From contig MFQN01000007.1 in the NCBI GenBank assembly GCA_001783065.1, positions 1 through 53,676 on the forward strand: a stretch of 53,676 nucleotides of DNA, written 5' to 3'. The position numbers and the translations under genes are program-made. Below, piece by piece: positions 1-53,676 of the stretch. The notes under the pieces are model-generated. The model saw nothing but the letters and a program-made list of their open reading frames with translations. It did not search any database and was not told where the DNA came from. Origin of the DNA: Candidatus Magasanikbacteria bacterium RIFCSPLOWO2_12_FULL_43_12 (lineage in GTDB: Bacteria; Patescibacteriota; Patescibacteriia; Magasanikbacterales; UBA922). How positions within the stretch are numbered: the first letter of the stretch is position 1; each line of letters begins with the position of its first letter.

Positions 1-241
1 CGCGCAGTTCTTTAAAATTGTAAATCTCGCCATTGAATACAACCGCTATTTTATGTTCCGCGTCCCACATCGGCTGACGACCGCGCGGAGACAGATCAAT
101 AATTGCCAAACGATCATGCCCTAAAGAAAAACCCTCGCCAACCCAAATATCACTATCATCCGGACCACGGTGAGAAATTACCCGGTTCATCTTGGTTATC
201 AGCTCTGGATTTTTAAAATTGAAGCCGTTAATGCCGCACAT
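1..241 (-). CDS. asnB: asparagine synthase (glutamine-hydrolysing), N-terminal fragment; the gene runs off the window start
   Basis: Not in the ORF track because it is truncated. My minus-strand translation from the ATG at 241-239 reads MCGINGFNFKNPELITKMNRVISHRGPDDSDIWVGEGFSLGHDRLAIIDLSPRGRQPMWDAEHKIAVVFNGEIYNFKELR. The Met-Cys-Gly start and RLAIIDLS are typical of the class-II glutamine amidotransferase domain of AsnB. Confidence 0.75.
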   Translation of the reverse strand, partial: MCGINGFNFKNPELITKMNRVISHRGPDDSDIWVGEGFSLGHDRLAIIDLSPRGRQPMWDAEHKIAVVFNGEIYNFKELR

Positions 242-267
242 ACTTGGAAATTTACAATTTTCAATTT

Positions 268-1416
268 TCAATTTACAATTTTCAAAAAATTTATAATTTC
301 TTCCGCTCGTTTATCCCAGGTATAGTTCTGCGCCTTTAAATACGCTGTTTCGGCTTTTTTAGCGGCCACAGCCGGATTATCAAACGAGGATTTAATGCCT
401 TCGGCTAATGATTGTGAATCGTCTGGTTTGAAAAAAATCGCGATTTCTTCAGTCAAAATCTCCCGCAATGAGGGTAAATCCGAAGCGATAATCGGCCTGC
501 GGCTGGCCATATATTCAAAAAGCTTCAAGGGCGATGTGTAACGAGCGGATATTGTTGATTTGGCGCTGTTTGGCAAAACCAGTACGTCTGCCGCGCAGAG
601 GTATGCTGGTATTTCTCCAGCTGGACGATGACCAACAATCAATCCATTCTCCGCCTGATTGCTTTGCGCTTTCTTTCTAAAATTAGCAACGTCAACGTTT
701 GTCCCGCCCACAAATATCAACAAACACTCTGGCAACAATTTAGCCGCGCCCAACAAAGTATCGGCGCCCTTCCAATCATAGAGATGACCGGCGTATAAAA
801 CAATTCTCCTATTCAATGGCAGATTTAATCGCTTACGGCAGTAGATTTTAGAATCGCTAATGCTAAACACTTTTAAATCAACCGCGTCCGGCGCGACTAA
901 AATCCGTTCAGCGGAAAATCCCAAAGCGATAAAATCGTCTTTGAGACCACGCGTGATTACTGCTAAATTGTTAATTTTTTTCAACCAATGCCGGTAAAGC
1001 GCGTTCGGTCTTTTCGGCAAATTATGCGCCTCATACGTTATTCTATTATTTGGACCTAAAAAGGCGATATTGCCTAACTCGCGAGTATAAATTGATCCGG
1101 AAAAATCTTTCAAATGTTTTTTTACTGACCACGCAAAACTTAACGCTTCCACCCAATAAGCGATTCGTCCAAGCCATGCCGCGCGGCTGATTAAATCAAT
1201 GCAAGGTAACTTATTTAAAATAAAATTTTTCTTGATCCCGTAATAATTAAAAATATCGTCTTTTATTGAATTAAGACGGTTGGGCGCCATCAGCTCCACT
1301 TCTAAACCTTGTTCTGCCAAAGCTTCGCACATTTTTGCGACCTGAATACCATGCGCTTTTTCCGTCGGCAAGCGAATATTGGCAAGATAAATTATTTTCT
1401 CTCTAATCACGCTCAT
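268..1416 (-). CDS. glycosyltransferase, GT4-like (GT-B fold)
   Basis: 382-aa ORF. The C-terminal half has GHLYDWKGADTLL and SPLKLFEYMASRRPIIASD (an E-x7-E-type motif), typical of group-1 glycosyltransferases. It ends in TGA. Confidence 0.8.
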   Translation of the reverse strand: MSVIREKIIYLANIRLPTEKAHGIQVAKMCEALAEQGLEVELMAPNRLNSIKDDIFNYYGIKKNFILNKLPCIDLISRAAWLGRIAYWVEALSFAWSVKKHLKDFSGSIYTRELGNIAFLGPNNRITYEAHNLPKRPNALYRHWLKKINNLAVITRGLKDDFIALGFSAERILVAPDAVDLKVFSISDSKIYCRKRLNLPLNRRIVLYAGHLYDWKGADTLLGAAKLLPECLLIFVGGTNVDVANFRKKAQSNQAENGLIVGHRPAGEIPAYLCAADVLVLPNSAKSTISARYTSPLKLFEYMASRRPIIASDLPSLREILTEEIAIFFKPDDSQSLAEGIKSSFDNPAVAAKKAETAYLKAQNYTWDKRAEEIINFLKIVN

Positions 1417-1417
1417 A

Positions 1418-2767
1418 TCAAAAAAACGACTTAAGCCTCATGATTATCTTATCCACGCTCATAAAAACATCAATCAGACTGATAAATAGCAAGCTGGCCG
1501 CGGGAAATAAAAAGACCTTTTCTTTCCACCAATTTCTCTTATTCAGCCAATAGATAATTGCGTAAGCGCCAAATATGGCCAAAAACGGATAAACTTGGAA
1601 ACGATAACGCGATTGCACGACCGTAATTAACAGCGGCAGAGGCGCGGTGATTGCCAAAATTATTAAATAATAATACAACGGCTTTTTCTGGCGCGCCGCC
1701 AAAAATACGCCGCTCCAACCGCTAATGAACAATAGAGCGATAAAAATTCCGGAAAGCCCGCTAAAAAACGCCTGCGACAGACCGGTTTGATAAAACCAAA
1801 AACCCATCGGGCGAATCAAACTAAAATAGCGTGTAAAACGAATTAAAGTAAGTTTTATGAAATTAATCGGATGTTGAAAAACAAAATTTTTAAATTCCTG
1901 ATTGGCTTTTTCTTTCACTTCGGAAAATCCGCGTTCCGCGGCAAAATCATTCCAGGGATTATAATTGCCAACCCATTGTCCACCGTCGGAAGTGGCGGTA
2001 TTGCCAAGCCAAATGTTATACTGGCCGATAAGCGTGGTCGGGATAAATTGATTGTATATCTTCCAATTGCGCCAGGTCCATGGAGTCATGAGGACAATCA
2101 TTACCAGCAAGCAGACAGACAATGCCAAATAATTTTTCCTGATTAAATAAAACCCAAAAATTACCGGGACAAATAAAACCACGGTTGGGCGGCTATAAAT
2201 GGATAACGCCAGCGCGGCGGCTAGAAAAAAAGCCAAAAACAGCGAACTGCTTTTTTCAAATACCAGCAAAAAGATATAAAAAACCAAAGTAATGGTAAAT
2301 AAATAAAGCGTCTCGGTCATCAGCATGGCGGAAATTTCTATTAAATCCGGATGTAAACCGAAAATTAATGCGGCAACCAAACCAATACTTCGTCCTGATT
2401 CCAAAAAAACTTTTTGACAGATTTTAAAAATCAACCACGCAGTCAAAACGTGTAACAACGCCTGGATTACCCAAACCGCTTCATAATGATGGCCAAAAAC
2501 CGCGTAAATTCCCGCTAATAAATATTCGTAAGCCGGCCCGGCGCGTTGAATAGCGCGATCAAACAAAATCGGCGTGTCACTTCCCTGCTCTTTAAACCCG
2601 CTACCAGCTAAAATATTCAAAGCAATGCTATTATATGCTTTGGCATCTGCAACCAGTTCAATCTTGTAATAGAACGAATAAAAAATTGAAGCTAAAAAAA
2701 TTATTGCCATGGCAATCGGCACAATACATTTTTTATCAGCCAAATTATTCAATTTATCTAAAACCAT
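1418..2767 (-). CDS. polytopic membrane glycosyltransferase, ArnT/PMT-like (GT-C)
   Basis: 449-aa ORF that is almost entirely hydrophobic spans and sits among GT genes. The family assignment rests on architecture only. Confidence 0.55.
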   Translation of the reverse strand: MVLDKLNNLADKKCIVPIAMAIIFLASIFYSFYYKIELVADAKAYNSIALNILAGSGFKEQGSDTPILFDRAIQRAGPAYEYLLAGIYAVFGHHYEAVWVIQALLHVLTAWLIFKICQKVFLESGRSIGLVAALIFGLHPDLIEISAMLMTETLYLFTITLVFYIFLLVFEKSSSLFLAFFLAAALALSIYSRPTVVLFVPVIFGFYLIRKNYLALSVCLLVMIVLMTPWTWRNWKIYNQFIPTTLIGQYNIWLGNTATSDGGQWVGNYNPWNDFAAERGFSEVKEKANQEFKNFVFQHPINFIKLTLIRFTRYFSLIRPMGFWFYQTGLSQAFFSGLSGIFIALLFISGWSGVFLAARQKKPLYYYLIILAITAPLPLLITVVQSRYRFQVYPFLAIFGAYAIIYWLNKRNWWKEKVFLFPAASLLFISLIDVFMSVDKIIMRLKSFF

Positions 2768-2775
2768 AAAAAATG

Positions 2776-3969
2776 TTATTCCGAAAGTAATTTTGACAAC
2801 ACCGAAACAATTTTTTCCTCGCTGAATTCTTTTTGCGCGAAATTACAAGCGTTATTGGATAATTCTGTCCTGACTTTAACATCTGCCAACCGCAAGATCT
2901 TTTCCGTGAAAGACTCCGCGGTATCAGCCAACAACACCTCTTTACCGTCTCGTAAATCATACCCACCCAAACAATTGCTCGGAATTACCATTGGAAAGGC
3001 CCTGGCTAACGTTTCAAACACTTTGCCTTTCATGGTTTTACCAGTCATTACCGGAAAAACTCCCGCATCCATATTTTGCATAAAACTTTCTAAATCCGGC
3101 ACATAACCTTCATAAATTAGGCCATTCCGGCAACGTTGCGCCAAGTCCGTCGGCAATTTAGAGCCGCAGATATGAAACTTAAATTTCCCCGGAGAGCGCG
3201 CTAAAACCCGCGGAGCGATTTCGCCAATCAGCCGCTCTGCGCCGCGCCGATGGAAAATGACATTATAACTCGCGCCAAGATAAAATAAATCCAAACATTC
3301 TTTATTGCTGTGAATATTTGGCTGGCGCAGTGATTCCGGTAAAAAAAGCAAAGTAAGAATTTCCACGCCGGATGCTTTCCATTTTTTATAAATATTTACT
3401 TGTTCAAAAGGCAGAGCGCCAACTTTATCGGCATTTTTTATCGCTAAATATTCCCCGCGATATTTACATAACACCCTTAACCAATTCAGCGGATTAAGTT
3501 TCTGGTTTAAATTCAATGACTCCCAAAAAAAACTGGATTCAAAATTATGCGACCGAAAAACACTTTTTATGCCGTTCTGACGAGCGCATTTCAATACCGG
3601 CCAAGAATACGAGCAGAAACTAAAGATAAAATCTGGATGATAACTGCGCAGATATTTCAAAAAAACATTATCACGACAAAGCTGGTCAAAGACATACGCC
3701 GCGCCGTCAAGCAAAGAAGGTTCTAATAATACCCGTTTAAAACGCCGCCAATTATTTTTAAGGGGCAAAAAGGTCCGCAAATCTATTCCATAATCACTCG
3801 CGACTGATTTTAAAACCAATAAATCTTGCGCGCGGCTGCCAATCGTATATAACGCAACTTTGTAATTCATTTTTTGAAAAATAGCGATGCTTGCATAAAT
3901 ATCGCGCTGGGCGGCGCCGGCATTTTTGAAATGACAGGCGGGCGTGATAATAAGAATTTTTTTAGGCAT
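2776..3969 (-). CDS. glycosyltransferase, GT-B type
   Basis: 397-aa ORF. N-terminal KILIITPACHFKNAGAAQRD and C-terminal GVFPVMTGKTMKGKVFETLARAFPMVI resemble group-1 GTs. Confidence 0.6.
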   Translation of the reverse strand: MPKKILIITPACHFKNAGAAQRDIYASIAIFQKMNYKVALYTIGSRAQDLLVLKSVASDYGIDLRTFLPLKNNWRRFKRVLLEPSLLDGAAYVFDQLCRDNVFLKYLRSYHPDFIFSFCSYSWPVLKCARQNGIKSVFRSHNFESSFFWESLNLNQKLNPLNWLRVLCKYRGEYLAIKNADKVGALPFEQVNIYKKWKASGVEILTLLFLPESLRQPNIHSNKECLDLFYLGASYNVIFHRRGAERLIGEIAPRVLARSPGKFKFHICGSKLPTDLAQRCRNGLIYEGYVPDLESFMQNMDAGVFPVMTGKTMKGKVFETLARAFPMVIPSNCLGGYDLRDGKEVLLADTAESFTEKILRLADVKVRTELSNNACNFAQKEFSEEKIVSVLSKLLSE

Positions 3970-3974
3970 GCAAA

Positions 3975-5657
3975 TTAAAACAATTTTATTATCTTAATCT
4001 CCGGACCCAAACTGGACGAATAAAAAAGCTCTTTCAACCCGTCGCCAAAACCGTCTGGAATGCGCTCATTTCCAATAACACCGTTTTCCGACCCTGCAAA
4101 AGTCAATGCCTCCTCACCCGGAGCGCCGACCAAAGATAGCGCGCCCTTGGCAATGGCAAAAGCCGGACTATAGATTAGATATTGATAATTATTTCGCGAA
4201 AGATACTCGGACAAACCGCTAAAAAAAATTTTATCTCCAACCGTATAAAGATTTAGGGCATTAAATTTTTGTTCAAGTTGTTTTCCCAATTTAGCTTCAG
4301 CGCGGTCAACATTGCGTAAAGATGCCGAATCAATATTTTCTTGCTCTTGCAGATTTTCCGGCGTGGTTGGCAGGCGCATCAGAGGCGTCAAAACCGCAAC
4401 TTTGGCGTCAGCCGATACATTTGCCACAGCCCAATTTATCGCCTGCTCCCGCGTATCATTTTTAATTAATAAATAATTAAATCGTAAAATGGGAATAGCC
4501 AACAAAACGCAAACAACCACCACGATTGTCAAACGCAACGGCCTAACCGATATTCGATCCGCAACTTGAGCCAAACCATAACCGGAGCTAACCGCCAAGA
4601 ACGGATAGAGTGGTAGAATAAAACGGTCAACGTAGCCAAAAAATAAATAAAAAATGGCAAGATAAAAAAAGAAAAAACTCGCAAATACCAGAGCCTTGCG
4701 CCGCTCAACCAAAAACATAGATAACAAACCCACAGTGGCAAAAAGCAAAAATAATGGCTCAATGCGAATTAAATTTGCAATGTAAAAACCAAAAAAATCA
4801 ACTAAACCAATCAAATCTTTGGTGGCGCCGGCTGAAGTGATATTTCCCACACTAAGCAAGTAACCATAACCGCGCGGCCAAAGAACAAAAGCAAATCCAA
4901 AAAGTGAGAAAAATATTCCGCCTGCCTGCCAAAACCATTTTTGCCGTAATAATTTTACAATCGGTTGATAATCAAAAATAAAAAACCAAAGTATAACCAA
5001 TACCCCAAAAATCATCATTTGGACATTCATCCCTACGCCGATGCCCATTAGCAAAGCAACCCATAAATAACGTTTTGAAACGGTCAGGCCGCGATTAGCC
5101 AAAATATAAATACCGAGCGTGTAAAAAAAAGTCACTGCCGTCCAATGCCTGGCCCAATGCGAATAACTAACGGGCAAAAAACTTAAAGCCAAAAACAGAG
5201 CGGACAACAGGGCAATTCTTTTTTTCTGGAACATCTGCCGGGCGGCGGCGTAAACGAAATAAACGGTTGCTAAACCAAAAACAGCGCTTATGACGCGGGC
5301 GGTAATAAAAAAAACAGACGGATCGGCGATTAAATAATTTTTAAACTGTTCAAATGTTCCGGAGAAAAATAAAAATTTAATTCCTGCCACCAAGATAAAA
5401 GGCAAGATATACAGATAAGAAAGATAAGGCGTGTAATGGAACGTGCCAACAAACTCATCAGCGTGAAGTACTGGCAAAAGTGTTTTTAACTCTATCATTT
5501 TTAACGCTCCGAATATATGCGACGGCTCATCCCCCACCAACCATAGAGGCAAACCGTAATCAAGACCGACAAAACGGACAATCGCGGCAAAAGCTAAAAT
5601 AATAATTAAATAAAAATGCTCTTTCCATTGCGGAACTAACAATTTGGGATTGAACAT
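3975..5657 (-). CDS. membrane glycosyltransferase, family 39/83-like (ArnT/PMT)
   Basis: 560-aa ORF. It has a multi-span N-terminal region with an acidic first-loop motif (LWLVGDEPSH) and a soluble C-terminal domain, which is the GT-C layout. Confidence 0.6.
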   Translation of the reverse strand: MFNPKLLVPQWKEHFYLIIILAFAAIVRFVGLDYGLPLWLVGDEPSHIFGALKMIELKTLLPVLHADEFVGTFHYTPYLSYLYILPFILVAGIKFLFFSGTFEQFKNYLIADPSVFFITARVISAVFGLATVYFVYAAARQMFQKKRIALLSALFLALSFLPVSYSHWARHWTAVTFFYTLGIYILANRGLTVSKRYLWVALLMGIGVGMNVQMMIFGVLVILWFFIFDYQPIVKLLRQKWFWQAGGIFFSLFGFAFVLWPRGYGYLLSVGNITSAGATKDLIGLVDFFGFYIANLIRIEPLFLLFATVGLLSMFLVERRKALVFASFFFFYLAIFYLFFGYVDRFILPLYPFLAVSSGYGLAQVADRISVRPLRLTIVVVVCVLLAIPILRFNYLLIKNDTREQAINWAVANVSADAKVAVLTPLMRLPTTPENLQEQENIDSASLRNVDRAEAKLGKQLEQKFNALNLYTVGDKIFFSGLSEYLSRNNYQYLIYSPAFAIAKGALSLVGAPGEEALTFAGSENGVIGNERIPDGFGDGLKELFYSSSLGPEIKIIKLF

Positions 5658-5661
5658 AAAA

Positions 5662-6219
5662 TCAAAAAATATCCGATTCCGGCGTTTTTAGCCATTCCGC
5701 CAAAACGCGCGCGCTTTTGTCGCGAGCAGAAAGAATAGGATCTTTTATCGGCCAATCAATGCCAACCGCCGGGTCGTTCCAAATGATGTTAGACTCTCCG
5801 GTTGGATTATATAAAGCCGTGTAAAGATATTCTACTTCGGCCACTTCTCCAGTCACCACGAAACCGCAAGCAAACCCTGCCGGCGCGTAAAGCGACTTCT
5901 TGTTTTCAGCGCTTAATTCCAAACTGAACCATCTACCCAAGGTGGTTGATTTTTTTCTAATATCAACCGCGACCATAAAAGCCTTTCCGTTGATAACTCT
6001 GATTAATTTCCCCAATGGCTTATCCCATTGAAAATGCAAACCTCTGACAACACCCTGCCGCGAAAAACTCTGATTCTGTTGGACGAATTTGCCAACGGTT
6101 ATGCCGACCGCGGCAAACGCATCTTCACGATACGCTTCCATCAAAAAACCCCGCTCATCTCCTTTCACTTCGGGGCTAACGACATAAAGGCCGGAAATGG
6201 CCGTTGGTTCTATATTCAT
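5662..6219 (-). CDS. rfbC: dTDP-4-dehydrorhamnose 3,5-epimerase
   Basis: 185 aa. GDERGFLMEAY, VRGLHFQ and the overall cupin pattern are typical of RmlC. Confidence 0.9.
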   Translation of the reverse strand: MNIEPTAISGLYVVSPEVKGDERGFLMEAYREDAFAAVGITVGKFVQQNQSFSRQGVVRGLHFQWDKPLGKLIRVINGKAFMVAVDIRKKSTTLGRWFSLELSAENKKSLYAPAGFACGFVVTGEVAEVEYLYTALYNPTGESNIIWNDPAVGIDWPIKDPILSARDKSARVLAEWLKTPESDIF

Positions 6220-6231
6220 ACCTTTTTATTA

Positions 6232-7275
6232 CTAATACCACTGCGCCTTTGATTGCTTTTCGTAATGGTCATGATATTCCCTGCGTTCTTTGATTTTCTT
6301 CCACCACGTTTGATTTTCCATGTACCACTTTACCACATTGCTCAAGTCATTTTCTACGCTATGAACCGGCCGCCAGCCTAATTTGCTTTTTAATTTATCA
6401 GCGCTGACTGCGTATCTGGTGTCAGCGCCCGGACGGTCGCCAACGTGCTCGCTGTGTTCCTTCAAATCAACTCCGAGATGACCGGCGATCATCCGTAAAA
6501 TTTCTAAATTAGTTTTTTCTTCGCCGGAAATATTGTAAATTTCAAAATCCGGAGCTTGGTGTATAACCAAATCTAAAGCGCGGCAAAAATCAATAACATG
6601 CAACCAACTGCGGATATGCTCGCCATGACCGTGGATTGGAATTCTTCTTCCTTCCAAGATATTGCTAATGGCCAATGGAATAAGTTTTTCCGGATATTGA
6701 AAAGAGCCGTAATTGTTTGAACCGCGGACAATCAGCGCCGGCACCTTATGAGTGCGAATAAATGATTGGACAATCAAATCCGCGGCTGATTTGGAAGAAG
6801 AATACGGATTGGATGGTCGAAGCGGCGAGTCTTCATCCGAATATCCGCTGTCCACCGAACCATAAATTTCATCGGTAGAGATGTGAACCAAACGCGGCAC
6901 ACTGTATGTCCGCACCGCCTCGATTAGCGCGCGTGCTCCGCCGATATTAGTATGAATAAAATCCGTCATGCTAATAATTGATCTGTCAACATGAGTCTCG
7001 GCGGCAAAATTCACCACCAAATGGAAATTATGCCGTTGAAAAATCATATTCAAAAGCCGGTCATCAGCGATATCGCCATAAATAAACTGATAACGGCGGT
7101 CGGCGGTTTTTAAATTAGCTTCTGATTCTTCAATATCGGAAAGATTATCTAGATTCCCGGCGTAAGTCAGCAAATCAAGATTGAAGATGCGATATTCCGG
7201 ATATTTCTGATATAAATATCTGACAAAATTTGAACCCATAAAACCATAGCCTCCGGTAATCAGAATATTTTTCAT
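6232..7275 (-). CDS. rfbB: dTDP-glucose 4,6-dehydratase
   Basis: 347 aa. It has ITGGYGFMGSNF (a Rossmann motif), STDEIYGS and YSSSKSAAD (YxxxK), with RmlB-like length and order. Confidence 0.9.
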   Translation of the reverse strand: MKNILITGGYGFMGSNFVRYLYQKYPEYRIFNLDLLTYAGNLDNLSDIEESEANLKTADRRYQFIYGDIADDRLLNMIFQRHNFHLVVNFAAETHVDRSIISMTDFIHTNIGGARALIEAVRTYSVPRLVHISTDEIYGSVDSGYSDEDSPLRPSNPYSSSKSAADLIVQSFIRTHKVPALIVRGSNNYGSFQYPEKLIPLAISNILEGRRIPIHGHGEHIRSWLHVIDFCRALDLVIHQAPDFEIYNISGEEKTNLEILRMIAGHLGVDLKEHSEHVGDRPGADTRYAVSADKLKSKLGWRPVHSVENDLSNVVKWYMENQTWWKKIKERREYHDHYEKQSKAQWY

Positions 7276-7284
7276 ATTGAATGT

Positions 7285-8226
7285 TTATTTAGCAAATTTT
7301 TTGAACCAATCAATGGTTTCGATTAGTCCGGACGATAATGTGTGGGTCGGACGCCAGGCAAAATTCGCGCAGGTCTTGCTCAAATCAGCCTGCCAAAACT
7401 CATTGTCGTAAGCCACGCTCTTAAACGCGCCCCAGTTAATTCTACTCTTGGATCCGGTAATTTTCAATACCTCGTTAACTACAGATTCCAGAGTGATCGC
7501 TTGGCCGCTGCCAGCGTTAAAAATTTCTCCTTGATAATTTTTTGCCTTATCTTTCGCCTCTAACAGCAACTCTATCAAATCCTCCACAAAAATAAAATCA
7601 CGAGCAACCTTTGGTTGAGTCAAACTAATTTCTTCGTTGCGCAGAGCGCGAGTAATTACCTCGTAAATCAATCGCCCCGGCTGAACCGCCGGCCCGTACG
7701 GAGTAAATAGACGAAACGTTATGATTGGCTTGTTATCGCGCCGAGCGACAGCTTGCCCATACAAGGTCGCCGCGAGTTTAGTGATACTGTAAAGTTCTGG
7801 CGGCGCGCAAAGCTCGCTCTCTTTGATCGGACCAGACTTCGGTCCATATTCTAAAAAACTGCCCAGATTGATAAAAAAATCGTAATTTATCCCGCCCAAC
7901 GCCTGCAACAAATTCCGTGTGCCTAAAATATTTGTCTCTGCTACTTCGCTATCTTCCGCGGTTACTCCGCTCTGGATGTTGGAAGCCGCCAAATGAAAGA
8001 CTCCTTGCGGTCTGATTTCTTCCAGCTCGCGCTTAAGACCGTCAAAATCAAGTAAATCCGCGCGGCAACAAGTGATTTTCGGCAGTAATTCCTGTATTCT
8101 CGCCAGATTGGTAGAGGGTTTAACCAAAACGCAAACTTGGCGTCCATCCGCCACCAGCCTCTTTACTAAATTAGACCCGATGAAACCCGCCGCTCCGGTA
8201 ACTAAAATAGCGTTTAACTTCTCCAT
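7285..8226 (-). CDS. NAD-dependent sugar epimerase/reductase (extended SDR)
   Basis: 313 aa. It has VTGAAGFIGSNLV and YSITKLAAT (YxxxK). Substrate is unknown; it could serve as the 4-reductase partner of rfbB/rfbC. Confidence 0.75.
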   Translation of the reverse strand: MEKLNAILVTGAAGFIGSNLVKRLVADGRQVCVLVKPSTNLARIQELLPKITCCRADLLDFDGLKRELEEIRPQGVFHLAASNIQSGVTAEDSEVAETNILGTRNLLQALGGINYDFFINLGSFLEYGPKSGPIKESELCAPPELYSITKLAATLYGQAVARRDNKPIITFRLFTPYGPAVQPGRLIYEVITRALRNEEISLTQPKVARDFIFVEDLIELLLEAKDKAKNYQGEIFNAGSGQAITLESVVNEVLKITGSKSRINWGAFKSVAYDNEFWQADLSKTCANFAWRPTHTLSSGLIETIDWFKKFAK

Positions 8227-8230
8227 AGCC

Positions 8231-9004
8231 TTAATTATTCTCCGTTTTTTCTTTAATTCTAAATTGCGGATAAGATTTTATTCCGGACTTGTGCAACAAA
8301 AACCGCCAAATTACTTGGAGGGTCATTAATCCATATTCAACGCTCTTGTAAAAATTCGGCGACTGCGAATCAGCGGAATAGCGAGTTGGAATGGGAATTT
8401 CCGCCACGCGAAAATGCCCCAAATTAATTTCCGCGAACATTTCCGTGTCAAAAACATAATTGTCGGAATTATGCGCAAATGGTATGCGCGCCAGCAACTC
8501 GCGGCCATAAGCTCGGTAACCGGTGTGATACTCGGTCAAACCAAGCTTGAAAAAAGCGCCTTCCAACAGAGTCAGAGCTTTATTGGCAGCAAACCGCCAC
8601 CACGGCATTCCACCCCGGCGCGCGTCACCGGGATTGTGCATTCTGGAACCAAAACAAACATCGGCCTCGCCATTGGCAACTTTTTCCGCCATGGGCTTGA
8701 CCAAAGTCGGATCATATTGAAAATCCGAATGCACCATCACCACCACATCCGCGCCCATCTCCAACGCGGCCTGATATCCGGTTTTTTGCGCCGCGCCATA
8801 ACCGCGATTATGCGGATGCTGTATCAAATGTAAATTATTTCTTCTGACAATCTCCGCTGTCTTATCTTTACAGCCGTCATCCACCACAATTATTTCATCA
8901 ACCGCGTCCCGCGGAATGGCGTCAATCGTCTTTTGAATCGTCCTCTCGGTATTATAGGCCGGGATGAAAACTGCGATCTTTTTGTTGTTAATCATACCTT
9001 GCAA
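8231..9004 (-). CDS. glycosyltransferase family 2
   Basis: 257 aa. VFIPAYNTERTI and VVDDGCKDKT (a DxD region) are typical of GT2. Confidence 0.8.
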   Translation of the reverse strand: MQGMINNKKIAVFIPAYNTERTIQKTIDAIPRDAVDEIIVVDDGCKDKTAEIVRRNNLHLIQHPHNRGYGAAQKTGYQAALEMGADVVVMVHSDFQYDPTLVKPMAEKVANGEADVCFGSRMHNPGDARRGGMPWWRFAANKALTLLEGAFFKLGLTEYHTGYRAYGRELLARIPFAHNSDNYVFDTEMFAEINLGHFRVAEIPIPTRYSADSQSPNFYKSVEYGLMTLQVIWRFLLHKSGIKSYPQFRIKEKTENN

Positions 9005-9012
9005 AATAAAAA

Positions 9013-9711
9013 TTAAACGAACAAATTATATTTAACTATCGCATAAAGCGCGCTAAAACCGTCTTTCCAGCCAATCTTTTTGCCTTCCTCGTAGGTGCGG
9101 CCGCTGTAAGAAATTCCCACTTCATAAATACGCAATTTCTTCTGCGCTATCCGAGCGGTTATTTCCGGTTCAATGGTAAAACGGTTGGACTTAAGGGTGG
9201 GAAGAATTTTTCGCAAAGCTTCTTTGGTAAAAGCCTTATAGCAAGTTTCCATGTCGGTCAAATTTATTCCGGTAAACATGTTGGATAATATAGTCAACAA
9301 TCTATTACCGACAAAATGCCAAAAAAACAATACCCGATGCGGACGGTCGCCGATAAACCGCGAGCCATAAACCACGTCTGCCATGCCGTCAATCAACGGC
9401 TGTAATAAATATTTGTATTCGCGGGGGTTATACTCTAAATCCGCATCTTGAATAATTATAAAATCGCCGCTTGTTTCGGCAAAACCGCGCCTAATCGCGG
9501 CTCCTTTACCTTGGTTGATTGGCTGTAAATAAACTTTAAAATCTTCGGATGATAAATTCTTTAAAACATCGCGAGTGCCGTCGGTTGACCCATCATCAAC
9601 CACGATAAGCTCTTTTTCTAAACTGCCGACATCAGCCAATTTCACCACATTTAACAAATCAGCCACGGTTTTGGCTTCATTATACACGGGGATGACTACT
9701 GATAATTTCAT
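9013..9711 (-). CDS. glycosyltransferase family 2 (polyprenyl-phosphate sugar transferase-like)
   Basis: 232 aa. It has VVIPVYNEAKTV, VVDDGSTDGT and IIQDADLEY, with DPM1/GtrB-like size. Confidence 0.8.
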   Translation of the reverse strand: MKLSVVIPVYNEAKTVADLLNVVKLADVGSLEKELIVVDDGSTDGTRDVLKNLSSEDFKVYLQPINQGKGAAIRRGFAETSGDFIIIQDADLEYNPREYKYLLQPLIDGMADVVYGSRFIGDRPHRVLFFWHFVGNRLLTILSNMFTGINLTDMETCYKAFTKEALRKILPTLKSNRFTIEPEITARIAQKKLRIYEVGISYSGRTYEEGKKIGWKDGFSALYAIVKYNLFV

Positions 9712-10835
9712 AATTGGGAGCTAAAATAAGCCAATATTTTGCTTACCAAAGCATCTAAATCGTGATTCTGCCGCACATACTCAATCGCGGCCTGGTTGGG
9801 AATCTGTTTGATTATACCAGAATTGAAAATTTCTTCAATAGTTTTAGCCAATTCTAAATGATTACCCGCCGGAAAAGCATAAACCAAGCCCTTTTTTGCC
9901 AAATCCGCGTATGCTTCGCTGGAAGTAACCACGATTCTCCCGGCGGCCATCGCCTCCAACACAACTTTGTCCATACTGCCGGTGCGGCTGGTGTGGAGAA
10001 AGATATGGTGCTTTTGATATAAACGCGGCATTTCATTGTAGACAATCTTCTGATGAATAAAACCAGCTCCGGATTCCTTATTATTGATATTAAATTCGAC
10101 ACTCATCTTCTCAATTTTTTTATAATATTCCATATCTGGTCTAGTTATTGGTTCCCCAACAACAGACAAATGAACTGGCTGTGTTACCGTCTTTTTTAAA
10201 TTAGCAATAGCACAAATAGCTACTTCTGGATCTTTCGATAAAGTTACTCGCCCAATCCATAATAATGCGATTTCTCCAGGTTGTGGAGATGGCGACACAT
10301 TGTGGGGCGTCCATTGTTGTTTCGAAAACAAACCAACATCAATTCCATGTCCCACAGCCTCAACTTTTTTACTTCTTAAACGGAAACTTTCCTTTGAGGC
10401 GGTAAAAACTTTGTTCGCGAATAATACGCCTAAGCGCAAGCGTAAATTCACTGTCTTATGCGTGTACCAAAGTAAAACTTTTTTATGCCACAATCGCCAA
10501 AACACTCCGCCTAAAATACAATACTCCGGATTCATGTGAACGAAAACAGCATCATACTCTTTTCTGAATTTCCAAATATATTTATAGAAACGAAACAAAT
10601 ATTTTAATTGGCAAATAAATTTGATATTTGATATTTGATATTTGATATTTTTTCCCAAAGACAACACTTGCACATTATCTGGTAAATTATATTCTCCTTT
10701 CTCCAAACAAATGATAGTCAATTTTTCCACCTGGCCGGCCAAACGCAAAAGCCACTCGTGAAAAAATCCGAGATTAGAATCATTTTTATTTACTTTTTGG
10801 GTGATTACCAATAACTTCATATTTATTTCACACAA
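9708..10835 (-). CDS. glycosyltransferase, GT4-like
   Basis: 375 aa. It has C-terminal GSMDKVVLEAMAAGRIVVTS and contains an in-frame GATATTT x4 array (IKYQISNIKF). Confidence 0.7.
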   Translation of the reverse strand: MCEINMKLLVITQKVNKNDSNLGFFHEWLLRLAGQVEKLTIICLEKGEYNLPDNVQVLSLGKNIKYQISNIKFICQLKYLFRFYKYIWKFRKEYDAVFVHMNPEYCILGGVFWRLWHKKVLLWYTHKTVNLRLRLGVLFANKVFTASKESFRLRSKKVEAVGHGIDVGLFSKQQWTPHNVSPSPQPGEIALLWIGRVTLSKDPEVAICAIANLKKTVTQPVHLSVVGEPITRPDMEYYKKIEKMSVEFNINNKESGAGFIHQKIVYNEMPRLYQKHHIFLHTSRTGSMDKVVLEAMAAGRIVVTSSEAYADLAKKGLVYAFPAGNHLELAKTIEEIFNSGIIKQIPNQAAIEYVRQNHDLDALVSKILAYFSSQL

Positions 10836-11434
10836 AACACATCATAACCGCTGGTTTGATTGCTATCTTGCTTATGAAAAATCCTATCTAACCTGTCAAA
10901 AACACCAGTACGTTTGGAAAAAAACGGCAATAAATTCAGCACTGTCGCGATAGCTCCACGGACATTCTGTAATTCCACACTGCTAAAATCTTTGGTCATG
11001 TATTCCAAACCGTCGCGGGTAAAACGATAAAAATCTTTATAATATCCGCCCAAAGGATGGTAATAATACAAAAACGGCGCGTAAATAAAACAATACCCGC
11101 CGGGCTTAAGAACGCGATGCATTTCCCGCAATGCCTGCCCTGGTTCTTCCACATGTTCCAATACTGCTATGCAAATGAAAGCATCAACGCTGTTGTCCGG
11201 CAAATTTAAATTTTGCACGTCGCCAATAATATCCGGATGATAATCCGCCACCTTATCTAAAATCTTGAAATCAATTTTATCCGCGTACTTCCGCAACCAA
11301 ACATTTCTCCTATCAAAACGGTTAGATTTATTTTTATCTATACGCAAACCTCCGCCGATATCAATCACTATTTTCTTTTCAGTGAAAATTTTAACCATTT
11401 TTTCTTCAAAAAATGAATCCCATTGGTTTTTCAT
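10823..11434 (-). CDS. class I SAM-dependent methyltransferase
   Basis: 203 aa. VIDIGGG (motif I) and DAFICIAVLEHVEEP match Methyltransf_11-type enzymes. Confidence 0.75.
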   Translation of the reverse strand: MKNQWDSFFEEKMVKIFTEKKIVIDIGGGLRIDKNKSNRFDRRNVWLRKYADKIDFKILDKVADYHPDIIGDVQNLNLPDNSVDAFICIAVLEHVEEPGQALREMHRVLKPGGYCFIYAPFLYYYHPLGGYYKDFYRFTRDGLEYMTKDFSSVELQNVRGAIATVLNLLPFFSKRTGVFDRLDRIFHKQDSNQTSGYDVFCVK

Positions 11435-12390
11435 ACATCTAACATCGCTTTAATCCACGCCTCTCTATCGCTGACGGGAATAATTTTTACTCTCTCGCTC
11501 GGCTTCAATTCATAATTCGCCACGCCGACGTCGTTCATAATCACTGGACATCCGGCCGCGTTCGCTTCCATCGCGACGAGACCATAACCTTCGCTTAAAC
11601 TTGGAAATAACAGACAGTCGGCGGTTTTAAGATAGCTGATTGGATCAGTTGTCCAAGGCTCTAATTGGATATTGGATATTGGATATTGGATATTAATTTC
11701 ATCTCTGCCACCGCCCACAATCAGCAACAAATAATTTTTTTGTTTAGTCACTTCTTTAAAAATTTCCACCAACCACTCAATATTTTTAACTGGATCAGGC
11801 CGGCCTAAAACCAAAAAGATTTTTGCATAACCCGGATATTTCTGGTGTAAATCAATCTTTGGCAGGTAATCCTTTATCTTTTCTGTATCAACCGCAATCG
11901 GCTTAACAAAAATTTTATCTTCTCTCACACCCAATTTGACCAAACTCTTTTTTATCCGCTCCCCCGCCACTCTTATCACCTCCGCGCGTCTAATAATAAA
12001 TTTAGCCAGACTTAATCTTATCCACTGCTTCTTATAATAATCGCCCAAAAAATCGCCATGCATCTGCACTTCCAATTTAATTTTAAACTTCCTTTTCAAA
12101 CACCAGCCTGCCAGACCGGTAAAAAACGGGTCTTGTGTCGTGATTAATTCAATTCCATCATACTCCTTTACTATTTTACTTCCTAATTTTATTAAACGAA
12201 AAAGCCGTTGTATTTTGTACCCGCCGGTTGATTGAACGTGGACGGTCAGACTCAAATCAAAAATGTTTTTTTCTTTATCCGGTATAATAATAAACAGCTC
12301 GTCTTTTTTCCCATACTCAACCATGCGTCTGGCGACGATAGAATCTGTATTCAAAATGTTTTTGTCAAGACTGATCATCAGCTGTGGCAT
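11431..12390 (-). CDS. glycosyltransferase, GT4-like
   Basis: 319 aa. It has PSLSEGYGLVAMEANAAGCPVI and contains an in-frame ATTGGAT x4 array (IQYPISNIQL). Confidence 0.7.
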   Translation of the reverse strand: MPQLMISLDKNILNTDSIVARRMVEYGKKDELFIIIPDKEKNIFDLSLTVHVQSTGGYKIQRLFRLIKLGSKIVKEYDGIELITTQDPFFTGLAGWCLKRKFKIKLEVQMHGDFLGDYYKKQWIRLSLAKFIIRRAEVIRVAGERIKKSLVKLGVREDKIFVKPIAVDTEKIKDYLPKIDLHQKYPGYAKIFLVLGRPDPVKNIEWLVEIFKEVTKQKNYLLLIVGGGRDEINIQYPISNIQLEPWTTDPISYLKTADCLLFPSLSEGYGLVAMEANAAGCPVIMNDVGVANYELKPSERVKIIPVSDREAWIKAMLDV

Positions 12391-13481
12391 ACTTTCTCTA
12401 ATAACTCTTTAGTTCGGAAAATCATATTATCCATCTTAAATCTATCAAAAAAATCTATCCGCCCATTTTGACTTAACATCTCATTATTGGTAATTCCCGT
12501 CTTAAAAAGCGAACTGATTTTATTTTTGATCTCCTCTCTGTCATTATATTCAAACAAATCGCCGGTTTTACTTGAAACAACTATCTCCGAATTGCCGCCG
12601 CTCCGACTAGCCAAAACCGGTCGGCCAAAACTCAAAGCTTCCAAAATCACATGCGACAATCCTTCGTAGCCGCTATTTAAGATAAAAATATCAGCGGAGT
12701 GGATAAAAGATAGTGTTTTTTCATGCGAAAGCTCTCCGCCCATCTCCACACTATTCCCCAAATCGTAATTCCTAATTTCTAATTCCAACTTATCCCTTTC
12801 CGGACCGCCGCCAACAATCTTTAGCTTTAAATCTGGAAATTCTTTCAATAAATCCGGCATTATTTCAATTAGAGCATCAAAGCCTTTCCACGGCACCAAA
12901 CGACCAACCGACACCAACCACCTCTCGTTGTCGTGTTTAATTGGAGCCGCTGTTTTAAATTCCACTTCGTTATAAACCACCTCTATTTTCTTCTCGTCCA
13001 CTCCCCATTTCATCACAACTTTCCTTAAATATTCACTTGGAGTAATAATTTTATCCGCTTCTTCGGCAACTAGTTTTTCCGTCCAACGCAATAATTTAAC
13101 TTGCCAAGGATAATCTTTCTTCAATAAAAAAATGTCCAACAATTCTTTTATTCCGAACCTCTGAACCCCTTGTTCCCACGCGTAATCGCCGACAATTTTT
13201 AAAACAAATTTTTTACGTAAAATTTTTGCGGCCAGCATTGACGGCAAACCGACACTTATCGGATCCTGCGCGAATATCACCTCCGCTTTTCTACCCAATT
13301 TTAAAACTTTAAAAAAATAAACTAAATGGCGAATAAATCTAGGCAGTTTTCTTACTAAACCAAAACTCAACACTGCAACTCGCACGCCGCGTATGGACAA
13401 CTCTTCCGCCAATATTTTACTGTATGTCGCCGGCCCGCCAATATCAGGCGGAAACAATCCGGTCGTAATGAGGAGTTTCAT
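12378..13481 (-). CDS. glycosyltransferase, GT4
   Basis: 367 aa. It has GGPATYSKILAEEL, VGRLVPWKGFD and SGYEGLSHVILEALSFGRPVL. Confidence 0.8.
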   Translation of the reverse strand: MKLLITTGLFPPDIGGPATYSKILAEELSIRGVRVAVLSFGLVRKLPRFIRHLVYFFKVLKLGRKAEVIFAQDPISVGLPSMLAAKILRKKFVLKIVGDYAWEQGVQRFGIKELLDIFLLKKDYPWQVKLLRWTEKLVAEEADKIITPSEYLRKVVMKWGVDEKKIEVVYNEVEFKTAAPIKHDNERWLVSVGRLVPWKGFDALIEIMPDLLKEFPDLKLKIVGGGPERDKLELEIRNYDLGNSVEMGGELSHEKTLSFIHSADIFILNSGYEGLSHVILEALSFGRPVLASRSGGNSEIVVSSKTGDLFEYNDREEIKNKISSLFKTGITNNEMLSQNGRIDFFDRFKMDNMIFRTKELLEKVCHS

Positions 13482-14611
13482 AAACTTTCAAAAATATCTC
13501 GCATTTTACCAGCAATCAAATCCCAACTGTATTTTTCTTTAACCAATCTTCTGCCATTCGCAATCAATTTCTCTCTCAAATTTATATCTGTCAATATTTT
13601 TTTAATATTTTCGCTAATATTTTTTGGATTCCCGACGTCGCAAAACAATCCGGTCTCATTATTTTTCAAAAAATCAGGAATCCCGCCGACTCTCGTCCCG
13701 ACAATCGGCAAACCAGCCGCCATCGCTTCCAAAAATACATTGCCCAAACCTTCACTCAAACTTGGCCGGCAGAAGACATCGCTCGCCTGTAAATATGGCA
13801 ATAGCTCGTCATGATTTAAATGACCTAAAAAATGCACTCTGCCCGCTAATCCAATGTTGTTCACTAATAAAACTAATTTGTCCTTCAAAACTCCATCGCC
13901 GGCAATCAAAAGATGCGCGTTGCCGTCTAAATATTTCATCGCTTTTACCAAATCCCACACCCCGTTCTTCTTCACCAACCGTGATACTGTAATTACAATT
14001 TTATCATCTTTCTTAATACTCAGATTCTTTCTAACATTATCTCCTATCTCATATCTCTTATCTCCGATATCTTTAAACTTATCCACATCAACTCCATTAG
14101 GAATTACTTCAATATTATTTTTCGCACCCAAATCTCTCGCCCAATCCGCCAAATAACTGCTAATCGCCTGTATTTTATCCGCCTTTTTAAAAATCTGTTT
14201 AAAATACGGCCAGCACCACCAAACATGTTTGTAGATCTGCCACCGGCTGTCCCCCTCTTGCAGTGTGAGTAAAAACGGCATATTCATATTCTGCTTTTTA
14301 AAGCGCAATGCCGCGAAACCAGCATAACTCGCCATAATACCCCAAATCGCGTCAAAATGGCCTAATTTGGAGCTATAACGACCTCCCGGCGCTATCAGCC
14401 GATATTTATCCCAATGATTGCCGTTTCCCAAACGATGCACTTCAATATTACCGACTTTCTCCACATCAAGCAGATCCGAACGCAGCTTCGCGGTTATCAT
14501 TACAAACTCATAATCCGGCAATCTATCGGTTATCTCTTTCACTGCCACTTCCGCGCCGCCGACGAACGGAAAATACGCGGTGGAAAAAATCAAGATTCTT
14601 TTTTTTGGCAT
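13478..14611 (-). CDS. glycosyltransferase, GT4
   Basis: 377 aa. It has GGAEVAVKEI, VSRLVKKNGV and PSLSEGLGNVFLEAMAAGLPIVGT. Confidence 0.8.
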   Translation of the reverse strand: MPKKRILIFSTAYFPFVGGAEVAVKEITDRLPDYEFVMITAKLRSDLLDVEKVGNIEVHRLGNGNHWDKYRLIAPGGRYSSKLGHFDAIWGIMASYAGFAALRFKKQNMNMPFLLTLQEGDSRWQIYKHVWWCWPYFKQIFKKADKIQAISSYLADWARDLGAKNNIEVIPNGVDVDKFKDIGDKRYEIGDNVRKNLSIKKDDKIVITVSRLVKKNGVWDLVKAMKYLDGNAHLLIAGDGVLKDKLVLLVNNIGLAGRVHFLGHLNHDELLPYLQASDVFCRPSLSEGLGNVFLEAMAAGLPIVGTRVGGIPDFLKNNETGLFCDVGNPKNISENIKKILTDINLREKLIANGRRLVKEKYSWDLIAGKMRDIFESL

Positions 14612-14617
14612 AAAAAA

Positions 14618-15052
14618 CTACTTTCCGGTGTTGTTATGCCGGTATATCTTATACCACCCTGCCGCGCCTCCCCCTGCCAACCCAAAAAACATGTCGCCAA
14701 CCACATCCGCGGATCCGAACTGCCATTCAGTATGGAAAAAATAATCTGACGCAAACTCATAAAATTCCCAAACAATCGCCGTGAAACTTACAATTCCAAT
14801 AATCCACAAGAGAGAGAAAATTTTGTTTATCTTCGCGGTTTTTAAACTGCCACATTTATACCGCCACCATAATACCGCGCTTACGGCGATACTGGCTCCG
14901 CCAATGAAATGCATTGGGATGTCCAACAATGGAAACATTTTATACAAATCAAAGGGGATATTGATAAGTTTATCAAGTGTAAAGACAACAATCGGAAAAC
15001 GCAGGATAAAAAATAATTTTTTAAACTCGCTATAACTCATATTAATCCGCAT
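14618..15052 (-). CDS. small integral membrane protein, function unknown
   Basis: 144-aa ORF with about four hydrophobic spans. I recognise no motif. Confidence 0.45.
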
Positions 15053-16028
15053 AATTCATCCTAATCTTAAAATCTTCTATTGTTTTTCTTAACCCGCTAT
15101 CTAAATTAATTTTCGGACTCCAATCTAACTTCTTCCCCGCTTTGGCAATATCCGGACAACGTTGTTTTGGGTCATCCTCCGGCAAATTTCTATAAACCAT
15201 CTTTGACTTACTGCCGGTTATTACTAAAATTTCCTCTGCCAGCTCTTTGATAGTAAATTCTTTGGGATTGCCGAGGTTTATTGGACCCGTTATGTTTTTG
15301 TCAGAATCCATCAACTTAACCAGACCAATGATCAAATCATCAACATAACAAAAACTCCGCGTCTGACTGCCGTCTCCATAAATAGTAATATCCTCGCCTT
15401 TCAGCGCCTGCACGATAAAATTTGAAACAACCCTGCCGTCAACGAATGACATTCTCGGACCATAAGTATTGAAAATCCGCGCCACTTTTATTTCCATGCC
15501 ATGCATGCGATGATAATCAAAAAACAAAGTCTCCGCGCAACGCTTCCCTTCATCATAACAAGCCCGCGGACCGATCGGATTAACATTGCCGCGATACTCT
15601 TCGGTTTGCGGATGAACTTCGGGGTCGCCATAGACTTCAGATGTGGATGCTTGCAAAATCCGCGCTCCATGTTTTCGCGCTAATCCCAACATATTTATCA
15701 CCCCGACAGTGTTGGCTTTGATGGTATGAACCGCGTTGTGTTGATAGTGAATCGGCGAAGCCGGACAGGCTAAATTGTAAACCTGGTCTATTTTACTGGA
15801 TTCCCGCGTCCGCGGGAATGACAAAACAGTATCATCCAAAAATAACGGTTCAACTATGTCATGCTTGATAAATTTGAAATTAGCATTACCAAATAAATGT
15901 TTTATATTGTCCTCCGAACCAGTAAATAAGTCATCCACACAGACGACGCGATTACCCTTTTTCAACAAGTAATCGCACAAATGAGAACCGATAAATCCGG
16001 CCCCGCCAGTAATTAAAATTTTTTTCAT
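15042..16028 (-). CDS. UDP-glucuronate decarboxylase (UDP-xylose synthase-type SDR)
   Basis: 328 aa. It has [35 protein letters not shown] and [10 protein letters not shown]. It carries a short in-frame hairpin insertion (SFPRTRESS). Confidence 0.85.
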
Positions 16029-16114
16029 ACACGAAAATTAAGCTATGAAAAGCCATTTTCTCATTAAAAACTAAAACCATTATCTCAACAATTAACAAAA
16101 AAGTCAAATCAACA

Positions 16115-16146
16115 AAATCCTCCCCGATGTACATCGGGGAGGATTT
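16115..16146 (-). terminator. rho-independent terminator downstream of 16173-17573
   Basis: Perfect 14-bp stem AAATCCTCCCCGAT / ATCGGGGAGGATTT around loop GTAC. On the minus strand it is followed by TTTTGTTGATTT. Confidence 0.75.
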
Positions 16147-16172
16147 AATTTTACTACTGTTAGCAGATCTCT

Positions 16173-17573
16173 TTAGTTTTCAAGTTTCGCGCCTTCCGTA
16201 TAAACTTCCGTATCCTTAACTATCACTATCCTATCCCAGCGGAAATTCAGTTTATTGAATGCTTTTTCATCCGGTATCCAACGTCTTACCTGCTTGGTGG
16301 AATCGGTTGGATTGGGCTCAAGACGATAGACCTTTGGGGAACCGGCGTATTTCACCAAAGTATAATTTGGATGATGGTCTTTGTAGCCAATTTCACTGCC
16401 TATCGTGTATTTATCAAGCAAAGCTTTGTCTATATCTTCTATCCAGTTCCATGAATAACCCAAACCTTCAAATACATCTTCCGCGGTTATCCAATACCTT
16501 TCCGTGCCAAGCAATAGATACACTTTCGGGTCCGTAACTATTTTCACTAACGCGCCGTATTTGGGATCGTATTTCGGTCCCCATGGCATGAATCCCAGAG
16601 TGTCTTTCGCAAGACTGTCAATGGTTGCTTTACTTGCTGTCTTTACATCTTTCCAAGAATCAAAGTAGGTAAAAAATACATTTGACTTGCTAAACGGCCG
16701 TTTGGCGCAGTCAGAAGTAATATAATAAACTGCCGGACTATTCGCAATCTTATAAGCTCCGCCCTTTTCCAGGGCGCAACTCACCTTTACCGCTGTTCCA
16801 GTCGTCGGAGTAGCAGTTCCAGCTTTTATTTCAGTTGTTGGAGTTGTTGGAGTCGTCGGCGTAGTTTGAGTACCTGTGGTCGTGAACGTTTTGTCAGTAT
16901 AAGAACTAACATTCCCGGTAGCATCCTTGGACTTCACCTGATAATGGTAGGTGGTTCCCGAAGTCAAACCAGTGAAAGTTACGGAGTGAGCAGTTGCATA
17001 CGCTGTCGTCTTCTTTTCTGAACCATACGCAGAGGTTGTGCCATATAACAGCCAAGTAAGCGAAGCTTCGTTCGTACTCCACGAAATGGTCGCTTGGGTG
17101 TCGGTAACCGTGGCCGCGACACCACTAATAGCTGGCGCGATCAAATCAGCGCCTCCACCACCTCCACCACCTCCACCAGTATCGCCGCTAACACCGCTGC
17201 CGCAGAGAATTGTGCTTACGCTAATGCTTGGCGTGCCGCTAATGCCAGAACAATTAAGGCTTACGTAAGACTCGCTGGAATTACATTCAACATTGGTTTC
17301 AGTACAATTATGAGAACTAGCAACAAACTTTATTTTGCCAGCATAAGAGAGTTTCAACGAAGAGCCATCACCGACCACGAAATCAACTGACCCAACGCCC
17401 ACAGTGTAAGATTCTACTTCTGAAGTTGAAGCTAATGTGTAACTGTGTTCCCTATCAGCAATATATATTAACACGTCGCTGGAGTGAGTGACGGTGTTAT
17501 AAGCCGCAAGCGCTATTGCCGGCACAAACACCGCCAGAGCCAACAATACCAGAAAATATTTCAGCTTATACAT
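16173..17573 (-). CDS. secreted protein with an FN3 domain, a poly-Gly/Thr-Pro linker and a C-terminal triple xVYY module
   Basis: The ORF track gives 16173-17615. The likely start is MYKLKYFLVLLALAVFVPAIALAA (signal peptide, ATG at 17573). An FN3-like segment reads ISWSTNEASLTWLLYGTTSAYG...YHYQVKSKDATGN, and the GGGGGGGG and TPTTPTTPTT stretches are linkers. Confidence 0.7.
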   Translation of the reverse strand: MYKLKYFLVLLALAVFVPAIALAAYNTVTHSSDVLIYIADREHSYTLASTSEVESYTVGVGSVDFVVGDGSSLKLSYAGKIKFVASSHNCTETNVECNSSESYVSLNCSGISGTPSISVSTILCGSGVSGDTGGGGGGGGGADLIAPAISGVAATVTDTQATISWSTNEASLTWLLYGTTSAYGSEKKTTAYATAHSVTFTGLTSGTTYHYQVKSKDATGNVSSYTDKTFTTTGTQTTPTTPTTPTTEIKAGTATPTTGTAVKVSCALEKGGAYKIANSPAVYYITSDCAKRPFSKSNVFFTYFDSWKDVKTASKATIDSLAKDTLGFMPWGPKYDPKYGALVKIVTDPKVYLLLGTERYWITAEDVFEGLGYSWNWIEDIDKALLDKYTIGSEIGYKDHHPNYTLVKYAGSPKVYRLEPNPTDSTKQVRRWIPDEKAFNKLNFRWDRIVIVKDTEVYTEGAKLEN

Positions 17574-17605
17574 AAAATTCTTGTAATAAATCCTGTGGAA
17601 TAAAA

Positions 17606-18679
17606 CTAGAAACAAGACACTGTCGACGTGGCAAACGGCTGATTGTTTGGCTGGTTAGCCGCCAAAACCACATAAACCCCGATGCCGTTTTCCTGAACAG
17701 CATACATACAGAACTTGCCGACTGAAATGGTTGAGGAAGTGGACAAACCACCTGCTCCGACTGACAGTTGTCCGTAAGGCGTTGAAGACACAACGCCAAC
17801 TTTATTCGTGGTAGCATTTACGACCAAACTATCAGTGTCTATCGTAACTGTCCCAAAAACAGTCAAAGTGCCGGTTGCTGAAACATTTCCCGAAGAATCA
17901 ACACTGAAGTAGCCGGAATCATAGGTGTTTAAAACCTTATTAAGGTTGAAAGCGGTCCTGGAAAGTGTTGAGGTTGAATCAATGCCATTGGAGACTGTCA
18001 ATGTTCCCAATCTTCCTGTTACCGTAATATCATCATTCACCGCGTTGCCGAGAGTGACTGCGCCGTCTAGAGTGGTGGCGCCAACAGCCTTTAATGTGCC
18101 GGAAGCATTGACATTTCCCGAAGAATCAACACTGAAGTAGCCGGAATCATAGGTGTTAAGTACCTGATTAACATTAAGAGCAGTCCTGGAAAGTGTTGAG
18201 GTTGAATCAATGCCATTGGAGATTGTCAATGTTCCCAATCTTCCTGTTACCGTAATGTTATCATTCACCGCGTTGCCGAGTGTGACTGCGCCGTCTAGAG
18301 TGGTGGCGCCAACAGCCTTTAATGTGCCGGAAGCATTGACATTTCCCGAAGAATCAACACTGAAGTAACCGGAGTCATAAGTGTTAAGAACCTTATTAAG
18401 GTTGAAAGCAGTCCTGGAAAGTGTTGAGGTTGAATCAATGCCATTGGAGATTGTTAATGCTCCCAGTCTTCCACTAACAGTTATGTCATCATTCACCGCG
18501 TTGCCGAGTGTGACTGCGCCGTCTAAAGTGGTGGCGCCGGTAACGCCTAATGTTCCCCCGACTGATGTATTGTTGCCAACGCTGGTAGCGCCAAATACTA
18601 AAGCTGGCGCTAACACCAACCCTGCCACCACCAACAAGAGGCAAAACATTCTTCTTCTGTTGTACATAAAGTTGTACAT
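17606..18679 (-). CDS. secreted tandem-repeat protein (3 x 76 aa)
   Basis: 357 aa. It has a signal peptide (MFCLLLVVAGLVLAPALVFG) and three near-identical units: GATTLDGAVTLGNAVNDDITV(S/T)GRLG(A/T)LT(I/V)SNGIDSTSTLSRTA(F/L)N(L/V)N(K/Q)VLNTYDSGYFSVDSSGNV. Confidence 0.7.
   Translation of the reverse strand: MYNFMYNRRRMFCLLLVVAGLVLAPALVFGATSVGNNTSVGGTLGVTGATTLDGAVTLGNAVNDDITVSGRLGALTISNGIDSTSTLSRTAFNLNKVLNTYDSGYFSVDSSGNVNASGTLKAVGATTLDGAVTLGNAVNDNITVTGRLGTLTISNGIDSTSTLSRTALNVNQVLNTYDSGYFSVDSSGNVNASGTLKAVGATTLDGAVTLGNAVNDDITVTGRLGTLTVSNGIDSTSTLSRTAFNLNKVLNTYDSGYFSVDSSGNVSATGTLTVFGTVTIDTDSLVVNATTNKVGVVSSTPYGQLSVGAGGLSTSSTISVGKFCMYAVQENGIGVYVVLAANQPNNQPFATSTVSCF
17870..18560. repeat. tandem DNA repeat, about 228 bp x 3 (approximate bounds), inside CDS 17606-18679
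   Basis: The string GACATTTCCCGAAGAATCAACACTGAAGTA(G/A)CCGGA recurs near 18111 and 18339, and a close variant (AACATTTCCCGAAGAATCAACACTGAAGTAGCCGGA) near 17883. The spacing is 228 bp. Confidence 0.8.
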
Positions 18680-18746
18680 ATTAAAAATGAAGCTTAATTA
18701 ATAAATTAAAAAATTTTCGTCTTAGTTAAAAATAAATTCTGTTAAT

Positions 18747-18755
18747 AGTATAGCA
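18747..18755 (-). promoter_or_regulatory. extended -10 promoter element (TGCTATACT on the minus strand) for 17606-18679
   Basis: The plus strand reads AGTATAGCA. The same 9-mer lies upstream of the sigma gene at 29186-29194, and TGCTATAAT lies upstream of lemA. Confidence 0.5.
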
Positions 18756-18910
18756 TAAATCGCGCAAGCAATCCAAAGTGAGAGGGTGTGGATAACTTTT
18801 TTTCTCTTTCCCCTATTTGCCAAAATGCGTTTTTATTACTATACTGGACATATTACTTGTAAGATTTAATAGCGTTGTATACAGTTTCACAACTGTTAAA
18901 CGGCTAATCT

Positions 18911-19006
18911 GTCATTGCGAGGAGCTCGCGCGACGAAGCAATCCAGCAATCGCATTAGAACGCGATAACGGTGTGGATTGCTTCGCCTGCGAAGGCTCGC
19001 AATGAC
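18911..19006. repeat. nested-palindrome element, copy A (GTCATTGCGAG...CTCGCAATGAC family)
   Basis: Outer inverted repeat GTCATTGCGAG / CTCGCAATGAC; inner inverted repeat GAAGCAATCC / GGATTGCTTC. It is intergenic, just upstream of the GT start at 19059. Confidence 0.85.
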
Positions 19007-19058
19007 TTACGAAAGTGTAAATAACGCTGGCGATTCTTACATATTGCTGAATAAAAAT

Positions 19059-20261
19059 ATGCGTAAAATATTATATGTAATTACTCAAGGCGAGTGGGGT
19101 GGAGCGCAGAGATATGTTTTTGATTTGGCTACGAATTTAGGCCAAAATTTTGATATTACTATAGCTGTCGGAGAGCCGGCTGGACGGTTAGATTTGCAAA
19201 ATAAACTACAATCATGGGACATGAAACGTGAAACAAATAACATTTCGATTGTGCCACTAAAATACCTTATCAGATCGATTTCGCCCTTTCATGATACTAA
19301 GGCTGTATTTGAACTAGCCAAACTATACAAAAAAATCAAACCAGATATTATCCACCTCAACAGCTCCAAAGCCGGCCTTCTCGGCTCGCTCGCAAAATTG
19401 TTAATTATCAATTATTCGTCTTTAATTATTTACACAGTTCATGGTTGGGTCTTTAATGAACCCACGCGTAAGATTGGAAAAATTTTCTATCGCTTTTTGG
19501 AAAAACTCACAGCGCGATGGAAAGATAAAATTATTGTTTTGTCGCCGCAAGATTTACTTACCGGCAAACAGATAGGAATACCAGAGAAAAAACTTGTTGA
19601 AATTCCGCTGGGAATTGAAGTGCCAAAATTTTTAATTAAAGAAGAGGCGCGACGATTCCTGGATCCCCGCCTTCGCGGGGATGACATTATGGTAGGGACA
19701 ATCGCTAATCTTTATCTGACAAAAGGGTTGGATATCTTAATTGAGGCAGTCAACTTATTAAAAAGGGATCCTTCGGCTCATCCGCCTGCGGGCGGATTTT
19801 CTCGGAATGACGACGTGAAATTTGTTGTTATTGGCGAGGGGAAAGAAAGAGGTAGATTAGAAAATTTGATCAAAAAATACAAACTTGAAAATACCGTATT
19901 TTTAATCGGCGCGCTTGATGACGCCGCGCAATATCTGCCGGCATTTGATCTGTTCATCCTGCCGTCGCGCAAAGAAGGCCTTCCATACACACTCCTGGAA
20001 GCAATGGCGCGCGGAACTCCAATAATCGCCACAAATATCGGCGGCGTGCCATCTTTAATAAATGATGGGGAAAGTGGACTGTTGGTTGAGTCGGAAAATT
20101 CTCAACAACTGGCAGACGCGATCCTCTGGGCGATAAACAATCGCGAAGAAACAAAAAAACGCGCTGTGCGCGCTTCTGAAATAGTAAAACTGCTGACTTT
20201 AGAAAAAATGATTAACCTGACCAAAACTACTTACTTTTCTCATCCGCCTGAAGAATCATAG
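19059..20261 (+). CDS. glycosyltransferase, GT4
   Basis: The ORF track starts at 18978, but the first 27 codons are read from repeat element A. The plausible start is MRKILYVITQGEWGGAQRY at 19059. The C-terminal motif is PSRKEGLPYTLLEAMARGTPIIAT. There are two short in-frame hairpin insertions (DPRLRGDD and DPSAHPPAGGFSRND). Confidence 0.75.
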   Translation: MRKILYVITQGEWGGAQRYVFDLATNLGQNFDITIAVGEPAGRLDLQNKLQSWDMKRETNNISIVPLKYLIRSISPFHDTKAVFELAKLYKKIKPDIIHLNSSKAGLLGSLAKLLIINYSSLIIYTVHGWVFNEPTRKIGKIFYRFLEKLTARWKDKIIVLSPQDLLTGKQIGIPEKKLVEIPLGIEVPKFLIKEEARRFLDPRLRGDDIMVGTIANLYLTKGLDILIEAVNLLKRDPSAHPPAGGFSRNDDVKFVVIGEGKERGRLENLIKKYKLENTVFLIGALDDAAQYLPAFDLFILPSRKEGLPYTLLEAMARGTPIIATNIGGVPSLINDGESGLLVESENSQQLADAILWAINNREETKKRAVRASEIVKLLTLEKMINLTKTTYFSHPPEES

Positions 20262-22245
20262 AAACAACGCTATTCCCTTGGGCGTCAAACACAATACCCT
20301 TATCTTGCGCTGTCTTTATGATTTCTCTGGCTTTATCATTGTCGCCGGTTTGCGCGTAAACCAACGCCAACCGCCACCAACCCTCTCCTATCCTGTCATC
20401 ATCATCTATGGCAGATTGCAACAAAATTACGGCTTCATCCGGCTTGCCGATCAACAACTCAAGCATGGCCAATTGATAAATAATCTGCTGGCGTTTCAGC
20501 GACTTAACAAGAGCATCCTTCAAAACTGTCTCGGCTTCAAGCAGAGATTGCGGCGGTTCTTTCAACTCCATTACTCCTTGCTGAATCAATTGCGCGAATT
20601 GCAAGTGTGTGCGGATATCCAACGGATGCAAAACCAAATTCTTTTTTGATTCATCATAGCCCAGCTGATACAACTCTTTTGCCTTATCAGTAAAACTGGC
20701 TTTGTTATATTGCGGAATAATCATAATTAAACTCCGCACAAAATCACTGCGAATATCATCAATGTGCGGCGAAGACATCTCCACCGCTTTTTGATATGTC
20801 TCCGCCACCAGCTGTCCGGTCTGCATCGCTCCCAAAACCCGCAGACTGGTCATATTCGCGCGAGCGACATTGATATTGGTTGAGTAAATTAAAAATAACA
20901 CCACAACTAACATTGCCATCGTCAAAGCCGGTGAAACCGTCTTTTCTTTTTTTTCTTTTTCCTCAACACCGAAGGTTTGCCTGTTGACAAAAGCGAGAAA
21001 AAAGAAAAAATAAAGATAAGAAGTCGGATTTTCAAACACTACGGCATTATGAATAAAATGCCCGACCAAAAACGCGGCGCCGATGCCCAACAAATGCGCG
21101 TCAATAACTTTCTTTTTATAACCAAACCACAATTGAACAATCGCGATAGCGAACAAACCAACATATAAAAACAAACCGACAATCCCCTGCACCGCCAGAG
21201 CGTTAAAAATCGCGCTGTGAGCGGCGTCAAACCAGGTCTCCCCCCACCCGCGTTCCAGAGACTCCGGCTGATAATACTTGTTAAAAGCGTAATAAAAATT
21301 ATTCGGACCCCAGCCGAATACCGGCTTTTCTTCCCACGCCGCGACCGCTATTTTCCAAGCCATAATCCGGGTCGCTCCGGTACTGGAAGCAAAAGAAACA
21401 CTAAACAATCTGCCAACAGCTGGGATTCGCTGGACAAAATTAGTTTGTCTGAACGCGAACAACAAACTAAAAACTATTATGCCGGCCGCGATCACCGCGC
21501 CAATCGTCTGTCTCATTTTTTTATGCTCTTTCAGCGTGAAAAAATAACTCACCATTAAAATACCAACACTCGCAATCAAACCTAAAAGCGTGCCGCGCGT
21601 CCCGCCCAAAAATACTCCCATAAAACCGAGCGCTCCGCCAATAATCGCGAAATATTTCCATTCCTTCACAGACTCTTTCCAAAAAAGAATCAAGCCGATA
21701 TAAAACAAAAACAACCCGTAACCGCTGTAATAAATCGGGTTGCCTAAAGTCGCTGACACGCGGCTGCTGCCGTCATTCAAAAGCAACAACGGATTTATTT
21801 TTTGCAACAAGCCAATGAACATCGCTATGCCGCCAGCCAACAAAAAAAGACGCAATAACCATCGCCAATCGTTTTTTTCTTTGATCACCGATGTGGCGAT
21901 GAAATAATAAACCACATAATGAAAAATCGTAAACAGGCCCAACATCCTCTCGTGGTTATCCCAAAAACTCCTATACCAATCAACGCCAACAAATGTGGAA
22001 ACAAAAAAACTGAAAAAGAAAGCGACAACGGCGATATTAATCAGTGTTACTCTCGGTCTATACCTCGCGTAATCGCTTACCAAAAGAACCACATACGCGC
22101 CCAGCATCAAAAGCGTCAGGCTGCGGAAAATCAAAATCTTCGGCACGATGAAAGGAAAGATGAATTTTGAAGATATCAATACCAAGGGGACGAAAAAAGT
22201 CGCGGCCACGGATAATTTTATAAATTGCTCCAAATATCTTCTCAT
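20227..22245 (-). CDS. O-antigen ligase/polymerase-like membrane protein with a C-terminal TPR domain
   Basis: 672 aa. About 12 hydrophobic spans include a Wzy_C-like loop (GGTRGTLLGLIA...). The C-terminal 200 aa are TPR-like (LALVYAQTGDNDKAREI). Confidence 0.65.
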   Translation of the reverse strand: MRRYLEQFIKLSVAATFFVPLVLISSKFIFPFIVPKILIFRSLTLLMLGAYVVLLVSDYARYRPRVTLINIAVVAFFFSFFVSTFVGVDWYRSFWDNHERMLGLFTIFHYVVYYFIATSVIKEKNDWRWLLRLFLLAGGIAMFIGLLQKINPLLLLNDGSSRVSATLGNPIYYSGYGLFLFYIGLILFWKESVKEWKYFAIIGGALGFMGVFLGGTRGTLLGLIASVGILMVSYFFTLKEHKKMRQTIGAVIAAGIIVFSLLFAFRQTNFVQRIPAVGRLFSVSFASSTGATRIMAWKIAVAAWEEKPVFGWGPNNFYYAFNKYYQPESLERGWGETWFDAAHSAIFNALAVQGIVGLFLYVGLFAIAIVQLWFGYKKKVIDAHLLGIGAAFLVGHFIHNAVVFENPTSYLYFFFFLAFVNRQTFGVEEKEKKEKTVSPALTMAMLVVVLFLIYSTNINVARANMTSLRVLGAMQTGQLVAETYQKAVEMSSPHIDDIRSDFVRSLIMIIPQYNKASFTDKAKELYQLGYDESKKNLVLHPLDIRTHLQFAQLIQQGVMELKEPPQSLLEAETVLKDALVKSLKRQQIIYQLAMLELLIGKPDEAVILLQSAIDDDDRIGEGWWRLALVYAQTGDNDKAREIIKTAQDKGIVFDAQGNSVVSMILQADEKSK

Positions 22246-22250
22246 AAATA

Positions 22251-22931
22251 TTATTTGGCTAAGTCGCCAAAATCTTTCTTATAACTCGTGTCATCGGGGT
22301 ACAAAGCCAATAATTTTCTCGCGTACTCCCCAGCCTTGGCGGCGCTATTTGTTCTCTGATAAAACGTAATCAGGCCGACTAAAAGATCGGGGTTATTTTC
22401 TAAATTTTGCAATCCCTGTAAATACGTTGCTTCGGATTTATCCGGCTGATTGAGCCGAAATTCATACAATTTAGCCAGAGTAATATAAATATCCGGCTTG
22501 GTATAATCTATCGCGATCGCCTTTTTGTAGTATTCTTCCGCCAAAGAATAATCTTTCTTTTGCCTTTCATAAATATCAGCCAGACTCAAAACCGCGGTAA
22601 TGGTATTTTTGTTTAATTCTAACGACTTCTCATACGCGAGTATGGCCCGGTCATAATCCCTGACAAACTCATACGCATTCCCCAACACCACCCACGTCCA
22701 GTTATAGTTTTTATCTTTTTCATACAATGCCCGAGCTTCCGCCAGTTTCTCGGCCAGCCGCTCTTTTTTATTATCGTCAAAATCAGCCGGAATGGCCACG
22801 TTAAAAAGTTGTTCCGAGTTATTCAAACCAACATCTTCACCGCCGTTCTTTTTTGCCAACAACAACCACGCGAAAATTATAACTACCAACAACAAAGCGC
22901 TAAAAAATAAAATATTTTTCTTTGACAACAT
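22251..22931 (-). CDS. membrane-anchored TPR-repeat protein
   Basis: 226 aa. It has an N-terminal TM segment (ILFFSALLLVVIIFAWLLLA) and repeated A..Y.KAL/AI...P motifs. Confidence 0.7.
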   Translation of the reverse strand: MLSKKNILFFSALLLVVIIFAWLLLAKKNGGEDVGLNNSEQLFNVAIPADFDDNKKERLAEKLAEARALYEKDKNYNWTWVVLGNAYEFVRDYDRAILAYEKSLELNKNTITAVLSLADIYERQKKDYSLAEEYYKKAIAIDYTKPDIYITLAKLYEFRLNQPDKSEATYLQGLQNLENNPDLLVGLITFYQRTNSAAKAGEYARKLLALYPDDTSYKKDFGDLAK

Positions 22932-23004
22932 AAATTAAAATGTAAAAATTTAAAATGTGATGATAACAATATAACACGATTATAATTTTTTAACAATAGC
23001 AAAA

Positions 23005-23023
23005 CTCCGCCAAGAAGGCGGAG
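23005..23023 (-). terminator. rho-independent terminator downstream of the giant gene
   Basis: Stem CTCCGCC / GGCGGAG with loop AAGAA. On the minus strand it is followed by TTTTGCTATTGTT. Confidence 0.65.
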
Positions 23024-23054
23024 TGTTTGCTTTCGCTTTACTAAATCAAAATGA

Positions 23055-26000
23055 TTAGTAAGCAACGGTTTCCACAGTACTGGTTGTTGAAGACAAGCCA
23101 GATACCAAGTAGCCGTTTGTCCAGTCAGCAGTAGTGCTTGAGTGTCCGGAAGCGTTCTTATCACTCCAGATAAAGTCATTATTGCTTGACTGTTTGTGAG
23201 CACCGGCTTGAGCCAACATCAATGTCGCGCCATTGTTCAAGAACGCGGCATCGCCAGCCATACTCACACTCATTGAGGCGCCCGTGGTTGAACCGGTAAT
23301 ATTGCCTCTTAAGATGAATGTCCTCGGTGTTCCCAGAGCTACCGTGATTTCACCGGACGAATAATTTGTACTCCAGTCCGTGCTGGTGGTGTTCCACACC
23401 GCGCCAGAGCCGGTAAAGTTGTAAGCGCCGCTCTGGGTCGGACCGCTGCCATTGTCATTAATTTGCACTTCAGTGGATTCAGTCACGTCGTACAAATATA
23501 GTGAGCTTGCGGCCAGTGTGGCAGTAGTCGTGGAAATATCAAAGGTAAAACCGGCGAGAGCAATATCTCCGTTCACCGCAGTAACCTTAAATTTGAACAG
23601 ATCCTTGGTGCCGTTTGTAAGCTTGTTAGAGCTTACTGATTCCTTTGCAAATACCGGATACGTCTTGTAGACATAGTGGGTATTTCCGGTCGGAGCATTG
23701 CTGGGAGAAATATATTCGGTAGAACCAGTGCCGCTCAAATCGCCTTTCGCCACTATATCGCCAGAGGCATTCACTTTGTAGCCAAGATAATGGCCGGATG
23801 TGCCATTATAGCTGCTGCCGATAGCGGCAACTTTGGCTTTCAGATACAAGTTCTTCCCGCTTGAGTCAGTGGTTTTAACCACAAGCGCATTTTCAGTGAA
23901 ATCAATATACGGCTTAGTGCTTGTCGGAGACATTCTGGTGCCGCTGATTTCAACACCGGCAGAATCCTCAAACCAGATTTCATCGTAATCCTTGTATGAT
24001 GTGGAAGCGGCTAGTGTAGACAACTGGGTCAAATACATGAAATCCATTTCCACATCTTCAGTGGTGGTCGCGAGGAAGTTGAAGACAGCCAATGTGACTG
24101 TCGTGCCGCCAGCAAACAATTTAGCCGATGGGTTGCTGGAAGACAACGCGACTTCCACTTGGCCGCCGGCTGTGCCGACAGTAACCGCGCTAGCAGTCGC
24201 GCTGCTGATTACTTCAGTCACCTGATTCTTGGTTGTTTGACCAGTGCCGGTAACCCAATCAGCTGTGGCGATTGAAATGGTATGAGAACCGACTGTCGCG
24301 CCGCCAGCAATATTAGCATGGATTTCCAAGGTCAATTTCTTGCCAGCTTTGATAATAAACTGGTCATCGCCGCTCAAATTCCAGGTAAATGTCTCATCGG
24401 CGGCAGTGGTGGTTGACCCGGCGACCACTTCGGTCAAAGCGACCGGAGTCCCAGCGCCATTATTGCTATCGCCATCCTTATCCACCCATAGACTGATATT
24501 CTGCAGGTCTAACGGTATGCCGGAAGATATAACATCTGTGGCTTTTACCTGCGAAATCTTGATATCTTCAGTGGAAGCGGAAGCGTCAAACGATACTTTA
24601 GCGAATAAGATATCGTTGGTTCCCGGGGCATATGTCCTGGCCGCCGGAGACGACAGAGTGGTTACTGTCAGAGCGGATGTCTGCACTGTCTTGGTATTGG
24701 CAGTTACCAACGAGTTAGGCGTGGCGTAAGGAGTGCCAGTGCCTAACGTGATATCCAATGAACTATTAACACCTCTCGCGATAAAGTTCGTGGTGTTAGT
24801 CATATCAATGCCAATCTGGAAAGTATCAGCCGCCGCAGGGTTGTTATCAACCGTGCCCTTCAATGTCAAGACGTTGTCGCCAGCCTGTAAGGTGAAAGTG
24901 TCTGTGGTGGTCGCAAAACCGGCTGTAGCCGCTGAAGCGCCAACACCATCAACTCCGCCAATTAAGGCTTTGCCATCTTTATCATAAAGGATCAAAGCAT
25001 CCAACATCTCCGCTTTGCCTGTGCCGGTTGGGATAATCTTGAAAGCCAAAGTACGGATGTCAATCGGCTCGCCGACAACATTAAAATTCCAAGAAGCCAA
25101 TTCAACTTTAGTCGCGTTCTTTGGAATATTTCCGGCCGGCACATTGTTCACTTTGGTAACATTTAATTTACCTTGTGAAACAGTGACGGTGTTAGTCATG
25201 CCGGTAGCGCTATCGGTAGGGGTGATATATACGCCATTCGTAACATCTTTGACAGCGGCATGCGTGGCATACTGCAAATCAAGATTTATAGTGCGGCCGG
25301 AACCAGCTGTCAAGTTAGCATAAACATCAAAGGTGCGGTCATAGCCCTTGTCAAGAATACAATCGTCTCCGCACGCGGCAAAATCAAAGTTAACATATTT
25401 GCCAACCATTGGCGCGCTCGCGAGCGTAACATTATTGTATTTTAAGCTAAAACTTGTGATATCAGCATCTGCCACTGTGCCTGAACTGTAAAAAGTCAGT
25501 TTTTCCATCTGAATCTTTTTAGCATCAGAACCAGTGGTGCCATTAGTAAGTTTGATGCTGGCAACCAAAACATTGTTAGTGCCAACTTGTTTGGTAACTG
25601 TGCCGACAGCTGAACCTTCAGCGAATGTGGCGCTGGCCAATGTCAAGCTGTCGTTAGTCGTCAATTTATTACCTTCAACCGGCAAACCGCTAACCGTACC
25701 TGTGCCAACTAAGGTGACAGAGGTAACAGCCAATGAAGGCACATTGCCACCGACCATTGTCGCGGCCGCGGCCATATTGCCTACCAAGGTGTAGGTCTTG
25801 CTGGTGTTTGCTGGAACAGAAATATTCTCGGTAAAGGTTACTTCATGGTCAGAGTTCAATGTCTTGCCGGAATCATTCAACAAACCACCTTCCGGTGTAA
25901 CCACATTGAGCGTGGCGAAATCGGCATCAGTTGCCGGAGAACTCCCGCGCTTTACCTTGAATGAATCAATAGTAACATCCGCATCGCCTGCCTTGAACAC

Positions 26001-26867
26001 AACTTTGGTAAATGACAAACGAGAAGCGCTGGCTAACGCGTAACCGCCTGTTGGGGTATCGGCAGCCAAGCTTACGGTCAAATTACCACCAACTGTAGTT
26101 GTGGTTTCTGTAGTTGTGGTTTCTGTAGTGGTGGTAGTAGTGGTTTCGGTTGCCTCCATTTGACTGGCATCTTCAGTTACGCTTGCGGCAGTAACTGTAG
26201 TATCAGCCACTTCCAAAGCATCAACCACGGTTGCGGCTGGAGATTGGACATACTTTGCCACAAAAGCCGGCAAAGAGCCGTCAACCTCGTGCAAAGCGCC
26301 GCCTTCAACTTTGTAAGTAACAGTACCCTTTTTCACCAACATGCCGTCATGTGGTTTGGTGCCATCCACTTCTCCGCTTACTTCATCATAGGTGTCATAA
26401 TAGACATCCGGAAGATCGCGAACTGATTTTGCCCAGTTATCGCCATATAATGCCTTAGCCGCGGCCTCGCTGGCGATTTTCTTTATATCGCCGTTAGGCA
26501 ACACAGCAAAGACATTCGGGGAGATAACAGTTTTTATCAACACTGAACCAGGTAAATAGCTCGCGCCACCGCCTGATGGATAAGCGCCTACGCAGGTTTG
26601 ATCAATCGTTACAACTCCGGAAAAGTCTTCATACCAAGTATGATAAACTTCGGAGTTAAAGAAATACACCCTTTCCATGTCCGCGTTGACATAATAAACG
26701 GCGGAGTTGTCGGGAACCTTAAACAGGTCGCCGGTTTCCAATTCCGGACACTCAACTGCGACAGCGACGAGCGGTACCAAAGCGGACACGCCCACGCTCC
26801 ACAGGATTGTCATGACAACAACAGACACGGTAAAGACTTTTTTTCCTAATTTTAATAAGTCTGTCAT
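23055..26867 (-). CDS. giant secreted/surface protein (1270 aa), beta-rich and Thr/Ser/Ala/Gly/Val-rich
   Basis: N-terminal signal/anchor (VFTVSVVVMTILWSVGVSALVPLVAVA). An N-terminal triple xVYY module is shared with 16173-17573, followed by a poly-Thr linker (TTTTTTTETTTTETTTT) and about 1000 aa of Ig-like repeat-style sequence. Confidence 0.7.
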   Translation of the reverse strand: MTDLLKLGKKVFTVSVVVMTILWSVGVSALVPLVAVAVECPELETGDLFKVPDNSAVYYVNADMERVYFFNSEVYHTWYEDFSGVVTIDQTCVGAYPSGGGASYLPGSVLIKTVISPNVFAVLPNGDIKKIASEAAAKALYGDNWAKSVRDLPDVYYDTYDEVSGEVDGTKPHDGMLVKKGTVTYKVEGGALHEVDGSLPAFVAKYVQSPAATVVDALEVADTTVTAASVTEDASQMEATETTTTTTTETTTTETTTTVGGNLTVSLAADTPTGGYALASASRLSFTKVVFKAGDADVTIDSFKVKRGSSPATDADFATLNVVTPEGGLLNDSGKTLNSDHEVTFTENISVPANTSKTYTLVGNMAAAATMVGGNVPSLAVTSVTLVGTGTVSGLPVEGNKLTTNDSLTLASATFAEGSAVGTVTKQVGTNNVLVASIKLTNGTTGSDAKKIQMEKLTFYSSGTVADADITSFSLKYNNVTLASAPMVGKYVNFDFAACGDDCILDKGYDRTFDVYANLTAGSGRTINLDLQYATHAAVKDVTNGVYITPTDSATGMTNTVTVSQGKLNVTKVNNVPAGNIPKNATKVELASWNFNVVGEPIDIRTLAFKIIPTGTGKAEMLDALILYDKDGKALIGGVDGVGASAATAGFATTTDTFTLQAGDNVLTLKGTVDNNPAAADTFQIGIDMTNTTNFIARGVNSSLDITLGTGTPYATPNSLVTANTKTVQTSALTVTTLSSPAARTYAPGTNDILFAKVSFDASASTEDIKISQVKATDVISSGIPLDLQNISLWVDKDGDSNNGAGTPVALTEVVAGSTTTAADETFTWNLSGDDQFIIKAGKKLTLEIHANIAGGATVGSHTISIATADWVTGTGQTTKNQVTEVISSATASAVTVGTAGGQVEVALSSSNPSAKLFAGGTTVTLAVFNFLATTTEDVEMDFMYLTQLSTLAASTSYKDYDEIWFEDSAGVEISGTRMSPTSTKPYIDFTENALVVKTTDSSGKNLYLKAKVAAIGSSYNGTSGHYLGYKVNASGDIVAKGDLSGTGSTEYISPSNAPTGNTHYVYKTYPVFAKESVSSNKLTNGTKDLFKFKVTAVNGDIALAGFTFDISTTTATLAASSLYLYDVTESTEVQINDNGSGPTQSGAYNFTGSGAVWNTTSTDWSTNYSSGEITVALGTPRTFILRGNITGSTTGASMSVSMAGDAAFLNNGATLMLAQAGAHKQSSNNDFIWSDKNASGHSSTTADWTNGYLVSGLSSTTSTVETVAY

Positions 26868-27126
26868 AATGAATTAATTCACTTATTCCGAGGCGTTCCG
26901 ACTAAGTCGGAATCAACGAGATAAGCAATTTGGTTAAATGTATCAAACGACTCTTGCGAGCCTCGACCGATTTGTTTGATACTGCCCTTTTCCCGATTTT
27001 CATCGGGACCAACTGTATGGCTAAATAATTTTCCCCTCGCGGGGGATTAACAACTTTAATTTTTTCAAGTCATTAACCCCTCGCGAGGATTGCCGCATCA
27101 GTTTTTTAAAGGACGTTATTAATAAT

Positions 27127-28371
27127 TTATTTCTTAACCTCTGTTATAATCGCCGTTGTTGTGGAAACAGGCTGACTATTCAAAACACCACTGCTTACCG
27201 CGTCCACGGCTTTTTTAACCTCAACCACTGTTCTCTCCGCTTCTTCCGCGGCTTGAGTCGCATCTTTTACTTTGCCCATGGCTTCCAATAAATGATTGCC
27301 GTCAACCAAAACCTTGGCCTCTTCTAATGTTTTCTGACTTTCCTGCCCTTGCGCGATTGCTTGTCTGTTAACATCGCCTAATACATTTTTAATTGTAGAT
27401 GTCGGCAATATGATTGGTGTTGTGGAATTGACAAAAACTTGAATAGAAGAATTGGAAATCAAAATCGTGGAAGAAACGGTAACCACCACGTCCGAAGGCA
27501 AGTTGTTAGAAGTAATAGGAGCCGCTTCCAACACTTTTACCGCGTCTTCCGCTCTGCTTTTCATATCACCGGTATCCTGCATTGCCACGTCAATTTGTGT
27601 TTGAACCATTGTTTTAGCGTCTTCATCGGAAATAATATTTTTGCCATCGCCTTCATTTTTTTGCACTATTGTTTTTACAATATCCAGACTACTGTCTTTG
27701 ACTGCCTGTTTAGTTCCAGCCACATCCACTTCTGATCCGCCTTGCTCCGCGGCAACAGTCAATGTTTGATTGATATCTTTCGCGGTCTCTTGCATGCCTT
27801 TTACCACTTCAACAATTTTTTCCGGTTCTTCTTCCACAACCGCTTTAATCGCTTCGTTTGCGGTTTGAATAGATTTTTCTAATTTTACCATTGCCTCGGC
27901 CGCTCTCTGCGGAGCGTCAACCGCTTTGTTTTCAACCACTTTCTTAACTTCTTTAGCCCGACGGGTAGCGAACTCCAGATGCATCTGCGCTTGCTGACCT
28001 TTAGCGCCAGCGACCGATGTTACCAATTCTTGAGTCTTCTCTGCCGCCAATTTTACTCCATAACAAATCTCGCCAGGCAGACAATTCTGCGTCGCGCCCA
28101 CGCTGGCAATCCAACCGCTGGTCGCTACCGCGCCAACTAAAACAAAAACCGCCATTGGACGAACCACGGTGTAGGCCAAACGACCCGGCACAAAAATATT
28201 AATCGCCTGCCAAACATAATCAAACCTAAAACGCGGCTTGTCTTTAGAAACCGTGTTATTGATTTGTGACATTAGCTTCGCGCGATTTTGCGCGACCCAA
28301 GATTGATCTGGATTTAACCGATCATTTTGTTTTTTGGCTGTTTTTAATTGTGTCTTGAGAAGATCAGACAT
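27127..28371 (-). CDS. membrane-anchored coiled-coil protein, putative anti-sigma / sigma-associated (DUF5667-like)
   Basis: The track starts at 28413 inside repeat element B. The likely start is MSDLLKTQLK (ATG at 28371). There is one TM segment (VRPMAVFVLVGAVATSGWIASV), then a long Ala/Lys/Glu/Val-rich helical region. It lies directly downstream of the ECF sigma gene. Confidence 0.5.
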   Translation of the reverse strand: MSDLLKTQLKTAKKQNDRLNPDQSWVAQNRAKLMSQINNTVSKDKPRFRFDYVWQAINIFVPGRLAYTVVRPMAVFVLVGAVATSGWIASVGATQNCLPGEICYGVKLAAEKTQELVTSVAGAKGQQAQMHLEFATRRAKEVKKVVENKAVDAPQRAAEAMVKLEKSIQTANEAIKAVVEEEPEKIVEVVKGMQETAKDINQTLTVAAEQGGSEVDVAGTKQAVKDSSLDIVKTIVQKNEGDGKNIISDEDAKTMVQTQIDVAMQDTGDMKSRAEDAVKVLEAAPITSNNLPSDVVVTVSSTILISNSSIQVFVNSTTPIILPTSTIKNVLGDVNRQAIAQGQESQKTLEEAKVLVDGNHLLEAMGKVKDATQAAEEAERTVVEVKKAVDAVSSGVLNSQPVSTTTAIITEVKK

Positions 28372-28384
28372 AACCGCAGTTTCT

Positions 28385-28475
28385 GTCATTGCGAGCCTTC
28401 GCAGATGAAGCAATCCACACTCGTTAACCGTTGGCGACTGGATTGCTTCGTCGTCTGCAGACTCCTCGCAATGAC
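28385..28475. repeat. nested-palindrome element, copy B
   Basis: GTCATTGCGAG...GAAGCAATCC...GGATTGCTTCG...CTCGCAATGAC, lying between the sigma and anti-sigma-like genes. Confidence 0.85.
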
Positions 28476-28476
28476 A

Positions 28477-29037
28477 CTATTTTTTTTCTAAAAGTTCTTT
28501 TAATTTTTTCAGCGCGCGATGCAAAGTTACTCTGACGCTTATTTGACTTTTCCCTAAAATCCGCGCCACCTCCCCGGCTGACAATTCTTCTATATAATGT
28601 AATAGCACCGCCTCTTGATACTCTAACTTCATCTTCTTTAACACTTTCATTATTTCATCAATTTCTCCATCAACTTCCAACCGCTGTTCCTCGCCAGCGC
28701 CCGCCGCCGCCACTATTTCAATAACCGCTTCCAACGGCAATTCTGACGATCGCCGCGCTTTCTCGCGATAAAAGTCCACCACAAGATTTCTCGCTATCCG
28801 ATAAATAAAGCTTGCGAAACTTCTGATCTCTTGTTCACTATTCTCCACCAGATAATTCCAAGCCTTCAAAAACACCTCGCTGGTCAAATCCTCTGCTTCC
28901 TCGCGACTGCTGATTTTAAAGAAAACAAAACGATAAATCTTTTTGACGTATAAATCGTAAAGCAGACCATATGCTTCCGGATCTCTTTTAATTCTTACCT
29001 TATATAACAGCAACTTCTCGTTTATTAGGTCTTTCAT
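28477..29037 (-). CDS. RNA polymerase sigma-70 family factor, ECF-type
   Basis: The track extends to 29214. The plausible start is MKDLINEKLLLYK (ATG at 29037). Region 2 reads YDLYVKKIYRFVFFKISSREEAEDLTSEVFLKAW, and region 4 reads EYQEAVLLHYIEELSAGEVARILGKSQISVRVTLHRALKKLK. Confidence 0.8.
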   Translation of the reverse strand: MKDLINEKLLLYKVRIKRDPEAYGLLYDLYVKKIYRFVFFKISSREEAEDLTSEVFLKAWNYLVENSEQEIRSFASFIYRIARNLVVDFYREKARRSSELPLEAVIEIVAAAGAGEEQRLEVDGEIDEIMKVLKKMKLEYQEAVLLHYIEELSAGEVARILGKSQISVRVTLHRALKKLKELLEKK

Positions 29038-29185
29038 AATATAAGACGCAGATAAAACAAAAATGTTACACCCCTTTTTCACTGCATCACTTGACCACAG
29101 CATCACTACATCACTTTTTTTTCCACAGCCAGATATATAACAAAAACTATCCCCCCGCGGGGAAGCCCTATACTGTGTGAAAATA

Positions 29186-29194
29186 AGTATAGCA
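29186..29194 (-). promoter_or_regulatory. extended -10 element (TGCTATACT on the minus strand) upstream of the sigma gene
   Basis: The plus strand reads AGTATAGCA, the same 9-mer as at 18747-18755. Confidence 0.45.
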
Positions 29195-29412
29195 TAAACG
29201 AGGAAAAAAGGCAAAAAAAAGATACTAATATACGGATAGAGTACTAATTATACTAATGAATACAAATAAGTGTTGGAGTTAATTAAATGTGGTTTACAAG
29301 TACTTAGTATACATTAGTATCATTGGTACCATTCGCATATTAGTATTTGTATACAACACTCTATACTTTCATAAAATATGGTTAGTTTTTTAGCTAATCT
29401 AAAACATAAAAA

Positions 29413-29434
29413 TAGTATACACAAGTCTATACTA
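29413..29434. promoter_or_regulatory. palindromic operator-like site 1 (TAGTATA-N8-TATACTA)
   Basis: Perfect 7-bp inverted half-sites. It is a near-identical copy of the site at 29508-29528. Confidence 0.55.
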
Positions 29435-29479
29435 TTTTTTTAATCTGACTTAACCATCACCTCACGAACTCTTTTATAC

Positions 29480-29508
29480 TTGACAAGTTTCCACCTTTTG
29501 ACTACAAT
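29480..29508 (+). promoter_or_regulatory. sigma-70-type promoter of the HTH gene
   Basis: TTGACA (29480-29485), a 17-nt spacer, then TACAAT (29503-29508), 24 nt upstream of the ATG at 29532. Confidence 0.7.
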
Positions 29509-29528
29509 AGTATACACTAGTCTATACT
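29508..29528. promoter_or_regulatory. palindromic operator-like site 2 (TAGTATA-N8-TATACT), abutting the -10
   Basis: TAGTATACACTAGTCTATACT begins at the last base of the -10 hexamer and ends 3 nt before the ATG. Confidence 0.55.
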
Positions 29529-29531
29529 CTT

Positions 29532-29864
29532 ATGGCAGAACAACAATCAAAAAACAGTCAAAAACAGGTAGTTAGGGTGTCTATTTCAGAGGCCGCGAAG
29601 CTGTTTGGCTTAAATCAGCAGACAATCCGCCGCGCTATTGCCAACCAAGAGCTAACCTATATTGTTGTTGGCGGACGCTATAAAATCAACTTTGAAAGTT
29701 TAGTGCGTTGGTCCCAGGCAAAGACCGCGCTGAAAAATAAACTTGAAAAGCAGGGAATTGGCCAATATGTGGATAAGTGGAAAATTAAAAACACCTTATA
29801 CTCCCCCAGCCCGAAAGTGATCCCGAAAACAGATACCGAGACCAATATAAATAATTCCGTCTGA
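29532..29864 (+). CDS. helix-turn-helix DNA-binding protein (excisionase/MerR-superfamily HTH)
   Basis: 110 aa. SISEAAKLFGLNQQTIRRAIANQEL...GGRYKINFESLVRW is the typical HTH_17/excisionase-family pattern. Confidence 0.7.
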   Translation: MAEQQSKNSQKQVVRVSISEAAKLFGLNQQTIRRAIANQELTYIVVGGRYKINFESLVRWSQAKTALKNKLEKQGIGQYVDKWKIKNTLYSPSPKVIPKTDTETNINNSV

Positions 29865-29887
29865 TAAGGACGGATTTGTTTTCTTTG
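29856..29887 (+). terminator. rho-independent terminator of the HTH gene
   Basis: Stem TCCGTC / GACGGA encloses the TGA stop and is followed by TTTGTTTTCTTTG. Confidence 0.6.
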
Positions 29888-29892
29888 CGTCT

Positions 29893-29996
29893 GTCATTGC
29901 GAGAAGGCCAACATTCATTGGCCGACGAAGCAATCTACGGCAATCGCTTGTGGTTATGATGGATTGCTTCGTCGTCTGCGGACTCCTCGCAATGAC
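29893..29996. repeat. nested-palindrome element, copy C
   Basis: GTCATTGCGAG...CGACGAAGCAATC...GGATTGCTTCGTCG...CTCGCAATGAC. It is intergenic. Confidence 0.85.
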
Positions 29997-30061
29997 TTCT
30001 GCCTCACTTTCATCTGCCAACTTGTCCATCAACTCTTAACAGGATATAATACTAACTGCCT

Positions 30062-31915
30062 ATGCGCTTCGTCCAAGAACATTTTACCACCCGCCACTTA
30101 TTCCACAAACCCCACAAATGGTTTCTGGCTTTTTTGCTGTCACCGATTCATTTTCTTGAACTGCATTATAAAAACAAATACCACCTTAATTTTCAACACG
30201 CCAAAAAACTTTTTGTGTTTGACATGGTTTTGCTGTTTACCGCTAGCCTGCTTTTTGCCGCAACAATTTTTTGGTTCACCTACAACCCGACTATCACGAA
30301 CCTGATTTTCTTGTCCATAGACACATCTTCTTCTGACACAAAAATTATCAGTGGCGATTTCATCACCTACACTATCGCCTATCAAAACAAAAGCAATATT
30401 AAAATCGTTTCTCCGTCATTAACAATCCGTCTACCCATAGGTTTCGTTATTGAGGCTATCGCGCCGAAAGAATCTTTCAACTCCGCGGAACGTAAATTCA
30501 CTCTTGCTGACTTGCATCCTCAACAACACGGCCAAGCGACTGTCAGTGGCTGGTTTTACGGCACGCCGGATGTTGAAAACAAAATTACCGCTATTTTAGA
30601 ATACACGCAGGAGGGCAAAGCCAGCAAAGAAGTCAAATCTACTCCCTTATTTCAATTCCATCGCGGATCGGTTTTAAAAATTGGAATTAACGCCCCGGAA
30701 AAATTTATCGCCACCGGCTCTGTTCCAATTAAAATAACCCTGACGAACACCGGCAAAAGAACGCTTAACGCGATTAACCTGCCGCTAACACTGTCCGCTG
30801 GTCTTTCTTTTGCAGATCCAAAAGTAGATAAAGGCGAGATCAAAAACAACCAATGGCAAATTACTGAACTCGGAATAAGTGAAAAAACTAATCTTTCGGC
30901 GATACTAAAGACTGTTTTACCGGAACAAATTAAAACCGCTGTATTAAAACTCACTCCATCATTAGAAATAAACGAAACAAAAATCGCCCAAAATACTGTT
31001 GAAAAAAACTTTCCGGTTTTACATCCGCAAGTTTCTATCCAATCATACTGGACAGATCAACTAACAAAAATCCAATCTGGGCAAACACTTGAGCTCAACT
31101 TATCCCTCGTCAACAATGGCGATATTGATTTAAATAATTTAGAAATAACTCTACCGATCCAAAATGAAATTATTAACACTGACAAGCTGATAAATTTAAA
31201 CACTGGCAGTTATAAAAATAAAATTTTGACTATCCATTCCAAACATGACGCCGGACTATTAACTTTGGCGAAAAACCAAACAAAAAATTTGAAGATAAAA
31301 ATTCCGATTCTTGAATCGCCGAATGTTGGCGCTGATTTGGTTCTAAAAATTAAGCCTGAATTAAAAGCTGACATCAGCGACTTGACCGGTGTCGTTTACA
31401 AAACCGAAACTTCCGCTCCGGAAATCAAAATCGGCACGCGATTGGATTTAACCGGCGAGGTTCGTTATTACACTGTTGACGGCGACCAGCTTGGCCGCGG
31501 CCCGCTCCCGCCTCAAGTCGGTAAAGAAACAAAATATTGGACGTTGTTAAAAATTACCAACACCACGAGTAAAGTAACTGACTTAATATTAACCGGCGAG
31601 CTTCCTGATCATGTCGCTTGGACCGGCAAAAACAGTGTGAGCCGTGGTAGTAGTGTTATATTTAACGAAAAAACAAAAATGATTTCGTGGTCACTCAACT
31701 CCCTATCACCACAACAAACTGTTGGCATCTATTTTGAATTAGCCCTTACACCAACCGCCGAACAAACCGGAACCGCGCCGATTATTTTACAAAATGTTCA
31801 GCTCCGAGCGACGGATGATTTTATTAAAGAAAAAATCACTGACACTCTGCCGGATTTTGATGTGTCTTTGGTGAAAGATAAGATTGGGAGGGAGAAGGGG
31901 GTGGAAGTAGAGTGA
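30062..31915 (+). CDS. membrane-anchored protein with DUF11-like beta-sandwich repeats
   Basis: 617 aa. It has a TM segment (MVLLFTASLLFAATIFWF) and repeated modules of the type GD.ITYTI.Y.N.S...V....L...LP.G. The true start may lie downstream. Confidence 0.55.
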   Translation: MRFVQEHFTTRHLFHKPHKWFLAFLLSPIHFLELHYKNKYHLNFQHAKKLFVFDMVLLFTASLLFAATIFWFTYNPTITNLIFLSIDTSSSDTKIISGDFITYTIAYQNKSNIKIVSPSLTIRLPIGFVIEAIAPKESFNSAERKFTLADLHPQQHGQATVSGWFYGTPDVENKITAILEYTQEGKASKEVKSTPLFQFHRGSVLKIGINAPEKFIATGSVPIKITLTNTGKRTLNAINLPLTLSAGLSFADPKVDKGEIKNNQWQITELGISEKTNLSAILKTVLPEQIKTAVLKLTPSLEINETKIAQNTVEKNFPVLHPQVSIQSYWTDQLTKIQSGQTLELNLSLVNNGDIDLNNLEITLPIQNEIINTDKLINLNTGSYKNKILTIHSKHDAGLLTLAKNQTKNLKIKIPILESPNVGADLVLKIKPELKADISDLTGVVYKTETSAPEIKIGTRLDLTGEVRYYTVDGDQLGRGPLPPQVGKETKYWTLLKITNTTSKVTDLILTGELPDHVAWTGKNSVSRGSSVIFNEKTKMISWSLNSLSPQQTVGIYFELALTPTAEQTGTAPIILQNVQLRATDDFIKEKITDTLPDFDVSLVKDKIGREKGVEVE

Positions 31916-32021
31916 AGAGATAGGAGATAAGAGATAAGAGATAAAAATATTTAACATCAGAGGATATTAGTATCCCTTAGTATTATTAGTAAATTAGTAT
32001 ATTGGTATGTTTAACTACCCC

Positions 32022-32050
32022 TTGACAAGAGGGCTTTTTTGTGGTATAAT
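32022..32050 (+). promoter_or_regulatory. strong sigma-70-type promoter upstream of the Cys-rich gene
   Basis: TTGACA (32022-32027), a 17-nt spacer, then TGgTATAAT (extended -10; TATAAT at 32045-32050). It leaves a leader of roughly 165 nt before the ATG at 32222. Confidence 0.7.
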
Positions 32051-32221
32051 TATATGTCAATTTATGCCTAAATCAGGTATATTGGCAAGAGGAAGGAAAG
32101 CCCTGCACCGACCCGAAGGGTCTGGTGCTGGGGGACGCGCTCTTTACAATAGAATTAGATTTGCCATGTTGGCGAGTCTTGAGGTTTTCGTAATTCAATA
32201 TCAAGAAAGGCAAGGTGTGCG

Positions 32222-34957
32222 ATGGAGACCACGAAGAAGGCCGCAGTGGCCACGGTTCTGGTTCTGTTCTCGGTTCTGTGCGGGTGCTCAAACGTGACCA
32301 TGCAGTGCGAGACGGACTCGGACTGCGACGACGACAATCTGTGCACCAAAGATTCTTGCGGTGCGGGCATCTGCCACTTCGCGAAAATCAAGAAGTGCGA
32401 CAGCCAGCAGATGTGCGATGATGACGCTTGTGGCAACTCCGACGACGGCGAGTCCAACGAGGACTCGTCCCCGCCACCTGACGAACAGCCAGACGGTGAT
32501 GTATCACCAGACACTGACAGCCCACCGACCGAGCCCGGTCCGGACACTACCGACACATCCGACGCAACGTTGGACAGTTCTGACAGCACTGACGCTGGAG
32601 ACGAAGCTGATGACACTGACATCAGTCAGTCGGACCAGCCAGACACGCCTGTCGGAGACGACGGTGCGACTGGCGGCGATGACGGAACTGGTACGGACAC
32701 GAACGACAGCGAAGTTGCTGGAGACGTAAGTGTGGACGACGATGTCGGCCAGGACGCGGAAACGGTGGAAGAGACAACTCCTCTGCCTTGTATCTGCATC
32801 TCTGACGACAACCTCTGCACGGACGATTACTGCAACGACGCAGACGAATGCGTCCACGAGCCGGTTGTCGGTTGTGGTGGCGTTGATGTTGAAACGCCGA
32901 ATGCCGACGGTAGCGATACTGTTGACAACGGAGTTGACGCGTCAACCACCAACCCTGAACCAAGTCCGGACACAGCAGAAACCGACGCAACGTCTGACGG
33001 TTCTGACAGCGCGGACGGAGACAGTGGAACAATCGTTCCGCCGCCACAAGATACTGTCGTCGGAACCGATGCACCGACTACCACTCCAGACACCAGTCCG
33101 GATACCGCGGACACTGTTGACAGTGAGACTGGAGACGGTGGAACGGATGCAATCAACAATACGGACGTGACCAACGGAAATGCAGAAGTTGAAAATACTG
33201 ACGACGATGTCGGCCAGGATGCGGAAACGGTGGAAGAGACAACTCCTCTACCTTGTATCTGCATCTCTGACGACAACCTCTGTACTGACGACTTCTGCAA
33301 CGACGCAGACGAATGCGTCCATGAACCGATTGTTGACTGTTGCAACGAAGACACCGGGTGCGACGACGGAGACATTTGCAACGGAGTGGAAGCCTGCGAC
33401 GCGAACAAGTGCGTCGGTGGTGAACCACTCGTTTGCGACGACAAGAACGTCTGCACCGACGACTCATGCCACCCAACCGAGGAGTGTATCTTCACTCCCA
33501 ACTCCAACCTCTGCGACGATGGCAACGCCTGTACGATGGGCGATGTCTGTTCACAGGGCAAATGTGCATACACGGAAACGTGTGAATGCACAATGGACAC
33601 CGAGTGCGACGATGGAAGCAAGTGCACCACTGAATCGTGCGTTAGCAACAACTGCAAGTACGAAAAAGTGGAATGCAACGACTCCGACGCCTGCACCACC
33701 GACACCTGCGAACCGACAACCGGCTGTGTGTTCGCGCAGATCGTCGTTGACGACTCCAACGCCTGCACGGACGACAGTTGCGACATGGAGACAGGCGTGA
33801 TACACGTTCAAATTGCGTGCGAAGACAACGATGTCTGCACAAAAAACCTCTGTGTTGCAACAGAAGGGTGCATCTATCTGCCCATCGCCGACTGCTGCCA
33901 CGATGACGCCGAGTGCGACGACGGAGACGTTTGCAACGGAGTTGAGACCTGCGGCGACAACAAATGCGTCGCGGGGCAAAAACTCATCTGTAACGACTTC
34001 AGTGTCTGCACTACGGACTCGTGCGACCCGAGCAAAGGTTGTGTGTTTGAACCAATCAGCGGATGTTGCAAGACAGATGTTGATTGCAACGACTTCAACC
34101 AGTGTACCGGCGATGCCTGTGTCAAATCCACCGGCGAGTGCGTGCACTTCGGCATCCCAGGCGACTGCAACGATGGTGACGAGTGCACCACGAACGACGC
34201 GTGCAAGAACAGCGAGTGCGTCGGCGGTCCGGCTCTGGATTGCAACGACAGCAGTGTCTGTACCGCGGATTCGTGCGACACGGCTACCGGCTGTCAGCAT
34301 TCGGCTGTCCCAGATGGTGAGCCGTGTACTGACAATACTGTTTGCAATGGCGCAGAAATGTGCCAGAGCGGACAGTGCAAGTCCGGTGTGGCGCTCAACT
34401 GCGACGATGTGGACATCTGTACCGCAGACTCGTGCGACACGGCGGACGGCTGCAAGCATTCAGCCGAACCGGATAACGACAGCGATGGTCCATGCGACCT
34501 CGCTGACAACTGTCAATCGGTTGCGAACGCTGACCAGTCAGACATGGACAAAGACAGCGTCGGCGATGTCTGCGACCCGGACAAAGACGGTGACGGCGTG
34601 GACAACGCCGCTGACAACTGTCCTTCAACCCCAAACCCCGACCAGTCCGATATGGACAAAGACAGCGTCGGCGACGCATGCGACACTGTCAACACCTGCA
34701 ACCTTTCAACCGCTGGACTTCCAGCGTGGTACTACCAAATATCCCCGATGTGCGTCAACGGTTGCTTCGTGGGTGACGAGATGGTATGCATCAAATGCAT
34801 CTCTTCCCACAACAACTGCACGTGGAACAGCGACGGGGACTGGGTAGGACCAATATGCCAGGGCGACTGCAATGATGGTTACTCCGGCATAACAAACGAG
34901 TGTTGGCCGGGAGGGCAAATACCCCCGGTCTGCGCGGATCCATGGACCCCTCAATAA
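32222..34957 (+). CDS. GC-rich secreted/lipoprotein-like cysteine-rich repeat protein (Dictyostelium-CTDC-like repeats plus thrombospondin type-3 repeats)
   Basis: 911 aa. The N-terminus METTKKAAVATVLVLFSVLCGCSN is a signal peptide with a possible lipobox. An acidic D/T/S/P-rich region is followed by more than 20 repeats of the C.D.N.CT.D.C....GC type. Two TSP3-like units read DNCQSVANADQSDMDKDSVGDVCD and DNCPSTPNPDQSDMDKDSVGDACD. An AGGTG RBS sits 4 nt upstream of the ATG. Confidence 0.75.
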   Translation: METTKKAAVATVLVLFSVLCGCSNVTMQCETDSDCDDDNLCTKDSCGAGICHFAKIKKCDSQQMCDDDACGNSDDGESNEDSSPPPDEQPDGDVSPDTDSPPTEPGPDTTDTSDATLDSSDSTDAGDEADDTDISQSDQPDTPVGDDGATGGDDGTGTDTNDSEVAGDVSVDDDVGQDAETVEETTPLPCICISDDNLCTDDYCNDADECVHEPVVGCGGVDVETPNADGSDTVDNGVDASTTNPEPSPDTAETDATSDGSDSADGDSGTIVPPPQDTVVGTDAPTTTPDTSPDTADTVDSETGDGGTDAINNTDVTNGNAEVENTDDDVGQDAETVEETTPLPCICISDDNLCTDDFCNDADECVHEPIVDCCNEDTGCDDGDICNGVEACDANKCVGGEPLVCDDKNVCTDDSCHPTEECIFTPNSNLCDDGNACTMGDVCSQGKCAYTETCECTMDTECDDGSKCTTESCVSNNCKYEKVECNDSDACTTDTCEPTTGCVFAQIVVDDSNACTDDSCDMETGVIHVQIACEDNDVCTKNLCVATEGCIYLPIADCCHDDAECDDGDVCNGVETCGDNKCVAGQKLICNDFSVCTTDSCDPSKGCVFEPISGCCKTDVDCNDFNQCTGDACVKSTGECVHFGIPGDCNDGDECTTNDACKNSECVGGPALDCNDSSVCTADSCDTATGCQHSAVPDGEPCTDNTVCNGAEMCQSGQCKSGVALNCDDVDICTADSCDTADGCKHSAEPDNDSDGPCDLADNCQSVANADQSDMDKDSVGDVCDPDKDGDGVDNAADNCPSTPNPDQSDMDKDSVGDACDTVNTCNLSTAGLPAWYYQISPMCVNGCFVGDEMVCIKCISSHNNCTWNSDGDWVGPICQGDCNDGYSGITNECWPGGQIPPVCADPWTPQ
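32735..32863 (+). repeat. internal direct repeat, copy 1 (129 bp)
   Basis: Near-identical to 33200-33328, 465 bp downstream. It encodes DDDVGQDAETVEETTPLPCICISDDNLCTDDYCNDADECVHEP. Confidence 0.85.
33200..33328 (+). repeat. internal direct repeat, copy 2 (129 bp)
   Basis: See copy 1. There are a few mismatches (GGACGCG/GGATGCG, CTGCCT/CTACCT, TAC/TTC, CAC/CAT, GAG/GAA). Confidence 0.85.
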
Positions 34958-35041
34958 ACCTACCGCTCTTTCATAGCCGAAGCAATCCTTCCCGCTTCGG
35001 CTCCAATCCCTTTTGCTTGTTTTGAAAGTAAGCAGAAGAGA

Positions 35042-35072
35042 ACTCCGCTCCGATGTTACATCGGAGCGGAGT
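35042..35072 (+). terminator. rho-independent terminator of the Cys-rich gene
   Basis: 14-bp perfect stem ACTCCGCTCCGATG / CATCGGAGCGGAGT with loop TTA, followed by TTTTATTTA. Confidence 0.8.
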
Positions 35073-35083
35073 TTTATTTATAC

Positions 35084-35112
35084 TTGACTTATTGATCAAA
35101 TTATTTTATAAT
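35084..35112 (+). promoter_or_regulatory. sigma-70-type promoter for tRNA-Glu (and probably tsaD-prs)
   Basis: TTGACT (35084-35089), a 17-nt spacer, then TATAAT (35107-35112). The tRNA starts at 35129. Confidence 0.7.
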
Positions 35113-35128
35113 TTCCCCAACAAAACAA

Positions 35129-35203
35129 GCCGCCATCGTCTAGTGGTTAGGACACGAGGTTTTCAACCTTGTAACAGGGGTTCGATTCCCCTTGGCGGTA
35201 CCA
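35129..35203 (+). tRNA. tRNA-Glu (anticodon UUC) with encoded CCA
   Basis: Hand-folded cloverleaf. Acceptor GCCGCCA/TGGCGGT, D arm GTCT..GGAC, anticodon stem CGAGG/CCTTG with loop TTTTCAA (anticodon TTC), T arm AGGGG-TTCGATT-CCCCT, discriminator A, then CCA. Confidence 0.9.
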
Positions 35204-35246
35204 GTACAAAACTTTTTGGGTTTTCGTTGTAAAACGATACAACTCT

Positions 35247-36350
35247 ATGCTCATTCTCGGCATTGAATCTTCATGCGATGATACTTCAGTCGCGCTGGTT
35301 GACGCTTCTACGCGCGGCTTTAAAATACTGGCGGAAAAAACCGCCAGCCAAATTGAAATACACAAAAAATACGGCGGGGTGGTGCCGGAAATAGCGGGGA
35401 GAATGCATGCGGAAAAAATCTTACCCCTGATTGAAGAAGCGGCGGCTAAACAACCAAAACCAGATATAATTGCCGTAACATCCGGACCGGGATTGATTAC
35501 CGGGTTGATGGTTGGAGTTGAGGCGGCGAAAACATTGTCTTATTTGTGGAATGTGCCGGTGGTTGGAGTGAATCATATTGAAGGACATATCCATTCCGTA
35601 GAAATTTTCAATTTTCAATTTTCAATTTTCAAAATTAAATATCCTGCGATAGCGTTGATTGCGAGCGGAGGGCATACGGAGTTGATTTTAATTAAAAAAC
35701 GCGGACAATACAAAAAAATCGGCGCGACGCTGGATGACGCGGCCGGGGAGTGTTTTGACAAAGTCGCAAAATTGTTAGGTTTTGATTATCCCGGCGGACC
35801 AAAAATTTCTAAATTCGCGGAAACAGGAAACCCTGATGCTATAAAATTTCCACGACCGATGCTGGATAAAAACAATTTTGATTTTAGTTTCGCTGGACTA
35901 AAAACCTCCGCGCTGTATTGGCTTCGCGACCATACCGTCATTGCGAGGAGGAGCCGAAGCGACGACGAAGCAATCCAATCATCAAATGACACTGGATCGC
36001 CGCGTCGCTACGCTCCTCGCGATGACTTATCCGTCAACGACTTCTGCGCTTCTTTTGAACAAGCCATCATTGATGTCCTCGTCGGTAAAACTCTGAAAGC
36101 TGTTGAAAAATACAAACCCAAAACCATAATATTAGGAGGTGGGGTGGCGGCAAACAAAAAATTGAGGGAGACACTCTCAAGCGCAATCAAACAACGTTCT
36201 CAAATATCCAATCTCAAATATCCAATCTCCAACTACTGTATGGACAACGCCGCCATGATCGCTGTCGCCGGATATTATCACGCAATAAAAAAAGGCTTCA
36301 CGCCGTGGCAGAAATTAAAAGCTGATCCGGAATGGGAGATAGCCCACTAA
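35247..36350 (+). CDS. tsaD: tRNA N6-adenosine threonylcarbamoyltransferase
   Basis: 367 aa. It has MLILGIESSCDDTSVALV, GVNHIEGHI, ASGGHTELI, GGPKISKFA and CMDNAAMIA. Three repeat-derived in-frame insertions are present (see findings). Confidence 0.9.
   Translation: MLILGIESSCDDTSVALVDASTRGFKILAEKTASQIEIHKKYGGVVPEIAGRMHAEKILPLIEEAAAKQPKPDIIAVTSGPGLITGLMVGVEAAKTLSYLWNVPVVGVNHIEGHIHSVEIFNFQFSIFKIKYPAIALIASGGHTELILIKKRGQYKKIGATLDDAAGECFDKVAKLLGFDYPGGPKISKFAETGNPDAIKFPRPMLDKNNFDFSFAGLKTSALYWLRDHTVIARRSRSDDEAIQSSNDTGSPRRYAPRDDLSVNDFCASFEQAIIDVLVGKTLKAVEKYKPKTIILGGGVAANKKLRETLSSAIKQRSQISNLKYPISNYCMDNAAMIAVAGYYHAIKKGFTPWQKLKADPEWEIAH
35603..35636. repeat. AATTTTC x4 heptamer array inside tsaD
   Basis: AATTTTCAATTTTCAATTTTCAATTTTCAAAATT encodes (E)IFNFQFSIFKI between the HxxxH-type metal motif and the SGGHT motif. 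Confidence 0.85.
35937..36026. repeat. nested-palindrome element, copy D (90 bp, in frame inside tsaD; right inner arm degraded)
   Basis: GTCATTGCGAGGAGGAGCCGAAGCGACGACGAAGCAATCC...CTCGCGATGAC is translated as VIARRSRSDDEAIQSSNDTGSPRRYAPRDD. Confidence 0.8.
36199..36230. repeat. CTCAAATATCCAAT x2 (plus a partial unit) array inside tsaD
   Basis: It encodes SQISNLKYPISN just before the conserved CMDNAAMIA. Confidence 0.75.
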
Positions 36351-36379
36351 TTTGACGACCACTAATAGACACTAATACT

Positions 36380-37321
36380 ATGCCGTTAAAAATCATCAGC
36401 GGGTCAAGCCACAGAGAATTTACAAAAAAAATCTGCGCGCATCTTGGTATTGAAAAAACAAAAATAACTTCCAAAATCTTCAGCAACGAAAACAGGTTCG
36501 TGACAATTGACGAAGCGGTGCGCGGCGATGATGTGTTTGTGATTCAAACCCAAGCCACGCCGGTTGATTCCAACATTATAGAATTGCTGATTTTAATCCG
36601 CACATTGCGCGACGCTTCGGCCGGACGAATTACCGCGGTAATGCCCTACTTTCCTTATGCCCGTTCTGATAAAAAAGACCAGCCCAGAGTTTGCATCGCG
36701 GCGCGTTTGCTGGCGGATATGATAGAAAAAGCCGGCGCTGACCGGATTTTAACCATGGAATTGCACTCGCCGCAAATTCAGGGATTTTTCTCCGTTCCTT
36801 GCGACCATCTGCTCGCCGCGCCGGACATTATTAAATTTCTAAAACAAAATTGGGATTTAACAAACTGTGTTTTAGTCGCCGGCGACTCCGGAGCGGTAAA
36901 AATGATAAAACCTTATGTTGATTATTTGAATTTACCCACCGCGATTATGGACAAACGCCGAGAAGGCAATGATGAAACAGTAAGAATAAAAGGCGTTATC
37001 GGCGAGGTAAAAAATAAAAATGTTCTACTGCTGGATGATGAAACAACCAGCGGCGGCACGTTAGTGGAAAACGCCGAATATCTGACCAAACAAGCCGGCG
37101 CGTTGAGAGTTGACGCCTGTTTTATTCATCCGACTTTTAACGACAAAGGCGTGGAAAAATTAAATAATTCGCCAATCCAAAAATTCCTGTTTACCGATAC
37201 CATCCCGCTGAACAGCAAACCGATTAAAAACTACGAAATAATTTCTGTGGCAGAAAGATTCGCGGAAATGATAAAAAGAATTCATGATAACGAAAGCGTT
37301 AAATCATTAAATGATGTCTAA
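36380..37321 (+). CDS. prs: ribose-phosphate pyrophosphokinase
   Basis: 313 aa. It has PYFPYARSDKK and DLHSPQIQGFF-like (MELHSPQIQGFF) motifs, plus the PRPP loop LLLDDETTSGGTL. Confidence 0.9.
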   Translation: MPLKIISGSSHREFTKKICAHLGIEKTKITSKIFSNENRFVTIDEAVRGDDVFVIQTQATPVDSNIIELLILIRTLRDASAGRITAVMPYFPYARSDKKDQPRVCIAARLLADMIEKAGADRILTMELHSPQIQGFFSVPCDHLLAAPDIIKFLKQNWDLTNCVLVAGDSGAVKMIKPYVDYLNLPTAIMDKRREGNDETVRIKGVIGEVKNKNVLLLDDETTSGGTLVENAEYLTKQAGALRVDACFIHPTFNDKGVEKLNNSPIQKFLFTDTIPLNSKPIKNYEIISVAERFAEMIKRIHDNESVKSLNDV

Positions 37322-37412
37322 ATTTATGCCATACGAAAAACAGGAGTACCGCGATCCGCCGCGCGATAGCGCCGTATGAAGATGAGAGGATGAGAGAGAA
37401 TGGAGATGTATA

Positions 37413-38414
37413 TTAGTTCGCTAAAATTTTCTGCTTCAGCGCGAAACAATTACCGTGCTTCACTAATCCTAAATAAGAACGCAAAGTTCCTTCAGTCGGG
37501 TGAATTTTTATTCTCGCAAACATTCTATTTTTTGTTTTTGTACGCAGGACACGGTGGTCATTAAACAATACCCAACCAAGAAAATCCATACCAGAAGCAA
37601 TGGTTTTAATAAATAGTTTGTTTGGATGGAGTACGAGCGAAAGCTCGTCTCGCAAAAAATCTCTAATTTTTGGTATTAATTCTTCCAACCATTGTTTGTT
37701 GTGAGACAAAAACACAAAATCATCCGCATAGCGAATGTAATATCTTGCTTTTAATTTGTGTTTGATAAATTGATCAAGTTTGTTTAAGTAAATATTGGCA
37801 AAGAGTTGAGAGGTTAAATTGCCAAGTGGGAGGCCGTGTCTGTCATTGCGAGGAGTGAGGAACGAGCGACGAAGCAATCCAGTGTCGATTGGCGACTGGA
37901 TTGCTTCGCTCCCGTTGGTCGCTCGCAATGACGGATTGTTGCCTTTGTTTGAATAACTTTCAATCACCTCCTCCAATAATAAAATAATATTTCTGTCCGG
38001 AATATATTGTCTAAGAATATTTTTGAGAATATTATGGTCAATACTATCAAAAAACTTTTTAATATCGCATTTTAGTATCCAACAAGTACGAGTATGATTT
38101 TGACTAACTGCAAAAGCAAAAGAACGAAAATGATTTATTGCTCTATGCGTGCCTTTGTCTATACGGCAAGAATAAGAATCACCAATAAATGTTTTGTCAA
38201 AAAATGGGTAAAGTATTCTATAAACAGCATGGTGTAAAAGACGATCTCTGACCGAGGCCTTGTGAATGTGCCGACGTTTGGGGTCGTTGACGAAAAAACT
38301 TTCGTAACCACCGTGACTATAAGTAAAATTTGCCAAATCTTGATAAAGTGCTACAATGTTATCCATCAAGTCACGGGAGAATAATTGGACATCAGTTTTC
38401 TTTTTCTTGCCCAC
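37413..38414 (-). CDS. DGR-type reverse transcriptase (GTG start as annotated; N-terminus probably truncated; carries a 91-bp repeat insertion in frame)
   Basis: 333 aa. It has DRLLHHAVYRIL (motif 1/2 region), LKCDIKKFFDSIDH (motif 3), GLPLGNLTSQLFANIYLN (the DGR-specific [LIV]GxxxSQ motif 4) and YIRYADDFVF (YxDD). Confidence 0.85.
   Translation of the reverse strand: MGKKKKTDVQLFSRDLMDNIVALYQDLANFTYSHGGYESFFVNDPKRRHIHKASVRDRLLHHAVYRILYPFFDKTFIGDSYSCRIDKGTHRAINHFRSFAFAVSQNHTRTCWILKCDIKKFFDSIDHNILKNILRQYIPDRNIILLLEEVIESYSNKGNNPSLRATNGSEAIQSPIDTGLLRRSFLTPRNDRHGLPLGNLTSQLFANIYLNKLDQFIKHKLKARYYIRYADDFVFLSHNKQWLEELIPKIRDFLRDELSLVLHPNKLFIKTIASGMDFLGWVLFNDHRVLRTKTKNRMFARIKIHPTEGTLRSYLGLVKHGNCFALKQKILAN
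37842..37932. repeat. nested-palindrome element, copy E (in frame inside the RT gene)
   Basis: GTCATTGCGAGGAGTGAGGAACGAGCGACGAAGCAATCCAG...CTGGATTGCTTCGCT...GCTCGCAATGAC. On the minus strand it is translated as SLRATNGSEAIQSPIDTGLLRRSFLTPRND, immediately N-terminal to GLPLGNLTSQ. Confidence 0.85.
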
Positions 38415-38480
38415 AATAAAATCCTCTCAGGCCAATAACAAATTTTCTAAACCAAATTTTTCTGGTGGAGAATGAAAAAA

Positions 38481-38601
38481 CTGGCGGACGACGGCGAACG
38501 AGCAGTGCCCGTTCCAGACGCACTCGGCGGAGTCCAAGTAGAGCTTGCGGACGCCACCATTGCCGTTGACGTAAGGCACGAGACCGCGCCACACAGAACC
38601 G
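38481..38601 (-). repeat. DGR repeat in the template-repeat (TR) position, 66 bp upstream of the RT ORF
   Basis: 103/121 identical to 38965-39085 by hand alignment without gaps. It lies in no credible gene; only a 68-aa GTG-started ORF covers it. Confidence 0.65.
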
Positions 38602-38715
38602 TCACAAAATATACAAAACAGCGCCAATGCCACTGCCCCTAGAATACTCTCGGGGCTGAACCGAATTCGGAGACGTTATCTCCATACTGCTTTGTACCAA
38701 GTATTTTCATTTTTA

Positions 38716-38734
38716 ATCCTGATTAAATCAGGAT
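38716..38734 (-). other. 8-bp hairpin in the VR-TR spacer
   Basis: ATCCTGAT-TAA-ATCAGGAT. Confidence 0.5.
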
Positions 38735-38832
38735 AAAATTCAACCGCCCGAAGCCGTGTTCACTTCTTCAGCAAACAAAACCGCGGACTGTAGCGTTGAC
38801 TATCTACACTCTATTTTATCATAAAAAGAGGA

Positions 38833-38855
38833 ACCGTGCACTTCTGGTGCACGGT
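38833..38855 (-). terminator. hairpin / likely rho-independent terminator downstream of the DGR target gene
   Basis: 9-bp stem ACCGTGCAC / GTGCACGGT with loop TTCTG. On the minus strand it is followed by TTCCTCTTTTTATGAT. Confidence 0.6.
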
Positions 38856-38922
38856 ATCGGGCCGCTCCGTCGTGTGACGGAGGGATGGGAGAGAAAAGAG
38901 CGAAATCAGTGGGATAGGCCGC

Positions 38923-38947
38923 CGGACACCCGAGAACCGAGTGTCCG
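38923..38947 (-). promoter_or_regulatory. GC-rich hairpin 15-39 nt downstream of the target gene's stop codon (VR 3' end)
   Basis: CGGACAC-N11-GTGTCCG. Its position is analogous to the hairpin/cruciform that assists mutagenic homing in the Bordetella phage DGR. Confidence 0.45.
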
Positions 38948-38961
38948 AGCGACCAAGAAAC

Positions 38962-39606
38962 CTACTTGCGGACGACGGCGAACAAGCAGTGCTCGTCCCA
39001 GTCGTTCTCGGCGGAGAGCAGGTCGAGCTCGCGGCGGCCACCATCGCCGAGGACGTAAGGCACGAGAGCGCGCCACACAGAACCGAGGGCGAACACCAGA
39101 CAGTCCTTGTGCTTGTCAGGATTCTTGAGCCACCACCACAGCAACTCAACCAGAGTCGCCGAGCGATAGCCCTGCGAGTCAATGTAATCCTTGACTTCCT
39201 GCGTGGGCATCGTAGACCGGCCGAGCTCACGGAGCTTCTGCTTGATGGAGAGTGTCTCCACATGCTTCTGATCCAGATCGCCGCCATCGTACGGAAAATT
39301 CTTGCTGTTGATGTCCGAATTGCGGAACGAAACAAATCCGCACGCCGAAATCATCATTTCCAAGAACTTGTCCCACCAGTTGGCAGGAGCAGGGGCCGAC
39401 GTCGTCGGCTCCTGTCCAGCGATCAGCGCGGCCATCTTCTTGACCGTTTTGCGTCCATCCGGCTTGACCAGCTGGTGAAGACGCTCGTTGATAGCTTCCT
39501 CGTTGTCGCCGAGCAAATCCTTGAGCTCCTCCAAGAGCGCGCCGATCACAGACACAAGCCACCCGAGAACCTTCACGATCATGAACACGTTCTTCGCCTT
39601 TGGCAT
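38962..39606 (-). CDS. DGR target (variable) protein, membrane-anchored/secreted, with a C-terminal ligand-binding module carrying the VR
   Basis: The track ORF extends to 39642. The likely start is MPKAKNVFMIV (ATG at 39606) with GGAGGT 5 nt upstream. There is a hydrophobic N-terminus, GYRSATLVELLWWW is DUF1566/CLec-like, and the last 40 codons are the VR. Confidence 0.75.
   Translation of the reverse strand: MPKAKNVFMIVKVLGWLVSVIGALLEELKDLLGDNEEAINERLHQLVKPDGRKTVKKMAALIAGQEPTTSAPAPANWWDKFLEMMISACGFVSFRNSDINSKNFPYDGGDLDQKHVETLSIKQKLRELGRSTMPTQEVKDYIDSQGYRSATLVELLWWWLKNPDKHKDCLVFALGSVWRALVPYVLGDGGRRELDLLSAENDWDEHCLFAVVRK
38965..39085 (-). repeat. DGR variable repeat (VR), the last 40 sense codons of the target gene
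   Basis: It pairs with 38481-38601. The 18 mismatches all fall at codon positions 1 or 2. Confidence 0.7.
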
Positions 39607-39841
39607 GACGCACCTCCAACTTTTGGCTTGCCACTCACACAAAACACCATGTTCCGCGCCCCAGGCTTGCCAACCAAGGCCGAGATAACTCCCAGCCTTC
39701 TTTCTAACTTATTGCTAAAATAAGCCAAAAAGAAAGCTGGAAAAAATTATTTTTTTATAAGGAACTAACAAAGTATTGTACTACATTTTTAGAATCTTGT
39801 CAAGATACCTCCTTGTGCGCAATATTATAAAAGAACACCAA

Positions 39842-42800
39842 CTACTCACTCACCTCAACCCTCCCCTCTCCCGCCACTCTCTTCAACTCATCTTCAACAC
39901 CACTACTCCAATCAATCATTGCCTGCGCGCGGATAATATTGTCCGCGACTTTGACGAAAACCTGATACTCTCCCGGGTATTTTATAAATAAATTTTTTAA
40001 TTCTTGCGCCTTGTTTTTCAATTCTTCTTTACTTAAACTGATTGTTATCGCCTTATCCGGCTGATGTTGTTGAATGCTGTCGCTTGAAACACTTCCAATG
40101 GATAATTCGCGGCACACGCGCAAAGCGTTTTCTTTGGTGAGCAATAAAACTTTTTCAACAAACACTTTATTATCGCCTTTCTCTTTCGGCGTTTTGCCAA
40201 CCACGCAGACGATATTCCCCTCTTGCCACAAACCTTGCGTCTGTTCATATGTCTTGGGAAACACTAACAATTCCATCACGCCGGTAGTGTCTTGAATCGT
40301 GGCGAATATCATCACCTCGCCCTTTTTTGTGATTTTTTTCTTGATGGAATCAACAATGCCGCCGATTACCACCCAACTATCGCGCGGTGATTCCTCCACC
40401 TGATTCAATGGCACTAACGCGCGCGCCATCACCTTTTCAAAATATTCAAACGGGTGCGCGGAAACATACAGACCCAATAATTCTTTTTCCCATTTTAATT
40501 TATCGTCCAGACTCGCCGCCGAAGTATCTTTTAATTTAATTTTATTATCCAGCATTATATTTGAACCGGCAAACAAAGAATTCTGCGAAGTATTTTTGTG
40601 TTCGCGCCGTTCCCTGACAAAAGCCAATATATTCTCAACATTAAAAAGCAAAAGACCGCGGTCAAAACCAAAACAGTCCAACGCGCCGGACTTAATCAAA
40701 CTTTCCACTGATTTTTTATTTAAATCTTTATCATCAATCCGTTCCAACAGGTCTTCCAATGTCTTATACGGTCCTTGTTCTTTTCTTTCGCGATAAATCA
40801 CACCGCTGATATGTTCGCCTAAATTTTTAATCGCGTTTAAACCGAAACGGACGCGGCCAGGATCGCCGGGTTTGGATACCATGGCAAAATTACGAAAACT
40901 TTCGTTGACATCCGGCGGCAAAACTTCAATATTCATCCGCCGGCATTCGGCAACAATCTCCGCGACTTTATCGGTATCTCCTGACTCGGCCTGTAAAATC
41001 GCGGTCATATATTGCACCGGATAATGCGCTTTCATGTAAGAAGTTTGATAAGCGACGGTGCCGTAGCTTGCAGCGTGACTTTTGCCAAACCCATATGCCG
41101 CAAACGGTTCAATCATTTCCCACAACCGATTAATTTTTTCTTCCGACAAATTACCATTATCGCGGCAGCCTTGAAAAAATTTAATCTTCTGTTTTTCCAT
41201 TTCCGCGGGAATTTTCTTGCCAATCGCTTTCCTGAATTTATCCGCTTCGGTCCAACTATATCCGGCAAGTTCAATGGCGGTCAAAAGAACATCCTCTTGA
41301 TACACCAAAAGCCCGAAGGACGCTCCCAAATATTTTTCCATGCGCGGATCAAGATATTCAACCACCGCGGGATTGTGTTTACGGCGAATATATTCAGGTA
41401 TTGATTCCATTGGTCCCGGACGATACAAAGCGACCATGGCCATGATATCATCAATCGTCGTCGGTTTAAGTTCTTTCAACCAGCGCGTCATACCGGAACC
41501 ACCAAGTTGAAATGTGCCCATGGTTTCCCCTCGCGCGAGCATTTCAAATGTTTCTTTATCATCAAAAGGCAGTTTATAAATATCAATTTTTTCGCCGGTG
41601 GTTTTTTCCACGAATTCAACCGCTTTTCCCAAAATAGAAAGGTTGCGTATGCCCAAAAAGTCCATCTTTAACAAACCGGCTGCTTCCACCGCGTGCATTT
41701 CATATTGAGTAATTGTTTTTTCACCGCCGGTTTCTTTTTGCACCGGGGTAAAATCAGTTAATCGCGTTGGCGCGATAACCACGCCCGCGGCATGGATGGA
41801 AGTATGGCGCGCGCAACCCTCAACTTTTCTGGCCAAATCCAACAAAATTTTTACTTCCGGTTTTGAACCATAAAGTTTTTTTAAATCCGGCTCTTCAATC
41901 ATAGCGCGATCAATCGTCATGTGAAAACCCTGCGAACCCATCGGAATTAGTTTAGCCACCTGATCGCAAAAACTATAGGAATATCCGAGCGCTCGGCCAA
42001 CATCACGCACGCTCGCCCGCGCCGCCATGGTTCCGAAAGTGATAATCTGCGCCACTTTTTCTTTGCCATATTTATTGGTAACATAATCAATCATCTCATC
42101 GCGGCGATCATCGGCAAAATCCGTATCAATATCCGGCGGACTTGGACGAAACGGATTCAAAAAACGTTCAAACGGCAGTTTAAATCTGATCGGATCAACA
42201 GTTGTGATTCCCATTACGTAGGAAACCAAAGAACCGGCGGCCGAACCTCTGGTGGTTTCCACAATGCCGTGCTCCTTGGCATAATTGACATAGTCAGCCA
42301 CGCAAAGAAAATACGGCGAGTAGCCTTTCTCTCTAATAATTTTTAATTCATACTCCGCGCGGGTTTTAACTTCTTCGGTTATTGGCTGATAATAATCCCC
42401 GATTCTGGCATTAACAATTTCTTCCATCACTTCCGACGCGCTTTTCCCGATTGGTAATTCAACCGGCGCGAAATGCCAAGCGTTTAAATTGATTTCTAAA
42501 TTTATTCTTTCCGCTATTTTGACCGTGTTTTCAATCGCCTCCGGCACATGGCGAAAACGAGAAATAATATCTTTAGCGGAATTTAAAGAACGGTCCACCT
42601 GCCGAAAATCCTCGCGATTCATCTGACCGACTTTCCAGCCCTCGCGGATGCAGGTTAAAATATCTTGCGCTTCCGCGTCATCAGTTTCCAAATAATGAAC
42701 GTCGCGCGTTACTACCATTGGAATGCTGGTATCTTTAGATAATTGAATAATTTTTGTATTCACATCCAGCTGTCCTTCAATCGCCGGATGATCTTGCAGT

Positions 42801-43324
42801 TCTAAATAAAAATTTCCTTGGCCAAAAATTTCATTATATTCCAACGCCGCCTTTTTCGCCTTGGCTAAATTATCCTGTTTTAATAATTGCGGCACTTCCC
42901 CATTGATACAGCCTGACAAAGCGATAATATTTCCGGAATATTTTTTTAGCACTTCTTTGTCAATCCTCGGTTTGCTGTTAAAAAAACCTTCCAAATGCCC
43001 GATCGACGACAAACTCATTAAATTTTTATAACCCTCGTAATTTTCCGCTAACAAAATCAAATGATGCATCTCTTTATCTATTTGCGGATCTTTATCAGTC
43101 AATTTCCGCGGACCAAAATACGCCTCAAACCCAATAATCGGTTTAATGCCTTCCACGCGGCAAGCCTCATAAAACTCAATCGCGCCATACAAAGAACCAC
43201 TGTCAGTTAAAGCCAAAGCTGAAAAACCGCGCTCTTTCGCGGCCTTAACCAAGGGCTTGATCTGCGTCAAACCGTCCAGTAACGAGTAATGTGAGTGAAC
43301 ATGTAGGTGAACAAATTTATCCAT
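39842..43324 (-). CDS. dnaE: DNA polymerase III alpha subunit
   Basis: About 1160 aa. The PHP domain begins FVHLHVHSHYSLLDG, followed by GCARHTSIHAAGVVI and GLLKMDFLGIRNL. The start is taken as MDKFVHLHV (ATG at 43324). Confidence 0.9.
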   Translation of the reverse strand: MDKFVHLHVHSHYSLLDGLTQIKPLVKAAKERGFSALALTDSGSLYGAIEFYEACRVEGIKPIIGFEAYFGPRKLTDKDPQIDKEMHHLILLAENYEGYKNLMSLSSIGHLEGFFNSKPRIDKEVLKKYSGNIIALSGCINGEVPQLLKQDNLAKAKKAALEYNEIFGQGNFYLELQDHPAIEGQLDVNTKIIQLSKDTSIPMVVTRDVHYLETDDAEAQDILTCIREGWKVGQMNREDFRQVDRSLNSAKDIISRFRHVPEAIENTVKIAERINLEINLNAWHFAPVELPIGKSASEVMEEIVNARIGDYYQPITEEVKTRAEYELKIIREKGYSPYFLCVADYVNYAKEHGIVETTRGSAAGSLVSYVMGITTVDPIRFKLPFERFLNPFRPSPPDIDTDFADDRRDEMIDYVTNKYGKEKVAQIITFGTMAARASVRDVGRALGYSYSFCDQVAKLIPMGSQGFHMTIDRAMIEEPDLKKLYGSKPEVKILLDLARKVEGCARHTSIHAAGVVIAPTRLTDFTPVQKETGGEKTITQYEMHAVEAAGLLKMDFLGIRNLSILGKAVEFVEKTTGEKIDIYKLPFDDKETFEMLARGETMGTFQLGGSGMTRWLKELKPTTIDDIMAMVALYRPGPMESIPEYIRRKHNPAVVEYLDPRMEKYLGASFGLLVYQEDVLLTAIELAGYSWTEADKFRKAIGKKIPAEMEKQKIKFFQGCRDNGNLSEEKINRLWEMIEPFAAYGFGKSHAASYGTVAYQTSYMKAHYPVQYMTAILQAESGDTDKVAEIVAECRRMNIEVLPPDVNESFRNFAMVSKPGDPGRVRFGLNAIKNLGEHISGVIYRERKEQGPYKTLEDLLERIDDKDLNKKSVESLIKSGALDCFGFDRGLLLFNVENILAFVRERREHKNTSQNSLFAGSNIMLDNKIKLKDTSAASLDDKLKWEKELLGLYVSAHPFEYFEKVMARALVPLNQVEESPRDSWVVIGGIVDSIKKKITKKGEVMIFATIQDTTGVMELLVFPKTYEQTQGLWQEGNIVCVVGKTPKEKGDNKVFVEKVLLLTKENALRVCRELSIGSVSSDSIQQHQPDKAITISLSKEELKNKAQELKNLFIKYPGEYQVFVKVADNIIRAQAMIDWSSGVEDELKRVAGEGRVEVSE

Positions 43325-43336
43325 AAAACGGCTAAG

Positions 43337-43422
43337 CAAAGAGAATAATCATTTTTGAAGCGAGGACTGTGTGACGAGCTCGCGCGAGGAGTTCCGCAGC
43401 GAAAAAATGATTATTCTCTTTG
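43337..43422. repeat. 86-bp palindromic element with 20-bp arms in the dnaE/mtnP divergent spacer
   Basis: The arms are CAAAGAGAATAATCATTTTT / AAAAATGATTATTCTCTTTG. The core GAAGCGAGGA...CGAGCTCGCGCGAGGAG resembles the interior of the GTCATTGCGAG family. Confidence 0.7.
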
Positions 43423-43585
43423 TGTAAATAGAAAACAGTCAGTGCTATATTATAATATCTGTACTTTTTTGACAATGCCGCTTGTCATAACACAAAACAC
43501 AGATAACAAAACACAAAAAAACGACACGATTGTTGCCAAAAATCAACCGCAATGTTAAAATCAACTTATGCTTAATAGATATGCT

Positions 43586-44335
43586 ATGCCAAAAATCGGC
43601 ATTATCGGCGGGTCCGGATTGGATAGCCCCAACATATTGGAAAAAAGCCAAGAAAAGACCGCGGAGACTAAATACGGCAAACCATCTTCTTCGCTGATTG
43701 AAGGCAAAATCAGCGGCGTTGACGTGGTTCTGCTTGCCAGACATGGCCGCGAACACACCCTACCGCCGACGCAGGTAAATTTCCGCGCTAATATCTTGGC
43801 GCTAAAAAACGAGGGTTGCACTCATATTTTAGCTACCACAGCGGTTGGATCATTGCGCGAAGAAATCGGACGCGGACATTTGGTTATTCTTGACCAATTT
43901 ATTGATTTCACCAAACATCGTTTTTCCACTTTTTACGAAGAATTCGCGCCGCATCAGCCGCAACACACGCCAATGGCCGAACCGTTTTCCGTTGAACTGC
44001 GCGAACTTCTAATTAACGGCTGTAAAAATTTGAATTTAACTTTTCACGATAGAGGCACAGTGGTGACAATTGAGGGACCGCGTTTTTCCACCAAAGCGGA
44101 AAGCAAGATGTTTAGAGCGTGGGGCGCGGATGTAATTAATATGAGCATCGCGCCGGAAGCGACATTGGCGAAAGAGGCCGGCATACCATATGCGGCGATA
44201 GCCATGTCAACAGATTATGATTGCTGGAAAGAAGACGAGGAGCCGGTCAGCTGGGAAGCAGTGCTTAAAATTTTTAAAGAAAATGCGGAAAAAGTAACGA
44301 ACCTTATTCTTCATACCATTCCAAATATAAAATAA
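43586..44335 (+). CDS. mtnP: S-methyl-5'-thioadenosine phosphorylase (PNP family)
   Basis: It has [33 protein letters not shown] and [10 protein letters not shown]. The track ORF begins 18 nt earlier. Confidence 0.8.
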
Positions 44336-44342
44336 AGCTTCT

Positions 44343-44455
44343 GTCATTGCGAGGAGGAGCTCGCGCGATCCCTCTCATTCACTCGGGACAGGCTCCGCAA
44401 TCCAGTCGCCAATTGACGATGGATTGCTTCGCTCCCTTGGGTCGCTCGCAATGAC
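44343..44455. repeat. nested-palindrome element, copy F (longest, 113 bp)
   Basis: CTGTCATTGCGAGGAGGAGCTCGCGCG...GGATTGCTTCGCTCC...GCTCGCAATGACAG. It is intergenic between mtnP and apt. Confidence 0.85.
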
Positions 44456-44481
44456 AGACAGTTTAACTATCCACAAGCTAT

Positions 44482-45015
44482 ATGCCGAACTCGTTAAAAG
44501 AAAAAATCCGCACTATCCCCAACTGGCCGAAACCGGGTATTATGTTCCGCGACATTACCACCCTGCTTCAAGACAGCAAGGGATTTAAACATCTGATTGA
44601 TTTGTTACACGAAAGATACAAAAATTTTTCCATCAGCAAAATAGCCGGAATTGAAGCGCGCGGTTTTATTATCGGATCCGCTTTGGCCGACCGGCTTGGC
44701 ATCGGATTTATCCCGGTGCGAAAAAAAGGCAAACTGCCGGCGGAGACGATTCAAGAAGAATATGAAAAAGAATACGGCCCGGATATTATTGAAATCCACA
44801 AAGACGCGATTAATTCCGGTGAAAAAATTTTACTCATTGACGATTTAATCGCCACCGGCGGCACAGCTCTCGCCGCCTGCAAACTGATTAAAAAAGCCGG
44901 CGGCGACATTGTTGAGTGCGGTTTTGTCGTTGATTTGCCGGAGTTGGGCGGGAGTAAAAAAATTGAAGACGCTGGTTTCAAGACTTTCCATTTGGTGGAA
45001 TTTGAGGGGGAGTAA
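44482..45015 (+). CDS. apt: adenine phosphoribosyltransferase
   Basis: 177 aa. It has IPNWPKPGIMFRDITTLL, GIEARGFI and the PRPP motif ILLIDDLIATGGT. Confidence 0.9.
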   Translation: MPNSLKEKIRTIPNWPKPGIMFRDITTLLQDSKGFKHLIDLLHERYKNFSISKIAGIEARGFIIGSALADRLGIGFIPVRKKGKLPAETIQEEYEKEYGPDIIEIHKDAINSGEKILLIDDLIATGGTALAACKLIKKAGGDIVECGFVVDLPELGGSKKIEDAGFKTFHLVEFEGE

Positions 45016-45076
45016 AAATAAAATCCCCTGTCAAGAGGGACTTTATGACTTTACAAACTTTAAGGACTTTATAGAC

Positions 45077-45403
45077 TCACTTCTTCTTTTTCTTCTCTCC
45101 CCTCTCTTCCAACTTGTTCGCCAATTTATTGACCACGAACTTTTCCACCAAATTCGCCACCATGGTGCTCACCACTCCCATACTGCTGGAAAGGCCGTCA
45201 ACTTTTTTACGGATAAATTCCACCGCGTCGGTAATCAGCTCTAATTTTTGCGTTAAATTTTCTATAATCCGATTGGCATTGCGCAAAACCCGCGCGGCTT
45301 GATACAGCAGCCAACACAAAAATACCGTGAACCACAAAATACTAAACGCGGAAACGATGTATAAAAGATCTGAACTTGTTTCTAACATATTTCCTCCGTT
45401 CAC
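45077..45403 (-). CDS. small membrane-anchored coiled-coil protein, function unknown
   Basis: 108 aa. It has one TM segment (LLYIVSAFSILWFTVFLCWLLY) and a Lys-rich tail. Confidence 0.45.
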   Translation of the reverse strand: MNGGNMLETSSDLLYIVSAFSILWFTVFLCWLLYQAARVLRNANRIIENLTQKLELITDAVEFIRKKVDGLSSSMGVVSTMVANLVEKFVVNKLANKLEERGEKKKKK

Positions 45404-45468
45404 TAACGCCGGCAGGCGGCATTCGTGAGTTAAAAATTTATTTTCTTTGTTTATTCGTCATGTTTATA

Positions 45469-47967
45469 TTATAACACACATCGCACTTCTGCTTCAAACT
45501 TCTTCTTTAACACTTCGCCTACTTTCGCGTGCGCCGCGTCAACTTCCGCGGATTCAAGCGTTCGATCATCCGAACGATAAGTGATGTGATACGCTAAACT
45601 TTTTTTACCCGCCGGTAAATTCTTGCCTTCATAAACATCAAACAATTCCACGCCGACAATTAACCTATCAATTTTTTTAAGCTCAAAAACAATCCGCGCG
45701 TGTTCAATTTTTTTATCAACCATAAAAGCGATGTCGCGGACGACAGACGGATATTGAGATATTTTGTGATATTGGATATTATCGTTAACCAACGAAAGCA
45801 GTTTGTCTAAATCCAATTCGGCAACAGCAACTCGCGAATCCACACCCAAACGTTCGGAAAACGACGGACTAATTTCGGTAATCGCGCCTATGCCTTCGCC
45901 ACTTACTAAAATTTGCGCCTGCCTGCCCCTGTGGATAACTTTGCCCAGCTCATGCGTCGCAGGCTTAAATTCAGCCGCACAGCCCAAACGTTCAAATACA
46001 CCCGCTAAAGCATTGGAAAGCTCATAAAAAGGCGTTAAAACGCCCTTGCCGGCAAAAACCAGACCTAAATACAACGGCTGACCGGGCAGAAGCTCATCGC
46101 TGTTACCGGAAACTCGCAGTCCTGAAATCTCGGAATTAAATACTTTGCCGATTTCAAACATCTTTACCTCGTCAAAACGATGCAAATTCATTTCCGCGTT
46201 TTCCAGCAAGCCCGGCCACAAACTGCGGCGCAAAAACGGACGGTCTTCGGCTACCGGATTATCTAACTCTATTAAACCAGCGGAGTCAATGCCCAATCTC
46301 TCCAATAACTGCGGCGACACGAAAGAATAATTATAAACTTCGCTAAAACCAAATTCCAGCGCCAAAATTTCTTTTATTGTTCTTTCTAATGCCAGTAGCT
46401 CGTTTTTGGACGGAGGGACAATCGGAAACTTTGGCAAAGATGCGGGGATATTGCCATAACCATAAACCCGCGCCACTTCCTCAATTAGATCCTCGGCGAT
46501 GGAAATATCTTTAGTCGCGCGCCAAGTCGGAATTTTAACTAACAGAACGCCCTTCTTTTCTTTAACTTCAAAACCTAAATTGGCTAAAATTTTAATTGCT
46601 TCTTTTTTATCTATTTCCACCCCGATTTTTTTATGTAAAAACTCCAGCGGCAACTCAATCGGCCCTTGCTGAAGATGAAAATCTTTCACATCAACTATTT
46701 TGCTCGCGATTTTGGCTCCCGGACACAGTTCCAGTGTCAGCTCAATCGCTTTTCGCATGGCCAGTTCGCAATTATTAGGATCCAAACTTTTCTCAAACCG
46801 CGCCGAGCTGTCAGTGCGCAAACCAAGCCGAGTTGATGTCTTGCGAATGGACGAGGCATCAAAATTCGCCGATTCATAAATTATGGCTGTTGTCTCATTA
46901 CCAATCCCGCTTTCCAGCCCGCCAATCACCCCGGCTAAGGCAATCGCTTTTTCTTTATTGGCAATCACCAAATTCTCACTTTTCAACTCATACTCAATAC
47001 CATCCAAAGTCGTAAACTTCTCTCCATCCTTCGCTCGCCTCACCGTAATCTCTGACTTTACAGACTTTATGGACTTTAGGACTTTGGACTCATCAAACGC
47101 ATGCATCGGTTGTCCCAAATCCAACATTATATAATTTGTAATATCCACTATATTGTTAATCGGCCGCAGACCAACTGCCAGCAATTTTTTCTGCAGCCAA
47201 TCCGGCGATGACGCGATTTTTATCCCATCAATCGCCACCGCCATATATCGCGGGCACAGCTTTTTATCCTCAACATCAATTTGTAATTTATAATTTTGAA
47301 TTTGTTTGTTTCTTGTATCTTGTTTCTTTGTTTTTTTAATTGGATACGCTATGAGCGCTTTTTTGAACAGCGCGGCAACTTCTCTCGCCATTCCATAATG
47401 CCCCCACAAATCCGGCCTGTTGGACAAACTCTTGTTGTCAATTTCAAAAATGACGTCGTCCATGCCCAGCACCTTCGCCAATTCGTAGCCTAATTTCCAA
47501 TTTCCAATATCCAATATCTCGCTCAGGTCTAATATCTCTTTCTCTTCTTTCAATGGGAACCTGTCGCCCAACCCAATCTCGGTTGACGCGCAAATCATGC
47601 CAAATGATTCCACGCCGCGAATTTTTGCCTTCGCCAATACAACCAATTCGCCTTCCCCATGCCAGCGCACTTTCGCGCCAATTCTGCCAAATGCAACTTT
47701 CATCCCCTCTTTCACATTTGAACCGCCGCAAACCACCTGCCAATCCTGCGCGCCGTCATTAACTGTGCAAACTTTTAATTTATCGGCGTCAGGATGTTTG
47801 ACAACTTTTTTTACCAAACCGACAACGATGCTTTTCAAATCTTTCCCCTGTCGTTCAACTTTTTCTACTTCAACTGTAGACAATTTTAACTTTTCCGCAA
47901 TCTCTTCAGGCGTAGTAGAACTTGGCAAACCAGTATATTGTTTTAACCAGTTGAAAGAAATTAACAT
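45469..47967 (-). CDS. pheT: phenylalanine--tRNA ligase beta subunit
   Basis: 832 aa. It has MLISFNWLKQY, a tRNA-binding domain (VCTVNDGAQDWQVVCGGSNV), and B3/4, B5 and FDX-ACB regions. Several simple-repeat-derived segments are present. Confidence 0.9.
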   Translation of the reverse strand: MLISFNWLKQYTGLPSSTTPEEIAEKLKLSTVEVEKVERQGKDLKSIVVGLVKKVVKHPDADKLKVCTVNDGAQDWQVVCGGSNVKEGMKVAFGRIGAKVRWHGEGELVVLAKAKIRGVESFGMICASTEIGLGDRFPLKEEKEILDLSEILDIGNWKLGYELAKVLGMDDVIFEIDNKSLSNRPDLWGHYGMAREVAALFKKALIAYPIKKTKKQDTRNKQIQNYKLQIDVEDKKLCPRYMAVAIDGIKIASSPDWLQKKLLAVGLRPINNIVDITNYIMLDLGQPMHAFDESKVLKSIKSVKSEITVRRAKDGEKFTTLDGIEYELKSENLVIANKEKAIALAGVIGGLESGIGNETTAIIYESANFDASSIRKTSTRLGLRTDSSARFEKSLDPNNCELAMRKAIELTLELCPGAKIASKIVDVKDFHLQQGPIELPLEFLHKKIGVEIDKKEAIKILANLGFEVKEKKGVLLVKIPTWRATKDISIAEDLIEEVARVYGYGNIPASLPKFPIVPPSKNELLALERTIKEILALEFGFSEVYNYSFVSPQLLERLGIDSAGLIELDNPVAEDRPFLRRSLWPGLLENAEMNLHRFDEVKMFEIGKVFNSEISGLRVSGNSDELLPGQPLYLGLVFAGKGVLTPFYELSNALAGVFERLGCAAEFKPATHELGKVIHRGRQAQILVSGEGIGAITEISPSFSERLGVDSRVAVAELDLDKLLSLVNDNIQYHKISQYPSVVRDIAFMVDKKIEHARIVFELKKIDRLIVGVELFDVYEGKNLPAGKKSLAYHITYRSDDRTLESAEVDAAHAKVGEVLKKKFEAEVRCVL

Positions 47968-48010
47968 ATTTTATCTGTGTAATCTTTTTTTAATCAGTTT
48001 AAATCAATGC

Positions 48011-49072
48011 TTAAAACTGTCTCAAAAATCTCAAATCCCCGCTTTTTAAAATACGAATTTCATCAATGCCATACTTCAGCATCACCAGCCTATCCAGCCC
48101 GAACCCAAACGCAAAACCTTGATACTTTTTTATGTCAATACCACCCTCTCTCAAAACATTCGGATGAATCATGCCCGCGCCAAAAATTTCCAGCCAGCCG
48201 CTTTGTTTGCAAACGCGGCAACCTTTCCCGGCGCACAAAAAACAAGTTACTTCGCCGTTAACGCCGGGTTCAACAAACGGATAAAATTTGGGCCGCAATC
48301 TGATTTCAATTTTATCACCATAAAGATGTTTGGCGACCACATCTAAAACTCCCTTGAGGTGAGAAAAATTTATATTTTCATCAATGACAAAACCCTCCAG
48401 CTGTTGTATCGTGTGTTCATGCCGCGCGTCAGTGGCTTCATTTCTAAACACTCTGCCCGGGACGACCACGCGCAACGGAGCGCCATATTTCTGCATCGCC
48501 CGCGCCTGCATTGGCGAAGTATGGGTGCGCATCACCCAACTGTTAGAGTTTTTTCCGCCCGAAGCGGATCCGCCTTGGGCGGAAATATAAAAAGTATCCT
48601 GCATGTCGCGCGCCGGATGATCGGCCGGGATATTCAGCGCTTCAAAATTATAATACTCGCTTTCCAGCTCCGGCCCATCAAGCGCCATAAAACCCATGGA
48701 AGTAAACAAATCTTCCAAATCATTCTGTACTAAAGTGTTAGGATGCAGATGCCCGCGTTCTTTACCAGGCAATTTTGGTTGAGTAACATCAATTTTTTCT
48801 CTTTCTAAAATATCTCCCATCTCCGATACTTTAATTTCTTCTTTTTTCTTTGCAAACACCTCTTCCAGTTCTCGCTTGACTTCATTCGCCAACTTGCCAA
48901 ACTCTTGCCGCGCCTCACCTGAAAGATCTTTCAAATTTTTCATTATCTGCGTCAACTCGCCGGAACGGCGCGAAAAAAATCTTTGCTCCAGTTCTTCCAA
49001 CTGCAAAGCGTCCTTGACTTCCGTCACAGCATTAAAAAAATCTTTTTTAATTTTTTCTAGTTGATTCTTCAT
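48011..49072 (-). CDS. pheS: phenylalanine--tRNA ligase alpha subunit
   Basis: 353 aa. It has HPARDMQDTFY, MRTHTSPMQ and FGFGLDRLVMLKYGI. Confidence 0.9.
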   Translation of the reverse strand: MKNQLEKIKKDFFNAVTEVKDALQLEELEQRFFSRRSGELTQIMKNLKDLSGEARQEFGKLANEVKRELEEVFAKKKEEIKVSEMGDILEREKIDVTQPKLPGKERGHLHPNTLVQNDLEDLFTSMGFMALDGPELESEYYNFEALNIPADHPARDMQDTFYISAQGGSASGGKNSNSWVMRTHTSPMQARAMQKYGAPLRVVVPGRVFRNEATDARHEHTIQQLEGFVIDENINFSHLKGVLDVVAKHLYGDKIEIRLRPKFYPFVEPGVNGEVTCFLCAGKGCRVCKQSGWLEIFGAGMIHPNVLREGGIDIKKYQGFAFGFGLDRLVMLKYGIDEIRILKSGDLRFLRQF

Positions 49073-49137
49073 AAAGATACTAATTTTTAGGTTGAAAGCT
49101 ATCCTTTGTTTTTACCTTTTTCTTTCGCCCTTTCTCT

Positions 49138-49572
49138 TTAAAAAAAAGCCTGTGCGCTCTCTTTTGTTCTATTTTTTCCATATTTCTCATTAACTGCTCC
49201 AGCAATTCTTCTATAATCAGGCTGACCTTTGTGTGGACCGGCAACAGCGATACGATATTCCGGTAGGCCAATCAAACGTCTTGCGAAATCTCCTTCACTC
49301 ACACCATCAACTATTTTATTTTCCCAACTATCTACACGCGCAGCGTTTGCTCGTGCCGAAACTTCTTTTCGTTCTGCATCTGACAAACTAAATCGTTTCT
49401 TGGCCGCCTTACCGGCTTTAACTTTATTTTCGCGACGATGAACACTGGCTCTTTTTTCCGGTGTCATGCCCCAGAGACCTTTTTTTTCTTCATACACTTC
49501 TTTGCCAACCCTGCTTCTTACTGTGTGTAACCGAGGACCAAACACATCGCGACGTTGTTCTGATGTAAGCAA
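49138..49572 (-). CDS. hypothetical basic protein; possibly the 3' part of a frameshifted gene
   Basis: 144-aa ORF beginning at TTG. It has repeated (L/M)(T/S)xE(Q/K/R)R motifs and lies in a different frame from the overlapping 49518-49799 ORF. Confidence 0.35.
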   Translation of the reverse strand: MLTSEQRRDVFGPRLHTVRSRVGKEVYEEKKGLWGMTPEKRASVHRRENKVKAGKAAKKRFSLSDAERKEVSARANAARVDSWENKIVDGVSEGDFARRLIGLPEYRIAVAGPHKGQPDYRRIAGAVNEKYGKNRTKESAQAFF

Positions 49573-49799
49573 TGTTTGTAGTGCTCTCTTAACAATACTA
49601 GAGCTATTGTCCCCGTCACCCCATAGAGCTCTGAAACACCGTACTTACTAGCAATTTCAACCGCAGACATGTTCTGTGCATCTTCTACGATTTGCGGGTA
49701 TTCTAAAGCAAACTGCGGAGCGCATTCGTTGACCTTTTGTAACGCAAATCTTTCTTTTTCGCTTAGCCTCGATTGTTCTGAAAACCCGCTCTCTGTCAT
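49518..49799 (-). CDS. hypothetical protein with an HTH-like segment; possibly the 5' part of a frameshifted gene
   Basis: MTESGFSEQSRLSEKERFALQKV...MSAVEIASKYGVSELYGV. The track start at 49820 lies in a TTAGTAT array. Confidence 0.35.
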   Translation of the reverse strand: MTESGFSEQSRLSEKERFALQKVNECAPQFALEYPQIVEDAQNMSAVEIASKYGVSELYGVTGTIALVLLREHYKHCLHQNNVAMCLVLGYTQ

Positions 49800-49847
49800 A
49801 TTAGTATCCATTAGTATCATTAGTACTCTATTAGTATATTAGTAATA

Positions 49848-50984
49848 TTATTTGATCAACCCCCAAATATCCCTCCCAGTCACCGCGACAATCAAAATCA
49901 TCAACAAAACAAAACCAATGGTATGGGCAAACTGTTCATATTTCATCGGCAATGGCCGGCGGATGATTTTTTCAATCAAAATAAACAGGATGCGGCCGCC
50001 GTCCAGAGCCGGAATCGGCAAAATATTTATCGCGGCAAGTGATAGCGAAATCATGGCGGTAACATTAATTAAATAACTGATTCCCAACCGCGCGCTTTGG
50101 CCAACCATTACCGCGATTCCGACCGGCCCTGACACTTCAAACATCAATCCTTGTCCTAAAATCAAATTTTTTATCAGTAAATAAAAAGCAATAAAAATAT
50201 TTATTAACCCGATACCAGCGGCAATAAAACCTTTATACAGAGCGATATACCACGGATAGCGCACGATGCCGGCGTCAGCGAGCATTACTCCCAAACGAGG
50301 GCTGCCCTCTCCTGGTTTGACTAAACGGGGTGTCATTTTTAATTCAGTTTGCGTGCCGCCTCTTTCAACTAACAACAACATTTCTTTTTCAAAATTCGCT
50401 TGAACATAGTCAACCATGCCTTCCGAACTCTTGATTTCCTGCCCATCTATCTTCAAAATCCGATCGCCGAATTTAATACCAGCTTCCTCAGCCGGCGAGG
50501 CCTTATCAACTGCTTGCACCATTACCTGCGCTTGTTCAACTATCACAGCATACTTACCAGGATCAACCGACAAGTCGGTCGGCAAACCAATCATAAAACC
50601 AAAAGATAAAAGCGCTCCGGCCAAAACTACATTCATTGTCACGCCGGCGGCCAAAACCACTGCCCGTTTCCAGGCTTTCTGAAAACCAAAACTGTCAGGT
50701 TCATTGGCCTGGCCACCATCTTCGCCTTTAATACGAACAAATCCGCCGAGGGGCAACAGATTTAAAGAATAAACCGTGGTCGGAATTTCTTCTTTCTCCT
50801 TTCCAAATTTCCAAACTAATTTTTTTGTATCCGAATCCCTGTAAACACCCATGACCCGCGGCGGAAAACCAAAGCCAAACTCAAAAACTTTCATACCTGA
50901 TTTGCGGGCAGTGATAAAATGGCCGAATTCATGAACCAGAACCAGTAGACCGAGGATTAAGATAAAGATAATAATTGTTAACAT
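49848..50984 (-). CDS. rseP: RIP (site-2) zinc metalloprotease
   Basis: 378 aa. It has HEFGHF in TM1, a central PDZ-like segment, and C-terminal NILPIPALDGG. Confidence 0.85.
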   Translation of the reverse strand: MLTIIIFILILGLLVLVHEFGHFITARKSGMKVFEFGFGFPPRVMGVYRDSDTKKLVWKFGKEKEEIPTTVYSLNLLPLGGFVRIKGEDGGQANEPDSFGFQKAWKRAVVLAAGVTMNVVLAGALLSFGFMIGLPTDLSVDPGKYAVIVEQAQVMVQAVDKASPAEEAGIKFGDRILKIDGQEIKSSEGMVDYVQANFEKEMLLLVERGGTQTELKMTPRLVKPGEGSPRLGVMLADAGIVRYPWYIALYKGFIAAGIGLINIFIAFYLLIKNLILGQGLMFEVSGPVGIAVMVGQSARLGISYLINVTAMISLSLAAINILPIPALDGGRILFILIEKIIRRPLPMKYEQFAHTIGFVLLMILIVAVTGRDIWGLIK

Positions 50985-51009
50985 AGCCCATGATAGATAT
51001 AGAATCTCA

Positions 51010-51147
51010 TTTTAATTTCTAATTTTCAATTTGTAATTTTTAAACAATTTTTAATGTTTTAATTTTCAATTCTTGACCGTTCGAAAACTGAAAATTGTAG
51101 GATTTAGAAATTGTTTAAAAATTGAAAATTAGAAATTGAAAATTAAA
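51010..51147. repeat. large imperfect nested palindrome built from GAAAATT/AATTTTC heptamers
   Basis: Left arm TTTTAATTTCTAATTTTCAATTTGTAATTTTTAAACAATTT; right arm AAATTGTTTAAAAATTGAAAATTAGAAATTGAAAATTAAA; inner pair AATTTTCA...TGAAAATT around TTCGAA. Confidence 0.75.
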
Positions 51148-51185
51148 CCTCTTTTTATTGAATACCGCTTGCGTCCAAATTTACC

Positions 51186-51214
51186 TTGTGTCTCTTTACA
51201 GTCCATGCTATAAT
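51186..51214 (+). promoter_or_regulatory. extended -10 promoter for lemA-htpX
   Basis: TGCTATAAT spans 51206-51214, with a weak -35 (TTGTGT, 51186-51191) 17 nt upstream. Confidence 0.55.
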
Positions 51215-51279
51215 ATCCTTAAGATTATACTCCAATAGTCTAAATTATTCAAGTCTAATTTTTAATTAACTAAATCTAT

Positions 51280-51843
51280 ATGACACTCACCTATGTCATT
51301 ATAGCTGTTGTGGCAATAGCGGCCATCTGGATCGTCGCCCTATACAACGGCCTCATCCGCCTGCGCAACCGAACTAAGGAAGCGTGGAGCGACATTGACG
51401 TGCAATTAAAACGCCGTCATGATTTAATCCCGAATTTAATCAACAGCGTCAAGGGATACATGCAACATGAACGAGGATTGTTGGAGGACATCACCAAAGC
51501 GCGTTCGCAAGCCATGTCAGCGCAACAGGCTGGCAATACCGCTGAATTGGCCAAAGCCGAAAGCATGCTTGGCGGCATGTTAGGTAAGTTGCAAATCGCG
51601 GTGGAAGCTTATCCGGATCTGAAAGCCAATCAAAATGTCGGCCAGTTGATGGACGAACTTTCCGACACGGAAAACAAAATCCAAGCCTCTCGCAGATTTT
51701 ACAATGGCATGGTGCGTGATTTCAATACGAAAATTGAAGTCTTCCCAAACAACTTCTTCGCCAATACGCTGAAATTCACCAAGTATGAATTCTTTGAGAT
51801 TGAAGACGAGAAAGAGAGGGAGATTGTGGAAGTTAAATTGTAA
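51280..51843 (+). CDS. lemA: LemA family protein
   Basis: 187 aa. An N-terminal TM segment is followed by YNGLIRLRNRTKEAWSDIDVQLKRRHDLIPNL and YPDLKAN, the typical LemA signature. Confidence 0.85.
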   Translation: MTLTYVIIAVVAIAAIWIVALYNGLIRLRNRTKEAWSDIDVQLKRRHDLIPNLINSVKGYMQHERGLLEDITKARSQAMSAQQAGNTAELAKAESMLGGMLGKLQIAVEAYPDLKANQNVGQLMDELSDTENKIQASRRFYNGMVRDFNTKIEVFPNNFFANTLKFTKYEFFEIEDEKEREIVEVKL

Positions 51844-51921
51844 GGGCTTACAAAGCCATAAAAGCTTACAATGCTCACAAGGCCTCGTAAGCCTTGTCAG
51901 CCTTGTCAGCCTCGTAAGCCT
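51844..51921. repeat. 9-mer based tandem array (GCCTCGTAA / GCCTTGTCA units in ABBA order, preceded by GCTTACAA-like units)
   Basis: GCCTCGTAAGCCTTGTCAGCCTTGTCAGCCTCGTAAGCCT lies between lemA and the htpX start. Confidence 0.7.
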
Positions 51922-51927
51922 ATAATT

Positions 51928-52818
51928 ATGTACTCCCAAATCGACTCCAATAAACGCAAAACTATCTTGCTAGTCGCCATCTTCCTCGTTTTTATCATCG
52001 CCCTTGGTTGGTTTATCGGGGTGTATTTGAATTACGGCTACGGTATTTTAGTGTTCGCGGTTGTATTTTCTGTTTTGACATCGCTCGTGAGCTATTACAA
52101 AGGCGACAGCTTTGCTCTATCGTCAACCAAAGCGCGGCTGACAAAGAAAGAAGATAATCCGTATGTTTACCGAATGGTGGAAAATCTTTGCATTACCGCG
52201 GGAACGCCAACGCCGAAAGTATATATTATTGACTCCCCAGCTCTCAACGCTTTTGCCACCGGACGAGACCCGCAACACGCTTCCATCGCTCTGACAACCG
52301 GAATCATCAGCGCTTTAAAAAATGAAGAACTGGAGGGCGTTATCGCGCACGAACTGTCGCATATTAAAAATTACGACATCCGTTTGATGACAATCGTCGT
52401 GGTACTGGTTGGAATGATCGCGTTAATTTCAAATTTTTTCTTCCGCGCCAGATTGTTCGGCGGCAAACGCGATTCTAATAACCGCGGCGGAGGTGGACAG
52501 CTAGGCGGAATAATTATGATAATTGGTTTGGTCTTGCTAATCTTGTCGCCAATAATCGCCGAGTTGATTAAACTCGCAATCTCCCGCAAACGGGAGTATT
52601 TGGCTGACGCGTCAGGCGCGCTATTAACTCGTTATCCTGAAGGTTTGGCGCGCGCGCTGGAAAAAATTTCTCAATCAAACATTCCGCTCGCCACCGCTTC
52701 CTCGGCCACCGCGCATTTATTTATTTCCAATCCGCTTAAGTCTGGCGGTTTCTCCAAATTGTTTTCCACCCATCCGCCGATAGAAGAAAGGATTAGGAAA
52801 TTAAGAGGAACGACGTAA
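51928..52818 (+). CDS. htpX: M48 family zinc metalloprotease
   Basis: It has HELSHIKNYD (HExxH), two TM pairs and C-terminal EYLADASGA. The start is taken as MYSQIDSNKRK, because the track start at 51871 lies in the 9-mer array. Confidence 0.85.
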   Translation: MYSQIDSNKRKTILLVAIFLVFIIALGWFIGVYLNYGYGILVFAVVFSVLTSLVSYYKGDSFALSSTKARLTKKEDNPYVYRMVENLCITAGTPTPKVYIIDSPALNAFATGRDPQHASIALTTGIISALKNEELEGVIAHELSHIKNYDIRLMTIVVVLVGMIALISNFFFRARLFGGKRDSNNRGGGGQLGGIIMIIGLVLLILSPIIAELIKLAISRKREYLADASGALLTRYPEGLARALEKISQSNIPLATASSATAHLFISNPLKSGGFSKLFSTHPPIEERIRKLRGTT

Positions 52819-53069
52819 TAGCCCCGTAGGGGCGCATGATAGTTGCCGGGGCATTTATGCCCTGGAAAATTCATCACTTAAAACACAAGTCCTGTAGGGA
52901 CGGCAGACAGAACTATGTGTCGTCCCTCTGGGACTTTTAGACTATATTAAACATTCTTTACCAGGCACTAAAGTGCCTGGCTACTATCAGATGTCCCTAA
53001 CGGGACATAAAATTACAAAAATCCCAAAAGAAAAGGATGAGAAACAAAAAAATTCTTCAAAAATGATTT

Positions 53070-53093
53070 GCCCTCCGATGTACATCGGAGGGC
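53070..53093 (-). terminator. rho-independent (possibly bidirectional) terminator
   Basis: Stem GCCCTCCGAT / ATCGGAGGGC with loop GTAC. It is flanked by TTTT on the plus side and by AAATCATTTTT (minus-strand reading) on the other. Confidence 0.65.
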
Positions 53094-53111
53094 TTTTGGT
53101 AGGACAGGCCT

Positions 53112-53676
53112 TTACGCGGCCCGTTTGAGAGTGAAGTTGCTGGCAGACTCGACCCCGAGCGCGAAGAAACGTGTCAGTCCCTTGTCTGCTTCAGCGTCAC
53201 CGTTGAAGTCAAGAGCTATTCCTCCCCAACCACCAAGATAGATGTGGATCCTTTCATCATTGTATTGGTAGAAGGAGTTTGTCCGTATCAACCAGCTACC
53301 ACGCGCCTCATTTTGCGGCAGAAAGTACTGGCCAGCCATGCGCTTGTGGTGAAGCAAGAGGAGATACAGAGTCAGACTATCTCCGAAAGACAAGACGTGA
53401 CTTGGTGGCATGGAAAAGTGATCTTGGTGTAATGCATTCATGAAGACACGTTGTTCACTAGCATTGGCATGAAGGTCGCCTGTCACCTTTTGCAAGCAAG
53501 GTACCCAGAACACGAACAATGGGCCACGTTCCACCCACCAGTCAAAGATCTTATTAAGTATCCTTGCATGGCCGTATTCGGCAAAGACATCTTCACGTGT
53601 TACTCCGCCTCTGAAGTACCATACCACCGGTCCCTTGTAACCGAACCATTCGGCCACTTGCCGCCACGCAGCGACG
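53112..53676 (-). CDS. GC-rich hypothetical protein, 5'-partial (open to the window end)
   Basis: The reading frame stays open upstream of the track's GTG start (…VAAWRQVAEWFGYKG…). I recognise no family. Confidence 0.5.
   Translation of the reverse strand, partial: VAAWRQVAEWFGYKGPVVWYFRGGVTREDVFAEYGHARILNKIFDWWVERGPLFVFWVPCLQKVTGDLHANASEQRVFMNALHQDHFSMPPSHVLSFGDSLTLYLLLLHHKRMAGQYFLPQNEARGSWLIRTNSFYQYNDERIHIYLGGWGGIALDFNGDAEADKGLTRFFALGVESASNFTLKRAA

Follow-up and report, generated by a model that had tools for sequence, protein, structure and literature searches.

The six palindromes dispersed in the window (the whole analysed stretch of 53,676 nucleotides from a Candidatus Magasanikbacteria genome) are probably CGTC-tagged REP-type pairs, and, judged from its sequence, each palindrome is more aptly described as two copies of one small hairpin repeat unit, facing head to head and each with a conserved foot. 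Repeats of this kind were already described in 2013 and their distribution is pan-bacterial rather than special to the Magasanikbacteria lineage, so the suggestion in the first-pass annotation that the lineage has a formally undescribed repeat was not upheld. Its view of the elements as palindromic, non-coding, REP-type repeats was borne out, and all six copies were confirmed at the coordinates that it had given (in brackets below).

Copy 1, 18910-19007 (18911-19006): two ATTGC-GAG units facing head to head (left, 18910-18945, plus strand; right, 18974-19007, minus strand), set between divergent genes, with the probable genuine start of a GT4 glycosyltransferase gene (19059) 53 nt downstream.
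Copy 2, 28384-28476 (28385-28475): head-to-head pair in the gap that separates the stop codon of a sigma-70 gene (28477-29214, minus strand) from the start of a DUF5667 gene (minus strand).
Copy 3, 29892-29997 (29893-29996): head-to-head pair directly 3' of an HTH gene's terminator-like hairpin; the left unit of the pair has a 6-bp apical hairpin, GGCCAA/TTGGCC.
Copy 4, 35936-36027 (35937-36026): 90-nt pair, in frame in tsaD (35247-36350, plus strand), encoding VIARRSRSDDEAIQSSNDTGSPRRYAPRDD.
Copy 5, 37841-37933 (37842-37932): pair, in frame in a DGR-type reverse transcriptase gene (37413-38414, minus strand), encoding SLRATNGSEAIQSPIDTGLLRRSFLTPRND, which immediately precedes the GLPLGNLTSQLFAN motif of the reverse transcriptase.
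Copy 6, 44342-44456 (44343-44455): pair flanked by genes for a purine nucleoside phosphorylase-family protein and a phosphoribosyltransferase; its left unit has a long apical segment.
Single CGTC-1-type unit, 15797-15823, minus strand: TGTC ATTCCCGC GGAC GCGGGAAT CCA (z -2.9), contributing SFPRTRES in frame to the product of a UDP-sugar epimerase/decarboxylase-like gene.
Single CGTC-1-type unit, 19660-19686, minus strand: TGTC ATCCCCGC GAAG GCGGGGAT CCA (z -4.7), within the GT4 gene, with the opposite-strand reading DPRLRGDD.
Single long-hairpin unit of a sister family, 19770-19815, minus strand, in frame within the GT4 gene: CGTC ATTCC GAG ... with apical hairpin ATCCGCC/GGCGGAT.
Palindrome, 43337-43422: 20-bp perfect arms, with a 12-mer in its core, GAGCTCGCGCGA, that also occurs in the left unit of copy 1 and in that of copy 6.

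At no more than one mismatch, GTCATTGCGAG had 14 matches in the window against 1.1 expected, a count that was reached in none of 100 shuffles of the window, and the paired termini of the six copies made up 12 of these 14. The shared 11-bp inverted termini were found in all six copies with one mismatch allowed, which is needed for the right terminus of copy 4, CTCGCGATGAC. The extension reported for the termini stood only in part, as the additional CT was present at the left end of five copies but the matching AG at the right only in copy 6. The inner inverted pair GAAGCAATCC / GGATTGCTTC was present in all six copies and partly degenerate in copies 3, 4, and 6. A long hairpin was predicted for every copy (-48 to -56 kcal/mol, z = -3.5 to -8.7), and by sequence inspection the elements were higher in GC than the host genome (43% GC).

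When a detection profile trained solely on units of other genomes was run on the window, it found all 12 half-units of the six copies, ten of them at E<1e-3. The two weaker matches were copy 6 left, limited to the first 15 nt of the unit (E=0.11), and copy 4 right (E=5). No additional copies in the window were found by this profile. The reported density holds for the stretch that bears the elements, with six copies per 25.5 kb, but not for the first 18.9 kb and the last 9 kb of the window, where there are none.

What had been described as outer termini plus an inner pair is better interpreted as two copies of one hairpin unit. The unit consists, in order, of a (C/T)GTC tag, ATTGC, GAG, a variable apical mini-hairpin, (C)GAA, GCAAT, and a CCA tail, and the two facing units are separated by a variable spacer of 10-56 nt. 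Each "terminus" is the tag together with the 5' half of a hairpin, whose 3' half lies 10-40 nt inward. Single units also occur outside pairs (L137, L163), and 102 of 115 pairs were heterodimers, with a commonest difference of 6 nt between the two units. Among 280 units from 200 loci, the tag base was C in 66% and T in 28%, the segment between the ATTGC and GCAAT arms started with GAG in 96% and ended with GAA in 76%, and a CCA tail was present in 53%; the most frequent cores were GAG-CG[N]AGC-GAA, where N is any base. Longer apical parts were mutually unrelated and each self-pairing, e.g. CCGGCGTC/GACGCCGG and GCATTTGGC/GCCAAATGC. These comparisons showed that the foot of the unit is kept across phyla, while the apical part changes freely provided that self-pairing remains. 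Because nearest-neighbour rules predict no stable fold for the single strand of a lone ATTGC-GAG unit with its 5-bp basal stem (z about 0), the hairpin reading rests on the architecture, the self-pairing apical parts, and non-canonical G.A pairing, which we take to occur in this unit.

The gene contexts given in the first-pass annotation agreed with our analysis. Copies 1 and 2 give rise to the N-terminal ORF extensions LLRLRRLAMT and LLHLRRLAMT, respectively, copies 2, 3, and 6 follow stop codons, and copies 4 and 5 are in frame within TsaD and the DGR-type reverse transcriptase. The short hairpins ending in GGAATGAC or GGGATGAC, which had been suspected to be related, are single units of sister families, bringing the in-frame intragenic insertions in the window to two pairs and three single units. 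At most four of the six reading frames are open, since one frame per strand meets TGA within CAATGAC.

The elements were not confined to this contig region. Two-terminus scans, whose counts are lower bounds, yielded matches to both termini at no fewer than 120 loci in at least 10 phyla of a 185,579-species genome set, and on at least 120 contigs of a viral contig set. The taxa among the matches listed included Alpha- and Gammaproteobacteria, Bacteroidota, Chloroflexota, Planctomycetota, Desulfobacterota, Patescibacteria, and others, and the same two termini were present in Rickettsiales genomes (L026, L081 from Candidatus Tisiphia, and L104). Copy number in related CPR genomes showed an approximately twenty-fold spread, with six copies in 53.7 kb here and five in 883 kb of relatives. 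REPs with co-evolving transposases do not usually show such near-identity between phyla; the near-identity seen here may reflect a different mechanism.

The sites occupied are intergenic spacers and, in frame, permissive protein loops. Copy 4 forms a 30-codon insert, with query residues 228-261 unmatched relative to residues 221/227 of Thermotoga maritima TsaD, and structure prediction places the insert in a loop of low confidence (pLDDT <50, residues 240-257) flanked by confidently predicted helices. This loop was empty in 16 of 50 TsaD orthologues and held the ATTGC-GAG family in four, and others had other palindromes. For the host protein of copy 5, whose best solved relative is the Bordetella DGR reverse transcriptase 8ub7, six of 26 aligned sequences had an empty loop and five carried ATTGC-GAG-family pairs at the same position. 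Since orthologous loops are empty or contain other palindromes, insertion has occurred repeatedly within the candidate phyla radiation. In assemblies 99.9% identical to the window, copy 2 had an 83-nt deletion allele (28375-28457 missing; L325 and L327), and the left unit of copy 1 had a long/short allele (L348) involving a segment common to copy 6. Copies 3 and 6 were present in all population contigs (6/6 and 10/10, respectively). The copies thus change in the population by deletion and by exchange of unit segments, and these polymorphisms, one deletion and one internal exchange with no clean empty site among them, are signs of instability and not of transposition.

Target-site duplications of 2-5 nt were absent from the six copies and not above chance at 146 copies elsewhere. 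Neither the Pfam annotation of the window nor the gene lists reaching 10 kb past each end (~74 kb of host genome) contained a transposase, and no recurrent protein family, transposases included, adjoined the copies at 120 loci in other genomes among the matches listed. We tentatively propose a mobilisation step in which a trans-acting enzyme recognises the hairpin, cuts next to the tag, and moves the pair. The unit would probably be recognised as single-stranded DNA, most likely by an HUH/Y1 (IS200/IS605- or RAYT-like) nuclease-ligase or by another structure-specific enzyme, which would cut beside the tag so that the pair moves as one piece. Selection would afterwards retain only those copies that leave genes unbroken, and effects on the host, e.g. 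mRNA hairpins or extra protein loops, would probably be incidental.

The term "MITE/REP-like" used in the first-pass annotation was supported in its second half only. Bacterial MITEs (Correia, ERIC, Nezha, Chunjie) resemble the elements in size, inverted ends, and occasional in-frame insertion, and a classical MITE, i.e. a deletion derivative of an insertion sequence moved by a DDE transposase via its terminal inverted repeats, would fit the 11-13 bp inverted termini, the length of 90-113 bp, the dispersal, and the lack of coding capacity. Target-site duplications and a parent insertion sequence are features of MITEs, whereas here the duplications were absent and no parent insertion sequence or transposase was seen in the searches above. 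The hairpin halves within the "termini", the existence of lone units, and the single ubiquitous insertion sequence that identical termini in ten phyla would require also make this origin very improbable. Even less credible are landing pads, in which a site-specific recombinase or an IS110-type element would use the repeats as its target or attachment sites; Neisseria CGTC-1 is dRS3, which acts in this way, and REPs are known targets of insertion sequences (PMC3733652), but nothing was inserted in or beside any of seven copies in ~74 kb, and the multiplication of the repeats themselves would be left unexplained.

It is somewhat easier, yet still unlikely, to see the repeats as binding or action sites of a conserved host protein (e.g. 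gyrase, a nucleoid protein, DNA polymerase I, or a repair enzyme) that are maintained by selection and spread by gene conversion instead of a dedicated transposase. A conserved partner would fit the nearly identical foot in at least 10 phyla, the exchange of unit segments between copies, and the failure to find a linked transposase beside copies or in the window flanks, and IHF, Pol I, and gyrase bind the REP/BIME repeats of E. coli (PMC6006769). However, copy number varies about twenty-fold among related CPR genomes, and the repeat is missing from many genomes, which argues against a general chromosomal role, as Di Nocera et al. also reasoned (PMC3733652); moreover, gene conversion by itself does not supply the insertion step that new in-frame insertions require. 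A structured RNA element selected in transcripts (terminator, mRNA 3'-end stabiliser, processing site, or small RNA) and multiplied because it is useful is a shade more doubtful. The copies fold strongly as RNA, three of them directly follow stop codons within same-strand gene runs, and mRNA stabilisation is known for GTAG REPs (PMC6006769). Against this, no Rfam family matched the copies even at permissive thresholds, copies 2-6 have no T-run and none was flagged as terminator-like (a separate terminator-like hairpin precedes copy 3), and five in-frame coding positions and a divergent promoter region are occupied. Single units are also found both with and against the direction of the host gene, the palindromic pair is nearly identical on both strands, and random appearance in protein loops of orthologues is not expected of a useful RNA.

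The reading as CGTC-tagged REP-type pairs places the elements in the superfamily of Di Nocera, De Gregorio, and Rocco (2013, BMC Genomics 14:522; PMC3733652). According to that paper, its members have a CGTC/TGTC tag, an AT-starting stem, and a CCA tail, are mostly head-to-head dimers, include in-frame intragenic copies, and have no known transposase. The elements here are alike in all these respects, with an unpaired tag and mostly heterodimeric pairs, and resemble CGTC-3 especially, whose peptides (VIAGLDPAI) imply the same ATTGC...GCAAT foot. In contrast to the uninterrupted 8-9 bp stem and 4-5 nt loop of the families described there, the stem here runs for 5 bp before a conserved GAG/GAA internal loop interrupts it, with a variable mini-hairpin on top, and the hosts span at least 10 phyla, Patescibacteria included, compared with five published. 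Strings and peptides of the ATTGC-GAG family are absent from the available text and supplements of the paper.

The suggested likeness to Rickettsia palindromic elements, which are also found in frame in housekeeping genes, goes beyond analogy, with the ATTGC-GAG family itself present in Rickettsiales (L026, L081, L104). The RPE families of Ogata et al. were reportedly defined within Rickettsia. As stated in PMC3733652, RPE-6 (CGTC-1), RPE-4 (CGTC-4), and Neisseria dRS3 belong to the same superfamily, and the R. conorii CGTC-1 peptide SFPRKRES is matched by SFPRTRES in the window, a unit of RPE-6 type. The six copies represent a different unit family from RPE-4 and RPE-6, and their host lineage within the CPR is free-living or episymbiotic. 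As in the dRS3/NIME arrays of Neisseria (dRS3 being CGTC-1), palindromes of several families also form mosaic clusters in a CPR contig (L137), whereas the window has dispersed pairs with nothing integrated at them.

REP, BIME, and REPIN sequences of E. coli and Pseudomonas share with our elements the hairpin units, a 5' tetranucleotide tag, fold-back inverted doublets, long/short heterodimers, intergenic siting, and the lack of target-site duplications. The REP/RAYT (TnpA-REP) tag is GT[AG]G rather than YGTC, a flanking RAYT gene was not found for the copies here, and those REPs are species-specific, whereas the unit here is nearly unchanged across phyla. The CGTC-tagged superfamily is an orphan sister of the GTAG REP/RAYT system.

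The 11-mer GTCATTGCGAG occurred 14 times in the window with at most one mismatch, against 1.1 occurrences expected, and none of the shuffled sequences reached 14. Twelve of these matches formed the paired ends of six elements, in agreement with the first-pass annotation, which had located the same six:

Copy 1, 18911-19006, abutting a start codon
Copy 2, 28385-28475, after a stop codon and abutting a start codon
Copy 3, 29893-29996, after a stop codon
Copy 4, 35937-36026, in frame within tsaD
Copy 5, 37842-37932, in frame within the reverse transcriptase (RT) gene of a diversity-generating retroelement (DGR)
Copy 6, 44343-44455, after a stop codon

Across the aligned copies the outer ends were invariant, and an inner GAAGCAATCC / GGATTGCTTC pair flanked variable middles. 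Each copy folded into a long hairpin (-48 to -56 kcal/mol, z -3.5 to -8.7). A seventh pair was found 6 kb past the right end of the window (16545-16641 of contig L353), directly after a stop codon and with its own 7-bp apical hairpin (GGCCGAT/ATCGGCC). A lone GAAGCAATCC at 34979 was rejected as a family member, as it is part of an unrelated hairpin.

The outer termini and inner inverted pair described in the first-pass annotation are both present, but they are better read as two copies of one hairpin unit, the ATTGC-GAG unit. From the end inwards, each half contains a tag base (T or C) followed by GTC, then ATTGC, GAG, a variable piece, (C)GAA, GCAAT and CCA. Because ATTGC and GCAAT are complementary, the outer terminus combines the tag with the 5' half of a hairpin foot, and the inner pair holds the 3' half of that foot together with a tail. 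The tags of the 12 window units were TGTC (seven), AGTC (three) and CGTC (two); the feet, which begin with A-T/T-A pairing, were ATTGC...GCAAT in 11 units and ATCGC...GCGAT in one; and the tails were CCA in 11 and CTA in one. Over 280 units from the window and 200 loci from other genomes, the tag base was C in 66% and T in 28% (67% and 28% over 292 flanks), the variable piece started with GAG in 96% and ended with GAA in 76%, otherwise with GTG or GCG, and the tail was CCA in 53%, followed by CTC and CCC. The commonest cores were GAG-CG[N]AGC-GAA, with all four bases found at N, and GAGGAGCGAAGCGACGAA.

Above a 5-bp basal stem and GAG/GAA, the unit carries an apical part that varies in sequence and is 4-50 nt long. 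Under nearest-neighbour folding, single units were no better than shuffles. GCGNAGC forms a mini-hairpin of high stability and tandem 5'-GA/3'-AG mismatches stack favourably, and nearest-neighbour folding gives no credit to G.A pairs of this kind. Through the mini-hairpin and the GA/AG stacking, the unit would form a continuous rod. Long apical parts paired with themselves and were mutually unrelated, as with the GGCCAA/TTGGCC of copy 3 and, at other loci, CCGGCGTC/GACGCCGG, GCATTTGGC/GCCAAATGC and CCCCGATG/CATCGGGG. Units without a partner were found in L137 and L163, two loci from other genomes, and 102 of 115 pairs were heterodimers, most commonly a long and a short unit 6 nt apart in length. 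The self-pairing tops, lone units and heterodimers support the unit as a real module, with a conserved hairpin foot and a free top, that occurs in pairs and singly. In the window it occurs as six head-to-head pairs, two inverted REPs giving one fold-back hairpin. Within the window, similar unit variants turn up with different partners: copy 1 right is like copy 2 left, copy 2 right like copy 3 right, and copy 5 right like copy 6 right. A profile built solely from units of other genomes and then run on the window recovered all 12 half-units, ten of them at E<1e-3; the weak matches were copy 4 right (E=5) and copy 6 left, the latter over its first 15 nt only (E=0.11). This profile detected no copy in the window beyond the six.

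The gene context agreed with earlier claims. The start-abutting copies 1 and 2 create false ORF starts that read LLRLRRLAMT and LLHLRRLAMT, respectively, and copies 2, 3 and 6 follow stop codons. The two in-frame placements hold: copy 4 is a 30-codon insert in TsaD, between the residues aligning to Thermotoga TsaD 221 and 227, and copy 5 lies in an RT for which the Bordetella enzyme 8ub7, a DGR RT, is the best solved relative. Counting all in-frame units, the affected window genes encode TsaD, RT, an epimerase and GT4 (two positions). Element lengths were evenly distributed over the three residues modulo 3, and no more than four frames can be open, as each strand has one frame in which CAATGAC supplies a TGA. 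The in-frame copies are therefore survivors of selection rather than the outcome of a built-in property.

Fifty TsaD homologues with 65-80% identity (loci L121-L200, proteins P0002-P0117) showed six different states of the loop after YWLRD(N/H) (window 35916-36050, residues ~224-266).

States of the TsaD loop among 50 homologues
Empty: 16 of 50
ATTGC-GAG family: 4 of 50
CGTC-2-like palindrome (CHPEFISGS..KRVQHD): 2 of 50
ATTCC-type palindrome (VIPTV..TRDD): 2 of 50
G/P-rich, PPFQGGE-type palindrome: at least 1 of 50
Shared 21-residue LSAM..PAGIFG insert: about 17 of 50

The loop is a hot spot for palindromic inserts in orthologues from the candidate phyla radiation (CPR). In an AlphaFold model of TsaD (pLDDT 85.9), the insert of the window occupies a loop of low confidence (pLDDT under 50 at residues 240-257) flanked by confidently modelled helices. 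The RT loop before the GLPLGNLTSQLFAN motif (window 37830-37960, residues ~150-195) was also repeatedly occupied among 26 aligned sequences (P0122-P0225).

States of the RT loop among 26 aligned sequences
Empty: 6 of 26
ATTGC-GAG pair: 5 of 26
Single-unit remnant: 2 of 26
CGTC-1-type insert: 2 of 26
G/P-rich palindrome: several of 26

The varied states of the two loops indicate that insertions took place many times within the CPR. The RT belongs to a DGR at 37413-39723. Beside the RT are two direct-repeat copies of 122 nt, 85% identical (38480-38601 and 38964-39085), which resemble a template/variable (TR/VR) repeat pair.

The population is represented by three public MAGs (GCA_001782965.1, GCA_001784235.1 and GCA_001783015.1). 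Copies 3-6 were unchanged in public assemblies 99.5-100% identical to the window. Copy 2 had a deletion allele lacking 83 nt (28375-28457) in the population contigs L325 (4893-4970) and L327, which were otherwise 99.9% identical; contigs with this allele include NCBI MFQI01000023.1. One breakpoint lies 10 nt outside the element and the other within the right unit's apical loop, so that the last 17 nt are spared; the microhomology is 1 nt. The deletion is imprecise, and its reading as a clean empty site was rejected. Copy 1 had a long allele in another sample (contig L348, 848-967), in which the left unit (window 18922-18940) carried an additional 24 nt. These 24 nt are the apical segment of the left unit of copy 6 (44357-44395), TCCCTC[A/T]CATTCACTCG[A/G]GACAGGCTCC, which suggests exchange between copies. 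Change is thus concentrated at the repeats, the DNA being identical otherwise. No new insertion or clean empty site was found among the near-identical assemblies, beyond which the next TsaD relative was only 74% identical. An apparent 155-nt insertion in contig L351 proved to be an N-filled scaffold gap. In a strain variant (L201, 56-1290; also L332 and L333), tRNA-Glu and tsaD are separated by an additional gene for an aldo-keto reductase; the first 290 nt of its tsaD are divergent (window 35204-35535) and the following 10.8 kb are identical, so that the segment looks like a recombination tract beside the tRNA gene.

Short hairpins in the window had been proposed as related fragments, and three are indeed single units of sister families. 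Two CGTC-1-like units (15797-15823 and 19660-19686) folded strongly (z -2.9 and -4.7, respectively), and the former encodes SFPRTRES within the epimerase gene, matching the SFPRKRES listed for R. conorii in PMC3733652. The third (19770-19815) has the long-hairpin design with an ATTCC foot. The palindrome at 43337-43422 (86 nt, with 20-bp perfect arms, between dnaE and a phosphorylase gene) had been credited with a similar core, and it does share the 12-mer GAGCTCGCGCGA with copies 1 and 6 (3 matches against 0.28 expected); it may be a REP remnant nested inside another palindrome. In the CPR contig L137 (1-130 and 1530-1680), single ATTGC-GAG units adjoin palindromes of the ATCCTGAA, CGTC-1 and CCCCCTC..GAGGGGG types, forming mosaic clusters that resemble BIME/NIME arrays. 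Other inverted repeats in the window were an AT-rich cluster at 51010-51270 (arms up to 44 nt, TTTAATTTCTAATTTTCAATT motifs) upstream of a LemA gene, and several 26-nt repeats on TAGTATAC-like motifs at 29241-29531, upstream of an HTH gene and between a sigma-factor gene and copy 3.

The family is not specific to this lineage, and its host range is far wider than the first-pass annotation had assumed. When 185,579 species, each represented by a single genome, were scanned for the two termini at a spacing of 55-85 nt, at least 120 loci matched, in at least ten phyla; the copies are not confined to this contig. According to record titles, the matches listed included Alphaproteobacteria (many Bradyrhizobium, Sphingomonadales, Rhodospirillales, and Rickettsiales including Candidatus Tisiphia), Gammaproteobacteria and Burkholderiales, Bacteroidota (Mucilaginibacter, Pedobacter, Flavobacterium), Ignavibacteriota, Planctomycetota, Chloroflexota, Desulfobacterota, Zixibacteria, Margulisiibacteriota, one Clostridiaceae MAG and at least four Patescibacteria. 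The inner parts, which the scan pattern did not demand, were kept in nearly all matches listed. Density varied about 20-fold among related genomes, with six pairs in the 53.7 kb of the window and five in 883 kb of its relatives. In IMG/VR at least 120 contigs matched (L202-L321); among the matches listed, the repeat was common in contigs labelled as viral that are GC-rich and have tail and host-specificity-like genes in common; phage structural genes were the recurrent neighbours of the copies there, and mobility enzymes were not among the recurrent neighbours in the matches listed. These contigs resemble GTA or prophage clusters of Alphaproteobacteria and belong to the same hosts, and peptides such as SLRGAKRRSNP...LLRFARNDE begin called ORFs in them. 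A plasmid or phage link was rejected, as only 11 large plasmids or chromids had a copy and cultured phages essentially none.

Pfam searches of the window identified glycosyltransferases, sugar epimerases, a sigma factor, TsaD, PRPP synthase, the DGR RT, DnaE, nucleoside phosphorylase, PheST and proteases. No transposase or HUH protein was found in the window (Pfam) or in the 10-kb flanks on each side, no neighbour family around 133 pairs in 120 listed loci occurred in more than five loci, and the genes between close copy pairs were ordinary housekeeping genes. The orphan status of the CGTC-tagged kind, found in 2013, is thus repeated on new data. The highest GC content in the window was that of a gene for a 911-residue protein (32222-34957), which has internal 134-nt repeats with 93% identity (32735-32868 and 33200-33333) and matches only the Dictyostelium CTDC repeat in Pfam.

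The unit has inserted repeatedly at permissive sites, with neither target duplication nor a linked enzyme, and has undergone deletion and exchange in the population. The MITE architecture proposed in the first-pass annotation would, for a DDE-type element, leave target-site duplications, but direct repeats flanking 146 pairs were at or below chance (2 nt, 6 observed and 9.1 expected; 3 nt, 3 and 2.3; 4 nt, 0 and 0.6; 5 nt, 0 and 0.1), and we consider a DDE MITE improbable. No parent insertion sequence with the same inverted ends was seen in 1.7 Mb of loci from other genomes. The absent duplication fits single-strand (HUH/Y1) mechanisms, since these leave none; in the flanks, conservation was limited to the tag base and a slight preference for a pyrimidine at -2. 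By analogy with GTAG REPs and their RAYTs and with IS200/IS605, an enzyme acting in trans might recognise the unit as single-stranded DNA and cut beside the YGTC tag, a scheme we advance tentatively.

A role as RNA in transcripts is doubtful given the Rfam results, which also speak against membership of an already annotated RNA family: at gathering thresholds the whole window matched tRNA-Glu only, and at permissive settings copies 2-3 gave only noise and seven loci from five other lineages gave nothing. Terminators were rejected, as none of copies 2-6 was terminator-like, and integron attC sites were rejected on inspection for want of RYYYAAC/GTTRRRY core sites, an array or an integrase. We place little confidence in action of a conserved host protein on the unit with spread by conversion, or in the repeats serving as landing pads at which other elements insert. 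The ATTGC-GAG unit is a nearly invariant, G.A-rich hairpin of 28-34 nt in at least ten phyla, including CPR genomes of ~1 Mb. It is conceivable, though we think it unlikely, that no dedicated enzyme moves the unit and that a universal replication or repair activity, or else an unrecognised and widely transferred single-strand DNA enzyme, does so; the unit would then also drive loop insertions generally in the essential proteins of reduced genomes.

What draws attention to this repeat is an orphan, nearly invariant hairpin that spans phyla and colonises the loops of essential proteins in small genomes. Here the CGTC-tagged kind is dense and still changing in a CPR bacterium. CPR bacteria have very small genomes, so the search space for a missing enzyme or binding protein is small and the partner should be easier to find. 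For annotation, the repeats make false N-terminal ORF extensions and lengthen loops of essential enzymes such as TsaD, and the 'hypothetical protein' peptides SLRG..., CHCE..., VIAR... and ...LAMT / ...RND are repeat read-through.

Among known repeats, the closest are the CGTC-tagged REPs of Di Nocera, De Gregorio and Rocco 2013 (PMC3733652), for which that paper describes an unpaired CGTC tag (often TGTC or CCTC), a stem starting from AT, mostly a CCA tail, mostly head-to-head dimers with singles too, in-frame intragenic copies and, unlike GTAG REPs, no linked transposase. The six copies share the tag, the AT-first stem, the CCA tail, the head-to-head dimers and, as far as the window, its 10-kb flanks and the 120 listed loci go, the lack of a linked transposase. 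The published families have an uninterrupted stem of 8-9 bp and a loop of 4-5 nt (PMC3733652), whereas the ATTGC-GAG units do not, and only the single units at 15797 and 19660 have this feature. CGTC-3 peptides such as VIAGLDPAI back-translate to an ATTGC...GCAAT foot, as in the six pairs, and the ATTGC-GAG strings and peptides were not found in the text or supplements of PMC3733652. Given the different stem and loop and the absence of these strings from that text, we file the six copies as head-to-head pairs of a CGTC-tagged REP-type unit forming a further family of the superfamily, rather than one of CGTC-1 to CGTC-4. For the CGTC-tagged kind as a whole, the hosts thereby extend from the five phyla of PMC3733652 to at least ten. 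Literature searches by sequence string returned primer coincidences only, those on CPR palindromic elements returned nothing, and no later work was found that explains movement of CGTC-tagged repeats. As in REPIN/RAYT systems, the copies are inverted REP doublets that fold back, but the foot tetranucleotide GT[AG]G of those systems is replaced by YGTC, and no cognate RAYT gene was found in ~74 kb of host genome (window and flanks). The comparison with Rickettsia palindromic elements (RPEs) drawn in the first-pass annotation was apt, since CGTC-1 corresponds to Neisseria dRS3 and Rickettsia RPE-6, and CGTC-4 to RPE-4 (PMC3733652). Like the RPEs, the copies are inserted in frame in functional genes; the six pairs and the RPEs, compared by architecture only, share that architecture, and the family also occurs in Rickettsiales MAGs.

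Follow-up and report, generated by a model that had tools for sequence, protein, structure and literature searches.

A GC-rich surface lipoprotein gene of Candidatus Magasanikbacteria is likely a fast-evolving, vertically inherited resident of its lineage

Does a GC-rich gene in an AT-rich genome, bordered by a tRNA gene, betray recent acquisition, or can such a composition be native to a lineage? The question is raised by a locus of Candidatus Magasanikbacteria bacterium RIFCSPLOWO2_12_FULL_43_12, a groundwater member of the CPR/Patescibacteria. We analyzed a stretch of 53,676 nucleotides (GCA_001783065.1 MFQN01000007.1:1-53676; hereafter the window), which contains a GC-rich island at 32-35 kb. 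A first-pass annotation made from the sequence had described the island as a gene of foreign composition, coding for a cysteine-rich, adhesin-like protein under host-type signals. We find it likely that the gene instead codes for a lipoprotein of the cell surface, has descended vertically while evolving fast, and has its GC bias maintained; its product would form a lipid-anchored contact stalk.

Results

Composition and authenticity of the locus

The GC content, taken per kb, is 0.55-0.57 at 32-35 kb and 0.36-0.51 in the rest of the window, and the hand counts of G+C given in the first-pass annotation (36/60 at 32281-32340 and 17/60 at 31921-31980) proved exact. The 911-aa protein-coding gene that it placed in the island was recovered as an ORF at 32222..34957 on the plus strand, and it is overlapped in other frames by 14 ORFs that reach 80 aa or more, in keeping with the more than 10 reported. 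The protein contains 10.8% Cys, 17.7% Asp and no Arg, acidic residues making up 23% of it. The GC content of the gene is 0.568-0.569, compared with 0.432 for host genes, and its GC3 is 0.654, compared with 0.27-0.57 in the remaining ORFs listed for the window, a range that leaves out the probably spurious ORF at 38941..39723. As an outlier in both measures, the gene has the atypical composition by which acquired islands are recognized.

So sharp a change might also come from an assembly chimera, as the earlier annotation had pointed out, in which repeats would have led the assembler to fuse a GC-rich gene from a different organism to a CPR contig. Branches of the De Bruijn graph and raised depth at 31911-32047 and at the tRNA gene speak for such a join. 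The former region includes an AT-rich TTAGTAT repeat block immediately 5' of the promoter (31964..32010, with similar blocks at 29214-29340 and 49798-49853), where Logan word depth climbs to 44-94x and the assembly graph branches. However, depth is alike inside and outside the gene (12-14 within it, 15.5 and 10 in the flanks), and a protein of identical sequence, among unchanged neighbours, was found on 13 contigs of independent assemblies, which come from several assemblers and samples and represent one population (>99.7% identical). The same arrangement is present in three loci that stem from other studies (L007, L018 and L090), and the promoter and leader are conserved along with the gene. 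Independent contigs, equal depth and synteny thus exclude a chimeric contig with near certainty.

Protein architecture

The protein begins with a signal peptide and lipobox (32222..32287, plus strand), METTKKAAVATVLVLFSVLCG followed by the Cys22 residue that is predicted to be lipidated. The segment VLVLFSVLCGC matches the PROSITE PS00013-type pattern, and the side rules of PS00013/PS51257, a Cys at position 15-35 and a K/R within the first seven residues, are satisfied by Cys22 and by K5 and K6, which strengthens the earlier call of a signal peptide with a possible lipobox (VLCGC). A PS00013-type lipobox was also detected in six of the eight relatives tested (7/9 sequences when that of the window is counted). 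Neither lgt nor lspA was found among the ORFs scanned within the window.

Where a single acidic low-complexity spacer had been noticed, there are two, rich in Asp, Thr, Pro and Ser (aa 71-188 and 219-345; 32432..33256, plus strand), each of which closes with a TTPLPCICISDDNLCTDD(Y/F)CNDADECVHEP unit. Two 169-nt copies in the spacer region, at 32707-32875 and 33172-33340, are 85% identical. The spacers are followed by an array of about 15 CTDC units (aa 346-755; 33257..34486, plus strand), supported by Pfam PF00526, a unit HMM and an AlphaFold2 model; extra units lie outside this main array at aa 35-56 and 195-216. Pfam Dicty_CTDC (PF00526) scored 98.6 bits over 11 stretches (gathering cut-off 27), and our self-built unit HMM counted 17 complete units plus a partial one in the 911-aa protein. 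The repeat type had therefore been named correctly, and the count of more than 20 was too high. The "eukaryote-style" label attached to the protein is an accident of the Pfam family name, because the repeat occurs in thousands of bacterial proteins. In an alignment of 52 sequences the Cys columns of the CTDC unit are almost invariant, and AlphaFold2 modelled residues 369-581 with a pLDDT of 82.9 and one beta-hairpin per unit. The best reading of the model is that the array forms a chain of beta-hairpins, presumably stapled by disulfides.

Thrombospondin type-3 (TSP3) repeats, which had also been proposed, occupy aa 756-822 (34487..34687, plus strand). Pfam TSP_3 (PF02412) scored 63.5 bits over three stretches when residues 747-824 were scanned alone (cut-off 25), the repeats being missed in a full-length scan, and the COMP and thrombospondin PDB chains 3fby, 2rhp, 1yo8 and 1ux6 align to residues 760-821 (E = 1e-37 for COMP 3fby). 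TSP3 repeats of thrombospondins and COMP bind calcium; the segment contains DxDxDxxGDxCD motifs and is predicted to do the same. This region also contains tandem 108-nt copies (34465-34572 and 34573-34680) with 72% identity.

The protein ends with an 89-aa domain that has 12 Cys in the window's copy and is presumed to form the distal tip (34688..34954, plus strand). It has no family assignment, with no match in Pfam, and an exhaustive search of 1.84 billion representatives yielded only six clusters, four of which are real relatives, one of these being a fragment of the same protein. A word-index search with the C-terminal 91 aa had given no match, which reflects the limit of that method. Eight Cys are conserved in the C-terminal alignment. 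When this alignment was used for a profile search of contigs, the search was drawn to the TSP3 motif, and L018 was the sole orthologue among its matches. AlphaFold2 run on the TSP3 and tip segments with four sequences returned an unusable model (pLDDT 36.9).

Expression signals

A sigma-70-type promoter is located at 32022..32050 on the plus strand. It was described as near-consensus, and its TTGACA and TATAAT hexamers, separated by 17 nt and accompanied by an upstream TG (extended -10), match the consensus at 12/12 positions. It is followed by a 5' leader, some 165 nt long and structured (32057..32221, plus strand; MFE -59.2 kcal/mol, z = -3.2). A hairpin of this leader lies at 32157-32179, and the sequence AAGGTG at 32212-32217 resembles a Shine-Dalgarno site. 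The promoter is identical 5' of the L007 orthologue, and the leader aligns with its L007 counterpart, being mostly near-identical, with pair-preserving changes in the hairpin. The earlier view that the gene is under host-type signals is thus well founded. A search for a riboswitch in the leader matched no Rfam family at E <= 1, the conserved hairpin being all that was seen. The leader also contains a GC-rich hairpin insertion, GCACCGACCC GAA GGGTCTGGTGC (32096..32140, plus strand), which corresponds to a gap in the L007 alignment, as L007 lacks the element. Loose ends of the graph, together with a piece of a foreign contig at 32100-32133, show that the element is found in other contexts.

Downstream of the gene, a first hairpin, AGCCGAAGC-loop-GCTTCGGCT, precedes a T-rich tract (34975..35002, plus strand) and is kept in L007. 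An intrinsic terminator follows at 35039..35085 (plus strand), composed of a computed hairpin at 35039-35075, which has a 17-pair stem and the apex CCGATGTTACATCGG, and a T-run. The terminator had been said to share its core with two others, and CCGATGT(T)ACATCGG indeed occurs at 16124, 35050 and 53075 in the window, with 0 occurrences expected from shuffles. The apex is common to terminator-like hairpins at 16112-16152 and 53060-53100, whose stem bases differ, and was also found in L008. In L004, 92 nt with the 3' hairpins seemed to be missing, but this is a scaffold gap of Ns. In a search of metatranscriptomes, no RNA run contained the gene.

Conservation and inheritance

At least three further Candidatus Magasanikbacteria genomes (L007, L018 and L090) have a diverged orthologue at this locus, where it follows a DUF11 gene of 617 aa. 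The locus is organized as a module that codes, in order, for a 1257-1270-aa protein, an anti-sigma factor, an ECF sigma factor, an HTH_17 protein, a 616-622-aa DUF11 protein and the CTDC protein. All six genes are present in the window, L007 and L090, and L018 shows the module from the anti-sigma gene onward; the anti-sigma factor is of the DUF5667 type in the window and L007. The locus is surrounded by genes for the synthesis of the envelope and of glycans, PMT-type glycosyltransferases among them. Extension of the contig beyond the window, aimed at ribosomal-protein genes as a reference for codon usage, yielded only more glycan genes.

The genomes with orthologues have a GC content of 35-46%, and the GC3 of the same-locus orthologues is 0.68-0.84 versus 0.23-0.53 for their hosts. 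Thus, GC3 is 0.707 in L007 (neighbour genes 0.35-0.53, with one 86-aa ORF at 0.60), 0.681 in L018 (neighbours 0.23-0.35) and 0.837 in L090 (neighbours 0.32-0.49). GC-rich orthologues also occur in L008 (0.663, neighbours about 0.38-0.54) and L009 (0.676, with too few neighbour genes for comparison). Compared with the window, the neighbours in L007 are 65-90% identical and those in L018 41-54%, and the identity of the CTDC protein follows the same order, at 42% and 32%. Only 0.24 of the four-fold sites of the neighbour gene compared are identical between the window and L018, i.e., these sites are saturated. The persistence of GC-rich orthologues at one locus despite synonymous saturation argues that composition is no sign of acquisition here, contrary to the foreign origin initially suggested; homologues of the same composition in the lineage are what the first-pass annotation itself had named as evidence against its proposal.

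Taken further, that proposal would make the gene a recent island: donated by a GC-rich group such as Myxococcota, it would have come under the signals of the host but not yet have ameliorated. This scenario draws on the GC and GC3 values well above those of the host, on the top-scoring CTDC proteins, which come from Binatia, Myxococcales and other GC-rich groups, and on the tRNA-Glu gene directly downstream of the CTDC gene. Beside the syntenic orthologues of the same architecture, it has to contend with a tip domain that is limited to this small group, with best local alignments outside the group of at most about 42% identity, roughly the level between unrelated CTDC arrays, and with four-fold sites whose GC equals that of the host (0.56 in the gene, 0.55 in the host). 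We found no integrase or transposase among the neighbour genes, no att repeat or second copy of the tRNA-Glu 3' end, and no related genome among those sampled from which the gene is absent. Integration linked to the tRNA was rejected, as its 3' end is single-copy and the L018 and L090 orthologues have no tRNA nearby. The recent-import scenario is thus largely refuted, and we regard it as very unlikely. A reverse transcriptase cassette lies 2.5 kb downstream of the gene; a role of the gene as a target of a diversity-generating retroelement (DGR) was rejected, because neither member of the cassette's 122-nt repeat pair (38480-38601 and 38964-39085) recurs within 32222-34957.

The mosaic of segment similarities indicates that descent was not purely vertical. 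The closest relatives differ by segment, namely P0005, a syntenic orthologue, for the spacers (51%, 275 bits), P0123 for CTDC residues 561-755, and P0002/P0012 for the C-terminal domain. The locus might thus be an old but recombining cassette, whose segments are repeatedly rebuilt or exchanged within a GC-rich CTDC pool shared among CPR lineages, and whose composition is that of the pool rather than the host. In line with this, the same-locus CTDC gene of L090 has another C terminus without the tip domain and the highest GC3, an Azambacteria locus (L091) has four GC-rich CTDC genes, the internal duplications indicate active repeat turnover, and strain variation has been reported for such proteins (PMC4736985). 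Yet all sampled hosts are AT-rich, and a pool confined to them should drift to low GC absent a maintaining force; moreover, whole-protein identity tracks host divergence, unequal rates between segments could mimic a mosaic, and the alignment of repeat proteins is ambiguous. We consider the cassette improbable as the main account. As judged from these comparisons, the gene is best read as an old, conserved resident of the lineage whose composition is odd everywhere, not as a recent foreign import.

Source of the GC excess

With the amino acids of the protein and the codon choice of the host, a GC content of 0.497 is expected, compared with 0.432 for host genes and 0.569 observed. Amino-acid composition therefore accounts for about half of the excess, through enrichment in Asp, Cys, Thr, Gly and Pro and depletion of Lys, Ile, Leu and Phe, and codon choice accounts for the remainder, chiefly through GAC, AAC and TGC. 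The C-fraction in two-fold Y codons is 0.79 in the gene versus 0.30 in the host. The preference for GAC over the other Asp codon persists in the disordered acidic spacers (27:4 and 16:8), which counts against a purely translational-accuracy explanation; C-ending codons confined to conserved Cys and Asp residues were rejected on this ground. As a control, we used TSP3 proteins of 52 unrelated genomes, taken from the TSP3-motif matches of the contig search with the C-terminal alignment. Their GC3 mostly tracks that of the host, the largest other deviations being +0.19 and -0.20, against +0.33 for the L018 orthologue.

Since GC-raising codon choice has been retained across lineages, it appears to be maintained, whether through selection at synonymous sites, through conversion among the repeats that favors GC, or through both. 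We tentatively extend this to the gene family, which in AT-rich CPR genomes might be actively kept GC-rich by selection on the synonymous codons of the heavily used Asp, Asn and Cys and/or because a repeat gene that recombines undergoes GC-biased conversion. Such genes would be permanent "false islands", with segments that include the tip domain shuffled between lineages.

Discussion

The product of this resident gene is probably an adhesin or surface-contact protein. It would be exported by the Sec pathway and lipidated at Cys22, and would therefore be anchored on the outer side of the cell membrane. Its acidic spacers, possibly glycosylated, would carry it across the envelope, and the CTDC rod, presumably stapled by disulfides, would keep the tip domain and the putatively calcium-binding TSP3 segment at a distance from the cell. 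The tip might then touch a partner cell, matrix or mineral surface, which is only a guess because the domain gave no usable model. A role in attachment is plausible and fits what was proposed for other cysteine-rich CPR proteins (PMC4736985).

The same architecture could serve a non-adhesive purpose, as a calcium-binding structural part of the envelope or S-layer or as a protease-resistant protective coat. The acidic, Arg-free composition, the matches to calcium-binding TSP3 repeats, the neighbour genes for envelope glycans and other surface proteins, and the retention of the gene at one locus, as seen for housekeeping envelope genes, are all compatible with this. However, fast evolution (42% identity where the neighbours have 65-90%) and a variable or exchangeable tip would be expected of an interaction surface more than of a scaffold, and the modelled fold is best matched by the stalk of an adhesin. 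A non-adhesive role is therefore the less favored option, although it retains appreciable weight.

A tempting misreading is corrected by these results. A sharp change in composition beside a tRNA gene suggests horizontal transfer, but at this locus it marks a lineage-typical, conserved gene for a surface protein. Island finders and binning filters that rely on composition would single out or drop the very genes likeliest to mediate contact between CPR bacteria and their partners. The family provides a conserved six-gene surface module, its rare tip domain is a defined candidate for attachment studies, and it offers a clean case of how synonymous composition stays far from genomic equilibrium in a very small genome.

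Cysteine-rich surface proteins of a similar kind were already described in CPR bacteria in 2016 (PMC4736985). These large extracellular proteins of Peregrinibacteria, for which attachment was proposed and strain variation noted (Anantharaman et al. 2016, PMC4736985), contain some 7% Cys and are 1655 aa long on average. They are likewise from CPR bacteria in the same kind of groundwater samples but belong to another phylum, and the TSP3/tip architecture is not described there. No compositional contrast was reported for them, because their genome itself has 58% GC.

The bacterial Dicty_CTDC (PF00526) or "Myxococcus cysteine-rich repeat" proteins of Myxococcota, Binatia, Acidobacteriota and others have the same signature, C-D-D-x-N-x-C-T-x-D-x-C-x(3-4)-G-C, and many also have an N-terminal signal or lipobox. 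They are similarly high in Cys (about 10-13%) and Asp and very low in Arg (median 0.9% in 115 matches); the Arg-free composition was accordingly rejected as a CPR-specific trait. In contrast, the protein of the window is shorter (911 aa versus about 1000-1600), has a pair of acidic spacers whose TTPLPCIC unit is specific to the lineage, as well as a tip domain known from a handful of CPR proteins only, and is encoded by a GC-rich outlier in an AT-rich genome.

With thrombospondin and COMP type-3 repeats (PF02412; PDB 3fby, 1yo8 and 1ux6) it shares the motif DNC(P/Q)xxxNxDQxDxDxDxxGDxCD, but it has only two or three such repeats, in a bacterial context where calcium binding is predicted, and lacks the C-terminal lectin-like globe of thrombospondins. 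The best PDB match to the CTDC model is the stalk of the Entamoeba histolytica Gal/GalNAc lectin heavy subunit (PDB 9gjb/9gjf; Foldseek E = 3e-4, probability 0.99, TM-score 0.25, identity about 20%), a resemblance that need not reflect homology. Both have elongated repeats rich in disulfides, presumed ones in the protein of the window, and in the lectin these are part of a surface adhesin, whereas its carbohydrate-recognition region has no shown counterpart in the protein of the window. Finally, the gene resembles acquired genomic islands in its sharp compositional boundary and adjoining tRNA gene, but differs from them in having no mobility genes or att repeats, in holding the same locus in diverged relatives, and in its conserved signals.

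The CTDC gene encodes a predicted surface lipoprotein

A recount reproduced exactly the base counts with which the first-pass annotation had described a GC-rich island (36/60 G+C at 32281-32340 and 17/60 at 31921-31980). The three 1-kb windows between 32001 and 35000 have a GC content of 0.55-0.57, versus 0.36-0.51 in the rest of the window, which confirmed that the compositional observation is real. The single long ORF in 32022-35075 is the CTDC gene (32222..34957, + strand; 911 aa), with GC 0.568 and GC3 0.654. Its GC3 exceeds that of the other long window ORFs (0.27-0.57, a range that leaves out the probably spurious ORF 38941..39723). In other frames it is overlapped by fourteen ORFs of 80 aa or more, in line with the more than ten reported and as expected, because this stretch is stop-poor and GC-rich.

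The annotated expression signals were found as well, i.e., a TTGACA-17-TATAAT promoter with a TG upstream of TATAAT (32022-32050, + strand; consensus score 12/12) and a terminator with a stem of 17 pairs and then a T-run (35039-35075, + strand). The terminator apex, CCGATGT(T)ACATCGG, recurs at terminator-like hairpins at 16124 and 53075, whose stem bases differ, and once more in L008, a locus with a related CTDC gene; no occurrence is expected from shuffled sequences.

Directly upstream of the promoter lies a block of TTAGTAT repeats (31964-32010). Such TTAGTAT/ATTAGTA blocks occupy three intergenic regions, the other two at 29214-29340 and 49798-49853, and in assemblies they make the graph branch and the depth spike. 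A binding array is one possible explanation, a plain AT-rich repeat typical of the lineage another. The 5′ leader carries an inserted GC-rich hairpin of ~42 nt (32096-32140) that is missing from the otherwise near-identical leader of a related locus, L007. The same 34 nt of this hairpin were found in another context, in metagenome contig pieces, and it may thus be a small mobile hairpin.

The protein has the general make-up that had been annotated. Its N terminus (METTKKAAVATVLVLFSVLCGC) fits the PROSITE lipoprotein pattern and side rules, with Cys22 as the predicted lipidated residue, and supports the possible lipobox. Two acidic Asp/Thr/Pro-rich spacers are present (aa 71-188 and 219-345), where one had been described. 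Each is closed by a TTPLPCICISDDNLCTDD(Y/F)CNDADECVHEP unit, and the underlying DNA copies, of 169 nt, are 85% identical. Pfam Dicty_CTDC scored 98.6 bits (cut-off 27), and the thrombospondin type-3 repeats were retrieved as TSP_3 in three stretches (63.5 bits, cut-off 25) when residues 747-824 were scanned alone, a full-length Pfam scan missing them. PDB chains of COMP and thrombospondins also match residues 760-821 (3fby, E = 1e-37). The number of CTDC repeats, given as more than 20, had to be revised: an HMM built from the protein's own units detected 17 full units and a partial one. The C-terminal 89 residues, or tip, contain 12 Cys and match no Pfam family. Cys and Asp account for 10.8% and 17.7% of the residues, and Arg is absent. 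A low Arg content is not peculiar to this protein, since CTDC proteins are generally Arg-poor (median of 0.9% among 115 CTDC matches).

An AlphaFold2 model of residues 369-581 based on 52 aligned homologues (mean pLDDT of 82.9) folds each CTDC unit into one beta-hairpin, and the array was thus modeled as an elongated chain. For the TSP3 repeats and the tip, the model was unusable (pLDDT of 36.9).

The locus is authentic

An assembly chimera, a concern raised about the junctions of the island, is excluded for practical purposes. Thirteen contigs of independent assembly and sample origin encode the identical protein with the same neighbors on both sides; they represent one population (>99.7% identical). 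The gene is carried by assemblies GCA_001782965.1 and GCA_001783015.1 and occurs in roughly 14 metagenomes. Logan contigs from four DNA runs span the entire stretch, with a word depth of 12-14 within the gene, 15.5 upstream and ~10 downstream, and the assembly graph breaks only at repeats, namely, the TTAGTAT block (~31977-32050), the internal duplication and the tRNA. Population variants include a C>T change at a third codon position (32620), which all four runs and five of six other contigs share, and three synonymous changes in the last codons of the gene (34948-34954) in one strain. In run X2, one low-depth contig joins 32333 to 34160, by a repeat-to-repeat deletion or as an artifact.

A probable long-term resident that evolves fast rather than acquired DNA

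The deviating composition had been taken as a sign of foreign origin. The best full-length relative, P0005 of another Candidatus Magasanikbacteria genome (42% identity over 92% of the query), is encoded at the equivalent locus, L007, in the order large surface protein, DUF5667 anti-sigma, ECF sigma, HTH_17, 618-aa DUF11 protein, CTDC, tRNA-Glu, tsaD, prs and dnaE. The proteins encoded around it share 65-90% identity with their window counterparts. In two other Magasanikbacteria genomes, CTDC lipoprotein genes also lie directly 3′ of the orthologous 616-622-aa gene, in L018 (isolate SI048_bin34) and L090 (GCA_016193335.1), and two further relatives, in L008 and L009, share the end-to-end architecture. 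The surface module conserved 5′ of the gene (window 22251-31915, L007 and L090, and L018 from the anti-sigma gene on) comprises a family-less 1257-1270-aa protein, a DUF5667 anti-sigma-like protein, an ECF sigma factor, HTH_17 and the 616-622-aa DUF11 membrane protein.

The CTDC orthologues are GC-rich outliers in their own genomes. Their GC3 values are 0.707 in L007 (neighbor genes 0.35-0.53, one 86-aa ORF 0.60), 0.663 in L008 (about 0.38-0.54), 0.681 in L018 (0.23-0.35), 0.837 in L090 (0.32-0.49) and 0.676 in L009, where the neighbors are too few for comparison. In the Azambacteria locus L091, four CTDC genes have GC3 values of 0.70-0.85 beside genes of ~0.3. As a control, TSP3-bearing proteins were compared in 52 unrelated genomes, of which several are AT-rich. 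Their GC3 was mostly host-like; the largest other deviations were +0.19 and -0.20, versus +0.33 for the L018 orthologue. The L018 genome, of 35% GC, harbors a second GC-rich outlier, a gene for a 443-aa Cys/Asp-rich, Arg-free lipoprotein (L018 19220-20551, - strand; GC 0.60, GC3 0.80), indicating that the phenomenon exceeds one gene per genome.

Between the window and L018, the DUF11 neighbor is 45% identical in protein and 0.24 identical at four-fold sites. The two have diverged to synonymous saturation, and a composition surviving from a transfer before their split would have decayed. Inspection of the neighbor genes revealed no integrase or transposase near the CTDC gene, a second copy of the tRNA-Glu 3′ end was sought and not found, and the locus lacks a tRNA in both L018 and L090. 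Equally GC-rich orthologues at the same locus in diverged relatives, together with the lack of mobility genes, argue against acquired foreign DNA. Between the window and L007, the promoter, most of the leader and the first 3′ hairpin are almost identical, whereas the coding sequence between these conserved signals is only 42% identical, which suggests a long-term resident that evolves quickly.

Similarity along the protein is mosaic. The spacers are closest to those of the syntenic P0005 (51%, 275 bits), residues 561-755 to P0123 (50%, 233 bits) and the tip to P0002 and P0012 (56-57%, 120 bits), with P0005 scoring 38 bits there. Such a pattern points either to an exchange of segments among lineages or to rates that are very uneven. 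When the C-terminal 91 residues served as the query of an exhaustive search without profiles, 1.84 billion representatives yielded only six matching clusters, of which four are real relatives (a fragment of the protein itself, P0012, P0123 and P0125). These four, P0002, P0005 and the L018 protein share eight Cys and the GDC, CW and WT motifs.

Source of the GC excess

The amino acids of the CTDC protein combined with host codon choice predict a GC content of 0.497, compared with 0.432 for host genes and 0.569 observed; about half of the excess thus stems from amino acid composition and half from codon choice. In the window, the codon effect resides in two-fold codons. C-ending codons make up 0.79 of all two-fold Y codons in the CTDC gene, versus 0.30 in other genes (GAC of Asp, 0.78 versus 0.32; AAC of Asn, 0.86 versus 0.31; TGC of Cys, 0.74 versus 0.53; TTC of Phe, 0.90 versus 0.23), and ATC of Ile follows suit (0.70 versus 0.25), with GC at four-fold sites of 0.56 versus 0.55. 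In the L018 orthologue all codon classes are shifted (four-fold GC 0.66, host 0.28; two-fold Y C-fraction 0.70), indicating that CTDC composition is roughly constant whatever the host. It could be held there by selection acting on codons for Asp, Asn and Cys, which the protein uses heavily, by GC-biased conversion between repeats, or by exchange within a GC-rich pool of CTDC-type genes. Selection for accuracy at critical residues only is disfavored, as the non-conserved spacers favor GAC just as strongly.

Other elements of the region

A cassette 2.5 kb downstream of the CTDC gene (37413-39606, - strand) looks like a diversity-generating retroelement. It comprises an RVT_1 reverse transcriptase (37413..38414, - strand), a 122-nt repeat pair (38480-38601 and 38964-39085; 85% identical) and a 214-aa ORF (38962..39606, - strand) whose 3′ end contains the second copy. 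Of the 18 mismatches, only 6 are at template adenines (6 of 14 A changed), and the cassette may thus be decayed. The corresponding region of L007 contains a bAvd gene.

Palindromic elements of ~90 nt (GTCATTGCGAG ... CGAAGCAATCC ... GGATTGCTTCG ... CTCGCAATGAC) are located at 18911-19006, 28385-28475, 29893-29996, 35937-36009, 37842-37940 and 44343-44463. Two copies lie inside the tsaD and reverse transcriptase ORFs with in-frame read-through, one arm motif is present as well at 34978, within the CTDC gene's 3′ hairpin, and strain L002 lacks 83 nt at the site of one element (28375-28457). Simple repeats of the AATTTTCAATTTTCAA type are found at 256-302, 35603-35649 and 51014-51147, and one copy within the tsaD ORF encodes FNFQFSIFKIKY. 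ORF 17606..18679 (- strand), which adjoins a putative fn3-bearing surface protein, contains three tandem 228-nt units (17853-18556; 85-90% identical). A very large glycan/envelope biosynthesis region (268-16028, and 10 kb past the left end in L092-L094) encodes GT1, GT2, GT4 and at least three PMT-type transferases, a dTDP-sugar epimerase and dehydratases, Wzy_C, an asparagine-synthase-like enzyme, a formyltransferase and a polysaccharide deacetylase.

Proposed function and comparison with known systems

The analysis backs the signals, the domain order, the conservation at the locus and the hairpin-chain model. From these we propose that the protein would be exported by Sec, lipidated at Cys22 and tethered on the outer face of the cell membrane, with the acidic spacers crossing the envelope. 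Spacer glycosylation is conceivable, given the PMT-type glycosyltransferases and many glycan genes nearby. The CTDC rod, predicted to be disulfide-stapled, would extend outward and carry with it the predicted calcium-binding TSP3 segment and the variable tip, which could bind a partner away from the cell. The protein may instead be a structural or protective envelope component. The lasting compositional anomaly of CTDC genes and the rare tip domain are worth following.

In the PDB, the modeled array is best matched by the Entamoeba Gal/GalNAc lectin heavy chain, which is cysteine-rich (E = 3e-4, probability 0.99), but with a TM score of only 0.25. An attachment-type role, matching the one we propose for the CTDC protein, has already been put forward for extracellular proteins rich in cysteine in a different CPR phylum (PMC4736985).

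Follow-up and report, generated by a model that had tools for sequence, protein, structure and literature searches.

The tsaD locus and its three segments

The stretch of DNA that we analysed, hereafter the window, is 53,676 nt long and corresponds to positions 1-53,676 of the forward strand of contig MFQN01000007.1 of Candidatus Magasanikbacteria bacterium RIFCSPLOWO2_12_FULL_43_12 (GCA_001783065.1). The source organism is an uncultured groundwater bacterium of the CPR/Patescibacteria. On the forward strand, at 35247..36350, there is an intact ORF of 367 aa which a preliminary description, made from the sequence alone, had assigned to TsaD. This assignment holds, as the ORF scored 372.8 bits against TIGR03723 (cutoff 296.1) and covered positions 1-312 of the 314 of the profile. 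The metal ligands H110 and H114, in HxxxH, and D333, the Asp of C/MDNA, are present, and so are the invariant columns of the GPG (G80-P81-G82), SGGH (S140-G141-H143) and DDAAGE (D163-D164-G167-E168) motifs. More generally, as had been claimed for the conserved motifs, all the columns invariant across 119 TsaD homologues of the clade are intact. Since dN/dS against the loci L001-L003 was 0.09-0.16 and no invariant residue is missing, the gene is intact and under purifying selection, and from its sequence it appears to be functional, with a putative catalytic activity. When the AlphaFold model (mean pLDDT 90.7, pTM 0.88) was compared with known structures by Foldseek, the YgjD/TsaD structures 3zet_B, 6z81, 4wq5 and 4ydu matched it with TM values of 0.91-0.94 (normalised by target length), and hence the protein is predicted to have the ASKHA-type TsaD/Kae1 fold.

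Three repeat-derived segments of this ORF had been described as independent in-frame insertions in surface loops. Their encoded peptides are as described (aa 119-131, 231-260 and 318-329, respectively), and the second is indeed a clean addition of 30 aa. The length of the first, instead, is found also in ten homologues, and the third does not change the length of the protein at all.

Precisely, segment 2 (site 2) is a 90-nt nested palindromic element at 35937..36026 on the forward strand, one of the six copies that its family has in the window. It adds in frame VIARRSRSDDEAIQSSNDTGSPRRYAPRDD (aa 231-260) to the loop immediately past helix α7. The nested palindrome, which had already been noticed, is very stable: the hairpin folds at about -47 to -48.8 kcal/mol (z = -6.2, the z score referring to the -48.8 kcal/mol fold), and 0 of 200 shuffled sequences folded as well. 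When the segment was mapped onto the model, as had been suggested, it fell in a loop between helices 216-228 and 263-289, where residues 234-256 have a pLDDT <50 in an otherwise confident model whose remaining part is unchanged. In the alignment with Thermotoga maritima TsaD, 5 residues correspond to 34 of the window protein. Segment 2 is the sole clear-cut insertion of the three, repeat-derived and in frame, and it is most likely translated as a loop of 30 residues, predicted to be disordered and rich in Arg, Asp and Ser.

Segment 1 (site 1) is a perfect heptamer array, (AATTTTC)4.3, at 35603..35632 on the forward strand (100% perfect in TRF). The array accounts for most residues of the 13-aa loop EIFNFQFSIFKIK (aa 119-131), which lies between the metal-binding HxxxH helix and the strand running to SGGH. 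It does sit in a variable loop (7-53 aa among the 119 homologues), but the insertion is not specific to this genome: the loop is 13 aa long in ten homologues, and the comparison with one of them, P0008, shows substitutions only, without any indel. Because the length is the same as in these ten relatives, segment 1 is an old loop extension of ~5 aa common to a subclade rather than peculiar to the window genome. Within the subclade, the window genome has the most perfect repeat at this site.

Segment 3 (site 3) is a perfect (TCTCAAATATCCAA)2.3 array at 36198..36229 on the forward strand (100% perfect in TRF) which encodes SQISNLKYPIS, within aa 318-329. In this case the insertion claim fails, because the spacing between the flanking anchors is 19 aa both in the window protein and in 96 of the 119 homologues. 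The segment includes a predicted β-strand (322-324) a few residues upstream of the metal ligand D333, with a mean pLDDT of 87-90 in the 10-residue blocks over the strand. It is thus neither an insertion nor a surface loop but a segment of native length, modelled as strand plus turn. At L002, L003 and L126 other heptamer units run across the same segment.

The palindromic element family in the window

The window has six copies of the palindromic element, of which four lie between genes and two inside genes. Its core motif was counted 11 times where 0.47 would be expected, and for the terminal motif the count was 8 with 0.31 expected, hence the palindromic repeats of the window are not due to chance. 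The element ends are GTCATTGCGAG…CTCGCRATGAC (also written GTCATTGCGAG…CTCGCAATGAC), with inner arms GAAGCAATCC…GGATTGCTTC. The terminal inverted repeats, GTCATTGCGAG(GAG)/CTCGCAATGAC, are 11-14 nt in length and the window copies are ~90-115 nt long. Ends and arms are conserved among the six copies while the loop is variable, and the folding energies of the six range from -46 to -53 kcal/mol. The four intergenic copies, to which no strand is assigned, are at 18911..19006 (-50.6 kcal/mol), at 28385..28475, at 29893..29996, and at 44343..44455, just past the PNP gene, where the left core has been replaced. The space downstream of PNP is 65 nt in L002, too short for a full copy.

The second genic copy is at 37842..37932 on the reverse strand, within the ORF of a DGR-type reverse transcriptase (RT, 37413..38414), where it encodes in frame SLRATNGSEAIQSPIDTGLLRRSFLTPRND. 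The alignment of this RT to the bRT structure 8ub7_A is interrupted between query aa 131 and 190, with ~37 extra residues. Over the conserved arms the tsaD and RT copies share the reading frame (EAIQ…TG..RR…PR[ND]D), and each element copy has only 1-3 open frames out of 6.

In the sequences flanking the six copies no common direct repeat was visible that could represent a target-site duplication, and the ORFs of the window include no transposase or RAYT-like gene. A search of the whole window against Rfam at gathering thresholds, together with permissive searches on two element copies, returned only a tRNA-Glu and a chance miRNA match (E = 0.78). Exact-string searches of the literature with the terminal and arm sequences gave unrelated primer matches or nothing, and nothing specific emerged from the literature on CPR and repeats, heptamers or MITEs. 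Neither Rfam nor the searchable literature therefore gave a description of the element family. Compensatory changes in the hairpin were seen only at the three loop-proximal pairs; the arms, being fixed by the search pattern, are uninformative for covariation. We also considered whether the genic copies have weaker hairpins, but no clear difference was seen among the few copies available (genic -37 to -47, intergenic -46 to -53 kcal/mol); one genic copy of a sister family folds at -38 kcal/mol.

Heptamer tracts

The window contains six perfect tracts with period 7 and none with period 4, 5, 6, 8 or 10-13. The density of perfect period-7 tracts is 10-11 per 100 kb for CPR loci vs 1.4 for non-CPR loci, and the neighbouring periods that are not multiples of 3 gave essentially none. 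The heptamer repeats of the window are hence not due to chance. Besides those in tsaD, three arrays on the reverse strand are in the ORFs of three GT4 glycosyltransferases: (ATTTGAT)4.6 at 10619..10650, encoding KNIKYQISNIKF; (ATTGGAT)4.4 at 11664..11694, encoding NIQYPISNIQL; and a TATCTCC-like array at 14038..14073, encoding KDIGDKRYEIGDN. Three further arrays are in pheT, also on the reverse strand (47278-47296, 47306-47333 and 47492-47518, spanning 47278..47518), and they add 4-5 aa in comparison with the solved PheT structure 2rhs_B.

The presence of such repeats is not special to tsaD, because RT, pheT and the GT4 glycosyltransferases of the same window also carry one or the other of the two repeat classes. 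In-frame palindromic copies and heptamer tracts recur throughout the genome and the clade. At the corresponding TsaD sites of L002 and L003 the tracts differ from those of the window both in heptamer unit and in length. Since the units differ at the same sites although dS between the window and L002/L003 is saturated (1.2-1.5), the perfect arrays would be continually renewed.

Occupancy of the two loops among relatives

The 119 TsaDs of the clade were collected as full-length predicted proteins, a set in which frame-breaking insertions would be missed. By a pattern-based classification, peptides derived from palindromic elements were recognised at site 2 in 19 of the 119 and at site 1 in 9, so that about one quarter of the clade TsaDs bear them in either of the two loops. 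All the 28 classified insertions are in frame and stop-free; because only full-length predicted proteins were considered, this always-in-frame pattern is partly an effect of ascertainment. The carriers are scattered on the neighbour-joining tree, and Fitch parsimony requires at least 16 changes at site 2 and at least 8 at site 1. The loop at site 2 ranges from 6 to 85 aa (6-10 aa in 19 homologues). A conserved segment of 28 aa occupies this position in 45 of the 119 homologues.

At the DNA level, the element family of the window was found at site 2 in L124 and L125, with insertion points one codon apart, and at site 1 in L126, which carries a sister family at site 2. In these three loci the element copies keep the host frame and contain no stop. 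L002 has a decayed copy of the sister family at site 2, L003 a heptamer tract, (GTGATAC)3, and L127 a clean empty site. A presence/absence polymorphism at site 2 is thus seen across relatives, as the preliminary description had proposed to check, the genomes compared being distant (dS >1). In this clade, then, TsaD is not the uniformly conserved protein of that description, since two of its loops are hypervariable (7-53 and 6-85 aa), and the three segments are not independent oddities, given that the same two loops have been occupied repeatedly by differing repeat elements.

The copies of the window and L125 share three derived changes in the right arm (GGATCGCCRCG, CTCGCGATGAC) that give the same peptide, GSPRR.APRDD. 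These could reflect either an older common insertion or selection on the peptide, and in either case the claim of independent insertion would be weaker for this pair.

Outside the clade the element arms are nearly identical across many phyla. Matches, with a family length of 70-135 nt, were found in isolates of Bradyrhizobium, Sphingomonas, Pedobacter and Nostoc, and in MAGs of Chloroflexi, Ignavibacteriota, Rickettsiales, Tisiphia and CPR.

Origin of the repeat-derived segments

The explanation that we favour, with a probability of about 0.8, is that palindromic repeats behaving as selfish DNA, together with heptamer microsatellites prone to slippage, enter the coding sequence, and that selection keeps only the in-frame, stop-free copies lying in permissive loops. 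Two kinds of non-adaptive repetitive DNA, which pervade the genome and its relatives, would have colonised tsaD. The palindromic element would behave as a selfish element of the MITE/REP type, one copy of which would have inserted in the TsaD loop past helix α7 and survived there because it is 90 nt long, has a stop-free frame and lies in a loop tolerant of added residues. As the window has neither a transposase or RAYT gene nor target-site duplications, both the mobility of the element and its mechanism are something that we infer. The heptamer units, related to AATTTTC, AATATCC, AATCTCA and TATCTCC, would form arrays that replication slippage may expand, contract and homogenise. As a 7-nt unit does not fill whole codons, the only changes to survive inside ORFs would be those that leave the total length divisible by 3, and each unit, read in three frames, would give peptides with a periodicity of 7 aa (e.g. 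NFQFSIF and NIQYPIS).

The genomes of CPR bacteria are small and streamlined, yet essential genes as tsaD and pheT bear between them selfish repeats, presumably translated, and frameshift-prone 7-nt microsatellites. This points to a strong mutational input in CPR that is merely filtered by selection. The variation among relatives also represents a natural map of the permissive loops of TsaD, where 7-53 and 6-85 aa are tolerated, and it suggests caution in annotation, because in CPR proteins a variable length, or a peptide marked 'low-complexity' or 'hypothetical', may often stem from repeats.

A broader and rather doubtful version of this explanation is that the GTCATTGCGAG…GAAGCAATCC…GGATTGCTTC…CTCGCAATGAC hairpin is a single pan-bacterial family that spreads horizontally and that, together with the heptamer process of CPR, systematically gives rise to new loops in essential proteins, some of them then co-opted (the Arg-rich loop by α7 could be an example). 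If so, the loops at sites 2 and 1 of TsaD would have been struck no fewer than 16 and 8 times, respectively.

It is unlikely that the inserted loops are adaptive, i.e. that the 30-aa loop and the loop at site 1 modulate the binding of tRNA, TsaB or TsaE, or replace a partner missing in the reduced CPR genomes, their hypervariability being a product of selection. Helix α7 of T. maritima TsaD (Ala210-Glu223) contacts the D-stem of the tRNA (PMC13276492) and the insert starts two residues past the corresponding helix, so that neutrality of the insert at site 2 is, on our side, an assumption. Arg makes up 6 of the 30 residues of the insert, but these are balanced by 5 Asp and 1 Glu, with a net charge of about zero, and the segment is predicted to be disordered. 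The peptide GSPRR.APRDD shared by the window and L125 and the 28-aa segment conserved in 45 of the 119 homologues would also agree with a function, the latter indicating that the loop can hold functional sequence. The same element, however, is found in the same reading frame in an unrelated RT and in four intergenic copies, and at site 2 the relatives scattered over the tree hold unrelated families, heptamers or nothing.

A very improbable alternative is that the palindromic segment is removed, either by hairpin-directed excision and ligation of the RNA or by ribosomal bypassing, so that the mature TsaD would be without the insert and the preservation of the frame would be a coincidence. Translational bypassing is known for GC-rich palindromic inserts in yeast mitochondria. 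The CDS does contain a very stable hairpin (-47 kcal/mol), no weaker than in the intergenic copies, and the arms, conserved across phyla, would suit recognition by a conserved factor. On the other hand, both genic copies of the window and all the 28 classified insertions of the homologues are in frame and stop-free, with only 1-3 of 6 frames open per copy, an agreement that is in part biased by ascertainment. Furthermore, no known bacterial mechanism fits and the element has no match in Rfam.

In favour of the reading as selfish repeats filtered by selection, the word depth in the metagenomes was 7,800-53,100 for the AATTTTC tract and 290-610 for the palindrome vs ~5-15 for the 3′ half of tsaD. 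Against it, no empty allele or joint at site 2 was found in the contigs of four metagenome runs, and hence there is no direct sign of recent movement at tsaD; the contigs of these runs end inside the AATTTTC tract, so that they give no copy-number counts. None of the RNA runs searched held the tsaD locus.

That the locus is a pseudogene, or an artefact of contigs mis-joined at repeats, can practically be ruled out: although the Logan contigs of the four runs break within the AATTTTC tract and the differences between the window and L001 are confined to the first 107 codons, a pattern that a chimeric join could produce, the ORF is uninterrupted and under purifying selection (dN/dS 0.09-0.16) with all its invariant residues, the model is confident and TsaD-like, L001 (ENA), an independently assembled contig, shares all three segments, 35606-36600 lies on a single contig in each of three runs (with no differences in two runs and six in the third), and the tract, of 30 nt, is shorter than one read.

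Comparison with known repeat families

The element is comparable to the RPEs of Rickettsia (Ogata et al. 2000, as summarised in PMC10969869), likewise multi-copy palindromic repeats of the order of 100 nt that are found in intergenic regions and, in frame, in unrelated housekeeping genes. There they give an additional translated peptide at sites that the fold can accommodate, as the insert of the window presumably does, and several families coexist. The window element has intergenic and genic copies, keeps the host frame and lies in a fold-compatible loop. It differs in its host, which belongs to the CPR and not to the Rickettsiales, in its length (90-115 vs ~150 nt) and presumably in its sequence family. 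Its arms, moreover, span many phyla, some Rickettsiales MAGs included.

With the MITEs (QMITE1 of Coxiella and the MITEs of Anabaena; PMC10969869, PMC5896051) the element shares small size, lack of coding capacity, multiple copies, terminal inverted repeats, a hairpin and occasional in-frame genic copies, but it has no target-site duplication and the window no parent IS or transposase. REPs are 20-40 nt long, with GTAG or CGTC heads, and are mobilised by RAYTs (PMC3733652). REP/BIME sequences are likewise imperfect palindromes with conserved ends, abundant and mostly extragenic. We discarded an identity with RAYT-associated REPs, as a length of 70-135 nt and the head GTCATTGCGAG do not fit, and there is no RAYT gene in the window.

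Concerning the heptamers, an excess of heptameric SSRs in bacteria has been noted (PMC4692102), and the tracts of the window conform to it, with perfect head-to-tail units and an excess of period 7 over the neighbouring periods. The cyanobacterial STRRs are likewise short tandem arrays of a 7-nt unit that abound in particular lineages. They are mainly intergenic and their known units differ from AATTTTC and AATATCC, whereas many arrays of the window have such AT-rich units and are inside essential ORFs, where they are read in all three frames. Like the SSRs of contingency loci, the window tracts are slippage-prone coding repeats in which the unit is not a multiple of 3 and the change of one unit shifts the frame, but they are in essential housekeeping genes, tsaD and pheT, in which an OFF state would be harmful.

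Repeat-derived segments of TsaD

The palindrome in tsaD (segment 2, 35937-36026, + strand) is 90 nt in length and nested, encodes aa 231-260 and folds at -48.8 kcal/mol (z = -6.2 relative to 200 shuffles). The window has 11 matches to its core motif GACGAAGCAATCCA with at most 2 mismatches (0.47 expected) and 8 to its terminal motif GTCATTGCGAGGAG (0.31 expected); together the two motifs delimit six elements, each of 90-114 nt and with folding energies from -46 to -53 kcal/mol. The ends GTCATTGCGAG…CTCGCAATGAC and the inner arms GAAGCAATCC…GGATTGCTTC are conserved in the six, while the loops vary. Intergenic copies, found by motif matches, start at 18911, 28385, 29893 and 44343, and a further copy lies in frame at 37842-37932, inside ORF 37413..38414 (-), a neighbour of tsaD whose best solved relative is the reverse transcriptase bRT (8ub7_A) of a diversity-generating retroelement (DGR). 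The alignment of this ORF with bRT is interrupted exactly around the element, by about 37 extra residues. The tsaD and reverse transcriptase copies use one common reading frame across the conserved arms (…EAIQ…TG..RR…PR[N/D]D), and only 1-3 of the six frames are open in each element copy. In the AlphaFold model of TsaD, residues 234-256 have pLDDT below 50 and lie between helices 216-228 and 263-289; site 2 has 34 residues in the window protein versus 5 in T. maritima TsaD, and only 6-10 aa in 19 clade homologues. Segment 2 is thus, as the preliminary description had proposed, a clear repeat-derived insertion: one of the window's several copies of a palindromic element, here in frame.

That description had counted three independent insertions, and for the other two the outcome differed, even if the repeats and their peptides were found where it had placed them. 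Segment 1 is a perfect (AATTTTC)4.3 tract (35603-35632, + strand, 100% in Tandem Repeats Finder) that encodes aa 119-131. The V118-Y132 spacing ranges from 7 to 53 aa (median 14) in 119 close and clade homologues, and is 13 aa in the window protein and in ten others. There is no indel at this site relative to P0008, the TsaD homologue of the related locus L127, whose two-unit tract is converted into the perfect 4.3-unit tract by seven substitutions in 39 nt. Compared with T. maritima and with the shortest loops, of 7-8 aa, the site is about 5 aa longer. Other heptamer units (AATATCA, AATATCC, AGAAACA) occupy the site in the related loci L002 and L003. Segment 1 is therefore a heptamer microsatellite whose loop is hypervariable, and an old, shared extension rather than an insertion peculiar to this genome.

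Segment 3, a perfect (TCTCAAATATCCAA)2.3 tract (36198-36229, + strand, 100% in Tandem Repeats Finder) encoding aa 318-329, is not an insertion. The L310-Y330 spacing is 19 aa in 96 of the 119 homologues, the window protein among them, and exceeds T. maritima TsaD by only 2 aa. A strand (322-324) is modelled with high confidence in this segment, with the metal ligand D333 a few residues further on, and different units (CATATTC, TATCTCY, ATATCYA) encode a segment of equal length in L002, L003 and the related locus L126. Given the fixed spacing, the modelled strand and the varied units, the repeat DNA overlies a structurally required segment without any change of length.

Recurrence in clade TsaD

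Peptides of the palindromic-element type, assigned by pattern in homologues ascertained as full-length ORFs, were found at site 2 in 19 of the 119 homologues (VIAR…PRND, VIPT…EESL…RDDK, VILS…AQNDK) and at site 1 in nine; at least two more site-2 carriers escaped the patterns. Fitch parsimony on a neighbour-joining tree of 271 conserved columns gave minima of 16 changes for site 2 and 8 for site 1. The DNA of related loci confirms that elements inserted recurrently: at site 2, L124 and L125 carry the window's family, inserted at points that differ by one codon; L126 carries that family at site 1 and a sister family (GTCATTCCGAC…CTCGGGATGAC) at site 2; site 2 is occupied by a decayed sister-family copy in L002 and by (GTGATAC)3 in L003, and in L127 it is cleanly empty and reads AATAAACTTGAAAACATTAAT. 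The window and L125 insertions may not be independent, since their element copies have three derived right-arm changes in common. TsaD is not exceptional for its repeats, either in the genome or in the clade.

Origin of the repeats and integrity of tsaD

The best-supported reading of the repeats in tsaD is that selfish palindromic repeats of MITE or REP type would be the source of the insert and slippage-prone heptamer microsatellites that of the tracts, and that purifying selection would spare only in-frame, stop-free copies in permissive positions. No transposase was found among the window ORFs, and no target-site duplications are visible on the flanks of the six element copies. The element is too large for a REP and has a different head sequence; it is MITE-like, a strict MITE call requiring a target-site duplication or a parent IS. 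The closest analogue is the Rickettsia palindromic element (RPE), which likewise enters housekeeping genes without loss of frame (review, PMC10969869); in-frame MITEs have been reported in Coxiella and Anabaena (PMC10969869, PMC5896051), and an excess of heptamer repeats is noted in some bacteria, e.g. as cyanobacterial STRR sequences (PMC4692102). The phenomenon is a CPR counterpart of a known kind, RPE-like in-frame selfish DNA plus heptamer SSRs, and is genome- and clade-wide.

As regards structural context, site 2 starts two residues past helix α7, in the register of the T. maritima alignment. In T. maritima TsaD this helix (Ala210-Glu223) rests on the tRNA D-stem, with contacts made by the FSFSGLK motif at its start (PMC13276492). 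Site 1 connects the HxxxH helix to the strand leading into the SGGH turn, which lines the A37 pocket. That the repeat-derived loops were adaptively co-opted is, in our judgement, improbable, and removal of the palindromic segment at the RNA or translation level more improbable still.

The idea that the locus is an artefact or a pseudogene, the least credible of all, was rejected on constraint, model and assembly evidence. The 367-aa ORF 35247..36350 (+) scores 372.8 bits with the TsaD equivalog model TIGR03723 (cutoff 296.1); all invariant columns of the 119-homologue alignment are kept, among them the GPG, SGGH and DDAAGE motifs and the residues H110, H114 and D333 that bind the metal, and the preliminary description had likewise found the conserved motifs intact. 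The gene has dN/dS of 0.09-0.16 against three relatives, and the AlphaFold model (119-sequence alignment as input) has mean pLDDT 90.7 and pTM 0.88, and TM 0.91-0.94, normalised by target length, on solved YgjD/TsaD structures. The same gene, with all three segments, is present in the separately assembled contig L001, and single metagenome contigs span 35606-36600, identical to the window in two runs and with six differences in a third. Judged from sequence and model, tsaD is in all likelihood functional.

The tsaD genes of the window and of L001, a contig 96% identical to it, agree fully from about nt 330 through the stop codon; between window 35247-35570 and L001 995-1330 there are 39 differing codon columns, all in the first 108 of the alignment, and a 12-nt indel, a pattern that reflects either mosaic recombination of strains or chimeric assembly.

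Heptamer repeats and the element family beyond tsaD

The window contains six perfect period-7 tracts and none of periods 4, 5, 6, 8 or 10-13; CPR loci have 10-11 such tracts per 100 kb, whereas non-CPR loci (850 kb) have 1.4. Heptamer arrays also lie inside three GT4 glycosyltransferase genes of the window and inside pheT; those in pheT add 4-5 aa relative to the solved PheT structure 2rhs_B. The unit vocabulary is small (AATTTTC, AATATCA, AATATCC, AATCTCA, TATCTCC), and three units make 21 nt, with all three frames read, giving peptides such as NFQFSIF and NIQYPIS. As synonymous sites are saturated between the window and L002/L003 (dS 1.2-1.5), we infer that the perfect arrays are young or continually homogenised. 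Word depth in four metagenomes from groundwater and soil was 7,800-53,100 over the AATTTTC tract, 290-610 over the tsaD palindrome and about 5-15 on the tsaD 3' half, with site 3 at that baseline; AATTTTC-type and palindromic repeats are both abundant across the community.

Arrays at 249-285 and 31915-31944 coincide exactly with the 3' ends of genes: AATTTTC, when reverse-complemented, includes TGA and ORF 268..1416 (-) has its stop codon inside the array, while the second array begins at the final stop-codon base of ORF 30062..31915. Heptamer tracts can thus fix C-termini besides loop lengths. A 9-nt tandem repeat, GACTTTAYR, is present at 47054-47085 and 45039-45077 (x3.7 and x4.4); the pheT gene contains one of the arrays, which adds about 6 aa (KVLKSIKSVKS) relative to 2rhs_B, and the other is intergenic.

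The pattern of element end and arms (GTCATTGCGAG..GAAGCAATC..GATTGCTTC..CTCGCAATGAC, 70-135 nt) has at least 120 matches in the GTDB species genomes, with arms near-identical in many phyla (L004-L123). Among the matches listed are cultured isolates (Bradyrhizobium, Sphingomonas, Pedobacter, Nostoc) and MAGs of Chloroflexi, Ignavibacteriota, Zixibacteria, Rickettsiales/Tisiphia, Coxiellaceae and Patescibacteria. Compensatory changes are present in the stem pairs nearest the loop (CG to UA, AU to CG, GC to UA). No Rfam family was found for the element, and a literature string search found no paper containing its sequence strings. The cross-phylum near-identity of the arms is the most novel lead.

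Other features of the window

A compact DGR occupies 37413-39642, with the reverse transcriptase ORF (-), a 122-nt TR (38480-38601) 85% identical to a 122-nt VR (38964-39085), and a target ORF (38962..39642, -; no Pfam match) with the VR at its 3' end. The DGR may be decaying, because TR adenines hold only 6 of the 18 TR/VR mismatches; the syntenic locus L003 has a bAvd gene instead.

Directly upstream of tRNA-Glu(ttc) (35129-35203) and tsaD is a 911-aa ORF (32222-34957), Cys/Asp/Thr-rich and with long internal repeats, whose syntenic L003 counterpart matches Dicty_CTDC.

There are 11 copies of the octamer ATTAGTAT where 1.4 would be expected (29222-29346, 31966-32000, 49077-49084, 49800-49837). 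Ten copies are intergenic, and they are mostly clustered and adjoin gene starts or ends, the genes including those for a sigma factor and an M50 protease and pheS; the octamer is a candidate promoter or regulator-binding motif. Finally, a 228-nt unit is repeated 2.9 times (92% identity) at 17883-18538, within ORF 17606..18679 (-), which is without a Pfam match and adjoins a glycosyltransferase cluster.

What the first reader, a model, noticed from the sequence alone, without database searches (positions are those of the whole stretch)
37413..39606. Compact diversity-generating retroelement (target-VR, TR-position repeat, RT) without an avd-sized ORF
Seen in the sequence, reading the minus strand in order:
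- The target CDS (39606-38962), whose last 40 sense codons form a 121-bp repeat (39085-38965).
- A non-coding spacer of about 360 bp holding three hairpins.
- A second 121-bp copy (38601-38481).
- The RT ORF (38414-37413), 66 bp further on.

The RT carries GLPLGNLTSQLFANIYLN. This is the [LIV]GxxxSQ motif-4 variant that separates DGR RTs from group II intron and retron RTs. It also carries YIRYADDFVF (YxDD).

No ORF of 60 aa or more lies between the target and the RT, so the common Avd accessory protein is not encoded at this locus.

The target has a hydrophobic N-terminus and a GYRSATLVELLWWW...VR module reminiscent of DUF1566 / C-type-lectin-fold DGR targets.

DGRs are already known to be frequent in CPR-type genomes, so the element class is not new. 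The details of this copy, covered in the next findings, are unusual.
Basis: partly seen in the sequence, partly recalled or inferred. Interest (0 to 1): 0.75.

Follow-up and report, generated by a model that had tools for sequence, protein, structure and literature searches.

The report
Decayed diversity-generating retroelement, corrupted template
This is a real diversity-generating retroelement of a common type in candidate-phyla-radiation bacteria, but it is a broken copy: a deletion removed its accessory gene and the start of its reverse transcriptase, its template repeat has lost about half of its adenines, and its variable region is identical in at least 12 assemblies.

Summary
It comprises a 214-aa target ending in a 122-nt repeat (39085-38964), a 360-nt spacer, a second copy (38601-38480) and an RT ORF (38414-37413).

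The RT is a DGR-type RT. Its best solved relative is Bordetella bRT. The "compact, Avd-less" layout, however, is damage and not a design.
- All 73 informative loci of the same RT clade carry a reverse-strand avd between the TR and the RT.
- In the window, about 430 bp are missing: avd, the 3' arm of the hairpin after the TR, and RT codons 1-13.
- The remaining 5' end of the RT carries TGG>TGA.

Only 6 of the 18 TR/VR mismatches lie at TR adenines. In five relatives of the same target family the figures are 17/18, 21/21, 21/22, 10/14 and 16/16. The window TR sits in a genuine TR context but is adenine-depleted: 11.7% A against 25.7 ± 2.1% in 64 relatives. It carries G, T or C exactly where the family's TRs have AAC.

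The VR, TR and spacer are identical in 12 assemblies, while the flanking dnaE and prs genes carry SNPs.

Verdict: a degenerate B3-type CPR DGR that is inactive in cis. The one unusual feature is a template repeat that itself looks adenine-mutagenised.

The parts
39775..39803 (-). Sigma-70-like promoter TTGACA-17-TACAAT upstream of the target gene
   Evidence: 11 of 12 matches. The same TTGACA box aligns in relatives L005 and L001. Function is inferred.
39692..39740 (-). Perfect leader hairpin of about 23 bp between the promoter and the target start codon
   Evidence: -31 kcal/mol, z -6.35. Conserved in L005 and, with changes, in L001. Role unknown.
38962..39606 (-). Target gene, 214 aa. It has a poorly modelled helical N-terminal part and a confidently modelled C-terminal domain (residues about 77-214). 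The family has no Pfam domain.
   Evidence: The exact protein is found on 19 contigs.
38964..39085 (-). Variable repeat (VR): the last 40 codons plus the stop codon of the target
   Evidence: The hypervariable columns in the homologue alignment coincide with the mismatch codons. Invariant in 12 assemblies.
38968..38983 (-). GC-rich 16-nt block (GTTCGCCGTCGTCCGC) at the 3' end of the VR, identical in the TR. It resembles the GC-rich start of the initiation-of-mutagenic-homing (IMH) site of known DGRs. The repeats diverge right after it: VR ..CGC AAG TAG, TR ..CGC CAG TTT.
   Evidence: The same CAG (TR) versus AAG (VR) ending is seen in L010 and L014. The IMH function is inferred from the Bordetella model (PMC5758913).
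38917..38954 (-). GC-rich hairpin 8 nt after the target stop codon. This is the position of the hairpin/cruciform that promotes homing in the Bordetella and Legionella DGRs.
   Evidence: z -6.1 and -7.7. Analogous hairpins follow the VR in L001, L012, L014 and L017.
38823..38855 (-). Intrinsic-terminator-like hairpin plus T-run that ends the target transcript
   Evidence: Conserved in L005, L099 and L001.
38602..38702 (-). Conserved structured RNA element (model R1) directly 5' of the TR. It is intact in the window.
   Evidence: 106.6 bits, full length; covariation. No Rfam match.
38480..38601 (-). Template repeat (TR) locus. It is homologous in its flanks to the TRs of relatives but is adenine-depleted: 14 A in 122 nt and 3 AAY triplets. 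G, T or C stand where family TRs have AAC, at codons 16, 17, 21, 23, 27, 28, 31 and 32 of the repeat.
38452..38472 (-). Remnant of the TR 3' flank. It contains ATTCTCC and the 5' arm of the hairpin after the TR. The GC-rich 3' arm and the T-run are missing. The left edge of the deletion lies at about 38455-38451.
   Evidence: 57 of 64 relatives have a stem of at least 7 bp plus a T-rich tail here.
38415..38450 (-). Remnant of RT codons 14-26 (LENLLLA*EDFI). At 38429-38427 a TGA stands where relatives have the nearly invariant Trp codon TGG.
   Evidence: TGA ends 8 of 34 long ORFs in the window.
37413..38414 (-). Truncated RT ORF, 333 codons from a GTG that is Val-27 of full-length relatives. 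All catalytic motifs are present. About 26 residues of the N-terminal extension are missing.
37839..37935 (-). Nested palindrome of 97 nt inserted in frame in the RT between motifs 3 and 4. It adds about 37 aa.
   Evidence: (I5, I11). Similar inserts lie at the same site in P0014, P0015, P0016, P0018 and P0019.

Best explanation
The locus is a degenerate copy of the standard CPR-type DGR, architecture B3 of Wu et al. 2018. In that architecture the order is target-VR, then a structured 5' RNA element, the TR, a 3' hairpin, a reverse-strand avd, and the RT.

Shown:
1. A deletion of about 430 bp joins the loop region of the hairpin after the TR to RT codon 14. It removed avd, the G-run and start codon upstream of the RT, and RT codons 1-13.
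2. The surviving 5' end of the RT has a TGG>TGA nonsense codon. Only a 333-codon ORF starting at an internal GTG remains. It lacks most of the N-terminal extension, which in Bordetella bRT is the surface that binds Avd.
3. The TR has lost about 12 of an inferred 26 or so adenines, exactly at the family's diversified codon positions. The present VR therefore cannot have been copied from the present TR.
4. The VR, TR and spacer are identical in 12 assemblies.

Inferred:
- While the element still worked, or in its last aberrant act, adenine-mutagenised sequence was written into the TR itself. This could have been cDNA homing into the donor, or gene conversion from a VR allele.
- No complete TR-to-VR retrohoming has occurred since then, and the cassette is now inactive in cis.
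- The target gene is still intact. It probably persists as an ordinary, fixed-sequence surface or binding protein.
For: RT identity and clade:
- Best solved relative is bRT (8ub7), E 8e-37, versus 6e-17 for the best group II intron RT.
- More than 8000 homologues, mostly Patescibacteria.

Avd:
- 73 of 73 RT-clade loci with enough upstream DNA have a bAvd-like ORF on the opposite strand directly upstream of the RT. PF22296 is called in L008.
- No avd in the window by tblastn or by a 73-sequence profile.

Deletion and nonsense codon:
- The translation upstream of the GTG reads KFGLENLLLA*EDFIVGKKKK. Relatives read MKIQLLHTYNDIIKLENLLLAWEDFIVGKK.
- In the DNA alignment, GCC TGA GAG in the window corresponds to GCT TGG GAG in L009.
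- TGA is a normal stop codon in this genome.

TR 3' hairpin:
- Present with a T-tail in 57 of 64 relatives. In the window only the 5' arm and a weak A/U hairpin remain.

The second copy is a genuine TR locus:
- The R1 element abuts it.
- The flanks TTGTATATTT and ATTCTCC are conserved with L010 and L011.

TR corruption:
- 6 of 18 mismatches lie at TR adenines. Relatives give 17/18, 21/21, 21/22, 10/14 and 16/16.
- At 4 sites the VR keeps the A while the TR has T or G.
- A fraction is 0.117 versus 0.257 ± 0.021 (minimum 0.192). AAY count is 3 versus a mean of 10.2 (minimum 6).
- VRs of close relatives (L099, L005, L004, L098) vary at codons where the window TR is non-A.

No current diversification:
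- Ten further loci from ten samples, plus L007, are identical over the VR, TR and spacer. Within the same 5.8 kb, dnaE has 7 SNP sites and prs has 13.

Relaxed constraint on the RT:
- Lineage-unique nonsynonymous/synonymous counts are 29/22 in the window, 17/33 in L008 and 29/46 in L009. Fisher p = 0.019.

Literature:
- B3 = TR-(avd)-RT accounts for 90% of CPR DGRs (PMC5758913).
- The bRT N-terminal extension contacts Avd (bioRxiv 10.1101/2023.10.23.563531).
- Degenerate DGR loci are already known (PMC10907252).
Against: - The retained 333 RT codons have no unique change at any of 104 otherwise-invariant alignment columns. All catalytic motifs are intact, and an AGGA lies 7 nt before the GTG. 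Expression of a truncated enzyme is therefore not excluded, and decay must be recent.
- The target gene, its promoter, the hairpin next to the VR and the R1 element are all intact.
- Consensus assemblies cannot reveal low-frequency VR variants.
- Only 53.7 kb of the genome is visible, so a second intact cassette acting in trans cannot be excluded.
- The route by which the TR lost its adenines is inferred, not observed.
Confidence: 0.75

Rival explanations
1. The local TR/RT pair is a relic, but the VR is still diversified in trans. A second, intact avd-RT cassette, with an adenine-rich TR of the same family, would lie elsewhere in the genome.
For: - Relatives show that the modules can be dispersed. 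L010 (next gene ruvC) and L011 (next gene ileS) have target + TR with clean A-specific mismatches but no adjacent RT. L001, L004 and L098 have the target alone.
- The window VR keeps its recognition hairpin.
- The VR is compatible with descent from an AAC-rich template.
- Remote targets are documented for DGRs (PMC5758913).
Against: - The VR is identical in 12 assemblies from at least 10 samples, while flanking genes vary.
- There is no second RT, avd or repeat copy in the 53.7-kb window.
- The VR carries two ordinary point changes at positions that are non-A and constant in all relatives: codon 6 GGT>GCT and codon 34 TCG>TTG. A fresh homing event would have erased them.
Confidence: 0.13
2. 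One reading: a naturally compact, working DGR (target-VR, TR, RT) that needs no Avd. This is comparable to the accessory-less architecture A of Wu et al.
For: - Architecture A (TR-RT, no accessory gene) makes up 29% of catalogued DGRs.
- The RT ORF is open for 333 codons with intact motifs and no hits at invariant sites.
- The R1 element, VR hairpin and target are intact.
Against: - 73 of 73 clade members have avd.
- The RT N-terminus is visibly truncated and carries an in-frame stop inside conserved sequence.
- The TR 3' hairpin is broken.
- At least 8 mismatches lie where the TR is non-A, so the VR is not a product of this TR.
- The VR is frozen across samples.
- The nonsynonymous/synonymous ratio of the RT is raised.
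Confidence: 0.06
3. The non-adenine mismatches reflect a low-fidelity or non-canonical mutagenic RT, as proposed in general for CPR DGRs. On this view the TR has not changed.
For: Wu et al. report non-A-to-N differences in 23% of DGRs, frequently in the CPR set, with a maximum of 11 in one target. They suggest lower RT fidelity as the cause.
Against: - Five DGRs of the same target family are almost purely A-specific.
- The window TR is a 6.7-sd outlier in adenine content among 64 clade TRs.
- The non-A mismatches sit exactly at codons that are AAC/AAT in family TRs. In four of them the VR, not the TR, holds the A.
Confidence: 0.04

Closest known systems
CPR-type DGRs of architecture B3, TR-(avd)-RT (Wu et al. 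2018, NAR, PMC5758913; the CPR set derives from Paul et al. 2017)
   Same: - RT clade: 54-77% identity to hundreds of Patescibacteria RTs.
- Target-VR upstream on the same strand.
- TR preceded by the same structured RNA element and followed by the same ATTCTCC flank.
- AAC-based diversification in the family.
- A GC-rich hairpin after the VR.
   Different: - The reverse-strand avd, the 3' arm of the TR hairpin and RT codons 1-13 are deleted.
- The remaining 5' end of the RT has a nonsense codon.
- The TR has lost about half of its adenines.
- The VR does not match the TR at non-A sites and is invariant across samples.
Bordetella phage BPP-1 DGR (mtd-avd-TR-brt; bRT-Avd-RNA structures 8ub7 and related entries)
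   Same: - The RT is the closest solved homologue (E 8e-37). It shares the I/LGxxxSQ motif and YxDD.
- The VR lies at the 3' end of the target.
- A GC-rich block ends the repeat, followed by a hairpin after the VR.
   Different: - Gene order and avd orientation differ in the clade.
- The structured RNA lies 5' of the TR, not in a long 3' spacer.
- In the window there is no Avd, and the part of the RT N-terminal extension that binds Avd in bRT is missing.
Degenerate or pseudogenised DGR loci, for example in Thiohalocapsa PB-PSB1 (Dore et al. 2024, PNAS, PMC10907252)
   Same: - Key machinery is missing or pseudogenised next to an intact target.
- The question of trans-complementation arises in the same way.
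   Different: In the passages read here, the stated diagnostic for a matching template is a VR that matches a TR at all non-A sites. In the window the TR itself has changed at former A sites, so no such match exists locally.
C-type-lectin-fold / DUF1566 DGR target domains (Mtd, TvpA, Legionella Lcl C-terminal domain)
   Same: - The VR forms the last about 40 residues, modelled as the terminal beta-strands.
- The protein ends in a hydrophobic-x-V-R-K motif.
- The top Foldseek hits are C-type lectins, the Lcl C-terminal domain (8q4e) and a phage DUF1566 protein.
   Different: - No Pfam, NCBIfam or PDB sequence or profile match.
- All structural matches are non-significant (E of at least 0.07, TM 0.36-0.56 relative to the target).

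Membership tests
Diversity-generating retroelement (DGR) | Reverse transcriptase of the DGR clade (motif 4 [LIV]GxxxSQ, YxDD; closer to bRT than to group II intron or retron RTs) | tested here: met
   - GLPLGNLTSQ and YADD are present.
- bRT 8ub7 scores E 8e-37, versus 6e-17 for the best group II intron RT.
- The NCBIfam group II model scores 135 bits against a cut-off of 300.
- The clade's neighbours are Avd and TR.
Diversity-generating retroelement (DGR) | Near-identical TR/VR pair, with the VR at the 3' end of a protein-coding target | tested here: met
   122 nt, 85% identical. The VR is the last 40 codons of the 214-aa ORF.
Diversity-generating retroelement (DGR) | TR-to-VR differences confined, or nearly so, to TR adenines | tested here: not met
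   6 of 18 lie at TR adenines. Five family relatives meet the criterion: 17/18, 21/21, 21/22, 10/14 and 16/16.
Diversity-generating retroelement (DGR) | GC-rich IMH-like end of the repeat and an inverted repeat downstream of the VR but not of the TR | tested here: met
   A 16-nt GC-rich block is shared by both copies. A strong hairpin at 38954-38917 follows the VR only.
Diversity-generating retroelement (DGR) | Ongoing diversification of the VR | tested here: not met
   The VR is identical in the window, L007 and L100-L109 (ten samples), while the flanks carry 20 SNP sites. Read-level microdiversity could not be tested.
CPR B3-type DGR cassette, TR-(avd)-RT | Reverse-strand avd between the TR and the RT | tested here: not met
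   Absent from the window. Present in 73 of 73 informative clade loci.
CPR B3-type DGR cassette, TR-(avd)-RT | Full-length RT with the conserved N-terminal extension (MKIQL...ENLLLAW.EF) | tested here: not met
   Codons 1-13 are absent and the Trp codon is TGA.
CPR B3-type DGR cassette, TR-(avd)-RT | Structured RNA element directly 5' of the TR (defined here as model R1) | tested here: met
   Window 38702-38602, 106.6 bits. Found in 65 of 73 clade loci. 89% of cells are paired, versus 30-51% when the partners are slid.
CPR B3-type DGR cassette, TR-(avd)-RT | Adenine-rich TR (AAY codons) followed by a GC-rich hairpin and a T-run | tested here: not met
   A fraction 0.117 versus 0.257 ± 0.021; AAY count 3 versus 10.2. 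The hairpin is present in 57 of 64 relatives, but only its 5' arm is present in the window.
C-type-lectin-fold / DUF1566 / FGE-type DGR target | Sequence-profile match to DUF1566, FGE-sulfatase or related families | tested here: not met
   No Pfam or NCBIfam hit for the window protein or for any of the 9 family members. No PDB hit with the sequence or the profile.
C-type-lectin-fold / DUF1566 / FGE-type DGR target | C-type-lectin-like three-dimensional fold, with the VR on the terminal strands | tested here: inconclusive
   - AlphaFold2 model: pLDDT 84-97 for residues about 80-214.
- The top PDB and BFVD matches are C-type lectins, Lcl (8q4e), Bd2740 and a phage DUF1566 protein.
- The best E-values are only 0.34 and 0.069, with TM 0.36-0.56.
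Group II intron or retron | Intron RNA domains or msr/msd RNA, and a family-level RT score | tested here: not met
   No Rfam match in 37300-39900 at E up to 1, apart from a chance miRNA hit. Group II and retron RT models score far below their cut-offs.

The most novel reading that the evidence does not exclude
The template repeat was rewritten by the element's own adenine-mutagenised cDNA. That would be a natural case of retrohoming into the donor copy rather than the recipient copy. It may have happened in the same aberrant event that deleted the DNA from the cDNA priming end (the hairpin after the TR) through avd into the RT.

If so, the donor/recipient directionality of DGRs can fail in nature, and template burn-out is one route by which DGRs die. 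It would also suggest that some of the many non-A-to-N DGRs catalogued in CPR genomes are corrupted templates and not products of low-fidelity RTs.
Probability: 0.3. Interest if true: 0.6.

Novelty: new member of a known kind. Interest (0 to 1): 0.35.

Why it matters
As a DGR, this copy is ordinary in kind and broken in state. It should not be counted as evidence for a minimal, Avd-independent DGR.

Its value is as a worked example.
- Comparison with relatives shows that "no accessory gene" and "many non-adenine mismatches", both used as descriptive categories in DGR surveys, can be signatures of decay: a deletion of avd, and a template that has itself been adenine-mutagenised.
- A naturally corrupted TR bears on how strictly donor-to-recipient directionality is enforced.
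- It also bears on how DGRs are lost while their targets persist as fixed genes.

The comparative work also yielded a covariation-supported RNA element 5' of the TR across a large CPR DGR clade. This could help annotate TRs and define the DGR RNA in these elements.

Tried and rejected
- Second VR or true TR elsewhere in the window: blastn of the TR region finds only the two copies.
- Avd hidden in a small or antisense ORF: tblastn with two clade Avds, and hmmsearch with a 73-sequence Avd profile against all six-frame segments of at least 25 aa, found nothing (best E 0.37, inside the RT antisense strand).
- TGA as a sense codon: rejected. TGA ends 8 of 34 long ORFs, and housekeeping ORFs are intact under translation table 11.
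- Assembly artefact: rejected. Eleven other assemblies have the same junction and the same TGA.
- Neutral drift of a dead TR as the cause of the non-A sites: rejected. The TR changes sit at the family's AAC positions, while the 100 or so non-variable positions carry only 3 ordinary differences between the copies.
- The second copy as a duplicated target 3' end (a second VR): rejected. It has the conserved TR flanks and the R1 element.
- The palindromic insertion as the inactivating lesion: not supported. Several full-length clade RTs carry similar inserts at the same site.
- Searches for close relatives with an intact cassette of the same target sub-clade gave no adjacent TR. Pattern scans of genome and viral contigs gave no hits. 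L099 and L005 end before the TR, and L004 and L098 have none.
- The mosaic contig L006 (coverage 0.9) was not used as evidence about VR stability.
- Rfam: no family in the region.


Full report
OBSERVATION

On the minus strand, the window holds the following, in order:
- a 214-aa ORF (39606-38962);
- a 122-nt repeat formed by that ORF's last 40 codons (39085-38964);
- a 360-nt spacer;
- a second copy of the repeat (38601-38480), 104/122 identical;
- 66 nt further on, an ORF of 333 codons (38414-37413) with GLPLGNLTSQLFANIYLN and YIRYADDFVF.

These are the only two copies of the repeat in the window. All 18 mismatches lie at codon positions 1 or 2 of the target frame, which by chance would be 7e-4. 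ORFs of 68 aa and 66 aa run through the second repeat. They are only open frames of the repeat itself, and nothing Avd-like exists.

THE RT AND ITS CLADE

- Pfam gives RVT_1.
- The best solved relative is Bordetella bRT (8ub7, E 8e-37). The next best is a group II intron RT at 6e-17.
- Group II, retron and defence-RT models of NCBIfam all score far below their cut-offs.
- More than 8000 homologues exist. The named ones are Patescibacteria such as Magasanik-, Falkow-, Uhr- and Yanofskybacteria.
- I fetched 80 genome loci of the clade.
  - In 73 of the 73 loci with more than about 130 nt upstream of the RT, a bAvd-like ORF lies on the opposite strand directly upstream of the RT. Pfam bAvd is called in the closest relative, L008.
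  - This is architecture B3, TR-(avd)-RT, which Wu et al. found in 90% of their CPR DGRs.

WHAT IS MISSING IN THE WINDOW

Read in the RT frame, the 66 nt upstream of the GTG translate as ...KFGLENLLLA*EDFIV|GKKKK. Full-length relatives begin MKIQLLHTYNDIIKLENLLLAWEDFIVGKK. The DNA alignment shows window GCC TGA GAG GAT against L009 GCT TGG GAG GAT. Homology starts only at codon 14. It follows that:
- RT codons 1-13 are gone;
- a nearly invariant Trp codon is now TGA (38429-38427);
- the "start" GTG is the internal Val-27.

TGA is an ordinary stop codon here, ending 8 of 34 long ORFs.

On the other side of the junction, the TR's 3' flank (ATTCTCC...) is conserved with relatives. In 57 of 64 relatives, that flank is the 5' arm of a GC-rich hairpin of 7-11 bp followed by a T-run. 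In the window the hairpin stops half-way, and only a weak A/U hairpin can form. Measured on L008, the missing stretch is about 430 bp. It comprises the 3' arm of the hairpin, avd, the G-run and start region upstream of the RT, and 13 RT codons.

In bRT, the N-terminal extension is the surface that contacts Avd (Handa et al.). One deletion therefore removed both partners of that interface.

The retained RT shows no change at 104 otherwise-invariant columns. Its lineage-unique nonsynonymous/synonymous ratio is raised, however: 29/22 against 17/33 and 29/46 (p = 0.019). That fits a recent loss of constraint.

THE TEMPLATE REPEAT

By TR base, the mismatches fall as A 6 of 14, T 5 of 29, G 5 of 40 and C 2 of 39. 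I asked whether this is a property of the family. It is not.

The target belongs to a small CPR-only family with no Pfam domain. In the five relatives that have a TR nearby, the mismatches at TR adenines are:
- L010: 17/18
- L011: 21/21
- L012: 21/22
- L014: 10/14
- L017: 16/16

Most of the exceptions in these relatives sit at the 3' boundary of the repeat, where in L010 and L014 the TR ends ..CAG and the VR ..AAG. The window shows the same ending.

The window's second copy is a true TR locus:
- The conserved RNA element abuts it.
- Both flanks are conserved with L010 and L011.

Where family TRs read AAC/AAT/GAC (repeat codons 16, 17, 21, 23, 27, 28, 31, 32), the window TR reads GGC, GTC, TAC, GAC, TGC, GTC, GGG, CAC. 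At four of these sites the VR still has the A. The VRs of the nearest relatives (L099 81%, L005 75%, L004, L098) vary at exactly these codons. The recent ancestor's TR must therefore have had adenines there.

In numbers, the 120 nt after the R1 element are 11.7% A with 3 AAY triplets in the window. In 64 clade loci they are 25.7 ± 2.1% A (minimum 19.2%) with 10.2 AAY (minimum 6).

The 18 mismatches break down as follows:
- 6 are canonical A-to-N differences.
- 8 are sites where the TR has lost an ancestral A.
- 1 is the conserved boundary difference.
- 3 are ordinary point changes: VR codon 6 GGT>GCT, VR codon 34 TCG>TTG, and TR codon 22 CTG>TTG.

About 12 of an inferred 26 or so adenines in the TR were replaced. 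That is much the same proportion as in the VR, about 14 of 26. The TR therefore looks like one more draw from the element's own adenine mutagenesis. Neutral drift does not fit, because the changes avoid the roughly 100 non-variable positions.

IS ANYTHING STILL HAPPENING?

The exact target protein occurs on 19 contigs. Ten loci from ten samples (L100-L109), plus L007, have the same dnaE-target-RT(333 aa)-prs arrangement. Their SNPs are distributed as follows:
- dnaE: 7 sites
- prs: 13 sites
- target outside the VR: 1 synonymous site
- RT: 2 sites, both in the palindromic insert
- VR, TR and spacer: none

The junction and the TGA are therefore not assembly errors. The VR consensus is frozen in this population.

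THE REST OF THE ANATOMY

- A strong promoter-like site (39803-39775) and a 23-bp leader hairpin (39740-39692) precede the target.
- A GC-rich hairpin (38954-38917) follows the stop codon. Analogous hairpins follow the VR in L001, L012, L014 and L017. This matches the hairpin/cruciform that helps target recognition in the Bordetella and Legionella DGRs.
- A terminator (38855-38823) ends the target transcript.
- The remainder of the spacer is the upstream part of the TR transcript. It includes a structured element of about 100 nt.
  - I modelled this element from seven loci.
  - It is present in 65 of the 73 informative clade loci, always just 5' of the TR.
  - Covariation is strong: 89% of cells are paired against 30-51% when the partners are slid, and 21 of 26 pairs show double changes.
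  - Rfam has no match.
- The RT's extra 37 aa or so come from a 97-nt nested palindrome (37935-37839), a repeat family scattered through the window. Several full-length relatives have similar inserts at the same site, so I do not regard it as the lesion.

THE TARGET FOLD

The AlphaFold2 model is confident for residues about 80-214, where pLDDT is 84-97. The VR forms the last three strands. Foldseek lists against PDB and BFVD are headed by C-type lectins, the Legionella Lcl C-terminal domain, Bd2740 and a phage DUF1566 protein. No match is significant: the best E-values are 0.34 and 0.069. No sequence or profile search links the family to DUF1566, FGE or known structures. A C-type-lectin-like fold is plausible but unproven.

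INTERPRETATION

The best-supported account is a B3-type CPR DGR caught in decay. It has an avd/RT-5' deletion, a nonsense codon, a template that has itself been adenine-mutagenised, and no retrohoming since. The target survives as a fixed gene.

How the TR was rewritten is inferred. Two routes are possible:
- cDNA homing or recombining into the donor copy. The cDNA is perfectly homologous to the donor on both sides.
- Gene conversion from a VR allele.

The left edge of the deletion lies in the hairpin after the TR, near where cDNA synthesis would start. This invites the speculation that one aberrant event did both. I cannot test that.

RIVALS

- Trans-diversification by an unseen second cassette. 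This is possible, because relatives show dispersed modules. The frozen VR and the ordinary point changes in the VR argue against it.
- A working Avd-less compact DGR. This is largely refuted.
- A low-fidelity RT. This is refuted by the family comparison.

COMPARISON AND NOVELTY

The kind of element (a DGR, CPR B3 type) and the state (a degenerate locus) are both known (PMC5758913, PMC10907252). Wu et al. recorded up to 11 non-A-to-N differences in one target, frequently in CPR DGRs, and suggested RT infidelity as the cause. In this case, comparison with relatives points to template corruption as the cause. In the papers I could search, I found no description of a natural TR bearing the adenine-mutagenesis footprint. 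That search was limited.

I rate the locus as a new member of a known kind, with modest interest.

Noticed in passing
window 38602-38702 (-); also L008, L010-L012, L014, L017 and 65 of the 73 loci searched from L018-L096: A structured RNA element of about 100 nt lies immediately 5' of the TR throughout this CPR DGR clade, whatever the target type. It has five helices, and 21 of 26 pairs show compensatory changes. Rfam has no match. It may be the clade's counterpart of the RNA that surrounds the TR in the Bordetella DGR RNA. A motif GGCGGTTGAAT further upstream (window, L012, L014, L017) suggests that the domain may be larger.
   Followed up: yes
window 37839-37935; 35949-36026; 44398-44463; 18934-18985; 28437-28450; 29958-29971: A palindromic repeat family with core CGAAGCAATCCAGT occurs 8 times, against 0.34 expected. 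It is inserted in frame in the RT (about 37 aa) and in the tsaD ORF (peptide ..DEAIQSSNDTGSPRRYAPRDD..). Similar peptides sit at the same RT site in relatives P0014, P0015, P0016, P0018 and P0019. The only RT SNPs among the samples (37865, 37856) lie inside this insert.
   Followed up: partly
window 38480-39640 and 32222-34957: The target gene and the TR are 55-65% GC. The adjacent RT and the housekeeping genes are 35-45% GC. A second GC-rich island (55-57% GC) encodes a 911-aa Cys/Asp-rich, probably secreted protein with repeated CxxDxxC modules.
   Followed up: no
window 39692-39740 (-); L005 and L001 upstream of their target genes: A perfect 23-bp hairpin (z -6.35) lies in the 5' leader of the target, between a near-consensus promoter and the start codon. 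It is conserved in relatives even where no TR or RT is adjacent. It may be a regulatory leader.
   Followed up: partly
L008 about 835-845; L009 about 20-31; L014 about 5412-5421: A run of 9-11 G lies 20-30 nt upstream of the RT start codon, between the divergent avd and RT genes, in three relatives. It falls within the stretch deleted in the window.
   Followed up: no
L001, L004, L098 (target alone); L010, L011 (target + TR, then ruvC or ileS): The modules of this DGR family are dispersed in different genomes. Some loci have the target alone, and some have target + TR without an adjacent avd/RT, yet the TR/VR mismatches are cleanly A-specific. This implies trans-acting RT/Avd, or recent loss. 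Genomic contexts differ: recJ/lepA, nusB/AAA, dnaE/prs.
   Followed up: partly
downstream of the VR stop codons in the window (38958-38917), L001, L010, L011, L012, L014, L017: The pentamer CTTGG recurs two to four times in the 60 nt after the VR in all family members, around the GC-rich hairpin. It could be part of the target-recognition site.
   Followed up: no
window 38427-38633 (-): The open frame through the TR and the RT frame are the same reading frame, separated only by the TGA at 38429-38427. Gene callers differ: they aa from the GTG, or 317 aa from a later ATG in the NCBI record.
   Followed up: no
L006 (ENA ERZ5996431, coverage 0.9): This is a mosaic contig. Segments identical to the window, including the VR and 270 nt of spacer, alternate with segments about 10-15% divergent. 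It is either a chimeric assembly of two strains or recombination within the target gene.
   Followed up: partly
window 37377-37406 and 39867-39896: An inverted repeat of 30 nt, 77% complementary, brackets the whole cassette. One arm lies inside the 3' end of dnaE. It may be chance.
   Followed up: no
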